A program made the translations under genes and the position numbers. From Nitrospinales bacterium (lineage in GTDB: Bacteria > Nitrospinota > Nitrospinia > Nitrospinales > VA-1), in contig OZ253496.1 in NCBI GenBank assembly GCA_965262115.1, positions 1,824,001 to 1,888,000 on the forward strand: 64,000 bases of DNA, read 5' to 3'. The notes beneath the pieces are model-generated. The model was not told the origin of the DNA and made no database searches. It saw nothing but the letters and a program-made list of their open reading frames with translations. This document shows positions 1-64,000 of the stretch, piece after piece; the first letter of the stretch is position 1, and each line of letters starts with the position of its first letter.

Positions 1-475
1 AATTGACGCAAACCGAGATTATTATCCTATAAGTCGTGTTCCCGAATTTTGGGAAGGGCTGTTAAATATAGGAAAGAACGGTCATGTGAAAATTCCACTC
101 GAGGTCTATGAAGAAATCAAGGAGGGAAAAGATGCTCTTGCTATGTGGGCTAAATAACCCGAAACCGAGGCAGCATTATTATTAAAGGAGGAGGTTGAAG
201 TTTCTCTGGTTTCTAGGATAATAGACAATGAATATGTACCCGATCTGAGTGATGATGAAGTTGAGAAAATTGGTCGTGACCCGTTTCTTATTGCATATGC
301 TTTAGTGTCGAAAGAAGAAAGGTCCATTGTAACAACTGAAGTTTCAAAGCCTAAAGCTCAAAGGGCAAATCGCCATGTACCTGATGTTTGCAATGGGCTT
401 GGCGTAACTTGGTGTGATACGTTTGAATTTGTCCGAGCCTTGAATTTTAGAACTGGTTGGGAAACCGATACCTGA
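1..475 (+). pseudogene. PIN-like (DUF4411-type) protein, 5' end outside window, in-frame TAA at 155-157
   Basis: My translation of frame +2: IDANRDYYPISRVPEFWEGL...IPLEVYEEIK...WAK*PETE...GRDPFLIAYA...IVTTE...HVPDVC...; motif pattern typical of DUF4411; ends TGA 473-475. Confidence 0.7.
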
Positions 476-641
476 TCTAAAATTAGGGTTGAATCCACTC
501 CTTGCCTCCTGCCAAACTAGTCTCCCTTTAACGATCCATTGCCAATTGCACCTCACCCATTGAGGGTGGTAGAATCGGATTAAGGATCAAAATATCGTTT
601 TTCTCATGTATGAAATGAGTTGAATTTTTGGAGAGTTCGCT

Positions 642-1307
642 ATGAAAAAGATTGGTGTGGTGCTTTCGGGATGTGGGGTGTATGACGGGGCGGAGATCCA
701 CGAGTCGGTCATCACTCTTCTGGCGATCGACCGGGCGGGTGCCCAGGCGGTGTGCATGGCCCCCAATGTCGATCAGATGCATGTGGTCAACCATCTCACC
801 GGCGAAGAAGCCGCCGGAGAAAAACGTAATGTTTTAGTTGAGACGGCACGTATTGCCCGGGGCGAGATCAAAGATATCGCTACAGTCAAAGCGGATGATA
901 TTGACGCGCTGGTGTTCCCCGGTGGATTTGGCGCGGCAAAAAATCTCTCCAGCTTCGCGGTCAAAGGCGAGAACTGCGACGTCCACCCGGAAGTGATGCG
1001 GCTGGTGAAAGAGTTCGCCGCCAAAAAAAAACCGCAGGCGGTGTTGTGCATCGCCCCGGCCATGATGGCGAAAATTTATGAGGACGCACCCAAAAAACCC
1101 ACTCTGACCATCGGTAACGACAAGGAATGCAGTGGCAAGATCGAAATGATGGGCAGCAAACATCAGGAATGCGCCACCACTGATTTTGTGCTGGATGCGG
1201 AGAATAAAATCGTCTCGACCCCGGCCTATATGACAGGGCAAAGCATCTCGGAAGTGGCCGAAGGCATTGAAAAAACCATAAATAAGCTAGTCGAGATGAC
1301 GCCTTGA
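642..1307 (+). CDS. elbB: Glyoxalase ElbB (DJ-1/PfpI, ES1 family)
   Basis: LSGCGVYDGAEIHE, PGGFGAAKNL, CIAP and STPAYM motifs. Confidence 0.92.
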   Translation: MKKIGVVLSGCGVYDGAEIHESVITLLAIDRAGAQAVCMAPNVDQMHVVNHLTGEEAAGEKRNVLVETARIARGEIKDIATVKADDIDALVFPGGFGAAKNLSSFAVKGENCDVHPEVMRLVKEFAAKKKPQAVLCIAPAMMAKIYEDAPKKPTLTIGNDKECSGKIEMMGSKHQECATTDFVLDAENKIVSTPAYMTGQSISEVAEGIEKTINKLVEMTP

Positions 1308-1568
1308 TTTATTGAAAAGATAACACCCCGGAAGGTCAATCACCCCAGCCCCTCTTTGATAAAGAGAGCTTTGCGGAAGTCGAAAAAAAACAGAAAAAGG
1401 AAGAGGACATCACATACTCCTTTGGGGCATGAAGTTTATAAAAAAATATTATCCGTATCACTGATTTCCAGAAACGAAACCCCAATATCATAATGGGAGT
1501 CAAACTTTTCTACCCGTGCCATATGCCGAGCGTTTTTCCACCAAAGTCGGAGCCATAAAACCGGTTTA

Positions 1569-2921
1569 TCAAACAATTTCAAGAACTTGAAGATTGGTCA
1601 GCGCTGTAGATTTTTGCAGGGCATCTTCCCCTCTGGGGCTCAGCTTGCTACCCGCTACGTTTAAAAAATGCAGGCCGGAGAGTGGGTGGGAATTGGCCAG
1701 ATAAATTGCGCCTTCATCGCCAATGGCATTCAAGGCGAGTACCAACCGGCGGAGGCTGGACAAATTTTTGGACTCGGCAATTGCCTTGGTACCTTGTGCA
1801 TGAATCCAGTTTTCGTTTTCCAGGTATAAAGATTCCAATTGAGTCAGGGTGGTAGAACAGGCCAACGCCGTGGCCCCCTGGTCGGCAATATTATTGTTGT
1901 TCAGTCGCAAAGATTTCAAGCTGGCGCAATGAGGGGATTGCGCCAAGGCCTCTGCTCCCTTGTGGCCGATTTTATTCTCGCCGAGATCCAGCGTTTCGAT
2001 ATTTTTCATATTTGCGGATTCCGCCAGCGCCTTCACTCCCTCGGCACGAAGATCGTTGTTATTCAGGTCCAGTGTTTTAAGTTGAGTGATCGATTTAGAG
2101 GTGGAAAGGGAAATGGCGCTATCGGTGGTCAATCCGTTATTGTGCATGATCAGGGTTTCGAGTTTTGCAAACATGGGAGACTCGGCCATGGCATAGACTC
2201 CATCATCTTCAAGATGGTTGTTGTTCAGAATCAAAACTTTGAGGTTTGGAAACACCTGCGACCGCGCCAGAGCCTCCATTCCTTCATGGGTCAAACTATT
2301 ATCGGAAAGATCAACCGTGAGGATCTTTTTAAGAGGGGGTGTCTGCATTAAAAAATTTAAACCCTCATCACCAATCCCCGTGTCGCGAAGATTGATATCG
2401 GTTATTTGGCGGCCAAGTTTTGAGTCGGCAAGCGATTTAATGCCAAGTGGTTCCAGACGGTTGTAAGAAAGGTTCAACCGCTCCAGATTGTTCATGCCCT
2501 CTGCCAAAGAAAGAACCTTGGCCCCTAGCACGCCGATTTCGTTGCTGGATAAACTCAAGTCTTTCAGGAGCGTCAGTGCCCGGCACTTGGAAAGGAAGAA
2601 TAAGGCCTCGTCGTCGAGATTATTGTTGGCCAGCGAAAGGTTTTCCAGATTGCGAAAACAGGCGGAAGCGCTGAGCGATTGCAGTCCGCTAGAATTCAAA
2701 CCTGTTTGTTCAAGATTCAGGGAAGAAAGAGATTTAAGAGGGCTGGCTCCGGCGATGATTTTGAAATCCTCTTCTTTAAGCTGACAACCTAAAAGATTCA
2801 GAGATTTTTTGTCGAAACTCAACTTCTCCCGGATGAGAGTACCGAGGTCGGAGTTCTCGGTGTTTTTTTCAAAATACCGGAGGAACTCCAAGCTGTTGTC
2901 AATGTCTTTCGCTTCCGCCAT
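1569..2921 (-). CDS. Leucine-rich repeat protein (RNase-inhibitor-like 28-aa repeats)
   Basis: About 14 repeats of LxxLxLxxNxIgdxGaxaLA; ATG at 2921 chosen over TTG at 2933. Confidence 0.85.
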   Translation of the reverse strand: MAEAKDIDNSLEFLRYFEKNTENSDLGTLIREKLSFDKKSLNLLGCQLKEEDFKIIAGASPLKSLSSLNLEQTGLNSSGLQSLSASACFRNLENLSLANNNLDDEALFFLSKCRALTLLKDLSLSSNEIGVLGAKVLSLAEGMNNLERLNLSYNRLEPLGIKSLADSKLGRQITDINLRDTGIGDEGLNFLMQTPPLKKILTVDLSDNSLTHEGMEALARSQVFPNLKVLILNNNHLEDDGVYAMAESPMFAKLETLIMHNNGLTTDSAISLSTSKSITQLKTLDLNNNDLRAEGVKALAESANMKNIETLDLGENKIGHKGAEALAQSPHCASLKSLRLNNNNIADQGATALACSTTLTQLESLYLENENWIHAQGTKAIAESKNLSSLRRLVLALNAIGDEGAIYLANSHPLSGLHFLNVAGSKLSPRGEDALQKSTALTNLQVLEIV

Positions 2922-3168
2922 AACAAGATACAATTAGTTAATATGAAGCGGATTATACCCCGGCGTAGCCGCCGGTAGCAATAGGGCAGTGATACCCCTG
3001 TGGAGCCAATGAACAATGACGTTAAAAGCTAGCAGCAGATTAGCTCGGCCCGATGGCCATTGCTCATTGGCCCCACGCTAAGTGGCCGCCGGTTAGCAAT
3101 GTGCAATGAATTTATGTCTTGGGCGGTCGCGTAGTGTTACCGCCTTATTGCCAGCGGTGGTTACTCCG

Positions 3169-6100
3169 CTAGTTGAAGTGGACGGAGACTGCTTTGGAGA
3201 CACCCTGTTCTTCCATGGTGATGCCGTAGAGGGCATTGGCAAAAGACATAGTTTTTTGGTTGTGGGTGATGATAATGAATTGTGTGTTAACAGCCATTTC
3301 CTTGAGCATTTCCTGGAAACGGACCACATTGGCTTCATCCAGCGGGGCATCCACTTCATCCAGCAGGCAGAAGGGGCTGGGCCGGACTTTGAATACCGCA
3401 AACATCAGGGCGATGGCGGTCATGGCTTTTTCTCCTCCAGACATCAAAGCCAGGCTTTGCAGACTTTTTCCTAAAGGATTGGCGGTGATTTCAATTCCTG
3501 AATCGATAGGGTTGGTCTCGTCAACCAGGGTCAAGTTTGCTTTTCCTCCTTGAAATAGACGCGCAAAAATTTCCTTGAAATTTACGTTCACCAATTCGAA
3601 GGTATCGAGAAACCGTTGTTTGGTGGTGCGGTTTATTTTTTCAATAGTTGAATGGAGTAGTTCGATGGACTCGGCCAGATCGTCCTGCTGTTTTTTCAGG
3701 AAGGTGTAGCGCTCGTTGGTTTTTTCAAAATCCGAAAGCGCGGCCAGATTGACCTCACCTAATTTTGCCACCTTTTCCTTGAGTTCTTTAATCTGCTCGT
3801 CCGTTTCGCTCTCATCAATGGTTTCGTCGTAGGCCGACTGTAACTCTTCCTGTGTTGCGTTAAAGTCTTCGTAAGCGCGTTCTTCCAGGCGGGCGGTTTG
3901 CAGGCGGTTTTCAGATCGCTTGATTTCAATTTGAGAAAGGGTTTCGGTGATTTCCTGAATTTTTCGGGAAAGTTCGCGGATGTCCTGCTCCATACCCTTT
4001 TGATCCTCTTCCTTCTGTCGCAGAGACTCTTCTTCCTGAGCGGCTGTTTCGGTCAGCTGATCTTTCTCGCGGGAAAGTTTGAGGACATTACTTTCCAGGG
4101 TTGAAATTTCGCCTTCAATTTCAGTAATTCTGTTCTGGTTGGAAACGCGGTCCGACTCGCGCCTTTCAATTTGCTGTTTCAGGTTTTGTTGCTGAAGTTC
4201 CAGTCGCTTGATTTCTGTGAGTGTGTTTTCCCGCCGACCGATCAGCGATGCGATCAGAACTTTGAGTCGGCTGATCTCGGATGAAATTTCCTCAAGGCCG
4301 GACCGGCTCTGTTCCAGTTCCTCCCGATGGCCGGTTAAAAGCGCTTCTTCCTCAATCCTTTTTTGCTCGGCCGACTCCAATTGCTGGTTTAGTGAAGATT
4401 TTTCTGCGACCAGTTTTTCTCTTTCCATGTCTATGGCTGAAATTTCCTTGTCAATGGAGGAATTTTTGCTGCCAAGACGTTCTGCTTCCTGGCGCGATTG
4501 TTCCAGATCGCGGAGTTTGTTATTCGTTGCGATTTCGTCGGTATGGGTTTGCTGGCCCAGTTGCCTCAGGTTGGACTCAAGTTGGGAAAGGCCCTGTTTT
4601 TTGTTTTCGATATTTTCCTGCGAGGCATTCAATTCTTCTTTAATGCTACCGACACTACGGGTGAGAGTTTCTATTTCCCGGTTCCTGGCCAGCAGACTTG
4701 AGGAATTATTTTCCAGTGAGCCTCCGGTGACGAATCCGTTAGCGTCAATCATTTCTCCGTTCAAGGTGACAACGGTTCCATGAAACTCCGGTTCCTGATG
4801 CATCTCCATGGCGACATCCATATCCTGAACAATGACAACGCTTTTCAGTAGCAATTCGATAACAGGTCGATACTCTTCCTGACATTCGACAAAGTTGAGG
4901 GCCTTGCCCACGATTCCCTGTGTGCCATTCATATGAAGAGGTGCGGAAGGAGTTGCTTTCGGATTGAGAGGAGCGAACAGACCCCGACCTGACTGATGAT
5001 TCTTAAGATAGCCGATGGCCTCCAGCGAATCGGAATAGGAATTGACAATAACGCTTTGCAGTTTTTCACCCAGGGCTGTTTCGATGGCCACTTCATACTC
5101 CGCTGGCGTTTGTAACACATCGACCAGCACTTCCCGGATTCCCGGAATGCGTTCGCCGTTTTGTTTGTTCATAAGAGATTTAACACCCTCATGAAACCCC
5201 TCAAACTGGCTTCTCAGTTTTTCCAATGTGCCGAGAAGGGAGGCTTTATGAAAATAGTCCTCTTTTTTGGAGCTATGACGGTCTGTTTCAGCTTGGAGTT
5301 GTTGCGAGTAAGAGGTGGTTTCCTGCCGCAATGTCTCTTGCTGTTCTTTGAAACGCGCAAGCTCCTCGGTTTTCTGCTGGTGTTCTGATTCTCTTTGCTC
5401 CATGCCCGACTGGTTTTCCTGAATTTGGCGATGGACTTCTTCTTTTTCTGTCACCAGTTTTTTCTGTCCGGTTTCCAATCCCTGGATACGGGTATCCAGA
5501 GCGGTCATCTGGTTTTTTGAATGGGCTGTTTGCTGGAATAAGTTGTGAACATTTTTTTCGCCACTGAGAACTTGCTCCTGAATTTCCTGCAACGCATCCC
5601 GTTTCTGCTCGTTTTCGGTTTTGCGTTGATCCAGCACAATTTCCTGCTCGTTGATCTCCTGTGAGGTGGCAGAAAGGTTTTGCCTTTCGTTTTCGATCTG
5701 GTTTGTCAGGCCGCTAATTTCCCCTTCCATCTGGGAAATTTCTCCTGTGGCGGATTCGATGTCCGTTTCTGCTTCAGATTTCTGCTCTTTTTTGAAAGCA
5801 ATGCTTTGTTCGCTGTTTCCGATTTGAGAGTTCAACTGGTGAATGGTTTCGCGCGCTTCATTCAACCGGCTCAACGATTCTTCGATTTCCACATTGAGTT
5901 GGGCGATTTGATTTTCGAAGGTGGAGAGACGGGCGTTCCACTCGGTTTTCTTTTCTGTTTGTTCCTCTAACTCCGCTTCTATCGTCAGTAGTTGCGATTG
6001 GTAGCGGCGGATTTTGATGGAGAAAAGCTTGAGGGAAAGTTCCTTGACCTCGGCTTTGTGTTTTTTATAGCGTTCCGCCTTGGCGGCCTGGCGCTTTAAC

Positions 6101-6726
6101 GATTCGACCTGTCGCGACAGTTCCTGAACGATATCCGCCACCCGTTCCAAATTCTGCCGCGAGCTGTCGAGCTTGCGGATGGCTTCGTTTTTGCGGTGCT
6201 TGAATTTAAGGATTCCCGCAGCTTCTTCAATCAGAATACGCCTTTCTTCCGGTTTGGAAGTGATGATGTCCTGAATATGGCCCTGCTCAATAATGGTCAG
6301 GACTTTTGGGCTGATCCCCGCATCCAAAAGGAAATCCGTAATATCCTTCAAGCGGCATGGAATCTGGTTGATATAAAATTCGCTTTCGCCGGAACGATGG
6401 TAGCAACGGGTGACTTTGACATCTTCGGCTGTATTGGAAATCCCGGCGATCCGGATTCCCGCTGGTACATTGGATAAGGTCAGGGAGATTTCTGCCCGGT
6501 TCACCGGTTTTCGGCTGCTACTGCCATTGAATATAAGATCCGTGATACGGGTGCTACGCAGGGTTTTGGACCTTTGCTCGCCAATGACCCAGCGAATCGC
6601 GTCGGAGACATTGCTCTTTCCGCAACCGTTAGGGCCGACAATGGCCGTAAAACCGTTTCCAAACTCCAGATTGGTGGAATCGACAAACGATTTGAAACCT
6701 TCTAATTCCAAGTTTTTCAGGTACAT
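3169..6726 (-). CDS. smc: Chromosome segregation protein SMC
   Basis: GPNGCGKSN Walker A, long coiled coils, hinge, MSGGEK signature, LLDEVDAPLD Walker B; 1185 aa. Confidence 0.97.
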   Translation of the reverse strand: MYLKNLELEGFKSFVDSTNLEFGNGFTAIVGPNGCGKSNVSDAIRWVIGEQRSKTLRSTRITDLIFNGSSSRKPVNRAEISLTLSNVPAGIRIAGISNTAEDVKVTRCYHRSGESEFYINQIPCRLKDITDFLLDAGISPKVLTIIEQGHIQDIITSKPEERRILIEEAAGILKFKHRKNEAIRKLDSSRQNLERVADIVQELSRQVESLKRQAAKAERYKKHKAEVKELSLKLFSIKIRRYQSQLLTIEAELEEQTEKKTEWNARLSTFENQIAQLNVEIEESLSRLNEARETIHQLNSQIGNSEQSIAFKKEQKSEAETDIESATGEISQMEGEISGLTNQIENERQNLSATSQEINEQEIVLDQRKTENEQKRDALQEIQEQVLSGEKNVHNLFQQTAHSKNQMTALDTRIQGLETGQKKLVTEKEEVHRQIQENQSGMEQRESEHQQKTEELARFKEQQETLRQETTSYSQQLQAETDRHSSKKEDYFHKASLLGTLEKLRSQFEGFHEGVKSLMNKQNGERIPGIREVLVDVLQTPAEYEVAIETALGEKLQSVIVNSYSDSLEAIGYLKNHQSGRGLFAPLNPKATPSAPLHMNGTQGIVGKALNFVECQEEYRPVIELLLKSVVIVQDMDVAMEMHQEPEFHGTVVTLNGEMIDANGFVTGGSLENNSSSLLARNREIETLTRSVGSIKEELNASQENIENKKQGLSQLESNLRQLGQQTHTDEIATNNKLRDLEQSRQEAERLGSKNSSIDKEISAIDMEREKLVAEKSSLNQQLESAEQKRIEEEALLTGHREELEQSRSGLEEISSEISRLKVLIASLIGRRENTLTEIKRLELQQQNLKQQIERRESDRVSNQNRITEIEGEISTLESNVLKLSREKDQLTETAAQEEESLRQKEEDQKGMEQDIRELSRKIQEITETLSQIEIKRSENRLQTARLEERAYEDFNATQEELQSAYDETIDESETDEQIKELKEKVAKLGEVNLAALSDFEKTNERYTFLKKQQDDLAESIELLHSTIEKINRTTKQRFLDTFELVNVNFKEIFARLFQGGKANLTLVDETNPIDSGIEITANPLGKSLQSLALMSGGEKAMTAIALMFAVFKVRPSPFCLLDEVDAPLDEANVVRFQEMLKEMAVNTQFIIITHNQKTMSFANALYGITMEEQGVSKAVSVHFN

Positions 6727-6818
6727 ATTTGGTGGGGCTCAGGGGATTATCGGATCTTTTGAGTCATATATTCTGGAAGGAAGATTATCCCAATCCTGAG
6801 ATATTGTAAAGTAAAATT

Positions 6819-6865
6819 ATACCATGTTTGGTATACTTTAAATCATGGCCCACAACATATTGTGC
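6819..6865. promoter_or_regulatory. Tandem NrdR-like boxes upstream of smc
   Basis: ATACCATGTTTGGTAT (6819-6834) and CCACAACATATTGTGC (6850-6865) fit acaCwAtATaTwGtgt; starts 31 bp apart. Confidence 0.6.
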
Positions 6866-7040
6866 CCGGGCCACGCCCGGGAGTAATGGGCAATAACTCT
6901 TTTTGGTGAACTAAGAGTTGTCTCGGCTTAAAAAGTAATTGCCAATTTACCCCTTTGAGCCGAGAAGGCCTGTTGAGGACAAAATAAAGATATTGCAATT
7001 AGCCCCCGGCGGCTACGCCGGTCGCGGAGGAGGTGTATAG

Positions 7041-7382
7041 ATGAAGTTATATTCTTATAATAAATGTGGAACCTGCCGTAAGGCGATCCGGTTTCTGGAA
7101 GACAGAGAGGTTAAGTTTGAGTTGTTCGATATTACCGAGACGCCGCCGACCAAGCAGATCCTTAAAGCTGCGATGAAAGCCAAGGGAATGAAAAAGTTGT
7201 TCAATACCAGTGGAGTTCAGTATCGCGAGTTGAAGATCAAAGATAAACTGGCGACCATGACCGAAAGCCAGGCGATAGACTTGCTGGCCTCTAACGGAAG
7301 GTTGGTCAAACGCCCGATTGCAGTGGATAAAAATAAAATCACCGTTGGGTTCGACATCGAAGAATACAAAAAGGTTTGGTAG
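7041..7382 (+). CDS. ArsC/Spx/YffB family thioredoxin-fold protein
   Basis: CGTCRKA, LFNTSG and LVKRPI motifs; GGAGGAGG RBS. Confidence 0.88.
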   Translation: MKLYSYNKCGTCRKAIRFLEDREVKFELFDITETPPTKQILKAAMKAKGMKKLFNTSGVQYRELKIKDKLATMTESQAIDLLASNGRLVKRPIAVDKNKITVGFDIEEYKKVW

Positions 7383-7388
7383 GGATCG

Positions 7389-7943
7389 ATGGACCTGTTT
7401 TTAATCAAACACAAACTTCAGCGTGATTTCCCTCTGGTGCGGGAAGTGACCCCCGCGCATCCCATGTGGGCCGCGGTGATGGTCATGCTTTATCCTCGAC
7501 ACAATAAGACCCATGTGTTGATGACCAAACGAGCCATGCACCTCAAGTATCATGCGGGGGAAGTGGGTTTCCCCGGCGGGGTATTTGAAGAAGATGAGGA
7601 TGGCGACCTGCTGGCTACGGCTTTAAGAGAAACCGAGGAGGAAGTTGCTATTGAAATTGAACCTGAAAATGTACTAGGCCGACTTCCTTTGGTCAGTACG
7701 CGGTTGGGATTTGAAATCACCCCTTTTGTTTCCGTTATGTCTTCTGCACCCGAATATGAACTTGCAGAGGATGAGGTAGATGAAGTTTTAAAAATTCCTT
7801 TCACATCCTTGCTTGCCACGCAACAACGGGATGTCGGGAGCAAGCCTGATTAACAAGGGGTGATGTACTGGTTTCAGCATCATAGAATCTGGGGTGCGTC
7901 GGCAAAGATTCTCAACCAGATAGGACATCTGGCGATGTATTGA
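7389..7943 (+). pseudogene. Nudix CoA pyrophosphatase (NudL-like) with premature TAA at 7851-7853
   Basis: LMTKRA..HAGEVGFPGG..ALRETEEEV; frame continues after the stop as QGVMYWFQHHRIWGASAKIL, containing the family IWGxTA-type motif. Confidence 0.75.
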
Positions 7944-7968
7944 AATTAGGGAAAGAGAACATCTTTAA

Positions 7969-8136
7969 ATGGAAACTTTAAAAATTCTATTTCTGGCTTC
8001 GCATTGGAGGGTTTCCCTGATCCAGGCGTTCCAAGACGCTAAACTCCAGCAGTCCATTGAGTTGATCTGCGCCGATAGTGATGCACTCGCGCCTTCTTTT
8101 AAAGAAGCTGACCGCTCATTCGTGGTTATTTTATGA
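7969..8136 (+). pseudogene. 55-codon N-terminal remnant of an ATP-grasp protein
   Basis: METLKILFLASHWRVSLIQAF...ICADSDALAPSFKEADRSFVVIL* resembles the ILxxSagrRvsLv...aDxsplAPalyxAD N-terminus of carbamoyl-phosphate-synthase-like ATP-grasp proteins. Confidence 0.45.
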
Positions 8137-8855
8137 ATACAATGAATCCGCAAGACCGGTTGATCTTTGCTCTGGATGTTCCAGGAAAAAAGGAGGCAAA
8201 GCGTTACGTCCAATTGCTGGAAGGAGTGGTCGGTTGTTTCAAGATCGGTTTGGAACTGTTTATCAGTGAAGGCCCTGATGTGGTTAAAATGATTCAGGAT
8301 CATTCCGCAGCAAATATTTTTCTTGATCTCAAGTTGCACGATATTCCCGTTACGGTCCGGGGCGCGTTGCGATCCGCCGAGAAATTGGGAGTGCGGTACA
8401 TCACGATCCACTCTACAGAGGGTGAAACGATTCTTGAGACGGCTGAAGAAGTGAAAGGCTCAGGACTGGAAGTTCTGGCGGTGACGGTGCTCACCAGTAC
8501 GAGTGCGTCTTCTCTGGCGAGTCTGGGGATTCGTGAAGATATTAATGCGGCCGTTCTTGTCCTGGATCGCGCGGTGCGGGCGCAAAGTTCCGGATGTGCC
8601 GGGGTTGTTTGTTCGGGAGAGGAAGCAAGTCTGGTCAAACAAAAATGTGGTGAAGGATTCAAAATTGTCGTTCCGGGAATCCGTCCGCAGTGGGCTGAGG
8701 TTTCGGGTGACGACCAGAACCGCATTGCAACTCCCTCCCAGGCGATAGAGGATGGGGCGGATATGATTGTGGTCGGCAGGCCTATTCGCGATGCCCAAGA
8801 CCCAAGAGAAGCGGCGCAAAAAATCATTGAGGAAATACGATCAACTCCACGTTAA
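8133..8855 (+). CDS. pyrF: Orotidine-5'-phosphate decarboxylase
   Basis: IFALD, FKIGLEL, FLDLKLHDIP, VPGIRP and VVGRPI motifs. Confidence 0.96.
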   Translation: MNTMNPQDRLIFALDVPGKKEAKRYVQLLEGVVGCFKIGLELFISEGPDVVKMIQDHSAANIFLDLKLHDIPVTVRGALRSAEKLGVRYITIHSTEGETILETAEEVKGSGLEVLAVTVLTSTSASSLASLGIREDINAAVLVLDRAVRAQSSGCAGVVCSGEEASLVKQKCGEGFKIVVPGIRPQWAEVSGDDQNRIATPSQAIEDGADMIVVGRPIRDAQDPREAAQKIIEEIRSTPR

Positions 8856-8944
8856 TAAATTTTATTTACCTGTCAAGTCTTGTTTGCTGGATAGGCAGCA
8901 TTATCTTTTTCTCTTTTTTTGTCGCTCCTGTGGTCTTTAAAACC

Positions 8945-9160
8945 CTTGAGCGGGAAAAAGCCACACAATGCGCGGTGGTGATCAACACCTCTTTCAATGT
9001 TCGCGGCGAACCCATTGTCTGCACACCGGAACAGGCCTACCGCTGTTTCATGCGCACGGAAATGGACACGCCCGTCCTGGAAAATTTTGTGCTCGATAAA
9101 AAAGACCAGCAACCTCTCGAAGCGGACAGCAACTGGCAGGAAGAATTCGAACTCGACTAG
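8945..9160 (+). pseudogene. C-terminal remnant of a NodU/CmcH carbamoyltransferase
   Basis: VINTSFNVRGEPIVCTPEQAYRCFMRTEMD...WQEEFELD; N-terminal bulk absent; left boundary approximate. Confidence 0.8.
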
Positions 9161-9219
9161 TGGCCCCCGCCCACTGGCAATGAGTAGTATCCCGTTAGGC
9201 CGCGAGACGGATTGTTGCA

Positions 9220-9258
9220 TGTGATATCGCTTCATTTGCTTCATGCCCCGCAGGGGTA
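9220..9258 (-). repeat. ~40-bp hairpin unit (family A), intact copy; perfect empty target for the IS110 bridge RNA
   Basis: Minus strand TACCCCTGCGGGGCATGAAGCAAATGAAGCGATATCACA. Confidence 0.85.
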
Positions 9259-9259
9259 A

Positions 9260-10426
9260 AATAAAGACATCGCAAGTTATCGGTGGAGGTATTTTATCCA
9301 ATCCTTTTTCTTAAAAACCCGGTTTCTGGTTATCGTTCTGGCTATGCTGGCCGTGTACAGTTATGGATGGAAGGTGACGGAAATTGAGGTGGGGTAACTG
9401 TTCCGCGACTTCCATCTTGTCAAACCGCTTGCCAAAGAACTTGCTAACCCCGACCTGTTTACCCGCGAGAAAAAATCACAAACTGTTGAAAAAGAATTTT
9501 TCCTATCGCAAAACCAACGCGGAAATATTCCCCAGGATATTGAAGGTGCAAATCCTAAGCTGGTGTTATCCAGTCAGTCGGGCGAAATTTCCGATACCCT
9601 GACGGTTCGTGGTTTTAACCTGAAACCGCAGCAGTCGGGCATTCTCTATTGGGTCAATGCCATCGAGCAGGAGTTCCCGCTGAGAATGTTTACCACCGAT
9701 GTGTCCGGCGCGTTCCAGAAAGAGATCATCGTGCCGCCCAGCGCGCGCGGTCTGCGCCAGACCGTGAAGGCCGTGTTGAGTTGGGACGAGGGCGGTTGGC
9801 AGGTCAGCGAGACTTTGAGCCTGACCATTGAGAAGATGGTGGAAACAGTTTTTCTGGCGTTGATGGCGACTACTTTCGGCGTGCTGGTGGCACTACCTTT
9901 AAGTTTTCTCGGTGCCCGCAATCTTATGACCCGGAACCGGATGGGTACCTTTGTCTATTATGGTGTGCGAACCGGTTTGAATGTTTTGCGATCCATCGAG
10001 CCGTTGATCATGGCGATCCTGTTTGTGGTCTGGGTGGGCATTGGTCCTTTTGCCGGGGTGCTGGCATTGGGGCTGCATTCTGTCGCGGCTTTGGGGAAAT
10101 TGTTTTCGGAACAGATCGAGTGCATTGATTCCGGGCCGGTGGAGGCGATCACCGCTGTGGGTGCCAGACCGTTGCAGGTGGTTTTTTTTGGTGTTCTGCC
10201 GCAGGTGATTCTTCCATTTCTGGCGCTCAGTTTTTATCGCTGGGATATTAATGTGCGTATGTCGACCATCATAGGGTTCGTCGGGGGAGGGGGGATTGGG
10301 TTTTTGCTGCAGCAATGGATCAATCTTCTCAAATACAACGAAGCGGGGACGGCGTTACTCGCCATCGCCATTGTGGTGATTACGCTCGATACCCTGAGCG
10401 CAAAAATCCGCGCCCACGTTAAATAG
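9260..10426 (+). pseudogene. phnE: Phosphonate ABC permease PhnE, 5'-truncated, in-frame TAA at 9395-9397
   Basis: LRSIEPL, GKLFSEQIE, YRWDINVRMSTIIGFVGGGGIG; upstream same-frame TM segment broken by TAA; no phnC/phnD nearby. Confidence 0.7.
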
Positions 10427-10469
10427 ATGAATATGGCCCCCTCTTTTTCAAAGTACCCCTTGTATGTTG

Positions 10470-10685
10470 TTCATAAGGGAAATTTGTAATAGTTGTTCCT
10501 GCGAGTTCTGTGAAAAACCGGTTTTTGGTTTTCCACAAGCTCCCAGGATTTGATTCAGGGCACAATAGATCGTTTACCCCTGGGGCTTTTAAGCCCGTCC
10601 CGCAGCGCAGATCGTTGTGTCCTATTTTGATTAACCCGAACAGTTGCCTGGGACTTTGAGTCCGCATCGACAAGGTTGGGAGACC
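10470..10685 (+). ncRNA. Predicted IS110 bridge RNA (target-binding and donor-binding loops)
   Basis: LTG TTTACCCCT 10573-10581, RTG CCCGCAG 10599-10605, LDG ACAGTTGC 10640-10647, RDG ACAAG 10670-10674; each pair flanks an internal hairpin; RNA ends approximate. Confidence 0.8.
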
Positions 10686-10690
10686 AAATT

Positions 10691-11621
<931 letters not shown>

Positions 11622-11844
11622 CATTTAACACAGTTGCTGCGGGGCATGAAGGCTAATGTTGGGGACACCACAAACACCGATGGACAGAGACAAAAGATTC
11701 CCTCCCTTCATATGGAGGGACTTAGGGAGGGTTGGATTGACCGCCCGGAGTTTTGTCATCGCGAATCGCGAAGCGGCGTGGCGACCCAGGTTCTTTCATT
11801 GGGAATTGAATTAATATTGCAAGGCTGGATTGCCGCGCTCCTTT

Positions 11845-11883
11845 TACCCCTTTGGGGCATGAAGGCAAATGAAGAATTTCACA
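11845..11883 (+). repeat. Family-A unit inserted in the loop of a REP-like GATTGCCGCGCTCCTTT|CAGTCGCTCGCGATGAC hairpin
   Basis: Removing the 39 bp restores a contiguous REP-like element. Confidence 0.8.
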
Positions 11884-12108
11884 CAGTCGCTCGCGATGAC
11901 AGGAGCAGGGGTTGCTAAACCATTTTCCTGACTTCCCTTCGGGGCATGAAAGCTTTGAAGAATATCACAACTACTGGCCCCACGCTTAGTGGGCGGAGAA
12001 CCTTCGCAGATAACAGGTCACAACTTCCAGAGTAAATCCCGTCATACTCTCAATAATCGCCCCCAACCACTCGTCGATCGTGCTGGCTGAATCTGAGTCT
12101 ATCTGTGT

Positions 12109-13119
12109 CTAATCCCTGTAAGCGACTCCATGGGTTTCACCATCGGTATCGACTTTCATCGTGAGGCTGAGGTCACTGGCGGAGACGATGGCCAGTTTAT
12201 TTTCATCGCGAATGGCGACGTAGACCGTTTTCCCATCTGAGCTAATGGCTATCATATCCGGACGTTGGCCCAGTGCCGTGGTTTTTGTGATCTTGCGACT
12301 GGCTGTGTCGATCATGGCAATCTGGCCCAGTTTTCGTTGCCCAACGTAGACGGTTTTCCCGTCCGGACTGTGGACCAGCCCATGCGGTTCCCCCGGCACA
12401 TCAATGGAAGCTTCTAACGCGCCAGTGCGTGAGTTCAACAATAATAATTTATTATCTGCCGGAGCGGTGAGCCAGAACTGACCCCAGTTTTTAGTCGGTT
12501 TTATGGCCATAGCACCTTTGGCACCTTGCCGGGTTCCGGTGACTTTTTTGGATTTCACATCTACCACCGAAATATTCCCCGCCCCAGCGTTGACCACATA
12601 CAACGTGTTTCCATCGGGAGAAAATACAGCAGTGATGGCTTTCTTATCCGTCGCCATGGTGTGAACGGCTTTCTTTGAGGCGACATCGATGAAGGTGATG
12701 TTGCCCGCCCCCACGTTGCAGGAGACAGCAGTCTTACCATCGGGGGAAACAGCGACATCGTGGGCTTTGGTGTCTGTCACGATATCGGCCAAAATCTCTT
12801 TCAACACTGCGTCTATCACAGTGATGCTGTTGGTACCCAGGTTAGCGATGTAGGCCAGCTTGCCATCCGGGCTGAAGGTAACATTGTGTGCCCCGGCACC
12901 TGTGGCTATGGTCTTGACGACTTTGTTGGAACTGGTATCTATGATCTGAACATTAGCGCCTTTCATATTGGCGACCCACACTTCACCCGCCATTCCCGGC
13001 ATCGCCACCGAAAGGAACAGAACCGTAAAAATGGCAACCCCTAACCACGACTGCCGTCTTTGCTGAAACTTACTTTTTAATTTCCTGCCACTAGAATGGA
13101 TCTTTTTATCTCCGCACAT
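12109..13119 (-). CDS. Secreted YVTN/YncE-type beta-propeller protein
   Basis: Repeated (P/A)HxVxxSPDGKxxYV blades; hydrophobic signal segment; GGAGG RBS before ATG 13119. Confidence 0.85.
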   Translation of the reverse strand: MCGDKKIHSSGRKLKSKFQQRRQSWLGVAIFTVLFLSVAMPGMAGEVWVANMKGANVQIIDTSSNKVVKTIATGAGAHNVTFSPDGKLAYIANLGTNSITVIDAVLKEILADIVTDTKAHDVAVSPDGKTAVSCNVGAGNITFIDVASKKAVHTMATDKKAITAVFSPDGNTLYVVNAGAGNISVVDVKSKKVTGTRQGAKGAMAIKPTKNWGQFWLTAPADNKLLLLNSRTGALEASIDVPGEPHGLVHSPDGKTVYVGQRKLGQIAMIDTASRKITKTTALGQRPDMIAISSDGKTVYVAIRDENKLAIVSASDLSLTMKVDTDGETHGVAYRD

Positions 13120-13376
13120 ATTTGCCTCCAGAGAAAATAGATGGTGGATGAATTGCGTATCGTTTCTGTTGCGCTTAAAACTGTATTGAACACCTTTATA
13201 GTTAGAGTTGCAAGGCAAGAAATAGGATTCAAACTCTCTGATAAAGATAGAGGGGTAAAAGCGTACCCTTATTGAATTTATTGGGGGAAAAGGTTCTTCA
13301 TGCGCTCAAACCGTGTGGGTGGCTTGACGGGCAATTACCCACTACCACAGCCACTTGGCTGCCTGCGGCTCACCGG

Positions 13377-14069
13377 TTAGTGCGTGTTCAGATTCTGGCC
13401 GTCTCTTAATTTGTTGAGGACAGCGGTCATATGGTCGTAACCCATCTGATTTTCGAGGGCGGAGAAGGTCTCGCGGGCGCGGGTATACCAAAGGATGGCT
13501 TCGGGAATATTTTCTTCTTTCTTCCAGTAGATGCGCCCCATATTCTCGAACAGGACTGCCTGAATCTGATGCGGAGGAACATCTTGCACCAGTTCCACGC
13601 CTTTTTTATACCAGTCCCCGGCTGGAGCATGCTCGCCACGCTCCATGAACAAGTCACCAGCACGGTTCATGGCCCGGGCCTCACCCAATGGATTATTGAT
13701 TTTATGGTGGTAGTTCATGGCGAGGATGTATTGCACCTCGGCTTCCTGAATTCTTGTGCGAAACTTATACAGATCGCCTAAAGACTCATAAATCTTCGCG
13801 GCTTTTTTCAGTTGGTTTTCTTTTTCATAGGCGGTGATGGCCTTGCCATAGTTCTCGATGGCGTGGTCAAACTCGTGGTAGAAAAAATTTTCCGATGCCT
13901 GTTGCAGGTATCGCCCGGCCTCGTCTTTGGCATCTATCGGGGTGGTGATGGACACGGACTCATCTCTTTGCTTTTTCCCGTGCGGCAGGAGCCAAACAGC
14001 AAACCCCATCGTCAACGTCACCACAACAATGAGGAAATATTTCAGCGCTGGTTTGAGGAAAGATTCCAT
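13377..14069 (-). CDS. Membrane-anchored TPR-like protein
   Basis: N-terminal TM followed by A..Y..LG..Y helical repeats. Confidence 0.75.
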   Translation of the reverse strand: MESFLKPALKYFLIVVVTLTMGFAVWLLPHGKKQRDESVSITTPIDAKDEAGRYLQQASENFFYHEFDHAIENYGKAITAYEKENQLKKAAKIYESLGDLYKFRTRIQEAEVQYILAMNYHHKINNPLGEARAMNRAGDLFMERGEHAPAGDWYKKGVELVQDVPPHQIQAVLFENMGRIYWKKEENIPEAILWYTRARETFSALENQMGYDHMTAVLNKLRDGQNLNTH

Positions 14070-14168
14070 TAAAGATACCTGATGAATGGGGAAGCAAGTT
14101 TCATCAGGTTAACATGAAATAGGGCTAGATTGACCCGGGAAGAATATCAGGCCTGCGAGGGTCCCCTG

Positions 14169-14519
14169 CTAATTCCCTGCTATGGGTTGCAGCAGAACTT
14201 CATGAATTTTTTGGTCAAAGGTTTCGGCGTCGAACGGCTTGACCAGATAATGACAAATACCCAGTTTCGACGCGTCCTCCATTTTTTCTTTACAATCTTC
14301 CATAGTAATCATGATGAAAGGAATGTCTTTCAGGTCTGGGTCGGTCTGCATTCCACAAAATAATTCCAGTCCGTTCAAATTAGGCATGTACCGGTCAGAA
14401 ATAATCAGTTGCATTTTGGCTGAACGCAATGTGGCCAGAGCTTGCTCACCGTCCTCAGCCTCAAAAATATTTTTGACCTCTAACCGCCCTAAATGATGCC
14501 GGATGATCCTCCTCGCAAA
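14169..14519 (-). pseudogene. CheY-like receiver domain remnant lacking its N-terminus
   Basis: EAEDGEQAL..IISDRYMPNLNGLEL..IPFIMIT..YLVKPF; first beta-strand/acidic pair not found. Confidence 0.65.
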
Positions 14520-14807
14520 GGAAAATATTGGTAACGCGATATTTCCAGGGGGCTAACTGATGATTTGTTAGTGTTTTACATACATTTTTTTATTGTTTTT
14601 TTGGACTACTTTTGAGGTTTATTTTGACTATTGGAGATTGCACCGGTTGAGTATAGAATACATCCGCCTTTCATCCGGAGTGTTGTTCCGCGCTTTGTTT
14701 GGAAACCTCCAGCTTGTTTGGAGGTCATCGCAACCGAAAACAATCGACTCGCTTTCCTGAAAAATGTCCTGTCCCGAGACAAACTTCATCAGAGGGGAAT
14801 TAAATTC

Positions 14808-17339
14808 GTGTTGAGTTTATTTGCCAACGTCTATAAGAAATGGGTGATCGAAAAACCCCTCGCCAGCCTGATATTGGTTTTGCTGGTGGTGGGTTATTTT
14901 TCTTATCATATCCCAAACTTCAAGCTCGATGCCTCCGCTGAATCCCTGGTTCTGGAAAACGATGACTCCCTGCAATATTACCGGACGATCAGCAAATCTT
15001 ATGGTTCTGATGATTTCCTAATCATCACTTACGCACCTTTCAAGGATTTGATGTCCGATGCAGTGCTGGCAGATTTAAAATCGATGAGCGATGAGCTTGC
15101 CAAACTGGACCGGGTTCACTCTACAGACAACATCCTCAATGTTCCCCTGCTGAACAGCCCACGTGTTGAAATATCCAAACTGGCTACCGATATCCGCACT
15201 TTGGAAACTGCCGGTGTAGACCGGGAAATGGCCCGCAAAGAATTTCTGGAAAGTCCCATTTACAAAAACCTATTATTAAGTCCGGATGGGAAGGTCACGA
15301 TTATCCGTGTCAATTTCGAACGCGACGAAAAATACTTTTCCCTGATGTATCGGCGCAATGACCTACGCGACAAAAAAAAGGAGTCTGGCCTCGACAAGGA
15401 AGAAGAGGCCTTATACATCAAAACCCGTCAAGAGTTCCGCGATTATCACGCCCAGGTGCTGGACAGTGAAGACCGGCTCATAAGATCCGTTCGGGACATC
15501 ATGGACCGGCACCGCGATCAGGCAGAGATGTTTCTTGGCGGGATCCCTATGATCACTACGGATATGATCGGCTTCATCGAACACGACCTGAAAACTTTCG
15601 GTCTGGGTGTCATAGCCTTCCTTATCCTGATGCTCAGCCTGTTTTTTAAGAAAAAACGATGGGTTGTATTGCCTATGAGTTGTTGCCTCATAGCCATCTT
15701 GGTGATGGTAGGCTTTTTGGGATTAATGGATTGGAGGGTCACGGTGATTTCTTCTAATTTCATTTCTATTCTGCTTATCATCACCATGTCCCTGACCGTA
15801 CACTTGATCGTGAGGTATCAGGGTTTAAACGATAACAACCCGGGCCAAAGCCAGAAAGAGCTGGTATGGCAGACGGTTCGTCTCATGGTTCAGCCCTGTT
15901 TTTATACTGCCATCACAACCATCGTCGCTTTTTGTTCCCTCCTGGTGAGCGGCATTCGCCCGGTGATCGATTTCGGCTGGATCATGACCAGCGGAATTTC
16001 ACTGGCCTTTATCTTAATTTTTATATTTTTTCCGGCGGCGCTGGTTTTATTGCCTCCTGAGCCTCCCGGGTCCGGCAAGGACAGAACAAAAAGTTTCACT
16101 CTGTCTATTGCGGCATTTTCAAATCGCAACCGCAATGCAATTCTTTTTGGATCGTTGTTACTGGCAATGGTTAGCGCTATCGGGATTTCCAAACTGGAAG
16201 TGGAAAACCGTTTCATCGACCATTTTAAAAGCAACACCGAAATCTATCGGGGAATGGAAGTGATCGACCAGCAGTTGGGAGGCACCACGCCGCTCGACAT
16301 TGTTATGAATCCAGACCAGAAGTATTTTGATTATCTCAAAGAAGCCAATGAGAAGAATAGAGAGGAAGAAGACATTTTTGATGGTGATCCTTTCGCCGAA
16401 GCATCGGAGGAAGTGGAAAACAATTATTGGTTCAACTCCAATATGCTCGACCGGGTAGAAAAAATTCATGACTACCTGGAAAGCCTGCCGGAGGTGGGCA
16501 AAGTCCAATCCATATCCACTCTGGTCAAAGTCTTCACGCAACTGGACAAGGGCAGGAAGCCAGACGATTATGATCTGGCGCTGATCCGCAAACTCATGCC
16601 TGATAATGTTAAGGATTCTCTGGTCAACCCTTACCTGTCTCCAGATGCAAACCAGATTCATATCAATATGAGGTTGATCGAATCTGACCCCACCCTGAGA
16701 CGTTCTCAACTGATAGAAAAAATCCGCACCCATCTTGTTGAAGAATTAAAGTTCGATCCCAAGACCATCCATTTCACAGGGATGGTGGTGCTTTATAACA
16801 ATATGCTGCAGAGCCTGTATCGGTCACAGATACTCACCATCGGCGTGGTTTTTTTCGCCATCATGTTCATGTTCATGATTTTGTTCAGAAGTGTGTCATT
16901 GGCGTTGATCGGCATCGTTCCCAACCTTCTTGCCGCAGGAACGGTATTGAGCCTCATGGGCTGGCTGGGCATTCCCCTGGACATGATGACAATTACTATC
17001 GCGGCCATCACGTTAGGAATAGCAGTAGACAATACCATTCATTACATCCACCGGTTTCAAAGGGAATTTAAGGTTGACCAGAATTATCTGGCCGCGATGG
17101 ACCGGTGCCACGGCAGCATCGGCAAAGCCATGTACTACACCTCCGTGACCATTACCCTTGGTTTTTCTATCCTGGCGCTTTCGGAGTTCATGCCCACCAT
17201 CTATTTCGGCCTGCTGACCGGCACAGCGATGGTGGTGGCCCTGATCGGCGCTCTCACCCTGCTGCCACTTTTGATTGTTGTCTTCCGCCCCCTCGGCTCC
17301 TCGGCGGGAGGGCCAATGAGCATGGGCTCGTTTGTTTAG
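14808..17339 (+). CDS. MMPL/RND-superfamily transporter
   Basis: Two 1+5 TM repeats with large loops; GIAVDNTIH motif; GTG start after GAGGGG. Confidence 0.88.
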   Translation: MLSLFANVYKKWVIEKPLASLILVLLVVGYFSYHIPNFKLDASAESLVLENDDSLQYYRTISKSYGSDDFLIITYAPFKDLMSDAVLADLKSMSDELAKLDRVHSTDNILNVPLLNSPRVEISKLATDIRTLETAGVDREMARKEFLESPIYKNLLLSPDGKVTIIRVNFERDEKYFSLMYRRNDLRDKKKESGLDKEEEALYIKTRQEFRDYHAQVLDSEDRLIRSVRDIMDRHRDQAEMFLGGIPMITTDMIGFIEHDLKTFGLGVIAFLILMLSLFFKKKRWVVLPMSCCLIAILVMVGFLGLMDWRVTVISSNFISILLIITMSLTVHLIVRYQGLNDNNPGQSQKELVWQTVRLMVQPCFYTAITTIVAFCSLLVSGIRPVIDFGWIMTSGISLAFILIFIFFPAALVLLPPEPPGSGKDRTKSFTLSIAAFSNRNRNAILFGSLLLAMVSAIGISKLEVENRFIDHFKSNTEIYRGMEVIDQQLGGTTPLDIVMNPDQKYFDYLKEANEKNREEEDIFDGDPFAEASEEVENNYWFNSNMLDRVEKIHDYLESLPEVGKVQSISTLVKVFTQLDKGRKPDDYDLALIRKLMPDNVKDSLVNPYLSPDANQIHINMRLIESDPTLRRSQLIEKIRTHLVEELKFDPKTIHFTGMVVLYNNMLQSLYRSQILTIGVVFFAIMFMFMILFRSVSLALIGIVPNLLAAGTVLSLMGWLGIPLDMMTITIAAITLGIAVDNTIHYIHRFQREFKVDQNYLAAMDRCHGSIGKAMYYTSVTITLGFSILALSEFMPTIYFGLLTGTAMVVALIGALTLLPLLIVVFRPLGSSAGGPMSMGSFV

Positions 17340-17644
17340 ACGAGATGACTTTTCTCTAGCTAAACAAAGTTATTGCCAGCTACCCCCACGGTTAGTGGCC
17401 GGGCGACGCCCGGTGGAAATTAGCAACCGCTAGGCGTGGGGGCTGATCCCCCTCCAAAAACTTCATGCCTCGGAGGGGTACTTCGTAAAAGGGGGATTCA
17501 TGGACCCCTCTTTTTTAAAGACTCAAGCCCGATAGTGTGAGGGCTTGATGGCTGGGGTGATTTACAACCTCTCATGCAATATGTGGGCTTGCAGAACGCT
17601 ACATCAGTAGTTGGAAGGGGATCATCCTCAGCTGGGTACTATGT

Positions 17645-18097
17645 TCACGTCTTTAGCACAATATCCCTAACATCATCGACTGACCAATTAGAAGCTCCCG
17701 GTAGCTCTTGGGCAAGTAAAATAAATATCAACATATAAAGATGGCTGCGCAAATACTCTCCTTCGTTGTTCCCAAATACTTGAGCCTCTTCAAATAAAAT
17801 TTTTATATATTCGAGAATTTTTAAGAAATCAAAATTCAGAAATTGATTCGATTCAATCTCGCTAGAATCAAAGATGGCTTTAGCCTTGTCTTCACAAGAC
17901 AAACCATATCTTATAGATAAATTATGGAATCTAGTTATACTTTCCGATCCAAGCTCAGATTCTACAAGTTCTTGACGAATTTCAACGGCATTTCTAAGAG
18001 AATGTACCCCTCTTCTAGTTTCCCATGTCTTTTCAAATTCCATCAGATTTTCGGCAAACCCATCAAATGTCTTATCCAATTTCATAATGTTCTCCAA
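17645..18097 (-). CDS. Hypothetical protein (AT-rich)
   Basis: 150-aa ORF directly downstream of 18110-18544; no recognised motif. Confidence 0.55.
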   Translation of the reverse strand: MENIMKLDKTFDGFAENLMEFEKTWETRRGVHSLRNAVEIRQELVESELGSESITRFHNLSIRYGLSCEDKAKAIFDSSEIESNQFLNFDFLKILEYIKILFEEAQVFGNNEGEYLRSHLYMLIFILLAQELPGASNWSVDDVRDIVLKT

Positions 18098-18109
18098 ATA
18101 CGGTATCTT

Positions 18110-18544
18110 CTATTCAGCAACTCTTAATTTGTCTGACAAAATCCATTCTTGATCATTTGGTCGTTTGATATAGATATCTCTCCATGCATTTCGGCTTGTT
18201 CCCGTAACCAAACGGGTAAACTCGCTGGGACTAACTTCCTTCCCATCAAAAATAATTTGATTCCCCTGAACTGCAGCATAATACGTCTCCCCTGTATATT
18301 TCATGCTCAATAATGTTCCGTTTGGCATGAACACATTTTTCCAATGATAACCTTTGTCGGCTTGCCTTGGTCTGGCCGGTTCTAGCAACTCTTCCTTCCA
18401 TGAAGCATTTTGTACCCAATAATCAATAGCAAACTCTATTGCTTCTACTGGATCGTACTCACTCTTCTCCTCATGTAAAAATTCGGCTAGATTTAAAAAC
18501 TGTGACGTTTCAATTGGAATGCTGATAAAGCTTTTTGTATTCAT
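18110..18544 (-). CDS. Hypothetical protein, possible RAMA/DUF4357-like DNA-binding C-terminus
   Basis: G.IIFDG...SPSEF....GTSRNAW pattern; RBS present. Confidence 0.55.
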   Translation of the reverse strand: MNTKSFISIPIETSQFLNLAEFLHEEKSEYDPVEAIEFAIDYWVQNASWKEELLEPARPRQADKGYHWKNVFMPNGTLLSMKYTGETYYAAVQGNQIIFDGKEVSPSEFTRLVTGTSRNAWRDIYIKRPNDQEWILSDKLRVAE

Positions 18545-18956
18545 GTGGATCCCCCATAGCCAAGATTATAGTTCTTTCAAGAGTATAACAGTATATTTAC
18601 GTGTATCAATGCTAAAAATTAAGTATTTAGACTATTTATTGCTATTTATGTGGAAGATGTTCCCAAACTGGTACTAAAGTGCGGTATTACCAGGTAAGTG
18701 AGGCGAGGCCTGCCCCTTCGATGTGACTTGAGGGGGATTTTATTAAAAGCAACCCCCCTGGTTACCCCTCCGGAGCACGAAGATTAAGGAAAAATATCAC
18801 GACCGCTCAGCATGACAATTCAACCCCCCTCAGTCCCCCCTTATCATGGGGGGAGGCTTTTTTCACTGCGTCCAGCGTCACGCTGGTAGCCACATGCCTT
18901 ATGAGGTGAAAAACAAACTTAACTGATTATCTTTTACCCAAGGGTTAGTGCGGTTA

Positions 18957-20006
18957 TCAATCCTTTATTCTCTGCACGTAATAGGTTCCGCGTCCTTTGC
19001 TTTTAGTTTCGATGAAGCCTGAATCGAGCAGTTTTTCAAAATCCAGTTTGCGGGAAGCAAGGCTACGAGAGGAAATGACTCCGTATTCGCGTTGCGTGAT
19101 ACTGTCATGCTTGCTGATGTAGTCCAGAATTTGATGATGGTGCGGTTCCAAACGCGGCTGGGGGTTCAGGCTTTCGGGCAGTACTTTCCGTACCCGCCGC
19201 AATTCATCCAAAATACCGTCTGCAAAATATTCCAGCCACTTGGTAAAATCTATCGCCCCCTTTAATTCGTAATAATCGCCCTGAAGCCCGACAGCTTTAA
19301 AATAACGCATGATGTTCTGATTATAATAATTTTCAAAACTGAAGACCCCGAACAGATCCAGACCCGCCCTGCCCAGGATCGCGGTGGTCAGAAGCCGGGT
19401 GGTGCGCCCGTTCCCATCCATAAAGGGATGGATGATGACACTTTGCCGATGAAACAACCCGGCCAGAATTACCGGTTCAACCTTGCCAATCTTTTTATTG
19501 ATAAAATCTATGAGATCAGATGTCAGTTCCCGGACATCTTTTACATCTGGTGGCATGAAAACAATTTCATCCGGTTTGCGTGGGTTGCGGATGATAACGG
19601 GCGTTTTACGCAAATGACCGCAGTCGGCAGGATTATCCATCAAGCCGCTAACGACTTGGGCCTGTACTTTTTCAAGTGTTGCAATATTCAATTTGAATGT
19701 TTTCGACTTCACCGCCTTGTAGAGCCTTTGCAGAGCCTGATTGTAATTGAGCACTTCGCGTTCCGTGTCGCGAATGCGAGTAGTTTTGGCCTTCAGCAGT
19801 CGTTTGACATCGGTGAGAGGCAATGGGTTGCCCTCAATACTGGTGGAGGCGTAAGAAGATAGTTCTCTGGCATTTAGTTCCAACTTGGCCAGTGCTTTGC
19901 CCGTGAAGTTGAAGCTTTTGATCTCGCCAATGGCTTCCCCTATCTCGCGGATGATGAGCAAAAGCTTGTCGGTAATCGTATATTGCGGTGACCAGACCAT
20001 AACCAT
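18957..20006 (-). CDS. Fic family protein with C-terminal winged HTH
   Basis: STSIEGN inhibitory-type motif, HPFMDGNGRTTR catalytic motif, C-terminal ILDYI...IT..EY...GRGTYY. Confidence 0.92.
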   Translation of the reverse strand: MVMVWSPQYTITDKLLLIIREIGEAIGEIKSFNFTGKALAKLELNARELSSYASTSIEGNPLPLTDVKRLLKAKTTRIRDTEREVLNYNQALQRLYKAVKSKTFKLNIATLEKVQAQVVSGLMDNPADCGHLRKTPVIIRNPRKPDEIVFMPPDVKDVRELTSDLIDFINKKIGKVEPVILAGLFHRQSVIIHPFMDGNGRTTRLLTTAILGRAGLDLFGVFSFENYYNQNIMRYFKAVGLQGDYYELKGAIDFTKWLEYFADGILDELRRVRKVLPESLNPQPRLEPHHHQILDYISKHDSITQREYGVISSRSLASRKLDFEKLLDSGFIETKSKGRGTYYVQRIKD

Positions 20007-20010
20007 AAGT

Positions 20011-20093
20011 TAGCCGTAAATTAGCCAAAAAGCAACGGCTAAAATCACACTTGGCTAATAAATGACTAGCCGCAATATAGCCATAATTTAGCC
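20011..20093. promoter_or_regulatory. Phased TAGCC/GGCTA repeats, candidate Fic-HTH operator
   Basis: TAGCC at 20011, 20022, 20067, 20078, 20089 (11-bp steps within each group); GGCTA at 20037, 20053. Confidence 0.5.
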
Positions 20094-20172
20094 GATTAAC
20101 CCATCCTCGCGGCAGGGGGGCAACGAGCAATAACCCCCTCAAGCCGAGACAAACATTTCTAGCAAATAAAAG

Positions 20173-21180
20173 CTATTGCTCACTGGCCCTCACGTCCAGT
20201 GGGCGGGAGACAAAACGGAAGGGAAGCACCTGGTCTCCCCTTGAGGTGAGTGCTTCTATTATGGATTGTTTTTTAGCCGGAGGCACGAGGAAGGCTATAC
20301 ACCCGCCGCCGCCCGCACCACAAACCTTGCCCACCAACGCTCCCATTTTCAGGGCAGATCGAATCAGCCGGTCCATCTCGGGAGTGGTGATGTTGGGAGC
20401 CAACTGTTTTCGGGCTTTCCATTCCTTTGCAAAAATCGGGGCCAGACTTTTAAGTTGTCCCCGGCTCAATGCCTGTTCCATTTTCAGAGCGCAATCGCGA
20501 ATGGACTTCAGGTGACGGATCACTGCCCGGTTCCCATCCACCGCTTTTTTTGTGACCTCCCAATTATTGATCCCCGAGTTTCGCGGTTTGCCGGTATAAC
20601 ACAGCACAAAATGCCGGGTCAGTTCAGCAGGGCTGATGGCAAACTTTTCGGTCTCGGTGCCTTGGACTCCGGGAACGACTTTTCGAACTCCTCCATACAT
20701 TGCCGGAAAATAATCCTGGCATCCTGCGGGAACCTTAATGACCTGGGTTTCGATATTTTTGGCTATTTCAATCATCTCGGTCTTACGGTAACGTCGACCG
20801 GTAAAACGGTTGAGCGCCCCATGCAGAGCAATGTTCAAAGCGGAAGAACCGCCAATGCCCGAGCCCTGCGGAGCCTGACAGTCTGTCAATATTTCCAGCC
20901 CCGATTTTGGCGCGTAGAACTTCAACGTGCGCACAATAAGTTCTAAAGGGTGATTGTCTGGAAGCGCATTCAGCGAGGGAAAATTGTCGCTCAAACCCAA
21001 ATCGCGTGAGGTCAGAAAAATCCGTTTGTCTTTTCGGAGAATGATTTCAACCGTGGCATAAAGATCAATCGCCGCGTTGAGGGTAGGGGGATTATCAAAA
21101 AGCAGGTGCAAAGGCCAGATATCCAGCGTGCCCCCGGCCAGATCAATGCGGGTCGGGGCAGAGCTTTTAATGCGGAGCAC
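20173..21180 (-). CDS. GHMP kinase (HddA-like sugar-phosphate kinase)
   Basis: APTRIDLAGGTLD, PQGSGIGGSSA and KVCGAGGGG motifs. Confidence 0.88.
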   Translation of the reverse strand: MLRIKSSAPTRIDLAGGTLDIWPLHLLFDNPPTLNAAIDLYATVEIILRKDKRIFLTSRDLGLSDNFPSLNALPDNHPLELIVRTLKFYAPKSGLEILTDCQAPQGSGIGGSSALNIALHGALNRFTGRRYRKTEMIEIAKNIETQVIKVPAGCQDYFPAMYGGVRKVVPGVQGTETEKFAISPAELTRHFVLCYTGKPRNSGINNWEVTKKAVDGNRAVIRHLKSIRDCALKMEQALSRGQLKSLAPIFAKEWKARKQLAPNITTPEMDRLIRSALKMGALVGKVCGAGGGGCIAFLVPPAKKQSIIEALTSRGDQVLPFRFVSRPLDVRASEQ

Positions 21181-21194
21181 CTGACCCAGGTCTC

Positions 21195-21827
21195 TCAGAG
21201 GTTTTCTGAATCTGTATTTGTTCTGGATTCAAGTTCGTCGATCTTTTTGCTCAGTTTACTGACCAGAGCCGCGTAGGATTCGGTACTGATTATTTTGGAG
21301 AACTGGGACCTGTAATTTCGAATCAGGCTAACCCCTTCTATCACAAAGTCGTAGACCAGCCATTCACCATTACTCTTGAGCATTTTATAATCAACATCAA
21401 TCACCCCATCCTTGCGAACAATCTGGGTTTTGACCAGGGCATATTTCCCCTTAACCTGTTCGTCCACATAATTAATGGTCTCATCCCGATAATTCTCAAT
21501 TTTGCTGGCGTAGGAGTTTTCAAGTAATCTTTTAAAAAGTCCGGTGAACTCTTTGCGTTCGGCATCGCTCCGGTCGTTATAATTCTTGGCCAGAGAGCGC
21601 ATCACCATCTGCTTATAATTGAAACGCAAGCCAATCACCTGGTGCAGTTTTTTCCTTCTTAGGACCGGATCTTTCTGGAGGTTTTCGTCAGCAACAATCT
21701 CCAGAACCTGATCGATGGTTCCCTTCACGTCCGCCGTGATTTGTGTTCCCGCAAACACCTGCCCAAAACCCAAAAGCAAAAAAACCGCAATCAACGAATA
21801 AACCCAAGCATATTTTATGTTCATCAA
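21195..21827 (-). CDS. mlaC: MlaC/Ttg2D phospholipid-binding periplasmic protein
   Basis: Signal peptide; WLVYDFVIEGVSLIRNYRSQF motif. Confidence 0.88.
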   Translation of the reverse strand: MMNIKYAWVYSLIAVFLLLGFGQVFAGTQITADVKGTIDQVLEIVADENLQKDPVLRRKKLHQVIGLRFNYKQMVMRSLAKNYNDRSDAERKEFTGLFKRLLENSYASKIENYRDETINYVDEQVKGKYALVKTQIVRKDGVIDVDYKMLKSNGEWLVYDFVIEGVSLIRNYRSQFSKIISTESYAALVSKLSKKIDELESRTNTDSENL

Positions 21828-22145
21828 AAAATCCTCACAGTTAGTTTCACCCCGCCGTTTTGAACAACTCTAACAAATATGGTATTTCGAATCAAGCATC
21901 CAGCCATCCCCACCATTAAGATAATTCCTCACTTATTTTAACCCAGGAAAATGCCGATAAGTCATAGGGGACTCAGGCCCATTTTCACCCGTCGAAGTGC
22001 TAGCGGGGGTGGAAAAACTCCCCGGATCATAACTTATTTAAATTTTAACAAATTCTTTAAAATATTGACAAATTTTGCAGGATTTCATATAGTAGATAAA
22101 TCTCTAAAAGATCAAAAAAACAATAATTTAGAAAGGTATCCCATC

Positions 22146-23105
22146 GTGGGCCATTTCCGTATTCCCCCATTTCTGAAACTATCCCTTGTGCTTTTGGGAC
22201 TCCTGTTTGCCGGGTGTGGCACCGTTGACCTGGAAATTCGCCACGGTAGCACAAATACAGGCTTGCAACCCCGATCGGTAGCCATTTTGCCCTTCACCCT
22301 TGAGGAGCCGACTCATGAAAAAGTTGCTCCTCACGACCTGTTCCGAGACTGTTTTTACAATTATTTCAGTTTTCTCGGTTATGTTGACCTCCCCCTGGAA
22401 ACCATTGACCAAAAATTACTGCAGGCAGGCCTGACCGACAATAAAAAGATTTTAGAGTTGAGCCCTGAAAAGCTTCGGAAAATCCTGGGCGTTGACGCGG
22501 TGATTCGGGGCCGTGTTTTATCCGCCAGCAATTTCACCGGCGGCATTCATGCGGAAACCTCCCTCAAAGCAAAAATTGACATGCTTGATCTGAGAACAGG
22601 AGATGTTCTCTGGGAAACGGAACATAAGGAAATGACCTATTCAGGAATCCTTTCCCCAACGATTATCGAGATCATCCAGAGTCAAATGGACAACGTAAAA
22701 GTAAACCAGGCTTACTTCAAAACAGCCGAGATGTTTTCGATCAACATGATGAAGGAAATTCCCGACCCTGCTGACAGCTGGAAAGAGGAAATTCGCCTGC
22801 CGAAGATCATCAGCATTGAAACCAACTTGAAACCGAGCCTGAAACTGAAACCCGATGACCGGATCTATGTGAACCTGAAAGGCGACCCAGGACTGACCGG
22901 GTACTTCGGTATTGGAAGCTGGAAATCAGACATACCTTTAAAAGAAATCGTGCCCGGACTCTACACCGGAAGCTACACCGTAAAAGCTTCTGATGATGTA
23001 AGCAGTTCTTTGATAATCGGCACTCTGAAAAACAAAAACGGCCTCACTGGAAAAAAGTTCTACAAAGACGGCATGGCCCAGTTTGATCGTTCATCCACAC
23101 ACTAA
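22146..23105 (+). CDS. Lipoprotein, GNA1162/DUF799-like
   Basis: Lipobox FAGC; SVAILPF, LGVDAVIRG, DLRTGDVLW; start uncertain. Confidence 0.7.
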   Translation: MGHFRIPPFLKLSLVLLGLLFAGCGTVDLEIRHGSTNTGLQPRSVAILPFTLEEPTHEKVAPHDLFRDCFYNYFSFLGYVDLPLETIDQKLLQAGLTDNKKILELSPEKLRKILGVDAVIRGRVLSASNFTGGIHAETSLKAKIDMLDLRTGDVLWETEHKEMTYSGILSPTIIEIIQSQMDNVKVNQAYFKTAEMFSINMMKEIPDPADSWKEEIRLPKIISIETNLKPSLKLKPDDRIYVNLKGDPGLTGYFGIGSWKSDIPLKEIVPGLYTGSYTVKASDDVSSSLIIGTLKNKNGLTGKKFYKDGMAQFDRSSTH

Positions 23106-23107
23106 CT

Positions 23108-24391
23108 ATGATTTTGGCTAAACACATTTCCAGTCTTCGTCGGTCTTTTGCGATGTTGCTTTTGGCAACCCTGGTTTCTGCCTGCGCCTCAGACCTGCAA
23201 ACCAAGGTGTCCGGACATCTTAATGGACTGTCCAAGCATCAGACTGTGGCCATCCTGCCTGTTGAAGCAAACAATGCGGGGCAAAAGGAAATGGCAAAAA
23301 TGTTCCGGCAAGGTTTATATGCCAACCTCAAGCAATCCAAATTCAATTTACTGGAAAAATATATTGTGGACGGTCTGCTGAAGCAGAACAACTTGAACGA
23401 TCCCGCAAGCTTTCTCGCTATCAATCCGATGCAGTTTGGTGAAATCCTGGGCGTAGATGCCATTGTGTTCAGCCGGATCAACAAAGTGGAGCGCAGTTAC
23501 TTTATTGTGCATTCCTCTATCGAACTCAGCGTCTCCGTGCAGATGGTGGACACGCGCACCGGAGAGATTCTCTGGCGAGCTGAACAAACGGAACATGATT
23601 TTTCCGGTATCGGCAAAATCCCAACCGGAATCTTCGCCGCCCTGCTCGCTCCCATTCAGTTTGTGACCAATAAATTCAACCTGCGCAAGATGACCTCCAA
23701 AATGGTCGATAAGCTGACCGCCCTGGTGAAGAAACCCGAAGATGCGGGAAAAGAGACTCAATTTGAAAAAACGGTGATCGCAAAAAAATCCACCACCGAC
23801 TTGAATAAAATTGAAGAGATCCAGCAACTCAGAGCTGAATGGAACCAGGCGCTGGCTCTGGATGAGGAAGTTTTATCAGGTGAAAGCCAAAAAGAAGTAA
23901 TGGTTCCGATAAAAAGTTCTTTATCGCCAGTAGGAAAAATTCAAAACGAGGTGCCGCTGAGAGCGGTGGTTCGCAAAGTCGGTGCCACGGATGCAGAAAG
24001 GACCCAGCATCCAACTGCTCCTCCTGAAACAAAAAAACAAAAAACTGTAACACCCGTTCCCTTGAGCGCGTATAAAGCAACCCCGGCCACATCTCCCCGC
24101 ATCAATGACCATCTATCTCGCGTAAAAGCTAAATCCGGCAAAAACTTAAATAAAAGTCCAACACCAGCGTTATATACCGTGCAGGTAGGGGCTTATAAAA
24201 CTAAAGCCTATGCTCAAAGTCTTTTGAAAAAACTGGTAAAAAAAGGCTACAACGCTTTCGTGGTCCATAACAAGATTTACAAAGTGCAGGTGGATAGATT
24301 TAAAAATAAAAAGGACGCTCTCAAACTCGCCCAACTCATCCAGAAAAACGAAAACCTGAAAAACTTTGTGACCCCCATCCAAACGGGTTAA
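23108..24391 (+). CDS. Lipoprotein with DUF799-like and C-terminal SPOR domains
   Basis: Lipobox VSAC; VAILPV, LGVDAIV, DTRTGEILW; YTVQVGAY...KGYNA...YKVQV SPOR. Confidence 0.8.
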   Translation: MILAKHISSLRRSFAMLLLATLVSACASDLQTKVSGHLNGLSKHQTVAILPVEANNAGQKEMAKMFRQGLYANLKQSKFNLLEKYIVDGLLKQNNLNDPASFLAINPMQFGEILGVDAIVFSRINKVERSYFIVHSSIELSVSVQMVDTRTGEILWRAEQTEHDFSGIGKIPTGIFAALLAPIQFVTNKFNLRKMTSKMVDKLTALVKKPEDAGKETQFEKTVIAKKSTTDLNKIEEIQQLRAEWNQALALDEEVLSGESQKEVMVPIKSSLSPVGKIQNEVPLRAVVRKVGATDAERTQHPTAPPETKKQKTVTPVPLSAYKATPATSPRINDHLSRVKAKSGKNLNKSPTPALYTVQVGAYKTKAYAQSLLKKLVKKGYNAFVVHNKIYKVQVDRFKNKKDALKLAQLIQKNENLKNFVTPIQTG

Positions 24392-24460
24392 ACCTATGGT
24401 CAACGAAATTTTTTCTATTAAAGATATCGGCTATTGGTCAGAAATCAAATTCGGAATTTC

Positions 24461-24912
24461 CTAATAGCCTTTCCAGCCGTCAGAATAAACGATGCTATCA
24501 GGCACCACCTTACGTTTAATAATGGGATATAAAGTTGATGACGAAGCATCGGTAATGACCTTCGTGTAGACCTTGCCACCCCGCTTTAGAAGCCCAAATA
24601 CCGGGGTTTTACCGGCTGCGCCCCGACCTCTCTTCCCCTTCCGTTTGCCGCCGAAATAGCTCTCATCTACTTCAATCTCACCACTAAAAACCCTATCCGC
24701 TTCTTGCTCAAGTTCATACGCCAGGGTTTCTCGCAAACGGTGAAAATAATAAACTGCGGTTTTGGGATTGACTCGGACAAGGGCCGAGGCACAGCGGACT
24801 GTCGTTCCCGCTACAAAATGCTCCATCCATCTATCCTGCTTTATCTTACTTAGTCGGCTCTTCCTCACAACCACCATAATAACACCTGAATAGCGTTATC
24901 TGGGTCAGCCCC
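24461..24912 (-). mobile_element. Truncated IS1595-family (IS1016-like) element
   Basis: End GGGGCTGACCCAGAT at 24912; transposase fragment EVDESYFGG..RGRGAAGKTPVFG..VYSDGW stops after the second Asp. Confidence 0.85.
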
Positions 24913-25580
24913 GAAATTAATTCGGAAGATGGTGCAGGAAATTTCATTGAACAAACTGAAAGCGCTAACAATATTCTGGTGAATATGGAAGCAAAAGCCT
25001 TTTCATGGATTCAGGAAGGAAAGACTGATCAAGCAAAGAAAGTTTTATTCAACAAGGACTATGAAGAGCAGAAACTGATCTTCTCAAAAGGCATACAGGA
25101 TTTTGTTAAAGAAATTATTTTGGGAAATCAAAAAGAAATCGATGACAACAACAGTCGCCTGATCGTCTTCACTTTTGCTTCCAGTTTACTTATACTCTCC
25201 AGTTGGGTCGCAGGCCTGATTACGTTCCAAAAATATTCTTCCCAGCGCCGGAGATCAGAAGATCTTTCAACGAAGTTTAGCCATATTCTGGATGATTCTT
25301 TCAATGAAATATATGTGTTTGACAGCAAGAGTCTTAAATTCCATCAGGTCAGCAACTGCTTCACAAAATAACCACTTTTGGAGATCGTTTAATAGAAAAA
25401 GCAGTGAATTTAGACGAGCAGAGCCGAGATTTTATTAAGCGAATGCAAAAGTCCGCATATAGAATGAAAAAATTTATCGATGACTTGCTTCGTTTTTCAA
25501 AGGTTTCAACCGAAAATATTCCTTTCAAAAAAGCTGACCTGGAACATACAGCAAAAACAGTTGCGGCTTGGCTTTCTGGC
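24913..25580 (+). pseudogene. Fragments of a sensor histidine kinase (periplasmic/TM, PAS start, HisKA end)
   Basis: ILDDSFNEIYVFD (PAS start) and SAYRMKKFIDDLLRFSKV (HisKA end) in short broken ORFs. Confidence 0.6.
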
Positions 25581-25594
25581 ATTGAAGGCTTTGG

Positions 25595-26734
25595 TTACCG
25601 TTTTGATGCCACAAATCTATCCAGCAGATCGAAGAATTTGAGGATTTCGTCTTCGCTGTTATAAAAATGCGGCGAGAGGCGAACCAGACCGTCACGAACC
25701 GTGATTTTGACCTTTTTCTCCAACATCCATTCATAGAGCTGGCCGATATCCTGATTCATGACGAAAGCAATATTTCCGGAGCGCTCCTCCGGTCGGGTGG
25801 AACTGTAAACTTTTAGTCCGCGCTGGTTGAGTTGTTCGAGAACCTGATCGCCCAGAGCCATCACCCGCTTCTCGATATTTTCAATTCCTGTTTCCAGTAG
25901 CAGGTCCAGTGCCGCACCAAATGCGTGAATGCTCATCGTGTTGGGCGAACCTTCTTCAAAACGTTGCGCACCCGGCCTGAAGGCAAACTCATAATTCATG
26001 AAGTCTGCGGCATTGACCATGTTTCCCCATCCTACCGTTACCGGATAGACCTTTTCTAGAGCACCCCTGGAAATATAGAATCCGCCAAGCCCCTCGACAC
26101 TGAGCATCCACTTATGCCCATCTGCAGAGAGAAAATCGATATGATCGCGTTTCACATCCATCGGCAGGAGTCCCAGGCTTTGAATGGCATCGACGCAAAA
26201 CAAGATGCCCTTTTCTTTGCAGAATGCGCCGATGCGGTTGAGATCACAACGGAATCCACTATTGCATTCCACCGAACTGATGGAAATGAGTCTGGTCCGG
26301 GCATCCACCTGCTTGACCAGATCGTCAAACAACACCCGCCCCTCAACAGCAGGAACCATGCGGGTTTCAACGCCCAGGCGTTTCAGGTTCCACCAAGGGT
26401 AAACATTGGCAGGAAACTCAATGTCGGGGATGACCACATTGTCGCCCGACTTCCAACCCAGTCCATTGGCAACGATGGAAAGTCCTTCGGAGGTGTTTTT
26501 GACGAAAGCCACCTCATCCGTCCCGGCGTTGATGAGCCGGGCAAAACTTTTCCGGGACTGTTCGATACCCACCATCCAGGTTTCGTAATGGACCGTGCCG
26601 TGGCGGGTGGCGTCATCCACAAATGCAGTCACCACTTTACGCACCCGCTCGGGCAAGGGAGCCACCCTGGCATGGTCAAAAAAAATCAACTCCCCCGTGA
26701 CGGGAAACTCTTCTTTGATATTTTCAAAATTCAT
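25595..26734 (-). CDS. Class V PLP aminotransferase / cysteine-desulfurase-like protein
   Basis: FDHA, NTSEGL, VDAIQSLG, ADGHKWML, RFEEGS, RLSPHFYN. Confidence 0.9.
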   Translation of the reverse strand: MNFENIKEEFPVTGELIFFDHARVAPLPERVRKVVTAFVDDATRHGTVHYETWMVGIEQSRKSFARLINAGTDEVAFVKNTSEGLSIVANGLGWKSGDNVVIPDIEFPANVYPWWNLKRLGVETRMVPAVEGRVLFDDLVKQVDARTRLISISSVECNSGFRCDLNRIGAFCKEKGILFCVDAIQSLGLLPMDVKRDHIDFLSADGHKWMLSVEGLGGFYISRGALEKVYPVTVGWGNMVNAADFMNYEFAFRPGAQRFEEGSPNTMSIHAFGAALDLLLETGIENIEKRVMALGDQVLEQLNQRGLKVYSSTRPEERSGNIAFVMNQDIGQLYEWMLEKKVKITVRDGLVRLSPHFYNSEDEILKFFDLLDRFVASKR

Positions 26735-26741
26735 TTTGGCC

Positions 26742-27920
26742 TTACGCCGAGTAGCGGCTCGTCCCTCGTAATATGGACTTAAAACCATATTTGTGACGGA
26801 TGTGGTCGATGCCCTGATACAGACCGTCCCAACATTGCCCCCCTTTACCCTCAAACAAATCTTCCTGCCGATAAGGGTGTGCGGTCAACGAAGTGAACGC
26901 GATACCGATGAGGCGCACCTGCATACGACGCGTAAACAGTTTGCGGAACAATCCCGCACAGGTTTTAAATAACGTATGGTCTTCCGCTGTTGGCATCTCC
27001 AGTGTTTTTGATCGGGTCACTGTCTTAAAATCGGAGTACCGCAGTTTCAACGTCACCGTACGGGCAAACAATTTGTTTTCCCTGAGCTGGCCCGCCGCTT
27101 TTTCGGTCAGGTAACTGAGTGTGGACTCCAGAAATAACGGGTCTGTTGAATCCGTCTCCAATGTCGTTTCACGGCTGATCGAGCGCGGGTCTTCAGTTTC
27201 GCTGATGACCGGACTGTCACTGGTCCCCCTGGCCTTGCGGTAAAGAGATACGCCCCATTTGCCATAGACCTTTTCAAGAAGTTCAAGCGGCAGGCGGGCC
27301 AGGTCGCCCACAGATTTAACGCCCATGCGTTGTAGTTCGGCACCGCCTTTTGGTCCGATACCCGGAACGCGGCGGATGGGGAGCGGAGCCAGAAACCTTT
27401 GTTCCATTCCTGGTGCGATCCACAACATTCCATTTGGCTTGCAATAAGCCGAAGCGATCTTGGCCAGCAGTTTGTTGGAAGCAATACCGATGGAAGCGTT
27501 CAATCTCAATTCCTCACGAATCTCGTTGCGAATCTTTTCCGCTGAAGCCAGCACCGGACCGTGCAGTCTTTCGCATCCGGTCAAATCAACAAACGCTTCA
27601 TCCAGCGACATCGGTTCCACCAGAGGGGAGTAACGTTTTAAAATTTCAAACACTCTGGCCGAATACTCGCTGTACCGCCGGTGCGAACCGCGCAGAAAAA
27701 TCGCGTGCGGACACAACCTCTTCGCTTTCGCAATCGGCATTGCGGAATGAACACCATACCGCCTCACCGTATAGGAGGCGGCCGCAACCACCCCTCTCCC
27801 TTCAGGGCTACCACCGACTATTACAGGTTTTCCCTTCAGGGATGGGTCGAGCACCTCTTCCACCGACACGAAAAACGTGTCCATATCCACATGCAAAATT
27901 CTACGCAGATTCGTATTCAT
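26742..27920 (-). CDS. dinB: DNA polymerase IV
   Basis: HVDMDTFFVSVE, SLDEAFVD, KLLAKIAS..KPNG. Confidence 0.95.
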   Translation of the reverse strand: MNTNLRRILHVDMDTFFVSVEEVLDPSLKGKPVIVGGSPEGRGVVAAASYTVRRYGVHSAMPIAKAKRLCPHAIFLRGSHRRYSEYSARVFEILKRYSPLVEPMSLDEAFVDLTGCERLHGPVLASAEKIRNEIREELRLNASIGIASNKLLAKIASAYCKPNGMLWIAPGMEQRFLAPLPIRRVPGIGPKGGAELQRMGVKSVGDLARLPLELLEKVYGKWGVSLYRKARGTSDSPVISETEDPRSISRETTLETDSTDPLFLESTLSYLTEKAAGQLRENKLFARTVTLKLRYSDFKTVTRSKTLEMPTAEDHTLFKTCAGLFRKLFTRRMQVRLIGIAFTSLTAHPYRQEDLFEGKGGQCWDGLYQGIDHIRHKYGFKSILRGTSRYSA

Positions 27921-28510
27921 TTATCAAACTTGCGCAACACACCAATGACCACGCCCTGAATGGCAAAGTCGCCTTCACGGACGATGATCGGTTTCATATC
28001 CGGGTGGGCGGGTTGCAGGCGCACCCGGCCCTTTTCCCGGTAAAACCGTTTCAAGGTAGCCCGATCGTTATCGATCAATGCCACCACCGTTTCCACGTTT
28101 TCGGCCGCATCGCGCCGCTCCACGATCACATAATCTCCGTCCTGAATATGGTCTTCGATCATCGAATTGCCTTTGACCTTGAGGACAAAGATATCCTTGT
28201 CTCCGGCATCGGGCAACAGAGCTATCACTTCACGGTGGTCCATCACCTCAATCGGCTTACCTGCCGCAATATGGCCCAGCACCGGGTATTCCCGCGCGGG
28301 CTCTTCCACCACTTCAATGGCGCGGCTCAAATTATGTTGCTTCTTAATCAGCCCCTTCTTTTCCAAATGGGTCAGGTGCTTGTGCACCGTCGCCGTGGAA
28401 CTGAGCTGGAAATGTTTGCCAATTTCCACAATGCTCGGCGCATACCCCTTGGAATGGATATGCTCCTTGAGGTACTCATAAATCTCCCGCTGACGTTTGG
28501 TGAGATACAT
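27917..28510 (-). CDS. lexA: LexA repressor, overlapping dinB by 4 nt
   Basis: LTKRQ..GYAPS HTH, IAAG cleavage site, GNSM Ser, TLKR Lys. Confidence 0.95.
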   Translation of the reverse strand: MYLTKRQREIYEYLKEHIHSKGYAPSIVEIGKHFQLSSTATVHKHLTHLEKKGLIKKQHNLSRAIEVVEEPAREYPVLGHIAAGKPIEVMDHREVIALLPDAGDKDIFVLKVKGNSMIEDHIQDGDYVIVERRDAAENVETVVALIDNDRATLKRFYREKGRVRLQPAHPDMKPIIVREGDFAIQGVVIGVLRKFDK

Positions 28511-28652
28511 AATTTTAATCTCCTCATTTCCCTATGCATGTCAGGATAAGCGAAAAAAACACGAAAATAAAGCTCGCAACGCGGACGGGAAATGGGGCAA
28601 TTTGCCTTCGATCGCTGGCCCCACGCCGAGTGGGGTGGTATCCTTGAACCCT

Positions 28653-29084
28653 ATGGCAACGAAACTGAAGCTTCTATTTTTGTGTACCGGCAACTCGTGC
28701 CGAAGCCAGATGGCCGAGGGCTGGGCGCGGCACTTGAAGAGCGACTCCATCCAGGCGTTTTCAGCCGGACTCGAGGCACATGGGCTCAACCCCAACGCGG
28801 TTCAAGTCATGCAGGAGGTCGGAGTGGACATCACCGATCAGAAATCGCAGAAAGTGGAGGAAGTGGAAACCATTCCTTTCGATTTTGTGATCACGGTGTG
28901 CAGTCACGCCAATGAGAACTGTCCGGTTTTCACCTGCTCCTCCACCGTCGTGCATTTCGGATTTGATGATCCACCCAAGCTTGCGCAAAACGCAAACACA
29001 GAAGAGGAAGCCCTCGATCATTATCGCAGGGTGCGGGACGAGATCCGCATCTTCATCGAAACCCTGCCGGAGGTTTTGTGGTAG
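28653..29084 (+). CDS. arsC: Arsenate reductase (LMW-PTP type)
   Basis: FLCTGNSCRSQMAEG, VITVC..CP, FDDP, RVRDEI. Confidence 0.9.
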   Translation: MATKLKLLFLCTGNSCRSQMAEGWARHLKSDSIQAFSAGLEAHGLNPNAVQVMQEVGVDITDQKSQKVEEVETIPFDFVITVCSHANENCPVFTCSSTVVHFGFDDPPKLAQNANTEEEALDHYRRVRDEIRIFIETLPEVLW

Positions 29085-29196
29085 TCGGCAAAAAGACAAA
29101 TCACCCCAGCCCTTGTGATATTTCTTCCTCAACTTTCATGCCCGGTACGGGTACTTTGTAAAAGAGGGGTTCATTGAAGCTCCCCCTTCTACGAAG

Positions 29197-29405
29197 GAGA
29201 CCTTTGCATAACCCAAGATTCTTCGTTGCAATAGCTCCTCAGAATGACAAAATAGCCTTTTATTGTCATGCTGAGCTAGTGATACTCGACCTTTGCCTTC
29301 TTGAGCCTGTTATATCCCCTTCCATTAACTTCATGCCCCGGAGGGGTAGGAGGGGTGTGTCGAAGCATCTCGCTTTTCTGCTTTATAGACTTACGCAAAG
29401 GTCTC
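29197..29405. mobile_element. MITE with GAGACCTTTGC(A/G)TAA TIRs carrying an 80-bp nested family-A insertion (29278-29357)
   Basis: Identical to 50754-50882 except for the 80-bp insert and one TIR base. Confidence 0.85.
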
Positions 29406-29479
29406 CTTCGTAGAAGGGGGTTGGGAGGATTTAAAGCTTCTCATGCAATATGTACACTAAACAAATTTAGGACATCTCT

Positions 29480-30550
29480 ATGAAATGGTTCGCGGTGAAA
29501 ATTATTTTTCTCCTTATTCTCGCCCTATTTGTGAACTATTCCCTCAGTGAAGGTGCACCACGCAAAGCAACGGGCATCCAGAAGGTCATGGCCTCGTTTC
29601 CCCAAAACACCACCACGCGCATTGCCATCGTCGGTGACACCGGAACCGGTGAACGAGCCTACGCACCGGGATTTTCCGCCGTGCAAAAAGCCATGCGGGA
29701 TACCAAGCCGGACGCGTTACTGCATCTTGGCGATTTCGTTTACCAGCCGGAACCGTTTCCCGACTCCTGCCCGAGCCGATACATAGAAGAAATCAAAAAA
29801 ACATTGGTGGACCCGTATCCCCTGCGCCTTTTTGTTGCGGGCGATAACGATCTTCCGGCGCATCGGAAAAAGCCGAAGGCTTCGGGTTACTGGGACAAAA
29901 TCGATCCGCTCGATTCCGGGTTCGACAACTCTGCCAAAAATGTTGCACGGGATTTTGAAGGCACCCGGGTGGTGGGCAACGCCTTGATCGGAATCATCCA
30001 TAACTATCCCTGGCAGGACCCCACCGAATGGCTGAAACCACGTATTAAAAAAGCGAGAGAAAAAGGGCTCTGGGTCATTCTTGCCGTCCACGAACCGGCG
30101 CTCACCACCGCCTGGTATCTGGACAAACGCAACACGGTTCTCAAACAGTTGAATGCCTTAAAACCCGACATGGTGTTCGCCGGCAACCAGCACTCCTACG
30201 AACGGTTTCATCCCATGAGCTCGATAGAGGACGGGGCATTCAAGGTGATCAAATCTGAATCTGGGAAATACCAAAGCGGGGACGGAACGATGCACATAGT
30301 TTCAGGCGGCGGCGGGGCCACCTTCAAACCTTTTGCCGACACTCAGAATAAAAAGGAGGGCACCGCGCCGAAAGAGGTGTTTGACGCGCTGGCAAAAAGG
30401 GCGCTGATGAACCATTTCGTCACTCTGGATATTTCGCGGGATATTTTGAAAGGAACGGTCTGGCGGGTATGCGTGAACGATGATCCCGATGACCAACAAA
30501 ACCCGCGCTGGAAATCGCGAAAGAAATTCTGGGACAACATCCCCCTGTAA
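29480..30550 (+). CDS. Secreted calcineurin-like metallophosphoesterase (possible premature stop; frame continues to 30607)
   Basis: GDTG, HLGDFVY, GDND, GNQHSYER, SGGGG. Confidence 0.8.
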   Translation: MKWFAVKIIFLLILALFVNYSLSEGAPRKATGIQKVMASFPQNTTTRIAIVGDTGTGERAYAPGFSAVQKAMRDTKPDALLHLGDFVYQPEPFPDSCPSRYIEEIKKTLVDPYPLRLFVAGDNDLPAHRKKPKASGYWDKIDPLDSGFDNSAKNVARDFEGTRVVGNALIGIIHNYPWQDPTEWLKPRIKKAREKGLWVILAVHEPALTTAWYLDKRNTVLKQLNALKPDMVFAGNQHSYERFHPMSSIEDGAFKVIKSESGKYQSGDGTMHIVSGGGGATFKPFADTQNKKEGTAPKEVFDALAKRALMNHFVTLDISRDILKGTVWRVCVNDDPDDQQNPRWKSRKKFWDNIPL

Positions 30551-31011
30551 TGCGACGACAAGCCCCAAGGCGTGACGGTTTATGAAGAATTTGAAATTAA
30601 CCACTAGGCGTGGGGCCAATGTGCACGTGATATTCTTCCTCAGCCTTCGTGCCCCGGAGGGGTAATAACTTTTGCTGGCGAGCAATAGTTCATCTTGGCT
30701 TGTTATATTTTTCCGTAGGTGGATGTCCTCCTCAACTATTAAGTTCCTCTCCCCTCCGAGGGACTCAAGCCTGATCGTCTGAAGGCTTGATGGCAAGGCA
30801 TAGCCGCAGTGAGGGGGGAATTGGACTACCCCCTCTTTCTTAAAGTACCCCTTCGGGGCACGAAGTTAATGTTGGGGATATCACGTTATACCTGCGGGGC
30901 ATGATCCTTCGAGAGCCTCAGGATGACCAGACAGACTCAGGATGACAAGTGAAGAGGATATCACACGCTCACGAAGGCTAAGCAAGAGGCCATCACAGCT
31001 ACGGACAAATA

Positions 31012-31449
31012 TCACGTCTCAGCTTTTATTTTCAAGGCATCGTTCATGGATTCTAACATGGGCGTGATACTTTTTTCCATTTTCCCCCAGAACAAGGGCA
31101 CGAGCATTCCACTGAATGCTTCGATGTGAACAAGCCGGGTGCCGGAACCGGTTTCTTCCAGTTCGAAGATTTTGTCGTTGGTGAATAAAAAACCCGCCAT
31201 CATGGTCGCGCGCCAACGAAAAAACTTCGGCTCTTCGACGTTGGTGACAATGGGCGTGTATTTATTGCCTTCTTTACCGTCACCGCAACGCATGGTCATG
31301 CTGAGTTTGGACCCTGGGGACGCGACTCCGCTTGCCTGATCGCAGATGGGGTTCCACTCCTTCCAGTTATCGAAATCGGTGAGGATGCTCCACACTTTTG
31401 CTATGGGAGCCGCAATTTCTATTTCGGTTCGAATTTCTCGCATACTCAT
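31012..31449 (-). CDS. SRPBCC/START-domain protein
   Basis: IRTEIEIAAP..KVW.ILTDF..W.EWNP; TRLVH.E.FSG. Confidence 0.85.
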   Translation of the reverse strand: MSMREIRTEIEIAAPIAKVWSILTDFDNWKEWNPICDQASGVASPGSKLSMTMRCGDGKEGNKYTPIVTNVEEPKFFRWRATMMAGFLFTNDKIFELEETGSGTRLVHIEAFSGMLVPLFWGKMEKSITPMLESMNDALKIKAET

Positions 31450-31654
31450 CCTTAATTTTATGTCCCGCAGGACATGATCCTTCGAGGGCCTCAGGGTGAC
31501 AAGTGAAGAGGATAGGAAGAGGCACGAGGGTTAAGCTAATACCTGGATTGCCGCACCACTTTGTGGTTCGCAATGATGGAACCCCCCTGAATCCCCCCTT
31601 ATCATGGGGGCCAGTGATCTTTCCCCTGTGAAGGGGAATTGAGGTGGTTTTCTT

Positions 31655-32608
31655 TTATTTGGATTGCGCAAGAATTACGTCAATTTCATCGCAGGTTTTT
31701 TTCACATCCCGTGCTGAGGCATCGAGAGCGGCTTGCTCTTCATCGGTCATTTTAAGTTCAATGACTTTTTCGATTCCGTGGATGCCCATCATAACGGGAA
31801 CGCCGAAGAAAATTCCACTCCAGCCGTATTCGCCTTCCAGGTAAGCGGTGCAGGGGAGGATGCGGCGTTTGTCCTGCAAGATCGCTTCGATCATTTTTAC
31901 GACTGATGCGCCGGGCGCGTAGAAAGCGCTGCCGGTTTTTAGCAGTGCGACGATTTCCGCCCCGCCTTTTCGTGTGCGTTCCACCACCCGGTCGATCTGT
32001 TCCTGAGTCATCAGTTCGGTGATCGAGATGCCCGACACAGAAGTGTAACGGGGCAATGGGACCATGGAGTCGCCATGCCCGCCAAGGACCATCGCATCCA
32101 CATCCACCAGTGAGCAGCCCAGCTCCAGCGAAACGAAGGTTCGCAACCGGGCCGAGTCGAGCACGCCGGCCATGCCGATGATTTTGTTCTTGGGCAGGTT
32201 GCCGGTTTTCTTGGCCATGTAGACCATCGCGTCAAGCGGGTTCGACACCACGATGACAATCGGGTCGCGGGAATGCTCCATGATCTTCTCGGTCACCGAG
32301 TGCACAATTTTAGCGTTGGTGGCGAGAAGGTCTTCGCGGCTCATGCCCGGCTTGCGCGGCAGCCCTGCCGTGATCACCACGATATCGGAATTGGCCGTGT
32401 CTTTATAGTCGTTGGTTCCTGTCACCAGGCTATCGAAAACCTGCAGACAACTTGACTCCTGCAAGTCCAGCGCTTTTCCCTGCGGGATGCCCTCGACGAT
32501 ATCGATGATCACCACATCGCCGAGGTTTTTATAAGCGGTTAACTGGGCCACCGTGGACCCAACCTGACCCGCACCCACTACCGTGATTTTTTTCCTTGAG
32601 CTTGACAT
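31655..32608 (-). CDS. mdh: Malate dehydrogenase (LDH-like)
   Basis: [31 protein letters not shown]. Confidence 0.96.
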
Positions 32609-32672
32609 AGCGTTCCTCTACATGAAGGCAAACCTGAACCCGGTTTGACCTGTTATTAGCCAGCGGAAGCTC

Positions 32673-34931
<2,259 letters not shown>

Positions 34932-35330
34932 TTAATTATGTTTAATTAATGAATAACAAAAACTATCAAATCTCGAATGACAGGGATAACAGGTAAGCGC
35001 AACATAAAATGTCTATTAGAATAAAGGTTTAAGATAAATTATTACCCCCTTCTTGTCAAGCAATTTTGGTCGGGCAATTTCCCACCAAAACACTGAAAAA
35101 GGGAGCACAAGGGAACACAAGCAAAACGGTCTAAGGAAGCGTCATATTTAATAGGACCAAAAACAACAATGCTTAAAATTTGATATAATTGTCTTATTCT
35201 TCATCCAATCCCACAAGTGGGTTTTATTGCCCGTGGCTTTGTGCCACGTTTTTAAAAATAGCACTCTATTAGGATGCCCTGTCCGCTCGCGGCGGGGTTA
35301 TTCATTGATCTCCCTGCTGATTTTCCCCCT

Positions 35331-38021
35331 ATGGAAAATTCTGAAAAACACCACCGACTGGCGATTGATTTCAGCCAGGTGCAGAATATCCCTGCCGATC
35401 CCAAGCAGAGACTGCCCTATTTTCAGACCTTTAAACAATTATTGAAGGATGAGAAGGCCAGGATCAAAAGCTGGCATCGCTCGGGAACCGGCGGACGCGA
35501 AATCATCCAGGCCCACACCAGTCTTGTCGATGAGGTCATCCGGCACGTCCTTCTTTCCATGACACAGCTTGAGGCTTATGCCTACGCCCGCGTTCTGGAA
35601 GGGTTCTCCCTCATCGCGGTGGGGGGCTATGGACGGGGAGAACTCAATCCGCTTTCAGATATCGACCTGTTGTTTCTTCTTGCCGAAAAAACCAAGCCTC
35701 TCACAAAAACATTTATTCAGGACGCACTGTCAGTTATTTGGGGGTTCGACATGGAAATCAGTCACAGCTCCCGCACCATTAAAGACTGTGTAAAACTTTC
35801 CCGGGAGGATTTGACCATCAAAACCTCCATGATCGAAACCCGGTTCCTCATTGGCAATCGAACCACTTATGACAAGTTTCACAACTCCATCTATAAAAAT
35901 GTTTTGCAAAAACATGTGAAACAGTTTTTGAACTCCAAACTGAAAAAAACATACACCCGCTACGGACAGGAGGACGGCGTGGTGTGCCACCCGGAACCGG
36001 ATATTAAAAACGGGCCGGGAGGATTGCGAGACTACCATAGCGCCCTGTGGGCCACCGCCGTGCGCTATGGATGCCATTCGCTTCGCGAAATCAAAGAGAC
36101 CCATGTGCTTTCCCGGGAAGAAATTGAGTCGCTCTACCATTCTGTCGATTTTTCATTGCGCGTCCGCAACGAACTGCATTATCTGACCGAAAGAAAAACC
36201 GATGTCCTGACCTTCGACGTTCAGAAACAACTGGCCGCGAATCTGGGTTACCGGTCTTCCACCCACGGGCAACCCGTTGAAGAGTTCATGCGCGACTATT
36301 ACCTGCACGCCACCAATATCTATAATTTTTCGCAACACCTTTTTGAACATTGCCGACAAACCAAAAGATCACTCAAAAAAGTAATCTCTTCATCAACTAA
36401 AAAGTCCGTAGGGAGTGGGTTCCATATTTCAGATTCCTTCCTGATTTATGAGGGCGATGCGAAAGAGGACTTCAAAAAAGATAAATCACTTTTATTGCTG
36501 GCGTTGGAGCTTTGCAGAAAGCAAAAGGTCGCGCCGGATTACAAGCTCCAGCGGCAAATGCGGCTGAGCAAAAGTCTCATTAACGCGCAGTTTATGAAAG
36601 GGGACGAGACTCGGGATTTCCTGTTCTCCATTCTGAAAGACAAAGGCGCTGAGAAAATCCTGCGGCTGATGCATGAAACACACATTCTGGAACAGGTCCT
36701 GCCGGAATTCGGGCTGGCACACTGCAAGGTGAACCATGATTTCTATCATCACTACACCGCCGATGAGCATTCCCTGCGCGTCATCCGCTTTCTCGATGAA
36801 CTGGCCATTACCGGCATCACCAATCCCACCGACCTGCCCGCCTTGTATCAGGATTACTTTCGGAAAGGGATTCTCAAGTTATCAGCCCTTCTGCAATCGG
36901 TAGGAGAAATGCGCGAGGGTGAACAGGGCGAATTTTTAAAATCCATGACAGAAAGACTGAACCTGGAAGAGGCGGATGTGCAAATCCTGCTTTTTCTTCT
37001 CGCTAATCCTTACACCCTGATCGAAACGGCCTTGCATCAGGATATCCACCAGCCTGCGGTGATCCGGAAATTCGCCGAAACCGTGGTGAACCCGGAGAAG
37101 CTGAAGGGACTCTATCTCCTCAGTTATGCCGAGTTGCGGGCGGTGGCACCGGGAACTCTGACCGCCTGGAAAAAAATATTGCTCTCGGAGTTATATGAAA
37201 GGACCCTGAAGTATCTGGAAGACCCAGGTTCTCTGGAACAACAGCCCCGGGCCACCCGAGTGGGGGTATTCAAAGCCTTGCATCGGGAACTGCCCGCGAA
37301 CGATATCGAAAAGCACCTTCGCCAGATGCCGGAAGATTATTTGATGACAGTATCCTCTGAAGAGGTGGCACTTCATATCCGTCTCATCCGTTCTTTTAAG
37401 GATAAACTGTTTGTTCTGCATCACCAGTTCCATGAAGAAGGCAACTACCATAACCTGACCCTGTGTTGCCCTATCGGCATTGAATCGTTTAAAAAACTGG
37501 TGGGAACCGTCACTGCCAAAAGCCTGAATATTCTCGGTGCACAAATTTATCTCAAACAGGATGGCATCGTGATTGTCACTATACAGGTCGAAGCAGGTGC
37601 CAACGCCACAGCCGATGACCTCGAAATCTGGAAAGATATTAAAAATACCCTGGGCCAATTGTTTGCCGGGGAAACCAGTTTACAGAAAATGCTGAAATCC
37701 CGAACCCGTTACGTCGGCGAGCAGAAAAAGGTGGCGATGGCCCCGAGAGTGCATGTTGAAAAAACGGTGGACAATCCGTTCACAGTAATCCGGGTTGAAG
37801 CCCGGGACCATATCGGCATGCTCTACAAAGTTGCCACCGTCTTTGCCAATTTTGGCATTCGCATTCACCGGGCCAAAATTTCCACCCAGGGCGACCGGGC
37901 CATCGATGTTTTTTACGTGTCTCTGAAAAGTCCGAATTTCGACCTCAATAAAGTGATCCTCCGGTTCAAGGAACATATGATCCAGACCTTGATGATCGAA
38001 AAACTGGAAGACGTCCGCTAG
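35331..38021 (+). CDS. glnD: PII uridylyltransferase GlnD (HD motif degenerate)
   Basis: AVGGYGRGELNPLSDIDL, EPDIKNGPGGLRD, HHYTADEH, two C-terminal ACT domains (DHIGML, IDVFY). Confidence 0.9.
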   Translation: MENSEKHHRLAIDFSQVQNIPADPKQRLPYFQTFKQLLKDEKARIKSWHRSGTGGREIIQAHTSLVDEVIRHVLLSMTQLEAYAYARVLEGFSLIAVGGYGRGELNPLSDIDLLFLLAEKTKPLTKTFIQDALSVIWGFDMEISHSSRTIKDCVKLSREDLTIKTSMIETRFLIGNRTTYDKFHNSIYKNVLQKHVKQFLNSKLKKTYTRYGQEDGVVCHPEPDIKNGPGGLRDYHSALWATAVRYGCHSLREIKETHVLSREEIESLYHSVDFSLRVRNELHYLTERKTDVLTFDVQKQLAANLGYRSSTHGQPVEEFMRDYYLHATNIYNFSQHLFEHCRQTKRSLKKVISSSTKKSVGSGFHISDSFLIYEGDAKEDFKKDKSLLLLALELCRKQKVAPDYKLQRQMRLSKSLINAQFMKGDETRDFLFSILKDKGAEKILRLMHETHILEQVLPEFGLAHCKVNHDFYHHYTADEHSLRVIRFLDELAITGITNPTDLPALYQDYFRKGILKLSALLQSVGEMREGEQGEFLKSMTERLNLEEADVQILLFLLANPYTLIETALHQDIHQPAVIRKFAETVVNPEKLKGLYLLSYAELRAVAPGTLTAWKKILLSELYERTLKYLEDPGSLEQQPRATRVGVFKALHRELPANDIEKHLRQMPEDYLMTVSSEEVALHIRLIRSFKDKLFVLHHQFHEEGNYHNLTLCCPIGIESFKKLVGTVTAKSLNILGAQIYLKQDGIVIVTIQVEAGANATADDLEIWKDIKNTLGQLFAGETSLQKMLKSRTRYVGEQKKVAMAPRVHVEKTVDNPFTVIRVEARDHIGMLYKVATVFANFGIRIHRAKISTQGDRAIDVFYVSLKSPNFDLNKVILRFKEHMIQTLMIEKLEDVR

Positions 38022-38157
38022 GCGCGAGGCCAATTTATTCCCCCACATTAGTTGGCTGGGAGACTCCGCGCCATCATCGCGAACCGCAAAGCGGTGTGGC
38101 GATCCAGGTTCTGGATGTGGGAGCGGGACATACTTTAATGATCTTCCCCCTGACAAG

Positions 38158-38669
38158 GAGACCTTTGCATACGTCGAAAAAACGTAAAGTCGAGATTACC
38201 CGTTCCGGGCACGAAAGCTTAAGTGAAACATCACGTCTTCACTGCGTTCAGAATGACAAGAAACGCCAGCTTGTCATCCTTGAGAAGCCAAAGGCGACGA
38301 AGACGTGATATTTTTCCTTAACCTTCGTGAGCCTGTGATATTCCCTCCGCTAAATTCATGCCCGGAACGGGTAGAAGGGGTATGTGATGTCCTCTTCCTT
38401 AACCTTCATGCCCCGAAGGGGTAATCCGGTTGATCTTCCCCTGAATTGGTGGACACATCGAAAAGTGTGGATAATACACTTTTGGAGGTGTTTTTATGGG
38501 AACCAAACGCAGGAGTTTCAGTAAAGAATTCAAGTTAGAAGCGGTTCGATTGGTTATTGAAGTAGGCGATAGCATTGCCCGGGTGTCCCGGGATCTGGGA
38601 ATCCGTTCTGCCCTTCTGGGTCGCTGGAAACAGGAGTATGAGGAGGATCAGGTGTTATGTAAAGGTCTC
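38158..38669. mobile_element. Composite MITE (same TIR family) holding REP-like hairpins, four family-A units and an IS3 left-end remnant
   Basis: GAGACCTTTGCATA at 38158, TTATGTAAAGGTCTC ending at 38669. Confidence 0.75.
38431..38652 (+). mobile_element. IS3-family left end and truncated OrfA
   Basis: TGATCTTCCCC..GGACAC end; MGTKRRSFSKEFKLEAVRLV...ARVSRDLGI...LGRW HTH. Confidence 0.75.
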
Positions 38670-38694
38670 CTTGTCAGGGGGATTGAGGGGGTAC

Positions 38695-39096
38695 GTGAAC
38701 CAACACTTAAAGAGAGGGAAAGGCCTGACTTTCCTATTACTAGCCTTCATCAGTTGGACGCCCCATGCGTCGGCAGAGCCTGTCGACTCAGAAACCGGGC
38801 GGGACATTTTCTACAAACATTGCAAAGCCTGCCACGGAAATAAAGGCGACGGCAAAACTTTTGCGGCCAATGTGCTGAATCCACCGCCAAAAAATTTCAC
38901 CGATGAAGAATCAAAAAAGGAACTGATGGAAAAACGGATGATTGAATCCGTCACAAAAGGAAGGAAAGACACCGCCATGATGCCGTGGGAATCGAACCTC
39001 ACTCGGGAAGAAATCCGCGCCGTCGTGCATTACATCCGCCAAAAACTGATGAAACTGGAACCACCGATGGACACAGATGACAACAGATCAAGCTAA
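38695..39096 (+). CDS. Class I c-type cytochrome
   Basis: Signal peptide, CKACHG, G.G..A..LNPPPKNFT, TAMMPW. Confidence 0.88.
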   Translation: MNQHLKRGKGLTFLLLAFISWTPHASAEPVDSETGRDIFYKHCKACHGNKGDGKTFAANVLNPPPKNFTDEESKKELMEKRMIESVTKGRKDTAMMPWESNLTREEIRAVVHYIRQKLMKLEPPMDTDDNRSS

Positions 39097-39637
39097 GTTA
39101 AAAAGCTTCGTAGAGAGATGTTGCTGGGCGTATATCACGCACCAACATTACAAAGAGCTTTTTGAAGGGAGGAAAAGCGATTTAAGACTCTTCGAAAAAG
39201 TTTCACACCAATTCTTTGTAGACCTTAACCGCATATTGATTAAATACTTTTACATTCAAATATACAGCCTAACTGACCGTGATAAGTCTTACGGGAAAGA
39301 AAATCTAACTATTAACAACTTATTGAAAACCGTTGATTGGCCCAGTGACATTAAATCCGAACTTGAAAATAAAGTGAATCGATTGATGGACTTTGGAGAA
39401 AAAATCGCAATCGCAAGGAACAAACTCATAGCCCACGTTGACCTGAAGGCACATTTAGATGAAAAAGTCTTAGGAGGCTTCGAGGAAGGAGAAGATGAAG
39501 AATTTTTCCTTATTCTGGAAGAAACCGTAAATGTTATGCATGAGCACTTGATGGGCGGTCCATACTCCATCCGCGTCAGCAATGCATTTGAGCCGGTGGA
39601 GAAGTTTCTGAGAAAACTAAGAACACTTGAAGAATAA
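39077..39637 (+). CDS. HEPN-like (AbiU2-type) hypothetical protein
   Basis: Helical, AT-rich ORF with ARNKLIAH (R-x5-H) and LTD..SYGKENLTI. Confidence 0.6.
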   Translation: MTTDQAKLKSFVERCCWAYITHQHYKELFEGRKSDLRLFEKVSHQFFVDLNRILIKYFYIQIYSLTDRDKSYGKENLTINNLLKTVDWPSDIKSELENKVNRLMDFGEKIAIARNKLIAHVDLKAHLDEKVLGGFEEGEDEEFFLILEETVNVMHEHLMGGPYSIRVSNAFEPVEKFLRKLRTLEE

Positions 39638-39735
39638 AAAGCCTGTCACCACAGTCATAAATCTGTGTTTATTGGTGTCCATCTGTGGCTAAAAAGGTTT
39701 TCTTGATAAGACACGGTTGCAAATTACAAGCAGGA

Positions 39736-40041
39736 TTAAACCATGTTCTGCGGTAGCGGGCGGATATTTTTCTCCATCGTGGGCCAATCATCTCGCCTGG
39801 CAAGCTTGAGGTCGTAGCGAGACTGCAAATTCATCCAGAATTCGGCAGTCGTTTTAAAGTATTTTCCCAGTCGCAAAGCACTATTGGCCGTGATACCGCG
39901 TCGGGCATGAACAATATCGTTGATACGTGCTACAGGGACATCAATATCCCTCGCAAGTTTGTTTTGGCTGATCCCAAAGGGCAACATAAACTCTTCCAGT
40001 AGAATTTCTCCCGGCGTGACCGGCGCCAGTTTTTTTCTCAT
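39736..40041 (-). CDS. higA: HigA antitoxin
   Basis: PGEILLEEF..SQNKLA..RGITANSALRL..FWMNLQ. Confidence 0.92.
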   Translation of the reverse strand: MRKKLAPVTPGEILLEEFMLPFGISQNKLARDIDVPVARINDIVHARRGITANSALRLGKYFKTTAEFWMNLQSRYDLKLARRDDWPTMEKNIRPLPQNMV

Positions 40042-40057
40042 AATCTACTCGCTCTAT

Positions 40058-40336
40058 TTAATGATAATCGACGATTTCCACATCATGGGGATGACCATCT
40101 TTCCACTTAAAACAAACCCTCCATCGTTCGTTGATGCGGATACTGTATTGGCCCTTACGGTTTCCCTTTAAAGCTTCTAATCTGTTGCCCGGTGGTTGCC
40201 GCAAATCATTAATCTCTTTGGCGGCTTCGAGCATTTCCAGTTTTCTCCTGGCAACCCTTTCGATATTTCGAAAAAGTGGAACCAATTCATCTCGAAACAG
40301 GTTTTCCGTGTCTTTGCAGCGGAAACTTTTAATCAT
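40058..40336 (-). CDS. higB: HigB (RelE/ParE) toxin
   Basis: MIKSF..PPGNRLEALKG.RKGQYSIRINERWRVCF..VDYH; toxin upstream of antitoxin. Confidence 0.92.
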   Translation of the reverse strand: MIKSFRCKDTENLFRDELVPLFRNIERVARRKLEMLEAAKEINDLRQPPGNRLEALKGNRKGQYSIRINERWRVCFKWKDGHPHDVEIVDYH

Positions 40337-40405
40337 TCTTTATAGTATTCCTAAAAAAGAAACGTGTCAACAGGAATTCGATAACAGAAATATAGGTTTC
40401 TTCTC

Positions 40406-40735
40406 CTACTTCTTCACCTCTTTACCCAGTTTCTGTTCGATGGAAGCGATTTTGGATTCCAGCCTGCCCGATTTGCCCACCCTATAATCGATCTTGATAC
40501 CGCAGGTGATGCGTTTGCAATCCTTCCTCATGGTCTCGTAACATTGTTTGACCACCCCCATAACTTCATCGAACTCGCCTTCCAGCACCGTTCCCATCGG
40601 ATTCAACCGATACGGCACACCGCTATCGTCAATAATTTTAAGGGAACGGCTGACCTGTTCGCTGACGCTCTCCCCTTTATCCATAGGGCTCATGCTGAAC
40701 TCAAGCAGTACCATATTCATGTCCTCAAAATTCAC
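40406..40735 (-). CDS. MTH1187/YkoF thiamine-binding protein
   Basis: EFSMSP..GESVS..SGVPY.LNPMGTVLEG; IKIDYR. Confidence 0.88.
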   Translation of the reverse strand: MNFEDMNMVLLEFSMSPMDKGESVSEQVSRSLKIIDDSGVPYRLNPMGTVLEGEFDEVMGVVKQCYETMRKDCKRITCGIKIDYRVGKSGRLESKIASIEQKLGKEVKK

Positions 40736-40932
40736 TAGGCGGAGTACCTCCGCTGGTAATTTGCAATTTCTTTATTTCGTGGGCAAACGTTTTCTCGGCC
40801 CAACGAGTCATTGCGAGTTGGCCCCACGCCGAGTGGGAATTTATTACTTGCATTTTAGGGCTGAAATATGAAATGATCAACCATCCCATTCAAGCAATTG
40901 CGGGAAATCCAAGTAAAGGCGGTATTTGTTTT

Positions 40933-42012
40933 TTGTCCCAGTTAGATGATCTGCGCCAGCAGATTGACAAAATTGACGACCAGCTGGTAAAGCTGATCAG
41001 TCGCCGTGGCCAATTGGCCCAGAAAATCGGCGATGAGAAATCCCGTAAGGGGAAGACGAACCACTTTCACGTTCCCCAACGCGAAGGGGCGATCCTCGAA
41101 CGGTTGAGGGAGCTGAACAAAGGCCCTTTCCCAAACTCTTCCATCGAATCCATTTTTCGCGAACTGTTCTCCGCCACGCTCGCTCTAGAAAAGCCTTTGA
41201 AGATTGCTTTTCTCGGGCCGGAAACCACCTTCAGCCATCAGGCAGCAGTCCGGCATTTTGGCCATTCCTGCACCTTCAATCCTTGCGGAAATATTGAAAC
41301 TGTTTTTTCGGAAATCGAGATGGGCAACTCCGATTACGGTGTCGTGCCGGTAGAAAATTCCATTGAAGGGGTTATCAACCTGACCCTCGACTGCTTTGTC
41401 GATTCTCCTCTTAATATTTGCAGTGAGACCCGGCTACCCATCGGGCTTTTTCTTTTGTCTACGGTCACTGACCGGAAAAAGATCAAGAAAATCTATTCAC
41501 ATCCACAACCTTTTGCGCAGTGCAGAAACTGGCTGAACAGTAACTTGCCGGGTGTTGAGCAGGTTCCTGCTTCCAGCACGGCCCAGGCGGCAGAACTGGC
41601 CGAACAAAATAAAAACACGGCCGCCATCGCTGGGGAACTGGCCGCCGAGGTCTATGGCCTAAAAACGGTTGCGAAAAATATTCAGGATTGGGCCGAAAAT
41701 CACACCCGGTTTCTGGTCATATCCAAAGACAAGGCTAAAAGAGCCAAGAAAAACAAAACATCGCTCATGTTTTCCATCGCCGACGAATCCGGGTCGTTGC
41801 TCAAAGTCCTGCAGTTGTTTGCCAAAAACAAAATCAGTCTATCGAAAATACAATCGCGGCCCCTGCGCAACCGGCCCTGGGAATACTTGTTCTATGTTGA
41901 TTTTCTTGGCCACATTGAAGACAAGACAGTCGAACGTGTCTTGAAAACATTGGGCAAGCAAACTCTATTTTTGCAAGTGCTGGGTTCTTATCCCGAACAG
42001 GGGCAACCATGA
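40933..42012 (+). CDS. pheA: Chorismate mutase/prephenate dehydratase
   Basis: LRQQIDKID, FLGPETTFS, PVENSIEG, SHPQ, TRFLV, IQSRP; TTG start inferred. Confidence 0.95.
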   Translation: MSQLDDLRQQIDKIDDQLVKLISRRGQLAQKIGDEKSRKGKTNHFHVPQREGAILERLRELNKGPFPNSSIESIFRELFSATLALEKPLKIAFLGPETTFSHQAAVRHFGHSCTFNPCGNIETVFSEIEMGNSDYGVVPVENSIEGVINLTLDCFVDSPLNICSETRLPIGLFLLSTVTDRKKIKKIYSHPQPFAQCRNWLNSNLPGVEQVPASSTAQAAELAEQNKNTAAIAGELAAEVYGLKTVAKNIQDWAENHTRFLVISKDKAKRAKKNKTSLMFSIADESGSLLKVLQLFAKNKISLSKIQSRPLRNRPWEYLFYVDFLGHIEDKTVERVLKTLGKQTLFLQVLGSYPEQGQP

Positions 42013-42872
42013 AACTGTTTGGGAAAATGACCGTTATTGGAGTAGGCCTGTTGGGGGCCTCGTTGGCCAAGGCCTGCAAAGAGCGCGGCCTGGTGGAAGA
42101 GATTTCGGGATATGGCAGGAACCGTGAGAACCTGGAAAAATCTAAGGATTTAAAGATCATCGATCACTGCCCCGCTGATTTGGGTGCGGCGGTCAGCGGT
42201 GCCGACCTGATCGTGTTGTGCACACCGGTTTCGACCCTTGTTCCCTTGATGCAAAACCTGGCCTCCGAGGTTCGGCCTGGCACGCTGATCACTGATGTCG
42301 GCTCGGTGAAAGAGCCCATCGTCAAGGGCATAAACAAACTGGTTCCCAAAGGCGTTTTTTTTGTCGGGTCGCACCCGATCGCCGGAGGGGAAAACTCCGG
42401 ACTGGAAGCTTCCACAGCAGATTTATATCAAGACGCAAAATGCATCGTGACCCCAACAGACGCCACCGATAAAAAAGCTGTGGAAAAAATCAGCGCACTT
42501 TGGCAAGCGGTCGGCATGGAGGTCGTCAGCTTGTCAGCAGAAGAACATGATTTTATTTTTGGCGCGGTGAGCCATTTGCCTCACATCGTGGCTTACGCCC
42601 TGATGAACACTCTTGGCGCCTTGAGAACCCCCAATGGTTGTGAAGTCACCGCCTATTCAGGGGATGGACTAAGAGACATCACCCGAATTGCTTCCAGCGA
42701 CCCGGTTATGTGGCGGGATATCTGTCTTTCCAATCGCAACCATTCGCTGGATCTGATCGACCGGTTCCAGAACAAGCTGGAAGAAATTCGCAGTACCATC
42801 GAAAGAGGCGACGGGCAGGAATTAAAAAAAGAATTTATAGCCGCGAACAAATACCGGCTGAACGTGATTTGA
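42009..42872 (+). CDS. tyrA: Prephenate/arogenate dehydrogenase
   Basis: IGVGLLGAS, DVGSVK, HPIAG, SHLPH, DITRIA. Confidence 0.93.
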   Translation: MKLFGKMTVIGVGLLGASLAKACKERGLVEEISGYGRNRENLEKSKDLKIIDHCPADLGAAVSGADLIVLCTPVSTLVPLMQNLASEVRPGTLITDVGSVKEPIVKGINKLVPKGVFFVGSHPIAGGENSGLEASTADLYQDAKCIVTPTDATDKKAVEKISALWQAVGMEVVSLSAEEHDFIFGAVSHLPHIVAYALMNTLGALRTPNGCEVTAYSGDGLRDITRIASSDPVMWRDICLSNRNHSLDLIDRFQNKLEEIRSTIERGDGQELKKEFIAANKYRLNVI

Positions 42873-42876
42873 TCGA

Positions 42877-43533
42877 ATGATTATCGCAATAGACGGGCCC
42901 GCAGGCAGTGGCAAAAGCACGGTCGCCAAGCTGGTCGCCAAACGGCTGAACTACCGGTACATCGACACCGGCGCCATGTATCGAGCCGTGGCCTGGACCG
43001 CCCAGAAAAAGGGTCTGGACCTTACCGACGAATCAGTTATGGCCAAGATCGCCTTGAGCCTGAATATCGAATTTGTTCCTGACGCTGAAGGGCAATCGGT
43101 ATTGGTGGAAGGTGAAAATGCCACCGCCCTTTTGAATAATGAAACGGTGGGAAGGGGAGCCGCAACAGTTGCGGCGCAAAAGTTTGTTCGCGAGGTCCTG
43201 GTGGCTCGGCAGCGTCAGATCGGCGCGACCGGCAATGTTGTCATGGATGGACGCGATATTGGGACGGTTGTATTTCCCCAGGCCGACAAAAAAATTTTTT
43301 TCGTTGCCAACGCGGAAGAACGCGGACGACGGAGGTATGAGGAACTGAAATCTAAAAACCCGGGCTTGGATTTGAAAACCATTGTCGAAGAAATTCGGCA
43401 ACGCGACCATGAAGACCGCAACCGACAAATTTCTCCACTGGTCAAAGCAGACGATGCCCTGGAAGTTGATACCACTCGATTAAGTATTGAAGAAGTCACT
43501 GATCACGTTTTTAAAAATATAAATAACCTTTAA
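42877..43533 (+). CDS. cmk: Cytidylate kinase
   Basis: IAIDGPAGSGKST, DTGAMYR, DGRDIGTVVFP. Confidence 0.96.
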   Translation: MIIAIDGPAGSGKSTVAKLVAKRLNYRYIDTGAMYRAVAWTAQKKGLDLTDESVMAKIALSLNIEFVPDAEGQSVLVEGENATALLNNETVGRGAATVAAQKFVREVLVARQRQIGATGNVVMDGRDIGTVVFPQADKKIFFVANAEERGRRRYEELKSKNPGLDLKTIVEEIRQRDHEDRNRQISPLVKADDALEVDTTRLSIEEVTDHVFKNINNL

Positions 43534-43565
43534 ACATCACAAGAGAAAGTGAGAATCAAGAGGTC

Positions 43566-45269
43566 ATGAAAATATCCAAGGAATTGCTAGAGCAAATGGA
43601 AAATGATGACAAGGAGGAGCAGGAAGAGCTAACCGCAACCCAGATCGCCGCCTATGAAGAGATGGAGGGCTATTTTAACGAGAGTCTTGGCCGCTTTAAA
43701 GCTTCGCAGATCATCATAGGAAAGGTGATCGCCATTTCCAACGGACTGGCCACCATCGATGTCGGCTTTAAATCAGAAGGCATGGTCTCGCTTTCCGAAT
43801 TCCCTGAAAACGGCAAGAACCTGCAGCTTGATGAAGAGGTTGTGGTCTTTCTTGAAAAGGTTGAAGACAACGATGGCAATGTGGTCTTGTCCAAAGAAAA
43901 AGCCAATAAAATTAAAATCTGGGATGATCTGGTGCAAACTTATGAAGCGGATGAAACCATTCAGGGTACGGTGGTGGCCAAAGCCAAGGGCGGATTAACC
44001 GTCGATATCGGACTCAAAGCCTTCCTGCCTGGTTCCCAGATCGACCTTCGCCCGATTCGCAATCTGGAAAAACTGCTGGGCGAAAAATTCGACATGAAAA
44101 TCATCAAGATGAATAAAAAACGCGGCAATATTGTCTTGTCGCGAAGAATTCTCCTTGAAGAACAACGCAAACAGATTCGCGAAGGCACTCTGGAGAAAAT
44201 GAGTGAAGGCAGCCTCATTGAAGGTATCGTTAAAAATATCACCGAATACGGAGTGTTCATCGACCTGGGCGGAATTGACGGTCTGCTTCATATCACCGAT
44301 ATGTCATGGGGCCGGGTCAACCATCCTTCCGAAATGTTTTCCATTGGGGACAAAGCCACGGTCATGGTTCTCAAGTACGATAAAGAAAAAGAACGCGTCT
44401 CGCTCGGTCTCAAACAAACCAGTGCCGACCCATGGGTGGATGTCGATTCCAAATACCCGGTCAGCACACAAATCAAGGGACGGGTAGTCAGCATCACCGA
44501 CTATGGCGTGTTTGTAGAACTCGAAAAAGGCATTGAAGGGCTGGTCCACATTTCTGAAATGAGTTGGAGCCGTCATGTCAAACACCCGAGCAAAATGGTT
44601 TCGATCGGGGATGAAGTGGAAGCCATTGTGCTGACCCTCGATAAAGATAAAAAACGGATTTCGCTCGGCATGAAACAAATCGAGCCCAACCCGTGGGAAA
44701 AAATTGAAGAAAAATATCCCATTGGTTCTGAAGTTGAGGGCACGGTTCGCAACCTGACCGACTTTGGCGCCTTCGTGGAACTGGAAGATGGCGTGGATGG
44801 ACTGATCCATATTTCCGATTTGAGTTGGAAAAAAATCAAACATCCTTCTGAAATCCTGAGGAAAAAAGACAGAGTCACATCAGCCGTGCTCAGCATCGAC
44901 AAGGAAAACTGCCGCATCTCTCTTGGGGTTAAACAGTTGCAACCCGACCCCTGGGATGATATCGCAGCCAACTATCCTATCGGCACCAAAGTCACCGGCA
45001 AGATCATCAAGGTGACAGGATTCGGAGCGTTCGCGGAATTTGGCGACGGATTAGAAGGCCTGATCCATGTTTCGCAACTCAGTTCTGAAAAGATTACCGA
45101 TCCTGAATCTGCGGTAAAGGTGGACGATGATATCAAGGCAAAAGTGATCAAAGTGGATACCTCTAACAAAAAGATCGCTTTAAGCATTAAAGCCCATATG
45201 GAAAACCTCGACATTTCGCAGATCGAAAAAGAACAGGTAGACCTGGAAGGCTTTAAAGAAGAAGAGTAA
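43566..45269 (+). CDS. rpsA: 30S ribosomal protein S1
   Basis: Six S1 repeats; follows cmk. Confidence 0.96.
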   Translation: MKISKELLEQMENDDKEEQEELTATQIAAYEEMEGYFNESLGRFKASQIIIGKVIAISNGLATIDVGFKSEGMVSLSEFPENGKNLQLDEEVVVFLEKVEDNDGNVVLSKEKANKIKIWDDLVQTYEADETIQGTVVAKAKGGLTVDIGLKAFLPGSQIDLRPIRNLEKLLGEKFDMKIIKMNKKRGNIVLSRRILLEEQRKQIREGTLEKMSEGSLIEGIVKNITEYGVFIDLGGIDGLLHITDMSWGRVNHPSEMFSIGDKATVMVLKYDKEKERVSLGLKQTSADPWVDVDSKYPVSTQIKGRVVSITDYGVFVELEKGIEGLVHISEMSWSRHVKHPSKMVSIGDEVEAIVLTLDKDKKRISLGMKQIEPNPWEKIEEKYPIGSEVEGTVRNLTDFGAFVELEDGVDGLIHISDLSWKKIKHPSEILRKKDRVTSAVLSIDKENCRISLGVKQLQPDPWDDIAANYPIGTKVTGKIIKVTGFGAFAEFGDGLEGLIHVSQLSSEKITDPESAVKVDDDIKAKVIKVDTSNKKIALSIKAHMENLDISQIEKEQVDLEGFKEEE

Positions 45270-45280
45270 AACCTGAAAAA

Positions 45281-45304
45281 TTCTGGACCCGAAAGGGTCC
45301 AGAA
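45281..45304 (+). terminator. Stem-loop after rpsA
   Basis: TTCTGGACCC-GAAA-GGGTCCAGAA; weak U-tract. Confidence 0.5.
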
Positions 45305-45306
45305 TC

Positions 45307-46212
45307 TTGAACATGGAAACTACAATCCAACCTAAACGATCTTTCTTCAAATCTTTTATGCGGTTTGCGGTGGGACTTTTTGTCTTGATGATATTGATAA
45401 GCATCGGCTCTGCCCTGTTGCCGGATCGTTGGAAATCCCCTTCCGGCGAAATTGCCCTGATCCACGTTCAGGGAGTGCTGATGAATTCCCGGGACATTGT
45501 CCGCCAGCTCTCCGACTATCGCCACAATCCGAAAGTGCGGGGCATCATCCTGCGCATTGATTCTCCAGGCGGAGCGGTTGCACCGGCACAGGAGATTTAC
45601 AGCGAAATCATGAAACTCCGGGCCGATCATAAAACGGTTTATGCCTCCATGGGAACGGTGGCGGCCTCGGGTGGATATTATATTGCCTGCGCGGCCGATT
45701 ACGTTTTGGCTAATCCCGGTACCCTGACGGGGAGCATATCTGCCGTGATGGCTTTTAATAACATTGAGGAACTGACTAAAAAAATTGGCATTAAACCCAA
45801 TATCATTAAGAGCGGTAAGTTCAAAGACATGGGTTCCCCCCTGCGAGCCATGAGTCCGGAGGAACAAAAACTTTTGCAAAATGTCGTGGACGATGTGCAC
45901 CAGCAATTTGTGCAGGCTATCGCGAAAGGCCGAAACCTGCCCCTTGCCCAGGTTCAAAAGATTGCTGATGGAAGGATCATGACTGGCCAACAGGCTCTAA
46001 AGCTTAAACTGATTGATGAGATGGGCGGACTTGAAAAAACCATCGAACTGCTGGCAAAAAAGCTCGGTATCAAAGTAAGGCCTAAAGTCATTGAACAAAA
46101 AGAAAAAATTCCTTTCCTCGACTGGCTCCTGCAGAGTTCGCTTTCCAGTGGACTGGCCGAAACCTTAATGCCATCCTCCTACCCCCGCTTGCAATATCTC
46201 TGGTTTCCATGA
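45307..46212 (+). CDS. sppA: Signal peptide peptidase SppA (S49)
   Basis: RIDSPGG, AASGGYY, TLTGSI, KSGKFKD. Confidence 0.93.
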   Translation: MNMETTIQPKRSFFKSFMRFAVGLFVLMILISIGSALLPDRWKSPSGEIALIHVQGVLMNSRDIVRQLSDYRHNPKVRGIILRIDSPGGAVAPAQEIYSEIMKLRADHKTVYASMGTVAASGGYYIACAADYVLANPGTLTGSISAVMAFNNIEELTKKIGIKPNIIKSGKFKDMGSPLRAMSPEEQKLLQNVVDDVHQQFVQAIAKGRNLPLAQVQKIADGRIMTGQQALKLKLIDEMGGLEKTIELLAKKLGIKVRPKVIEQKEKIPFLDWLLQSSLSSGLAETLMPSSYPRLQYLWFP

Positions 46213-46455
46213 AAAAAAAATGGGTTATGGCGCCTTGTGCCACACAGAAAAACTAATACACCCTCCCCCAATCAGGTCATGCGACCTCGTTAATCCAGAC
46301 TCCTGAAAGGGACTTTTCAAGCGCAAAAGCGGAGCCTTAAAACCGGGTAAACCCATTAAAATATTGGGCTTGACTTAATTCCACCTAATGCTATACTTCC
46401 GCTAATTCTGATTTCAAAAGCATTTAAAATGTTTACCGGTGGGGGAGACTTTTTA

Positions 46456-46758
46456 ATGACTAAAGCAGAGCTTGTTGAAAGAGTGGCCAACCAGATCAAC
46501 CTGACGAAGAAACAGACCGAGGTCGTGGTGAATACTGTTTTTTCTAGCATTACTGGATCGCTGGCAGAAGGGAAAAAAGTCGAATTGAGAGGGTTTGGAA
46601 GTTTCCGAATCCGGCAAAGAAATGCTAGGGTGGGACGCAATCCCAAGTCTGGACAAAAAGTGGAGGTCCCCTCTAAAAAAGTGCCTTTTTTCAAGGCCGG
46701 AAAAGAGTTGAGGGAACTGGTGGACAAGCACGAAAAAGCTCAAGAGGTAGAGCCCTAA
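46456..46758 (+). CDS. ihfB: Integration host factor beta / HU family
   Basis: MTKAEL, VELRGFGSF, GRNPKSG, FKAGKEL; rpsA-sppA-ihfB context. Confidence 0.85.
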   Translation: MTKAELVERVANQINLTKKQTEVVVNTVFSSITGSLAEGKKVELRGFGSFRIRQRNARVGRNPKSGQKVEVPSKKVPFFKAGKELRELVDKHEKAQEVEP

Positions 46759-46960
46759 AAGGGATTTTAAAGCTAAATCCCCCACCTCATTCGTAAAAAA
46801 CTGGGGCCACTGGATCCATTGGTGCCCACACCGCACCCCTTCCCCAGCTGAAAACAATTAGTCTTTAGTTTTCAATAACTTCATTTCAAGAATACGCGAG
46901 TGAATGTTCTGTTACCCGGTCGGGTTTCAACAGAAAGAGTTACATTCGACCTATAAATTT

Positions 46961-48031
46961 ATGTCTGGAAGCACGTTCGGAAAACTTTTTAAAATTACCA
47001 CCTGGGGCGAGTCTCATGGTGATGGCGTCGGGGTTGTCGTGGAGGGTTGCCCGGCCGGATTGCCCCTCAAGGAATCTGATATCCAAAAAGATCTGGACCG
47101 ACGACGAACCGGACAAAGTAAAGTCACCACCACCCGCAAGGAAGGTGACAAAATCCAAATCATGTCCGGTGTCTTTAAGGGCAAAACCACCGGCACGCCT
47201 ATTTCCATGCGCGTCGACAACAAAGATGCCGATTCCTCAAAATATGAATTGATCAAACACCTGTACCGTCCCGGTCACGCGGACTACACCTATGATGCAA
47301 AATACGGCTTTCGCGATTACCGGGGTGGAGGACGGTCCAGCGCCCGGGAAACTGTAGGCAGAGTGGCCGCCGGGGCCATCGCTAAAAAACTTTTGGCCCG
47401 CGATAAAATCACCATCACCGGGTTCACCCGACAAATCGGGCACCACACAGCATCAACCGTAAACTTCAAGGAAATAGAAAAAAATATCGTGCGTTGTCCA
47501 GATGCAAAAACCGCCGAAAAAATGGTGGACGCTATCATGCAGGCGCGAAAAAACGGCGACTCGTTGGGAGGCATCGTCGAAGTGGTTGCCCAGGGAGTGC
47601 CAGCCGGACTGGGAGAACCTGTCTTCGACAGGCTGGATGCCGACTTGGCCAAGGCGGTCATGAGCATCCCTGCGGTAAAAGGAATGGAAATTGGCGCAGG
47701 ATTCCAAACCGCCACCATGACCGGTTCAGAGTGCAATGATGTTTTTGTCACGAAAAACAAAAAGGTGATGACCAAAACCAATAACGCCGGGGGGATTCTC
47801 GGTGGCATTTCCAATGGCATGGATATCGTTGTCAAATTGGTGGTGAAACCGACTTCATCCATCAACAAGACGCAAGAAACCGTTACCCAAAAAGGAAAAA
47901 AATCTGAAATCCGCGTTGAAGGCCGACACGATCCCTGCGTCGCTCCAAGAGCCGTTCCTATTGCCGAGGCCATGGTCGCCCTGACCCTGATTGACCATCT
48001 GCTGAGAAACAAGACTTCCCGGCTGACCTGA
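46961..48031 (+). CDS. aroC: Chorismate synthase
   Basis: GESHG, RPGHAD, RSSARET, GRHDPC. Confidence 0.97.
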
Positions 48032-48042
48032 CCCGAACCCCT

Positions 48043-48834
48043 ATGAGAGTTGGATTCGTTCAAAACAAACCTATTTTTGCAGGGGTTCAGGAAAATCTTG
48101 ACAGGATTGAAGAACTTCTTAAAGGTCAGAGTGCTGACCTGTTTGTCCTGCCCGAACTTTTTGCCACCGGCTACCAGTTCAAAGATATGGAAGAGTCGCG
48201 TAGCCTGGCGGAACTAGTTCCAGGAGGACTCACCAGCAGCACGCTGACCGCCATCGCCAAAAAAACCAATGCCACCATCATCGCCGGCCTTGCGGAGATC
48301 GAAGACGACCAAATCTACAATTCCGCCGTTATCACGGGACCGGATGGATATATCGGAAAGTATCGCAAGCTCCATCTCTTTGATACGGAAAAGGACTGCT
48401 TCCATCAGGGCAACCTGCCGCTTAAGGTTTTTGATATCGCCGGTGCAAAAGTGGGGGTCATGATTTGTTTCGACTGGCGCTTTCCCGAAACCGCCCGAAC
48501 TCTGGCACTTCTGGGAGCGGACCTGATCGCACATCCCTCCAATATGGTGCTGACCCACTGTCCGCAGGCCATGATCACCCGTTGTCTGGAGAACCGTGTC
48601 TTTGCTGTCACCGCCGATCGAGTGGGAATGGAAGACCGTTTAGATGAAGGACCTCTTAACTTCATGGGCCAGAGTCAGGTGATAGACCCCAATGGCAATA
48701 TTTTGGTCCGGGCCTCGATGACCGATGAAGAGGTACATGTGGTCCAGTTAGACCTCAGTTTGGCCCGCGACAAATTCCTCAACCCCCGCAACCACATTTT
48801 CAACGACCGCCGCACAGACCTCTACCCCCCTTAA
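48043..48834 (+). CDS. Nitrilase-superfamily C-N hydrolase
   Basis: LPEL, YRKLHL, ICFDWRFPE triad motifs. Confidence 0.9.
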   Translation: MRVGFVQNKPIFAGVQENLDRIEELLKGQSADLFVLPELFATGYQFKDMEESRSLAELVPGGLTSSTLTAIAKKTNATIIAGLAEIEDDQIYNSAVITGPDGYIGKYRKLHLFDTEKDCFHQGNLPLKVFDIAGAKVGVMICFDWRFPETARTLALLGADLIAHPSNMVLTHCPQAMITRCLENRVFAVTADRVGMEDRLDEGPLNFMGQSQVIDPNGNILVRASMTDEEVHVVQLDLSLARDKFLNPRNHIFNDRRTDLYPP

Positions 48835-48960
48835 CAGATAACAATGGCCCCGTTTTGAAATAACCTCACCATAGGTTAAAATAGGGCTACAGTTTAATTG
48901 AAAAATATTACACATCATTCATCAGCATTCACTGCTTGCTGATTATTTGAGAGGAATAGA

Positions 48961-49392
48961 ATGGGTAACGAAAAATCACGGTTTTTGAAAAGAGATGATG
49001 GAACTATTTACGATTCTCTGACCAGCGTCACCTGGATGGCCAACGACTCACGGTTGGATCTGGAAAAAGAGGTCTCTTACTCGGAAACGGAAGAATATGT
49101 AAAATCAATGAACGAAAAAAAAGTGGGCGGCTATGCGGACTGGCGTCTCCCTTCCATCCATGAAGCATCCTCCATTTTTGACAAGGAAAAGTTGAACAAA
49201 GATTTCAAGGGCGCCGACATACATCTCGACTCTGTGTTTCCTGCCGGTGCGGGCAACTGCACATGGACTTCAGCCACTCGCGGCAAGGAAGCACAAATCA
49301 TGTTTTACATGAACGGCTGTGCCTACTGGTACAGAAAGGACGACCAAACCATTTCCCACGGGGCACGCCTCGTCCGCCGCGACAACAACTAG
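48961..49392 (+). CDS. Lcl / DUF1566 domain protein
   Basis: DGTIYD..T..TW, GGYADWRLPSI.E, WTS, RLVR. Confidence 0.85.
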   Translation: MGNEKSRFLKRDDGTIYDSLTSVTWMANDSRLDLEKEVSYSETEEYVKSMNEKKVGGYADWRLPSIHEASSIFDKEKLNKDFKGADIHLDSVFPAGAGNCTWTSATRGKEAQIMFYMNGCAYWYRKDDQTISHGARLVRRDNN

Positions 49393-49637
49393 GCGTTGGG
49401 CCAACTAGCAATAAGGTGTTTGACCGACAAACTTCTTCTCGGCTTGAACAGGTTTAACTCCCTCTTTCTAAAAGAGGGCTGGGGTGATTGACCACCAGAG
49501 GGTGTCATGCTGAGCCTGTCGAAGCATCTATTTGTGATATTTGACCAGTGCCTTCATGCCCCCGTAGAAGTATAACGAGCTCTTACTATTTACATCCCTC
49601 CCTTCATAGGGAGGGACTGAGGGAGGGTTGGCTTTTT

Positions 49638-50699
49638 ATGACCCGTAAAAAGAAAAAAAGGTTCTTTCTATGTTTCTTGGCAGTTTTGATACTTCTAAAC
49701 TGCACCAGCCGCGATAGCCTGGCAAAATGCCCCACAAGAATGGGTTCTATTTTTACCCCGGACCATTTTTCCGTGATCACGCGCAGGGGCTCGGTCACCA
49801 AATTCCCAGAAAATACTATTCCAGCTTTTCAGGAGGCGTTGAACGTGGATGGCGCCAACTCTCTCGAAGTCGATCTGTCTCTGACCAAGGATAGAAAAAT
49901 TGTTCTCTGGCACGATTGGGATCCGAACAGTCCAATGGCGCTGATCAGGCAGGAGAAGAGCGAGTCAGTTGAAAAACTCAAGCCTTCCGGTCCCTCGTTA
50001 GGGGAGTCAAGATGGAGAAAAAAAGTCAGCAAACTTACTTTGGTCGAATTTATAGAACACTACGGATATGAGGATAAAATCACCAACACCAAATCGGATG
50101 TTAAGATTCCAACCCTGCAAGCTTTTATGGAATGGGCCACACAGCAGGATAAACTCAAGCTGGTGTTATTGAAATTAAAAATTCCAGCGAACGAAAGCCA
50201 TTTAGCCCCGATCATGCTCAAAAAAATAAGGCTGGTTATTGGCAGCATTTATCCAGCCCCAAAATTTCAATTCATATTGTCAACGCCGCATAAAGAAGTT
50301 TTAAACCTGATCAGAAATCGATTTGATGAATTTTTATTTTCTTATGACCGGGAAATCCCCCCTGTTGGGATCATAAATTATCATGGCTTCACATCTGTCC
50401 CCACTGCCATGGATTTTAAAAACAGCTATGCGGGTATCGGGCTCCCCATCCATGCTGGCCTTCCTGACTCCTCAACCCCGGACCCATGGCTGACCTACAA
50501 ATATGTCTTAACTCTGGACTTTAAAATTCGTGATGGCTACAAAAAAAGTACTTCCAATTATATTAAAATTATCAGCCGGACCTTTAATGACGAGAAAAAA
50601 ATGAGATGCCTGATCAATCTGGGGGTCGATGGAATTGTGACGGACAAGCCTAAAATGCTACGCAGAATCGCATTGGATATGGGAAAAATTTTAGATTGA
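49638..50699 (+). CDS. Glycerophosphodiester phosphodiesterase family protein
   Basis: PENTIPAF, EVDLSLTKD..VLWHD, IPTL, GVDGIVTD; first His of HRG reads Arg. Confidence 0.8.
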   Translation: MTRKKKKRFFLCFLAVLILLNCTSRDSLAKCPTRMGSIFTPDHFSVITRRGSVTKFPENTIPAFQEALNVDGANSLEVDLSLTKDRKIVLWHDWDPNSPMALIRQEKSESVEKLKPSGPSLGESRWRKKVSKLTLVEFIEHYGYEDKITNTKSDVKIPTLQAFMEWATQQDKLKLVLLKLKIPANESHLAPIMLKKIRLVIGSIYPAPKFQFILSTPHKEVLNLIRNRFDEFLFSYDREIPPVGIINYHGFTSVPTAMDFKNSYAGIGLPIHAGLPDSSTPDPWLTYKYVLTLDFKIRDGYKKSTSNYIKIISRTFNDEKKMRCLINLGVDGIVTDKPKMLRRIALDMGKILD

Positions 50700-50740
50700 T
50701 ACATGTTTAAAATCAGAAGCCTTAATGATTGGCTTTGGGA

Positions 50741-51430
50741 TCACTCTTCGAGGGAGAGCTTTGCATAACCCAAGATTCTTCGTTGCAATAGCTCCTCAGA
50801 ATGACAAAATAGCCTTTTATTGTCATGCTGAGCTTGTCGAAGCATCTCGCTTTTCTGCTTTATAGACTTACGCAAAGGTCTCGCTTCGAGGGTCATGTAC
50901 TTTGGATTGTCGAACATAAGTCCGAAGGCGGGGACTTTTTTGGGCTGGCGGGTCAGGTTGCGGTATATCTCGTGAAATGATTCAGTATCCAACGAATCAT
51001 CCATCAACCCGACCAGTTGCTGCGGGGTGATGGCATTCATCGAATTTTCCGAAAACAGCGAGGTTCCAATTCCGGACCAATGCGAAGAGACAAAACCCTG
51101 ACGCACCAAATGGGTAGTGCCGAGCGAGTTTCTCCGGCTTTGGCAAGGATGTGCCGGGCAATGTAGGCGGGGACGCAACGGCCAATGGCTACTATCCGCG
51201 ATGGATTCTCCGCCGGGTAAACAAAAAGTCCCACCACCGTGTTGCCCATCTCAGCAAATTCTTTGCGGATGTTTTTTAAATCTTTTTCATAGCGTTTCGA
51301 GACCCAGGCTTCCAGTTTTACCGGCTTATGGGAAATGGAAACACAGTTTTTTTCTGCATACAAGATACCCGGAGTAACCGTCAATTCTATTAAAATTAGA
51401 AAAATACTAATTCGGCGAGCCACCGTTAGC
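50741..51430 (-). pseudogene. Frameshifted paralog of 51583-52155 with a MITE in its 3' end
   Basis: IGRCVPAYIARH in one frame, LVRQGFVSSHWSGIGT..F..P.FGL in another (shift near 51130); start uncertain. Confidence 0.7.
50754..50882. mobile_element. 129-bp MITE (empty allele of 29197-29405)
   Basis: TIRs GAGAGCTTTGCATAA / TTACGCAAAGGTCTC; flanks TCTTCGAGG and GCTTCGAGG (8/9 direct repeat). Confidence 0.85.
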
Positions 51431-51582
51431 AGATGGCAAGAACTCGTTATACCCCTCCCGGGCATGAAAGCTGAGGAAAGATTATCACAAGCCGAAATTA
51501 CGTTTGCCTGCCGGACATGATATTTATTCCTTAGCCTTCGTGCCCCGAAGGGGTAAAAAGCTATTGCTAGTTGGCCTCACGG

Positions 51583-52155
51583 CTAGTGGGCGGTTTTGAC
51601 ATTGGGAACCTGCAAACCAAAATAGGGTGTCAACTTATTGGGCACCGACAATTTTCGGTACAGGACATGGAATTCTTCATCCGAAATATCCTGTTTCAAT
51701 AGTTGTTGAACCTGCTCGGCAGAAACGATCTGTTGTGAAGGTTCATCAAACATAGTGACGCCAACACCTACCCAATGGGTATGGACGAACTGCTGTTGCA
51801 CCAGACTCTCGACACCGGTGCTGTATTCCATGGATTTTTTGATAATGTGCTGGGCAATATAGGCTGGCACGCATCGCCCCACCGCAATCACTTTTGAGGT
51901 CTCGCCCATGGGATACACCCTCAAGGCCACGCGTGTGGAACCTATCTCACCAAATTCCTTGAAGACCTGTTTTCTTTGCTTGCGATAAGATTTGGAAATA
52001 TAGCCCTCAATTTTGATACGTTTTTGATCGACGGGTTCACATTTTTCCTCGGCAAACACCGGAGCCACCATCCCTAAAACCATCAAAACAGGTAATGCCT
52101 GCATTCGGAACCGCTGCCATAACTCACTGAATTGCTGCTTTTTTAATTGCATCAT
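51583..52155 (-). CDS. Secreted hypothetical protein
   Basis: Signal peptide (VFA|EE); clear paralog immediately downstream. Confidence 0.75.
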   Translation of the reverse strand: MMQLKKQQFSELWQRFRMQALPVLMVLGMVAPVFAEEKCEPVDQKRIKIEGYISKSYRKQRKQVFKEFGEIGSTRVALRVYPMGETSKVIAVGRCVPAYIAQHIIKKSMEYSTGVESLVQQQFVHTHWVGVGVTMFDEPSQQIVSAEQVQQLLKQDISDEEFHVLYRKLSVPNKLTPYFGLQVPNVKTAH

Positions 52156-52227
52156 GAATTTTCCTGTTTATCCGGTTTGAGACAAATCCTCTGTTATAAT
52201 AGTTCGACTCCATTGACCTTGCTCCAC

Positions 52228-52461
52228 CTATGGGGTCTTATTAATGAATTCTTCAGCGCTTTGTTCGCTTGAAAAATAATATTCCTTGCCGTTGATGGTT
52301 TTTTTGATCGCCTCAGATTTCGGGATATAGACCCCATTATTGGGGTCCATGACCATTTCTGTAGGTTCCTGTTCCGCGGATGAACTTTTTGAGGGAAAAA
52401 TCGCGCGTGCAATAAGAATCAGCAGAACTACGGCAATTCCAAATAGTGCTAAACGGACCAT
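52228..52461 (-). CDS. Small membrane protein with YHS/TRASH-like domain
   Basis: N-terminal TM; MVMDP..GVYIP...GKEYYFSSE. Confidence 0.7.
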   Translation of the reverse strand: MVRLALFGIAVVLLILIARAIFPSKSSSAEQEPTEMVMDPNNGVYIPKSEAIKKTINGKEYYFSSEQSAEEFINKTP

Positions 52462-52545
52462 AGGGTCATTTTAAAGTTTTGCCGCACGAAATACAACCCG
52501 GCAGAAATTAGCAAGAACAGGCATCATTGAATTATAGCTCTGACT

Positions 52546-53463
52546 ATGACCGACAAAACAACCACAGACAAACCGGATAAATCCCGATTGCCGGCGGTTC
52601 GGACCAAAGGTTCGCTGGTCCCGCTCGACCCTTATTCGGCTTATCTTCAGGAAGTCCGTAAATACCCACTGCTGACGGAAGAGGAGGAGAAAGAGCTGGC
52701 CATCCGTTACAAAGAAACCGGTGATCTTGAGGCTGCCTATAAACTGACCACCGCCAACCTGATGCTGGTCATTAAAATCGCCATGACCTTCAAGCGCGAG
52801 TGGCAGAACCTGATGGACTTGATTCAGGAAGGCAATGTTGGACTGATGAAAGCGGTTAAAAATTTTGACCCCTTTCGCGGAGTGCGTCTTTCTGCCTATG
52901 CCACCTGGTGGATCAAGTCATATATCCTGAAACATATTCTCGATAACTGGCGGTTGGTGCGGGTGGGCACCACCAACGCACGGCGAAAACTATTGTTCAA
53001 CCTGAAAAGGGAAAAGGAAAAGCTCGAACAAGAGGGGTTTGACCCCACCACCAAGTTACTGGCCGAACGGTTTGGGGTTGATGAAGGAGAGATCATAGAC
53101 GTCTCGGCCAGCATTGGTGCGATGGATATTTCCATCGACACCCCCTCCCACCCCGACAGTACGATGACTCCAGCGCAAACTCTTACAGACGGGAAATCTG
53201 TTGAAGCTAATGTGGAACTCAACCAGTTCCGGGAAATTCTCAATAAAAATATTGAAAGCTTTAAAACCGATTTGAACGCCAACGAAATAGAAATTCTCAA
53301 CCAGCGCGTTCTTTCTGAAGACCCTTTATCGCTGCAGGAAATCGGTGACCAAAGAGGGGTAACGCGAGAAGCGGTGCGCCAGGCCGAGCAAAGATTATTA
53401 AAAAAATTTAAAACTTTTATCGAAGAAAAAATGCCGGAAGCGGCAGACTATTTTAAAACCTGA
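52546..53463 (+). CDS. rpoH: RpoH-like sigma70-family factor
   Basis: [38 protein letters not shown], RpoH-box-like RRKLLFNL. Confidence 0.8.
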
Positions 53464-53474
53464 GGAGGAGCATT

Positions 53475-54863
53475 ATGAGTACCCGGACCGAAACCGACAG
53501 CATGGGAGAGATCGATGTCCCGGCCAGCAGTTACTATGGAGCTCAAACCGCGCGATCATTGATCCACTTTGATATTGGCACCGAGACCATGCCACGCGAA
53601 ATTCTCCGGGGAATGGGCATCCTGAAAAAGGCTTCTGCCATGGTCAATGCCGAGTTAGGGCTCATGCCTGAAAATTTCAAAGACCTGATCTGCCAAGCCG
53701 CCGATGAAGTGATCGAAGGGACACTGGATGAACATTTTCCTCTCAGGGTTTGGCAAACCGGTAGCGGAACCCAGTCCAACATGAACACCAACGAAGTCAT
53801 CGCCAACCGGGCTATTGAAATAGTGGGCGGGACCATCGGCTCCAAGGACCCGGTGCACCCCAACGATCATGTTAATATGGGCCAGTCTTCCAACGACACC
53901 TTTCCCACCGCCATGCATATTGCAGCGGTGGAGCGCATTCGTGACACGCTCATCCCCTCTATATCGACTTTAGCCGGATCATTCCGTAAAAAAACCGACG
54001 AGTTTCAAGACATCATAAAAATCGGCCGCACTCATCTGATGGATGCCACCCCGCTCACTCTGGGCCAGGAGTTCAGCGGATACACGACTCAGTTGGAATA
54101 TGCACTCGACCGCATTAACAATTGCATGCCCAGAATGTATCAAATCGCGCTGGGTGGAACCGCAGTGGGAACCGGCCTGAACTCGCACAAGGATTTCGCC
54201 GTGAAAGTTGCAAAACAAATTGCCGATCTCACCGGCTGTCCCTTTGTCACCGCGCCCAATAAATTTGAGTCCCTCGCGGCGCACGATGCCATTGTCGAGA
54301 CTAGCGGCGTTTTAAAAACCATCGCCTGTTCACTCATGAAAATCGCCAACGATATTCGCTGGCTCGGGTCCGGTCCGCGATGCGGAATCGGGGAAATCGT
54401 TTTACCGGCCAATGAACCGGGAAGCTCGATCATGCCGGGCAAAGTCAACCCGACCCAGTCTGAAGCAATGACCATGGTTGCGGCGCAAGTGATCGGCAAT
54501 GACACCACCATCAATGTCGGGGGATCCTCCGGAAATTTCGAACTCAATGTTTTCAAACCGGTGATGATTTACAATCTTCTGCAGTCCATTCGCCTGCTTG
54601 CCGATTCCTGCCGGTCTTTCAACGACCATTGCGTGGTGGGCATTGAGCCTAATAAAATACAGATCGAAAAACATCTTAATGGCTCGTTCATGCTGGTCAC
54701 AGCCCTCAATCCGCATATCGGCTATGACAACGCGGCGAAGGTGGCCAAGAAGGCCTATCAGGATAACAGCACTTTGAAAGAAGCGGCGGCGGCTTTGAAC
54801 CTGCTCACGCCGGAGGAGTTTGACGAAAAAGTGCGACCTGAAAAAATGACCGGCCCAAAATAA
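53475..54863 (+). CDS. fumC: Class II fumarate hydratase
   Basis: [35 protein letters not shown]. Confidence 0.97.
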
Positions 54864-54914
54864 AGGATTGCTTGAGATTTATAACTTGAGATTTATAAAT
54901 TGTGAGGTCCCAAA

Positions 54915-55574
54915 ATGAAAAATGTCCTCAGTCCATCCCGAAGAAATTTTCTAAAAAGTTCCGTGGCACTGGGAAGCCTGCTCGGCGCTGAATTCCTGAA
55001 CCCGCTCCCCGCCTTTCCGGCTTGCATCCCAACCCCATGGGAAACTCCGGGTCCCTTTTATCCCAGGACATTTCCACTGGACTACGATAATGATCTTACT
55101 TTTTTGAAAAGCAAAGCAGACAAAGCTCAGGGAGATATTATTTTTATCGAAGGAGTGGTTCGGGATGAGAAATGCCGACCTGTTCCCGGAGCATCAGTAG
55201 AAATCTGGCAAGCATGTGCTACGGGAAAATATAATCACCCGGAAGATCGAAACTCCGCAGAACTCGACCCGCATTTCCAATATTTGGGGAAGGCCATTTC
55301 CAATGATAAAGGTGAATATGGCTTTAAAACTATAAAGCCTGGTTCTTATCCTGTCAGTTGGTTCTGGACGCGCCCACCGCATATTCACTTTGCGGTTCAC
55401 TCCCGCAATTTTCATCCTTTTACCACCCAAATGTACTTTTTGGGAGAACCGTTAAATAAAAAGGACCGCCTTCTGGGGAACCACCCCAAGGAAGAACAGG
55501 AGCGATACATTGTTCCCTTTCAGGAAATCCACGACATTCGATTGGGAAAATTGGACCTGACCCTGAAAAAATGA
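54915..55574 (+). CDS. Intradiol ring-cleavage dioxygenase-like protein with Tat signal
   Basis: SRRNFLK, TPGPFY, VEIWQA..G.Y, PGSY..RPPHIHF. Confidence 0.85.
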   Translation: MKNVLSPSRRNFLKSSVALGSLLGAEFLNPLPAFPACIPTPWETPGPFYPRTFPLDYDNDLTFLKSKADKAQGDIIFIEGVVRDEKCRPVPGASVEIWQACATGKYNHPEDRNSAELDPHFQYLGKAISNDKGEYGFKTIKPGSYPVSWFWTRPPHIHFAVHSRNFHPFTTQMYFLGEPLNKKDRLLGNHPKEEQERYIVPFQEIHDIRLGKLDLTLKK

Positions 55575-55696
55575 CCGTCCCCAAGGGATAAAGGAGGAAG
55601 ATATGTTTCAAAACTGGGAAAATTTTATAGGAATTATTGTCGTGCTCGCCATCCTGCTTCCCATTATTCTGAAGAAAATGTATTGAAAGGGATTCC

Positions 55697-56029
55697 TCAC
55701 AAAGAGGAAGGCTGACTGTTTAAATTGCTCGAAGAAACTACTCCGAGAAACACCCCATTCTGGTTGGTCACCGCCATAAAATCCACATCATTTTCCGCCA
55801 TGATTTCTGCCGCTTGGCCCTCAGATTCACTGTCCTTAATCGTCAGCAGAGGCTCCATATATTCGCGGATTGTAGAACCCGACATATCCTCCGACTTGTA
55901 ATTTTCCAGTAACTGACTCACCGCGATAATGCCTGCCATTTTATCTTCATGCTGAACGAACTGTCGATAAACCCGCTGGGTAAAACTGTTAAGAATGGTT
56001 GAACCGAGACCTCCACTGCCTCCGATCAT
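55697..56029 (-). CDS. Small CBS-domain protein
   Basis: IREYM..LLTI....AAEIM.ENDV..MAV....FLGVVS; GGAGG RBS. Confidence 0.6.
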   Translation of the reverse strand: MIGGSGGLGSTILNSFTQRVYRQFVQHEDKMAGIIAVSQLLENYKSEDMSGSTIREYMEPLLTIKDSESEGQAAEIMAENDVDFMAVTNQNGVFLGVVSSSNLNSQPSSL

Positions 56030-56265
56030 TGAGTCGCCCTCCACCAAAAGGATGTTTAAAATTGGGCTATTCCATGCCCTATACATCCTTAACGGCATCC
56101 GCGAAAAAGGCCGTAAGCTTTTATTTGAAAAGGGTTATAGCAATCGCTAAATCAATGACTTTCCCACCCCCTAGGCGGAGTACCTCCGCTGGGTAGTGGC
56201 AATGGCTTTTTACCGCTAGCAACAATTCTCTTTGCCTAACGGGTTCCTGCTAGTTGGCTCCACGC

Positions 56266-57276
56266 CTAGTGGTAATGGAACATCTGGTTGACGCATTGGA
56301 GGGCGCGCTGCTGGGTTTCCGGGTCGAGGGTGATGGTGTTTTCTGGACCGGGGTTTTCGAGGACGTTGAGTATACCTTCCAAAGAATTGGACTTCATATA
56401 TTTGCAGAGTGTACAACTTCCGGCAAAGGTTTTTTGCGGGAACTCGGATTGCAGAACACCGGTCAACCCGCACTCCGTCACCAGAAAAAAGGAGTCGCCG
56501 CTGGATTCTCTTACATGGTTGAGCATCTGGCTAGTGCTTCCCACATAATCGGCCTTACCCACCACCGAAGAACTGCATTCGGGGTGAACGAGAATTTCCA
56601 CACCCTCAAAGTTTCTCCGCACCTGGTCTATACTTTCCGGCTGATATTCTTCATGAACGTAGCAGGTGCCATCCCAGAGCTGGATATCCTTATTCAGACC
56701 CTTGGATTTGAAATGGTTGATCACATTTTCACCCATGAGCCGGTCGGGCAGAAAATAAATCTTGTTATTGGGAATTTTTTCAATAATAGAGTAAACATTC
56801 GAAGAGGTGACGCACACATCACACTGGGCTTTCACCTCGGCGGTCGTGTTGATGTAGCAAACGAAGGTGTGATCGGAAAACTCTTTGCGGAGCCTTATGA
56901 CATCTTCTGCCGTTATGCCGTCGGCCAGGGAGCAACCGCCATTGGGATTGGGATCAAGCACAGTTTTTTGAGGATTGAGAATCTTGGCGGTCTCAGCCAT
57001 AAAGCGCACCGCCGCAAAAACGATGACATCGGCATTGGATTCCTTAGCTTTTTTCGACAGGCCATAAGAGTCGCCGGTGTGATCGGCAACACTGTAATAA
57101 ATTTGCGGCGCGACATAATTATGCGCGAGGATGATGGCATTTTTTTCGCACTTGAGGTATTCAATCTTTCTGATGGTGGGTAGCAACAACTCGCAATTTT
57201 CCTGAGTGAACTTGCAAATAGGATTGCCCACCTGAATATCTTTAAGCTTTTCGTATAATTGTTCTGCGGTAACCAT
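56266..57276 (-). CDS. nadA: Quinolinate synthase
   Basis: ILAHNY, GDS, FMAETAKIL, GCSLA, YINT, CYVH, HPEC, GSTS, CKYMK. Confidence 0.95.
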   Translation of the reverse strand: MVTAEQLYEKLKDIQVGNPICKFTQENCELLLPTIRKIEYLKCEKNAIILAHNYVAPQIYYSVADHTGDSYGLSKKAKESNADVIVFAAVRFMAETAKILNPQKTVLDPNPNGGCSLADGITAEDVIRLRKEFSDHTFVCYINTTAEVKAQCDVCVTSSNVYSIIEKIPNNKIYFLPDRLMGENVINHFKSKGLNKDIQLWDGTCYVHEEYQPESIDQVRRNFEGVEILVHPECSSSVVGKADYVGSTSQMLNHVRESSGDSFFLVTECGLTGVLQSEFPQKTFAGSCTLCKYMKSNSLEGILNVLENPGPENTITLDPETQQRALQCVNQMFHYH

Positions 57277-57464
57277 AAGTTTTCCTTACCGGCATGGGCG
57301 GCGAACCGCCGCTGGCAACTAGCAATATCTTTTATCTTGCCTCAAACGGTTTCTCGGCTTAAGGACAAGCAGTCAAACAATGGCTCTTTAAGCCGAGACA
57401 ACTCTTTGCCAGCCAAACAAAGCTATTGCTCATCATGGTCCAGCGTCACGCTGGCGCCAAGTGG

Positions 57465-57809
57465 CTAACCCGGCGGCCAGTTCATGGCGCGACCGCCTAA
57501 AAGATGATAATGAATATGATACACCGACTGCCCGGCCCCGGCACCACAATTGACCACCAACCGAAACCCTGATTTATCGAGGCCCCTTTCCTTCGCCAGT
57601 TGGTTTGCCACACTGATCACCGAACCCATCAACGTATGATCCTTCTCCTCGACATCCAGCAAGGTAGCCTGATGGATTCGAGGGATGATCAGGATATGCG
57701 TAGGAGCTTGCGGGTTAATATCATTGATCGCGAACAAGGCGTCCGATTCATAAACCTTATCTGAAGAGATGGTCCCCTCGCTGATTTTGCAGAACAGGCA
57801 ATCACTCAT
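57465..57809 (-). CDS. HIT-family nucleotide hydrolase (HinT-like)
   Basis: DCLFCKI, DINPQAPTH, HIHYH, WPPG. Confidence 0.93.
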   Translation of the reverse strand: MSDCLFCKISEGTISSDKVYESDALFAINDINPQAPTHILIIPRIHQATLLDVEEKDHTLMGSVISVANQLAKERGLDKSGFRLVVNCGAGAGQSVYHIHYHLLGGRAMNWPPG

Positions 57810-59304
57810 AAGGTTTTTTTCCGCGTCGCTCCGGGTTTCCTATATCCTGTTTATTTTCCTGGTGGGGCAGAGAATCAAACTGCTCAAGATGCTCTATAAT
57901 TTCTTCTTTATAGGAGATAAATGGATCGAGCATCAGAAACGGTTCGTCAGTTTTACTCAGGCGAAATCCGATCCAGTCTATGAGATAACCCATGTGGGAA
58001 TGCTGGTTCATGAGCCTTTTAACAAGCTCTCCCCGGCCATGCGCACGGGTTCCTCTTGGAGGATTGACTTTTGAGAAGTCGACAGCCTCATCGGTAGTTT
58101 TGCGGTAACCATCGCCACTGGCTTCCAATCCCCAGAACAAACCGGTTTCCTTATTCAGGTTATGGTATTCCAGATCCAGGCTTTTGAGCCAGGGGTCATG
58201 CCATTCCAGGTTTTCTTCGTTTCTAAACTCGTTGAGCATCCAATACTTGCTGGCCCAGTCCACTCGGCCGATCACCGCTTCCGGTCCTTTAGGTAAATCG
58301 GCCAAGACCGATTCCCAGCCCTCCAGAATCCAGCCGGTCTCCCGATTTGTCCCGGCCAGATGTTCCTTACAGGTATTTAAAATATCCCATTGCAGCTCCA
58401 GAGCGGTGGAAGATTTTCCCGAAGCCAGCTTCACCTCCCATTTAAAATCCGGATCGCGGGAAATGGAACGCATGGCAAAAACCGAGTCCGCAAGAATCCA
58501 TTCCCGTTTGGCGACGCCCAACTGCATGATTTCCAGCATGAGGGTTGTGGTTCCCATTTTCATGGCGGTGGCAAACTCACTCATCGTCGAGTCACCAACC
58601 AAAAGATGAATGCGCCGGTATTTGCTCGGGTCCGACAATGGCTCGTCGCGGGTATTGACAATCGCCCGGTTATATTGCACCCACCGGTAAAATTCATTGG
58701 GAATATGGTCAGCCCTTTGTGACAGCTGAAAGTTCACCTCATCGCCCTGGTTTTCATAAGGCGTGATGCCATCCCAATCCCGAAACGGGTGGGGATCGCA
58801 GGAACCGATGCGGCCCGCACCGCAATAAATCAGTCGAGTGGTTAAAAAGGAAGAAAGCAGTTTCAGGTTGTCGCGCTCATCGAAAGGGAATCCTCTACTG
58901 ACCAGATAATTCTCGTGGCAGCCGAACGTCGCGCTGGTTTCAAGATCCACATTGTTCTTGATGAACGAAACATGATCGGCCCAGCCCAACTCCTCTACCG
59001 CTTCCTGAATCAGCGTGTCGCCGGCGCGGTCAAAAGTCACCAGGTCAACAAGATTGGAACATTCCGGAGAGGCGTATTCCAAATGCCCCATGTCGAGATA
59101 CAAGCGCCCACCGTTAAGCAGAAACCCGCCGTTACCGGGGGGCTCATCGTTAGCGCGGTAGTGAAGGTCCAGCACACCATGATTTTTTGAGAAAACATGG
59201 TTCTTGACCTTGTTGGCCACTTCCATGGAATCGAGAGGGAACTCTGTATCATTTTTGATCAGCAGGCCGTATTCCGTTTCGATACCGTAGATGCGCTTTT
59301 TCAT
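57802..59304 (-). CDS. pafA: PafA-type Pup/UBact-protein ligase
   Basis: GIETEYG, NGGRLYLDMGHLEYA, GCHENY, NTRDEP, RRIHL. Confidence 0.88.
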   Translation of the reverse strand: MKKRIYGIETEYGLLIKNDTEFPLDSMEVANKVKNHVFSKNHGVLDLHYRANDEPPGNGGFLLNGGRLYLDMGHLEYASPECSNLVDLVTFDRAGDTLIQEAVEELGWADHVSFIKNNVDLETSATFGCHENYLVSRGFPFDERDNLKLLSSFLTTRLIYCGAGRIGSCDPHPFRDWDGITPYENQGDEVNFQLSQRADHIPNEFYRWVQYNRAIVNTRDEPLSDPSKYRRIHLLVGDSTMSEFATAMKMGTTTLMLEIMQLGVAKREWILADSVFAMRSISRDPDFKWEVKLASGKSSTALELQWDILNTCKEHLAGTNRETGWILEGWESVLADLPKGPEAVIGRVDWASKYWMLNEFRNEENLEWHDPWLKSLDLEYHNLNKETGLFWGLEASGDGYRKTTDEAVDFSKVNPPRGTRAHGRGELVKRLMNQHSHMGYLIDWIGFRLSKTDEPFLMLDPFISYKEEIIEHLEQFDSLPHQENKQDIGNPERRGKKPYE

Positions 59305-59323
59305 TTCAGGGTGCCTTTTATAT

Positions 59324-60124
59324 TTAACCTCTCTTAAGAGAGGATTTACATAGTTTCGCCAGATCCTTATCGTTCAAAAACTGGTACCCCGCCTCGGTGA
59401 CCAATGCCACGGTAGGAAAAATTTCATCTTCCGGACGGGCTTTGCCGGTTGCAGAATCAAACTGTGCCGCAGTCTGCAAAAGCCGGATGGCCAAGGTGAC
59501 CGCATCGCTTTCCGACCTTTCTACCAGAGGCTTTTCTCCCCAGAGGTCTTCATGTTCCAGAATTCCCCGAATGGTCGGCGAACCAGAGCCGGTCGCGGTA
59601 TGGGTGCTGATCCTGAAATCGGCTCCCAACATATCGTAAAAATGTATCGCCGCCTTTTTAGATTTCAAATCATAAGTGGCAAATATAGGACTCACCGCGC
59701 CCAACCCCTGCACCGCCATCCCGACATTCTCTTTCAGCAGTTTTGATAAGGCGCGGATTTTCCCTTCCACACTCATGGTCTGCATCTGCGACCGCCGGTA
59801 GTATTCAAAATTATGCGTGAGAACCCGTGCCATCTCGAAAGCCGTAGCAGGAACCCCGGCAATCGCCATGAGCGTATAATCGTCGATGGGAATGACCTTG
59901 TCGCAACGTTCATACATGATACTGTTGCCCGCCGTGGCCCGTCGGTCCCCGGCAACAATCACGCCATTCCTAAAGTGGAAGGCGAGAACCGTGGTGCCCT
60001 GCGTTACTGCAATGCCGCTTGGCGCCTGCGAAGAATCAATGCGGGTATGCCAGCGATAGCCGGATTTTTCCAGTAGCTCGAAAAAATCTCCGGGCGAAGT
60101 ATGAGGATCTGTTTGAAAACTCAT
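59324..60124 (-). CDS. prcB: 20S proteasome beta subunit
   Basis: Propeptide then G|TT, AGDRRATAG, GSGS, DSATG. Confidence 0.92.
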   Translation of the reverse strand: MSFQTDPHTSPGDFFELLEKSGYRWHTRIDSSQAPSGIAVTQGTTVLAFHFRNGVIVAGDRRATAGNSIMYERCDKVIPIDDYTLMAIAGVPATAFEMARVLTHNFEYYRRSQMQTMSVEGKIRALSKLLKENVGMAVQGLGAVSPIFATYDLKSKKAAIHFYDMLGADFRISTHTATGSGSPTIRGILEHEDLWGEKPLVERSESDAVTLAIRLLQTAAQFDSATGKARPEDEIFPTVALVTEAGYQFLNDKDLAKLCKSSLKRG

Positions 60125-60297
60125 TGACCGGTTCTCTGTTTGTATTTTTCAGATTGTTTCGGGTCCACCTTTTTCATCCGCTTCAAAAGATTATCCTTTC
60201 CCGGCCGTGAAGGTTCCGGGCTGGAAGGGCCGGAATCATCGCGATCTGGACTGGTTTCTTTTTTTTCTTCCCTTCTCAGGGGATCATTCATTTCCAT
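60121..60297 (-). CDS. ubact: UBact ubiquitin-like modifier, 58 aa (not in ORF track)
   Basis: MEMNDPLRREEKKETSPDRDDSGPSSPEPSRPGKDNLLKRMKKVDPKQSEKYKQRTGQ; AGGAG RBS; stop overlaps prcB ATG. Confidence 0.92.
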   Translation of the reverse strand: MEMNDPLRREEKKETSPDRDDSGPSSPEPSRPGKDNLLKRMKKVDPKQSEKYKQRTGQ

Positions 60298-60347
60298 GGG
60301 ATCAACTCCTTTTGTTGCCAGGCCGTTTCTGCCTCTTCACCCGAGCA

Positions 60348-61082
60348 TTAACCGACCGATGATTTTAACTTACCAATATCTTCTTTCGTAAGCGCTCTGT
60401 AAATGGCTCTTCGCTCCACCTTTCCCGATAACACGGCGGCCTCAAGATACCATTGATCAAAAGCCTCTTTCAAAGTCTTGGGCATATTTTCATCGTCTTC
60501 TTCCTGCTTTCTACTTTCATCCCAAAGGTGGCAGGTTTCCTTTAAAGCTTTATTCAGCGGAAACGTCGCAAAGGGGGTATCCTGAATTTTTTTCTGCACC
60601 TCCTCCATGACTTTTTCATTACCGGCGATAACGGTTCCATTTTTAAATGTTTCCCAATGTCCATCATAGTTCACACGAAAAAAGTGAGGATGGCCATCAC
60701 CGTCCAGTTCAGCAAGAAGAAGGCGAATGATATAAGGAGCCCGTTGGATTTCCTCAAAATTCTGTTTGAGTGCGGGAGCGATGCCAAACTGCAGCAACCT
60801 TGCCAATGTCACATCTTGAGCCGAACGGTTGAATCCTTCCAGATGCGCCATATCCAAAAGCGTCATGCGCAGCCGTTCCACATCAGCAGGGTGACCCACG
60901 CCGCCCAGGGCGATGCGGTCATAGACTTCGAATATTTTTCCCGGCTGGGGAGCAAACCCCATAATCAGCACCCCTTCATTGAAAGGAACCGACAATACCG
61001 GCTGACCCATTTTCAGCTTTTCCTGAACATAACTGTGGCGGGTGGAAACCGCTTCCATCCAGCGATACGGCTCTTCAAACAT
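60348..61082 (-). CDS. prcA: 20S proteasome alpha subunit
   Basis: KIFEVYDRIALGGVG..D.E.LR; position in operon. Confidence 0.85.
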   Translation of the reverse strand: MFEEPYRWMEAVSTRHSYVQEKLKMGQPVLSVPFNEGVLIMGFAPQPGKIFEVYDRIALGGVGHPADVERLRMTLLDMAHLEGFNRSAQDVTLARLLQFGIAPALKQNFEEIQRAPYIIRLLLAELDGDGHPHFFRVNYDGHWETFKNGTVIAGNEKVMEEVQKKIQDTPFATFPLNKALKETCHLWDESRKQEEDDENMPKTLKEAFDQWYLEAAVLSGKVERRAIYRALTKEDIGKLKSSVG

Positions 61083-61166
61083 TTTTAACTGTCCCCTCTA
61101 GTCCCATAGCGAGTTTTCCCTTAAAATGAGGATACTTAAAAACCCCTTCACTCTTCCTCTGTTGTG

Positions 61167-62627
61167 CTAAACCAGTTGTTTGCTGGAGTTGAGAATCTCT
61201 TCAACCTCTTCGGAGCCAATGACTCCGGTCAAATCGAGAATCTCTCCGTTCATAAACTCAACTCCGGTCCAATGAATGCTTTTTATTTTCTCCGCTCCTT
61301 GAGCCACCGCCTGCCCTCTTATCTGGGCACGGGTTCCTGTTGGAGGCGACTCAACAGCCCGGGCGATTTCTTCTTCACTGAGCAGGGAATAAACATCCCC
61401 CTCCTGCTGCAATCCCAGATACAATCCGCGATCAGGGTCCAGATTATGGTATTCCAAATCCAGGCTCTTGAGCAAGGGGTCCTCCCAGCCAATGCCCTCG
61501 GACTGCATGAACCCGGTAAATAGTTTTTCCTTGATCGCCCAGTCGATGCGATCCGAAAGTTTTTCCGGACTGTGCCGAAGTTCATCCAGTGTCTTTTTCC
61601 ATTCCGCAAGAATCCAGTCCCACTCGCGATCCTTTCCGGCAAAGGCTTTTTCTACCGCCTCTAAATACGCTTCCTGAATCTCAAGAGCCGTGATAGTACC
61701 ACTAGTCTTGCGACGTAAAACTGCAGTTTTGTCGAGAGACACTCTTAACACATCGGCCACTGGGTCCGCCAATTCCAAATGGAGAAGTTTCTCCTCACGG
61801 GCGATCAGATTGAGAACCAGCGATGTACTCCCCACCTTCAGGGCCGTGGCATAAGCGGACATATTGGCATCGCCGAGAATTAAATGCAAACGCCGATACC
61901 GACTGCTCACCGCATGCGGTTCGTCCCGGGTATTGATGAGGGGACGCTTCGTCATGGTCTCGATGCTTAAAACTGTCTCGATAAAGTCGGACCGCTGGGC
62001 CAACTGCAACCCCTGAAAATCACTAGCGTTTTCTGATCCCACTTTTCCTGCCCCGGCATACAACTGGCGCGTCACCAGAAAAGGAGCCAGCCCTTTTACC
62101 ACATCTTCGAAGGGAGTTTCTCTGGGGATGAGATAGTTATCATGAGTTCCATAACTATGGCCGCTGTAATCGGTATTATTTTTGAACACCTGAAGCGGTT
62201 TGCCCTCCAGCTCGCGGTTGCGAATGGCCACGCATTCGGCGACAATCCGCTCGCCCGCCACATCGTGCGCAACCAGAGATAACACCGACCGGCATTCCGG
62301 GGTGCTGTATTCTGGATGAGTATGATCATTATAAAACCGGGCACCATTTGTCAAAACCCGGTCGCACTTCATATCTAAATAAGAATAAGGCCTTTTACGA
62401 TCTTCGGCGCAAAAGGCATCTTCTTCTTCATCCTGAGCCAAAGACCCCACCCGAAACCCACGCATATCCAGATGCGAGTTCTCCTGCGAGTAGGCCCATT
62501 TGCCAAACACGCTTTTGCGTTCGCAGGCCTTTAAAAGTTTCATGGACTCTTCAACCGGGTCGGAATTTTCCATATCTTCCCGGACTATCCCATACTCGGT
62601 CTCCATACCCAGGAGAGAAACACTCAT
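61167..62627 (-). CDS. dop: Dop-type deamidase/depupylase
   Basis: GMETEYG, Dop-loop insert, NGARFYNDHTHPEYSTPE, KNNTD..SYGTHDNY. Confidence 0.88.
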   Translation of the reverse strand: MSVSLLGMETEYGIVREDMENSDPVEESMKLLKACERKSVFGKWAYSQENSHLDMRGFRVGSLAQDEEEDAFCAEDRKRPYSYLDMKCDRVLTNGARFYNDHTHPEYSTPECRSVLSLVAHDVAGERIVAECVAIRNRELEGKPLQVFKNNTDYSGHSYGTHDNYLIPRETPFEDVVKGLAPFLVTRQLYAGAGKVGSENASDFQGLQLAQRSDFIETVLSIETMTKRPLINTRDEPHAVSSRYRRLHLILGDANMSAYATALKVGSTSLVLNLIAREEKLLHLELADPVADVLRVSLDKTAVLRRKTSGTITALEIQEAYLEAVEKAFAGKDREWDWILAEWKKTLDELRHSPEKLSDRIDWAIKEKLFTGFMQSEGIGWEDPLLKSLDLEYHNLDPDRGLYLGLQQEGDVYSLLSEEEIARAVESPPTGTRAQIRGQAVAQGAEKIKSIHWTGVEFMNGEILDLTGVIGSEEVEEILNSSKQLV

Positions 62628-64000
62628 ATGATAGACCTGCGAATCGTGTTTTCGGTGGCCCTATCCGATTCTCTGGGCTTTCTCACCCGCACAACATTTT
62701 TTGATTCCATATCCAAAAGCTGAAGCCAGTCTTCCATATTGGATTCCGCAGGAAGCAGGTTGCCTTCCTCAAATTCAGCCTCCAGTGAAACAATAAGATC
62801 GTCCACTGTCATACACAGCGTTTCACCCTGAATCGCCCGTTCAATGGATCTCTCTTTAGCGCGTTTCATGATTCCCTCAATAACCGCACCGGAAATGAAA
62901 TCGTTCCAGTACAGTTTTTTGGTGCCGCCGCTTCTTAAAGTCAACACCAGCACTTCCTGTTCCGAACTGCGGTCAAACAGGCGATCCAGAAATGGTTCGG
63001 CCATGGCGTCAAAATCTTCATGTTCACGGGGCAATCCGTCTTTCAGGTAAACACGCAGGATAGCTTTAGACTCTTCACGGTTGGGGCGCGACACTTTGAT
63101 CTTTCTGTCAATTCTGCCGGGCCGGATGACAGCCGGGTCGATCAGGTCGGGCCGGTTGGTCGCCAGAATCACTACCGTTTCGCGAAGGGATTGGATGCCA
63201 TCCATCTCCGCGCAAAACATGGGGACCACCGTGTTGCTGATGTTCGATCCGCGCCACGCCTGCCGGGTTCCCAGAATGGATTCCGCTTCATCTATAAATA
63301 TGAAAGGAATCTGACCTTTTTCTTTATAGTCCCGGGCTTTCTTAAAAATTTCACGGATTTTACGTTCCGATTCCCCCAGCCACATATTGAGGATCTCCGG
63401 TCCTTTGACATGAATAAACCGGCCCTGCAGTTCGGAATTTTCCTGCTCGGAAAGTTTGCGGATCACTTCGGTGAGAATCGCTTTTCCTATGAGAGTTTTT
63501 CCGCAACCCGGAGGACCATAAAACAAAAACCCTTTGGGCACCTGATATTCCATCTGGCTCAGAATTTCTTTGTGCAGGAGCGGATATTCGAGGACTTTGC
63601 GCACCTCTTCTTTTACTTTTTCCTGTCCGCCCACCTGTGACCATTCCACATGTTCATAATCATCTTCGACCAGAGTGCGGGACTCGCGTTTAGAAAGTTT
63701 TCCTAAAATAACCCTTTGGTTACTGTCGAGAAAAATTTCTTCCCCCTCTTTCAGCCCGGTTTCATCCAGACCCTCTCGGACCAAAACAATCGTCTCGGTA
63801 TTGCCGGTCGCCGCCTGCACCAGCCATTGCCCACCGGCAAGCTTTCCGGAAATTTTTGCTAGTGCCCCCTGAGTGGGAAAAGGTAGTAGGGCAATCACCA
63901 CAAATCCTTCATTGAGCGCGACCTGATCACCGGTTTTCAATCCCTCATTTTCCGTAAGTTCCGGGACGACCGCAGCCTGGTATTCCGTGCCTCCGGAAAC
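62624..64000 (-). CDS. arc: Proteasomal AAA+ ATPase ARC/Mpa (5' end outside window)
   Basis: OB domain (GDQVALNE), GPPGCGKT, IFIDE, ATNRPDLIDPAVIRPGRID. Confidence 0.9.
   Translation of the reverse strand, partial: VSGGTEYQAAVVPELTENEGLKTGDQVALNEGFVVIALLPFPTQGALAKISGKLAGGQWLVQAATGNTETIVLVREGLDETGLKEGEEIFLDSNQRVILGKLSKRESRTLVEDDYEHVEWSQVGGQEKVKEEVRKVLEYPLLHKEILSQMEYQVPKGFLFYGPPGCGKTLIGKAILTEVIRKLSEQENSELQGRFIHVKGPEILNMWLGESERKIREIFKKARDYKEKGQIPFIFIDEAESILGTRQAWRGSNISNTVVPMFCAEMDGIQSLRETVVILATNRPDLIDPAVIRPGRIDRKIKVSRPNREESKAILRVYLKDGLPREHEDFDAMAEPFLDRLFDRSSEQEVLVLTLRSGGTKKLYWNDFISGAVIEGIMKRAKERSIERAIQGETLCMTVDDLIVSLEAEFEEGNLLPAESNMEDWLQLLDMESKNVVRVRKPRESDRATENTIRRSII

Follow-up and report, generated by a model that had tools for sequence, protein, structure and literature searches.

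The window analysed here, a 64,000-nt stretch of a marine, Nitrospina-type Nitrospinales genome, carries about twenty copies of a hairpin unit of 39-41 nt, and the question which it raises is how so short a sequence is multiplied and inserted. The initial annotation described the unit as a non-autonomous element with fixed ends, lacking terminal inverted repeats (TIRs) and target-site duplication (TSD) and favouring other hairpins, and this description matches the data. The genome-wide profile count that had been proposed as a check gave about 400 copies (401 matches at a score of at least 12 bits, against 0 in the reversed genome), and 249 of the matches spanned the whole model. Among the genomes searched, the unit was found only in Nitrospinota, where it is restricted to part of one family, Nitrospinaceae; the near-complete unit-rich genomes are G000 (the present genome), G007 and G013. 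In the window, all 14 full and both degenerate copies located earlier carry the unit as claimed, and the earlier count of about 20 corresponds to 18 matches of the refined profile, the outer member of a nested pair at 29278-29357 and a remnant at about 30887. The consensus given earlier stood overall, except that stem positions 5 and 9 are C:G or G:C and that the last base, given as A or G, is A, G or T. The statement that all copies are intergenic held within the window but not genome-wide, since 21 of 406 matches lie inside ORFs of at least 150 aa, which were called mechanically and of which most unit-containing ones look spurious. About eight copies lie within an IS3-type element, and the unit at 49533 overlaps only an upstream GTG start, the first ATG being 30 codons further on. 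No Rfam match was obtained in positions 9000-52000 of the window, searches of the literature, supplements excluded, revealed no publication on a 39-41-nt Nitrospinota unit, and the string 'Nitrospin' is absent from a 2026 preprint on non-coding space.

The strands of units are given below as the strand reading TACCCC, and the structured strand is the opposite one. Full units are located at 9220-9258 (minus strand, 39 nt), 18763-18801 (plus) and 51450-51489 (plus). Others are embedded in further repeats: 11845-11883 (plus) within a CGTC-type hairpin repeat, 38197-38235 (plus) at the AGAT|TCTTC site of a CGTC-type repeat, 30626-30664 (minus) within a copy of a repeat family of about 98 nt, 51516-51555 (minus) within a repeat of about 98 nt, and 29114-29153 (minus), a G5:C9 stem variant, in a CCCCTCTTT..AAAGAGGGG hairpin. 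The full unit at 30846-30885 (plus) is followed by the remnant, at about 30887-30905. The start is decayed in the unit at 11932-11969 (plus) and the hairpin in that at 49533-49572 (minus), while the copies at 1415-1448 (plus) and 17447-17480 (minus) are degenerate.

The ends of the unit are fixed, as had been claimed. Conservation climbs from background to 97-100% at TAC and drops past CAC-R, and the ends TACCC and CAC-R are not complementary. Among 99 target families, none displayed a duplication of 3-5 nt, matches of 1-2 nt were inside the shuffled range, and no core was found at the unit boundaries. The MITE pair reported earlier was reproduced: the filled MITE at 29197-29405, with the TIR GAGA[CG]CTTTGCATAA, which we take to resemble IS1106/IS5 ends, equals the empty allele at 50754-50882, one TIR base apart, once 29278-29357 is removed. 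Moreover, precise empty alleles, which the initial annotation had proposed to look for, were found at orthologous sites in relatives. The sequence compared amounted to 1.6 of the 2.86 Mb of G013 and to 0.4 Mb of each of G007 and G019. Between G000 and G013, 7 precise and 5 within-1-nt empty sites were observed among 229 units with an orthologous interval, each of which may reflect a gain or a loss. Further precise empties are G000:1650512, 2004491 and 2328682, G019:160845 and G013:2512584, and the orthologous G019 site of the 29114 unit is empty with one additional G. No clean skip of exactly one unit was seen in assembled contigs among the matches listed. The preference for hairpin repeats was also borne out: repeated sequence surrounds 183 of 240 sites, against 766 of 3000 intergenic positions drawn at random, and unit-free target sites have the stronger folds, with medians of -5.2 versus -3.3 kcal/mol. 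The flank logos of the 99 target families gave only a weak WWn|nSYnC and no fixed target tetranucleotide, and the units have no replication or transcription strand bias. The variable middle did not behave as a DNA guide to the flanks, the position-wise mutual information not exceeding the shuffled maximum, and tests of the longest match between middle and flanks were at most marginal (p 0.02 and 0.04 in two of four).

Covariation supports a dumbbell fold on the strand YGTGAT...TTCR-TGCCCS-GNA-SGGGTA, and such a fold would place both unit ends side by side. The pair between position u15 and the last base is Watson-Crick in 92% of units, versus 48% in shuffled ones (maximum 57%), and occurs in three states, T:A in 188, C:G in 105 and A:T in 14 of 335 distinct units, these counts being inflated by related copies. 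Position u16 and the penultimate base are paired in 95%, and u5:u9 alternates between C:G, G:C and T:A. The same pairing pattern was observed in 136 distinct metagenome units. The choice of the structured strand follows from three features: the loop, TNC on the TACCCC strand in 305 of the 335 units, is GNA on the opposite one; a conserved A.C mismatch in 326 of 335 becomes G.T there; and the u18:e-4 pairing is possible in 296 of 335 on the GNA strand versus 55 on the TACCCC strand. GNA triloops are especially stable in DNA. At the foot of the hairpin stands TTCR, whose last base varies. The second stem has 2-4 bp only and is not predicted by folding energy, by which measure single units fold no better than shuffles.

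Units are also inserted into each other. Removal of inner units restored 24 host units, 21 tandem junctions were found, and self-insertions have occurred in the unit's own loop, at position 20 and in its own opposite strand. In the pair at 29278-29357 (minus), an inner 41-nt unit (29308-29348) occupies the loop of an outer 39-nt unit (29278-29307 plus 29349-29357), whose arm is rewritten from GGGGCA to GGCTCA. The 120-nt stack at 38304-38423 (minus) consists of three units: 38383-38423 lies in tandem with a host unit (38304-38333 plus 38374-38382), which is itself rewritten to GGCTCA and carries the unit 38334-38373 in its loop. Of 40 filled hosts, 30 have CT in place of GG at target bases 3-4 beyond the unit, a change seen in 0 of 836 empty ones. 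The insertion of the unit is thus not always traceless, and nearby target bases are often changed.

We give roughly an even chance to the reading that this non-autonomous unit, with its exact ends and no TSD, moves as a single-stranded DNA dumbbell by means of an enzyme acting in trans. The active strand would be 5'-YGTGATAT-(pyrimidine-rich loop)-TTCR-TGCCCS-GNA-SGGGTA-3', with pairing of the terminal YG to CR and of the terminal A to T, and the intermediate would be a single-stranded circle. The enzyme, whose chemistry would probably be that of a HUH/Y1-type nuclease-ligase, would break single strands at the joined ends and reseal them. Target bases at positions 3-5 outside the unit would probably be overwritten during insertion, in a brief step of strand exchange or repair. 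Such overwriting would account for one subfamily repeatedly landing in like targets. The location of the boundary 5' of the paired Y, the lack of strand bias and the lack of a target tetranucleotide count against the dumbbell model, as do the short second stem that folding energy does not predict and the absence of PF01797 from the three near-complete unit-rich genomes; no circle of the unit was seen. A broader proposition is tentative and, in our estimate, rather doubtful: that the unit represents a categorically new transposition route, a 40-nt replicator in which the fold replaces terminal repeats, a dumbbell single-stranded circle is formed and an unrecognised enzyme rewrites a few target bases per insertion. 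It would stand among enzyme-less hairpin elements, including the family of about 98 nt, and its escape variants would be driven by an RNA-guided IS110.

The partners suggested earlier, a Y1/RAYT or GIY-YIG gene flanked by units, were not found. Y1/RAYT (PF01797) gave 0 matches in G000, G007 and G013; Y1 is present in 15 of 61 relatives, uncorrelated with unit load, and of the 16 Y1 loci in relatives 15 have no unit and one has a weak partial match. TnpB, Rep_trans and TIGR-Tas were each found in 0 of 5 unit-rich genomes, and so was the IS91 Y2 transposase, but here the control was also silent, so that this zero carries no weight. A HUH-motif regular expression applied to 2831 ORFs returned nothing, no recurring unknown protein appeared among 23 ORFs with units on both sides or among 630 ORFs of 260 unit-bearing loci, and no gene but IS110 was seen between unit halves. 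Further candidates were rejected as movers. Reverse transcriptase is broken in G000 and was found neither in G007 nor in G019 (8 of 23 genomes positive), and IS110 is broken in G013 and gave no match in G007. Searches for an integron-like integrase were negative in G007 and G013 and positive in many genomes free of the unit; those for DUF559, which is flanked by other repeats, were negative in G007 and G004. A small GIY-YIG protein, found in 28 of 61 genomes including unit-free ones, is flanked by CGTC-type repeats. No known transposase is common to the unit-rich genomes. A 95-nt repeat with an IS200/IS605-like target (TTGAA) shows presence/absence between G000 and G013, and PF01797 is in neither genome; therefore, a mover can be absent today.

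Homing-like copying, which we regard as unlikely though the strongest of the alternatives, would spread the unit mainly by short-homology gene conversion from a filled repeat to empty copies of that repeat, with nicks made by a repeat-borne small GIY-YIG or DUF559 protein and with the flank changes as co-converted markers. Units nearest in sequence do share proximal flanks far more than random (R5, 3.36 versus 1.82 random matches; L4, 2.06 versus 1.25), even where distal flanks are unrelated, and in Mantel tests L4 and R5, unlike the distal flanks, gave a positive result. Rewritten bases were observed at three unique orthologous loci, and small GIY-YIG genes occur in G000, G007, G013 and G019. 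However, one unit subfamily is also found at unrelated targets (the GAAAACTGAGG type, at four different flanks), and 49 of the 83 target families in one genome are singletons. The first two flank bases remain the target's own while bases 3-4 change, and in two host families about ten different inner units are accompanied by the same change of GG to CT. Moreover, passive conversion leaves the conserved ends and the end-pairing unexplained, no small GIY-YIG gene turned up in the unit-bearing genomes G004, G012 and G031 while genomes free of the unit do have one, and no DUF559 match was obtained in G007.

It is less probable again that a non-HUH host enzyme of housekeeping or lineage-specific kind, either a XerC/D-like or integron-like recombinase acting on folded single-stranded DNA or a structure-specific nuclease with a ligase, excises and reinserts the dumbbell circle. 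The fold sets the junction within an 8-bp helix with conserved mismatches, as in folded single-stranded recombination sites, the unit-rich genomes have no known transposase in common, and a replication-resolved single-strand exchange could rewrite flanks. On the other hand, the unit boundary is not at G|TT, enzymes of the XerC/D type are near universal whereas the unit occurs in only part of one family, and the integron-like integrase of G000 has the discordant distribution given above.

RNA-mediated spread by reverse transcription, a route reportedly proposed for the Nostoc SDR repeats, appears very improbable. The unit is very short, structured and self-nesting, and a UUCG-like loop is its commonest variant on the TACCCC strand; however, any base may stand in the middle of the loop (TNC), in keeping with a GNA triloop in DNA rather than with UUCG, the orientation of units to neighbouring genes is unbiased (124 versus 118), and the reverse transcriptase is broken or not found in the genomes named above. 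Equally improbable is a passive role, in which the unit would be amplified as a component of larger repeats or MITEs and empties would be deletions: MITE copies are the largest target families (24 copies) and the whole host repeat differs in 189 of the 229 comparisons between G000 and G013, but the 83 target families in one genome, the insertions of the unit into itself and the exact empties without direct repeats at unique loci speak against it, and the precise empty alleles largely refute it. Part of the copy number is due to amplification of host repeats already carrying the unit.

Returning to the dumbbell reading, the unit works like REP, PATE and SDR elements yet lacks several of the features by which REP and PATE elements are recognised. 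Nostoc SDR1-8, which Elhai et al. are said to have described in 2008 as repeats of 21-27 nt and proposed to use RNA, reportedly have nested self-insertion, a conserved structure, a narrow taxonomic range and no identified mover. The unit is like them in smallness, self-nesting (24 hosts, 21 tandems), structure and narrow range, and differs from that description in its 39-41 nt and its DNA-type GNA loop. PMC8266576, PMC3479197 and PMC3116915 describe the REP/REPIN-TnpAREP system as having, like the unit, an intergenic imperfect hairpin of 20-40 nt in hundreds of copies, a conserved stem mismatch, four 5'-foot bases of which the last two pair with a dinucleotide, single-strand specificity and a role as IS110 target. 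The unit, in contrast, lacks a GTAG or CGTC tag, and a RAYT gene was found neither close to it nor elsewhere in the genome; it moves singly and its ends are exact, whereas excision of a REP singlet was not observed in PMC3116915. Its boundary is 5' of the paired Y, whereas TnpAREP, according to PMC3479197, cleaves within the paired dinucleotide (C|T); IS608, also unlike the unit, is cut on the 3' side of its paired bases. A cut inside the dinucleotide would make the last base equal to the left flank base, which was the case in 24 of 99, at background level. Terminal-only Haloquadratum PATEs (52 bp; HqIRS46 and ISHwa23 core deletions), as described in PMC3119063, resemble the unit in having no inverted repeats, no TSD, a near-terminal palindrome, strain-specific insertions, nesting among mobile elements and mobility where intact transposase genes are scarce. 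The unit is shorter than these (39-41 nt), with no fixed 4-5-nt target motif and no related IS200/IS605 found, and it has a hairpin flush with the element end and rewritten flanks. The spread of REP-like repeats and of the smallest mobile repeats is a long-standing open question (for REPs, PMC8266576), and CGTC repeats without a known transposase have been described (PMC3733652). The unit family offers exact filled and empty alleles, a testable end-pairing rule and a rewritten-base footprint in a 40-nt substrate, short enough to be obtained as an oligo, and if its mover is new, it would be a compact, scar-free single-strand insertion enzyme.

The unit is itself a target. The initial annotation overlooked an IS110 element at 10461-11638 (plus) which lies inside another unit, and all IS110 copies of G000 sit in the unit loop. 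The left part of the split unit, TACCCCT (10454-10460, plus), ends in a CT core, a second CT core is at 11637-11638, and the right part follows at 11639-11672 (plus). PF01548 was matched at 24 places and NF033542 at 225 bits (cut-off 140), which identifies a DEDD/IS110 transposase; in the window copy it is broken by a stop after residue 177 and by frameshifts. The IS110 copies have a CT core at both ends and a long left end with predicted target guides. By the guide logic of PMC11208160, the target-binding loop of the bridge RNA of the window copy is predicted at 10575-10605 (plus), with the left guide TACCCCT at 10575-10581 and the right guide CCCGCAG at 10599-10605, complementary to its TGC-loop target. 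The predicted right guide is CCCGAAG with TTC targets in 22 of 26 left ends and CCCGCAG with TGC in 2 of 26, and other IS110 guides match other targets in G027, G041, G047, G050, G052 and G056. The resident IS110 is like the IS621-type bridge-RNA elements, which target REPs, in its CT core at both ends, left-end guides matching the site and guide-target covariation, and differs from them, as described in PMC11208160, in that its target is a mobile unit and that Nitrospinota relatives are retargeted to other hairpin repeats. No IS110 circle joint was present in assembled contigs among the matches listed. IS110 is a parasite of the unit and not its mover. The IS110-targeted loop variant is depleted in G000 versus a relative with a broken IS110, and an IS110 clade retargeted among hairpin repeats, together with this depletion, provides a natural case of a bridge RNA shaping its target. 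One other IS110-family element (L392) was seen, in a CGTC repeat.

The hairpin unit is a real and mobile element, restricted to its lineage. It is present at every coordinate listed in the initial annotation, and the claimed equality of the filled MITE (29197-29405) and the empty MITE (50754-50882) is exact save one TIR base. The genome-wide count proposed there, with a profile built on 14 window copies and a threshold of 12 bits, gave 401 matches in the 2.68-Mb genome under study (G000) and none in the reversed genome. The model was fully spanned by 249 matches, with lengths of 39 (n = 115), 41 (n = 70) and 40 nt (n = 55). The ends are sharp, as conservation starts at TAC and stops past CAC-R. 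Recursive excision removed 265 units, after which 24 host units that those had split could be removed as well; the insertion points within units lay in the loop (n = 25), at the unit-unit junction (n = 21) and at position 20 (n = 3). The exact pattern was found in 24 of 61 genomes (G000, 20 of the 22 of its genus and three others of its family) and in none of the 24 genomes from three other families of the same order. In 13 of 64 parts of a scan across all prokaryote species, the first 80 of 123 unit loci all carried Nitrospinota titles. The unit also occurs in three loci of a viral collection. One of these, L352:3001-3038, adjoins a phage-like capsid gene: the unit there separates the major capsid gene from the gene that follows it in a phage- or GTA-like head cluster, which comprises portal, protease and capsid.

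Precise empty sites in related genomes, the expected mark of mobility, were observed as exact orthologous empties between G000 and both G013, another near-complete unit-rich genome, and the unit-bearing relative G019. The G013 comparison covered 1.6 Mb, about 94% identical to G000, and yielded an orthologous interval for 229 of 500 units. Empty alleles were precise in 7 of these intervals, one of them with decayed flanks, and off by at most one base in 5; both genomes were filled in 22, two of which differ by a nested unit, the whole host repeat differed in 189, and 6 had another outcome. Further exact filled/empty sites are G000:1650512, 2004491 and 2328682, G019:160845 and G013:2512584, paralogous matches labelled 'empty' having been left out. 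All these pairs are unpolarised presence/absence differences, which may reflect gain or loss. Insertion without target duplication and with a preference for other hairpins, as initially proposed, was borne out: no 3-5-nt duplication was found across 99 target families, 1-2-nt matches remained in the shuffled range, and 183 of 240 unit sites lie in repeats vs 766 of 3000 random intergenic positions. Units do not keep to one place in the hairpin, and they show a weak preference for sequence. No recombination-core-like repeat of the flank was found at either unit end.

Stem pair u5:u9 (numbered on the TACCCC strand) covaries across the 335 distinct units, of which 326 have A.C as the second stem pair and 305 a TNC loop. 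On the opposite strand, A.C becomes a G.T wobble and TNC a GNA triloop; therefore, that strand is probably the one that folds. Covariation also links base 15 to the last base (92% Watson-Crick, in three states, vs 48% expected); base 16 pairs with the penultimate base, followed by an invariant T.T, and a fourth pair past T.T is possible in 296 of the 335 units on the putative folded strand. This strand would read 5'-YGTG...TTCR directly joined to TGCCCS-GNA-SGGGTA-3'. Covariation among these related sequences suggests two abutting stems that bring the 5' and 3' ends next to each other in a single helix, a dumbbell-circle geometry, which would explain exact ends without terminal repeats. The second stem was not predicted by folding energy.

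The best clue to the mechanism is the rewriting of flank bases. Where one unit is nested in another's loop, the arm of the host carries nnCTCA for nnGGCA in 20 of 29 cases, compared with 0 of 639 loops without an insert. Filled copies of the CCAC..GTGG host have TGCTn in place of TGGGG in 10 of 11 cases (vs 0 of 197), and insertion at position 20 is accompanied by GCTAC in 6 of 13 (vs 1 of 578). These counts were drawn from G000, parts of G013, G007 (a third unit-rich genome), G019 and metagenome loci, whereas species-collection loci were excluded because of possible overlap with those genomes. Rewriting was seen directly at three unique orthologous loci (G000:1074704, 390859 and 2004419), and most other orthologous sites keep their near flanks unaltered. 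Rewriting accompanies some ten different inner units, copies within a subfamily being non-independent. Inspection by eye found no CT template in the unit. Like units share near flanks above chance, even with unrelated distal flanks, and some subfamilies occupy unrelated sites.

The unit belongs among the very small non-autonomous hairpin elements, as a variant of its own. It works like REPs, as presented in PMC8266576, PMC3479197 and PMC3116915, yet without a GTAG or CGTC tag, without RAYT and with another cut position; it also works like the terminal-only PATEs of PMC3119063, yet without a fixed target motif. Its workings also resemble those of SDRs. No description of the unit family was found in the literature searched, including passages of PMC3733652, PMC3184786 and 10.64898/2026.10.21.760802. 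For two features, the end-joining fold and the flank rewriting, no match was found among known systems.

No mover was identified among the candidates examined. The suggested Y1 partner (RAYT, TnpA) was not found, PF01797 occurring in neither G000 nor G013. Nor was a GIY-YIG gene flanked by units; two small GIY-YIG genes have CGTC-type repeats on their flanks. The absence of a mover is not decisive, since G000 and G013 differ at three sites in a 95-nt repeat that has IS200/IS605-like features, though neither has PF01797. The favoured reading, with about an even chance of being right, is a single-strand cut-and-join, in which an HUH-type enzyme acting in trans would cut and join the unit as a single strand. 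Homing-like copying, ranked second, is an unlikely way for units to spread, and movement by a host recombinase or nuclease, ranked third, is more doubtful still. An integron-integrase-like tyrosine recombinase adjoining a methyltransferase-like gene (L048:1117-1950; G000:C1:2164564-2165397) occurs in 31 of 61 genomes and is lost in some. Nine DUF559 matches were recorded, most with CCCTCCC..GGGAGGG-type hairpins on both sides; these and the two small GIY-YIG genes form REPtron-like units with non-Y1 nucleases (loci at G000:C1:377385, 735444, 1582297, 660936, 2140509 and 1034378). A RAYT-like Y1 gene at L041 in the relative G031 has classical GTAG-tagged REPs on its flanks, and these REPs bear no relation to the unit.

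The unit is itself the target of a parasite, an IS110 DEDD transposon. Each of the 24 elements in G000, all inspected, terminates within a unit's right half, and 23 also start at the left half of that unit; one element is truncated, and one site only half resembles a unit. The core is CT. Under the guide logic of PMC11208160, the left end carries TACCCCT and a right guide, which is CCCGAAG with TTC-loop targets and CCCGCAG in the two copies with TGC targets. IS110 as the unit mover was ruled out, because it is absent from the G007 search results and broken in G013, both still unit-rich. Intact TTC-loop units amount to 24 of 265 in G000 vs 113 of 235 in G013, 10 of 22 in G007 and 8 of 38 in G019, and the G5:C9 variant, unmatched by the guide, to 68 of 265 vs 25 of 235 in G013. 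This suggests escape from IS110, although the copies are not independent, as MITEs amplify them. In six other Nitrospinota genomes, relatives of this IS110 have different predicted guides, which match other hairpin repeats; for those at L326, L328, L329, L330, L331, L332 and L336, the predicted guides have been redirected to CCCCCT..AAAGGGGG and CGTC-type repeats, so that these relatives make up a small natural series of reprogrammed bridge RNAs. The copy at L325 (G000:C1:2144609-2145034) has a duplicated left end, as if landed in another copy's non-coding end. An IS1111-type element at L392:1857-3301, whose inverted repeats are subterminal, lies inside a CGTC-type repeat beside a unit.

A second repeat family, of fixed length (98 ± 1 nt), hosts 56 of the 240 unit sites. 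It consists of a CCAC-TMGSC-GTGG hairpin and a second hairpin of three interchangeable types, with conserved anchors (GCAAT, GCCGAG, AAAG, ATTGC) and highly variable spacers between. There are 385 matches genome-wide, 167 near full length, and none in the reversed control. The copies show indels between orthologous sites, form tandem arrays and in some cases have the middle inverted; pair 7:15 covaries. Window copies are 56175-56272, 40739-40836 and 51589 on the minus strand and 30601 on the plus strand. We know of no mover for this family. The ~95-nt repeat has two hairpins (CCCCGYYGCAAGCGG.. and CCCACTNGTGGG) and about a dozen copies; outside the window, at G000:C1:1724131, 1921790 and 2209965, it is present in G000 and absent at the orthologous G013 sites, adjoining TTGAA at two of the three. 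It looks like an IS200/IS605 PATE, though no Y1 transposase was found. The MITE whose ends read GAGA[CG]CTTTGCATAA (161 end matches genome-wide; in the window at 29197-29405, 50754-50882 and 38669) carries two CGTC-type repeats and often units too, and its end also borders an IS3-type element. Finally, window 1569-2933 (minus strand) encodes a eukaryote-like leucine-rich-repeat protein with RI-type repeats, a kind of protein frequent in host-associated bacteria.
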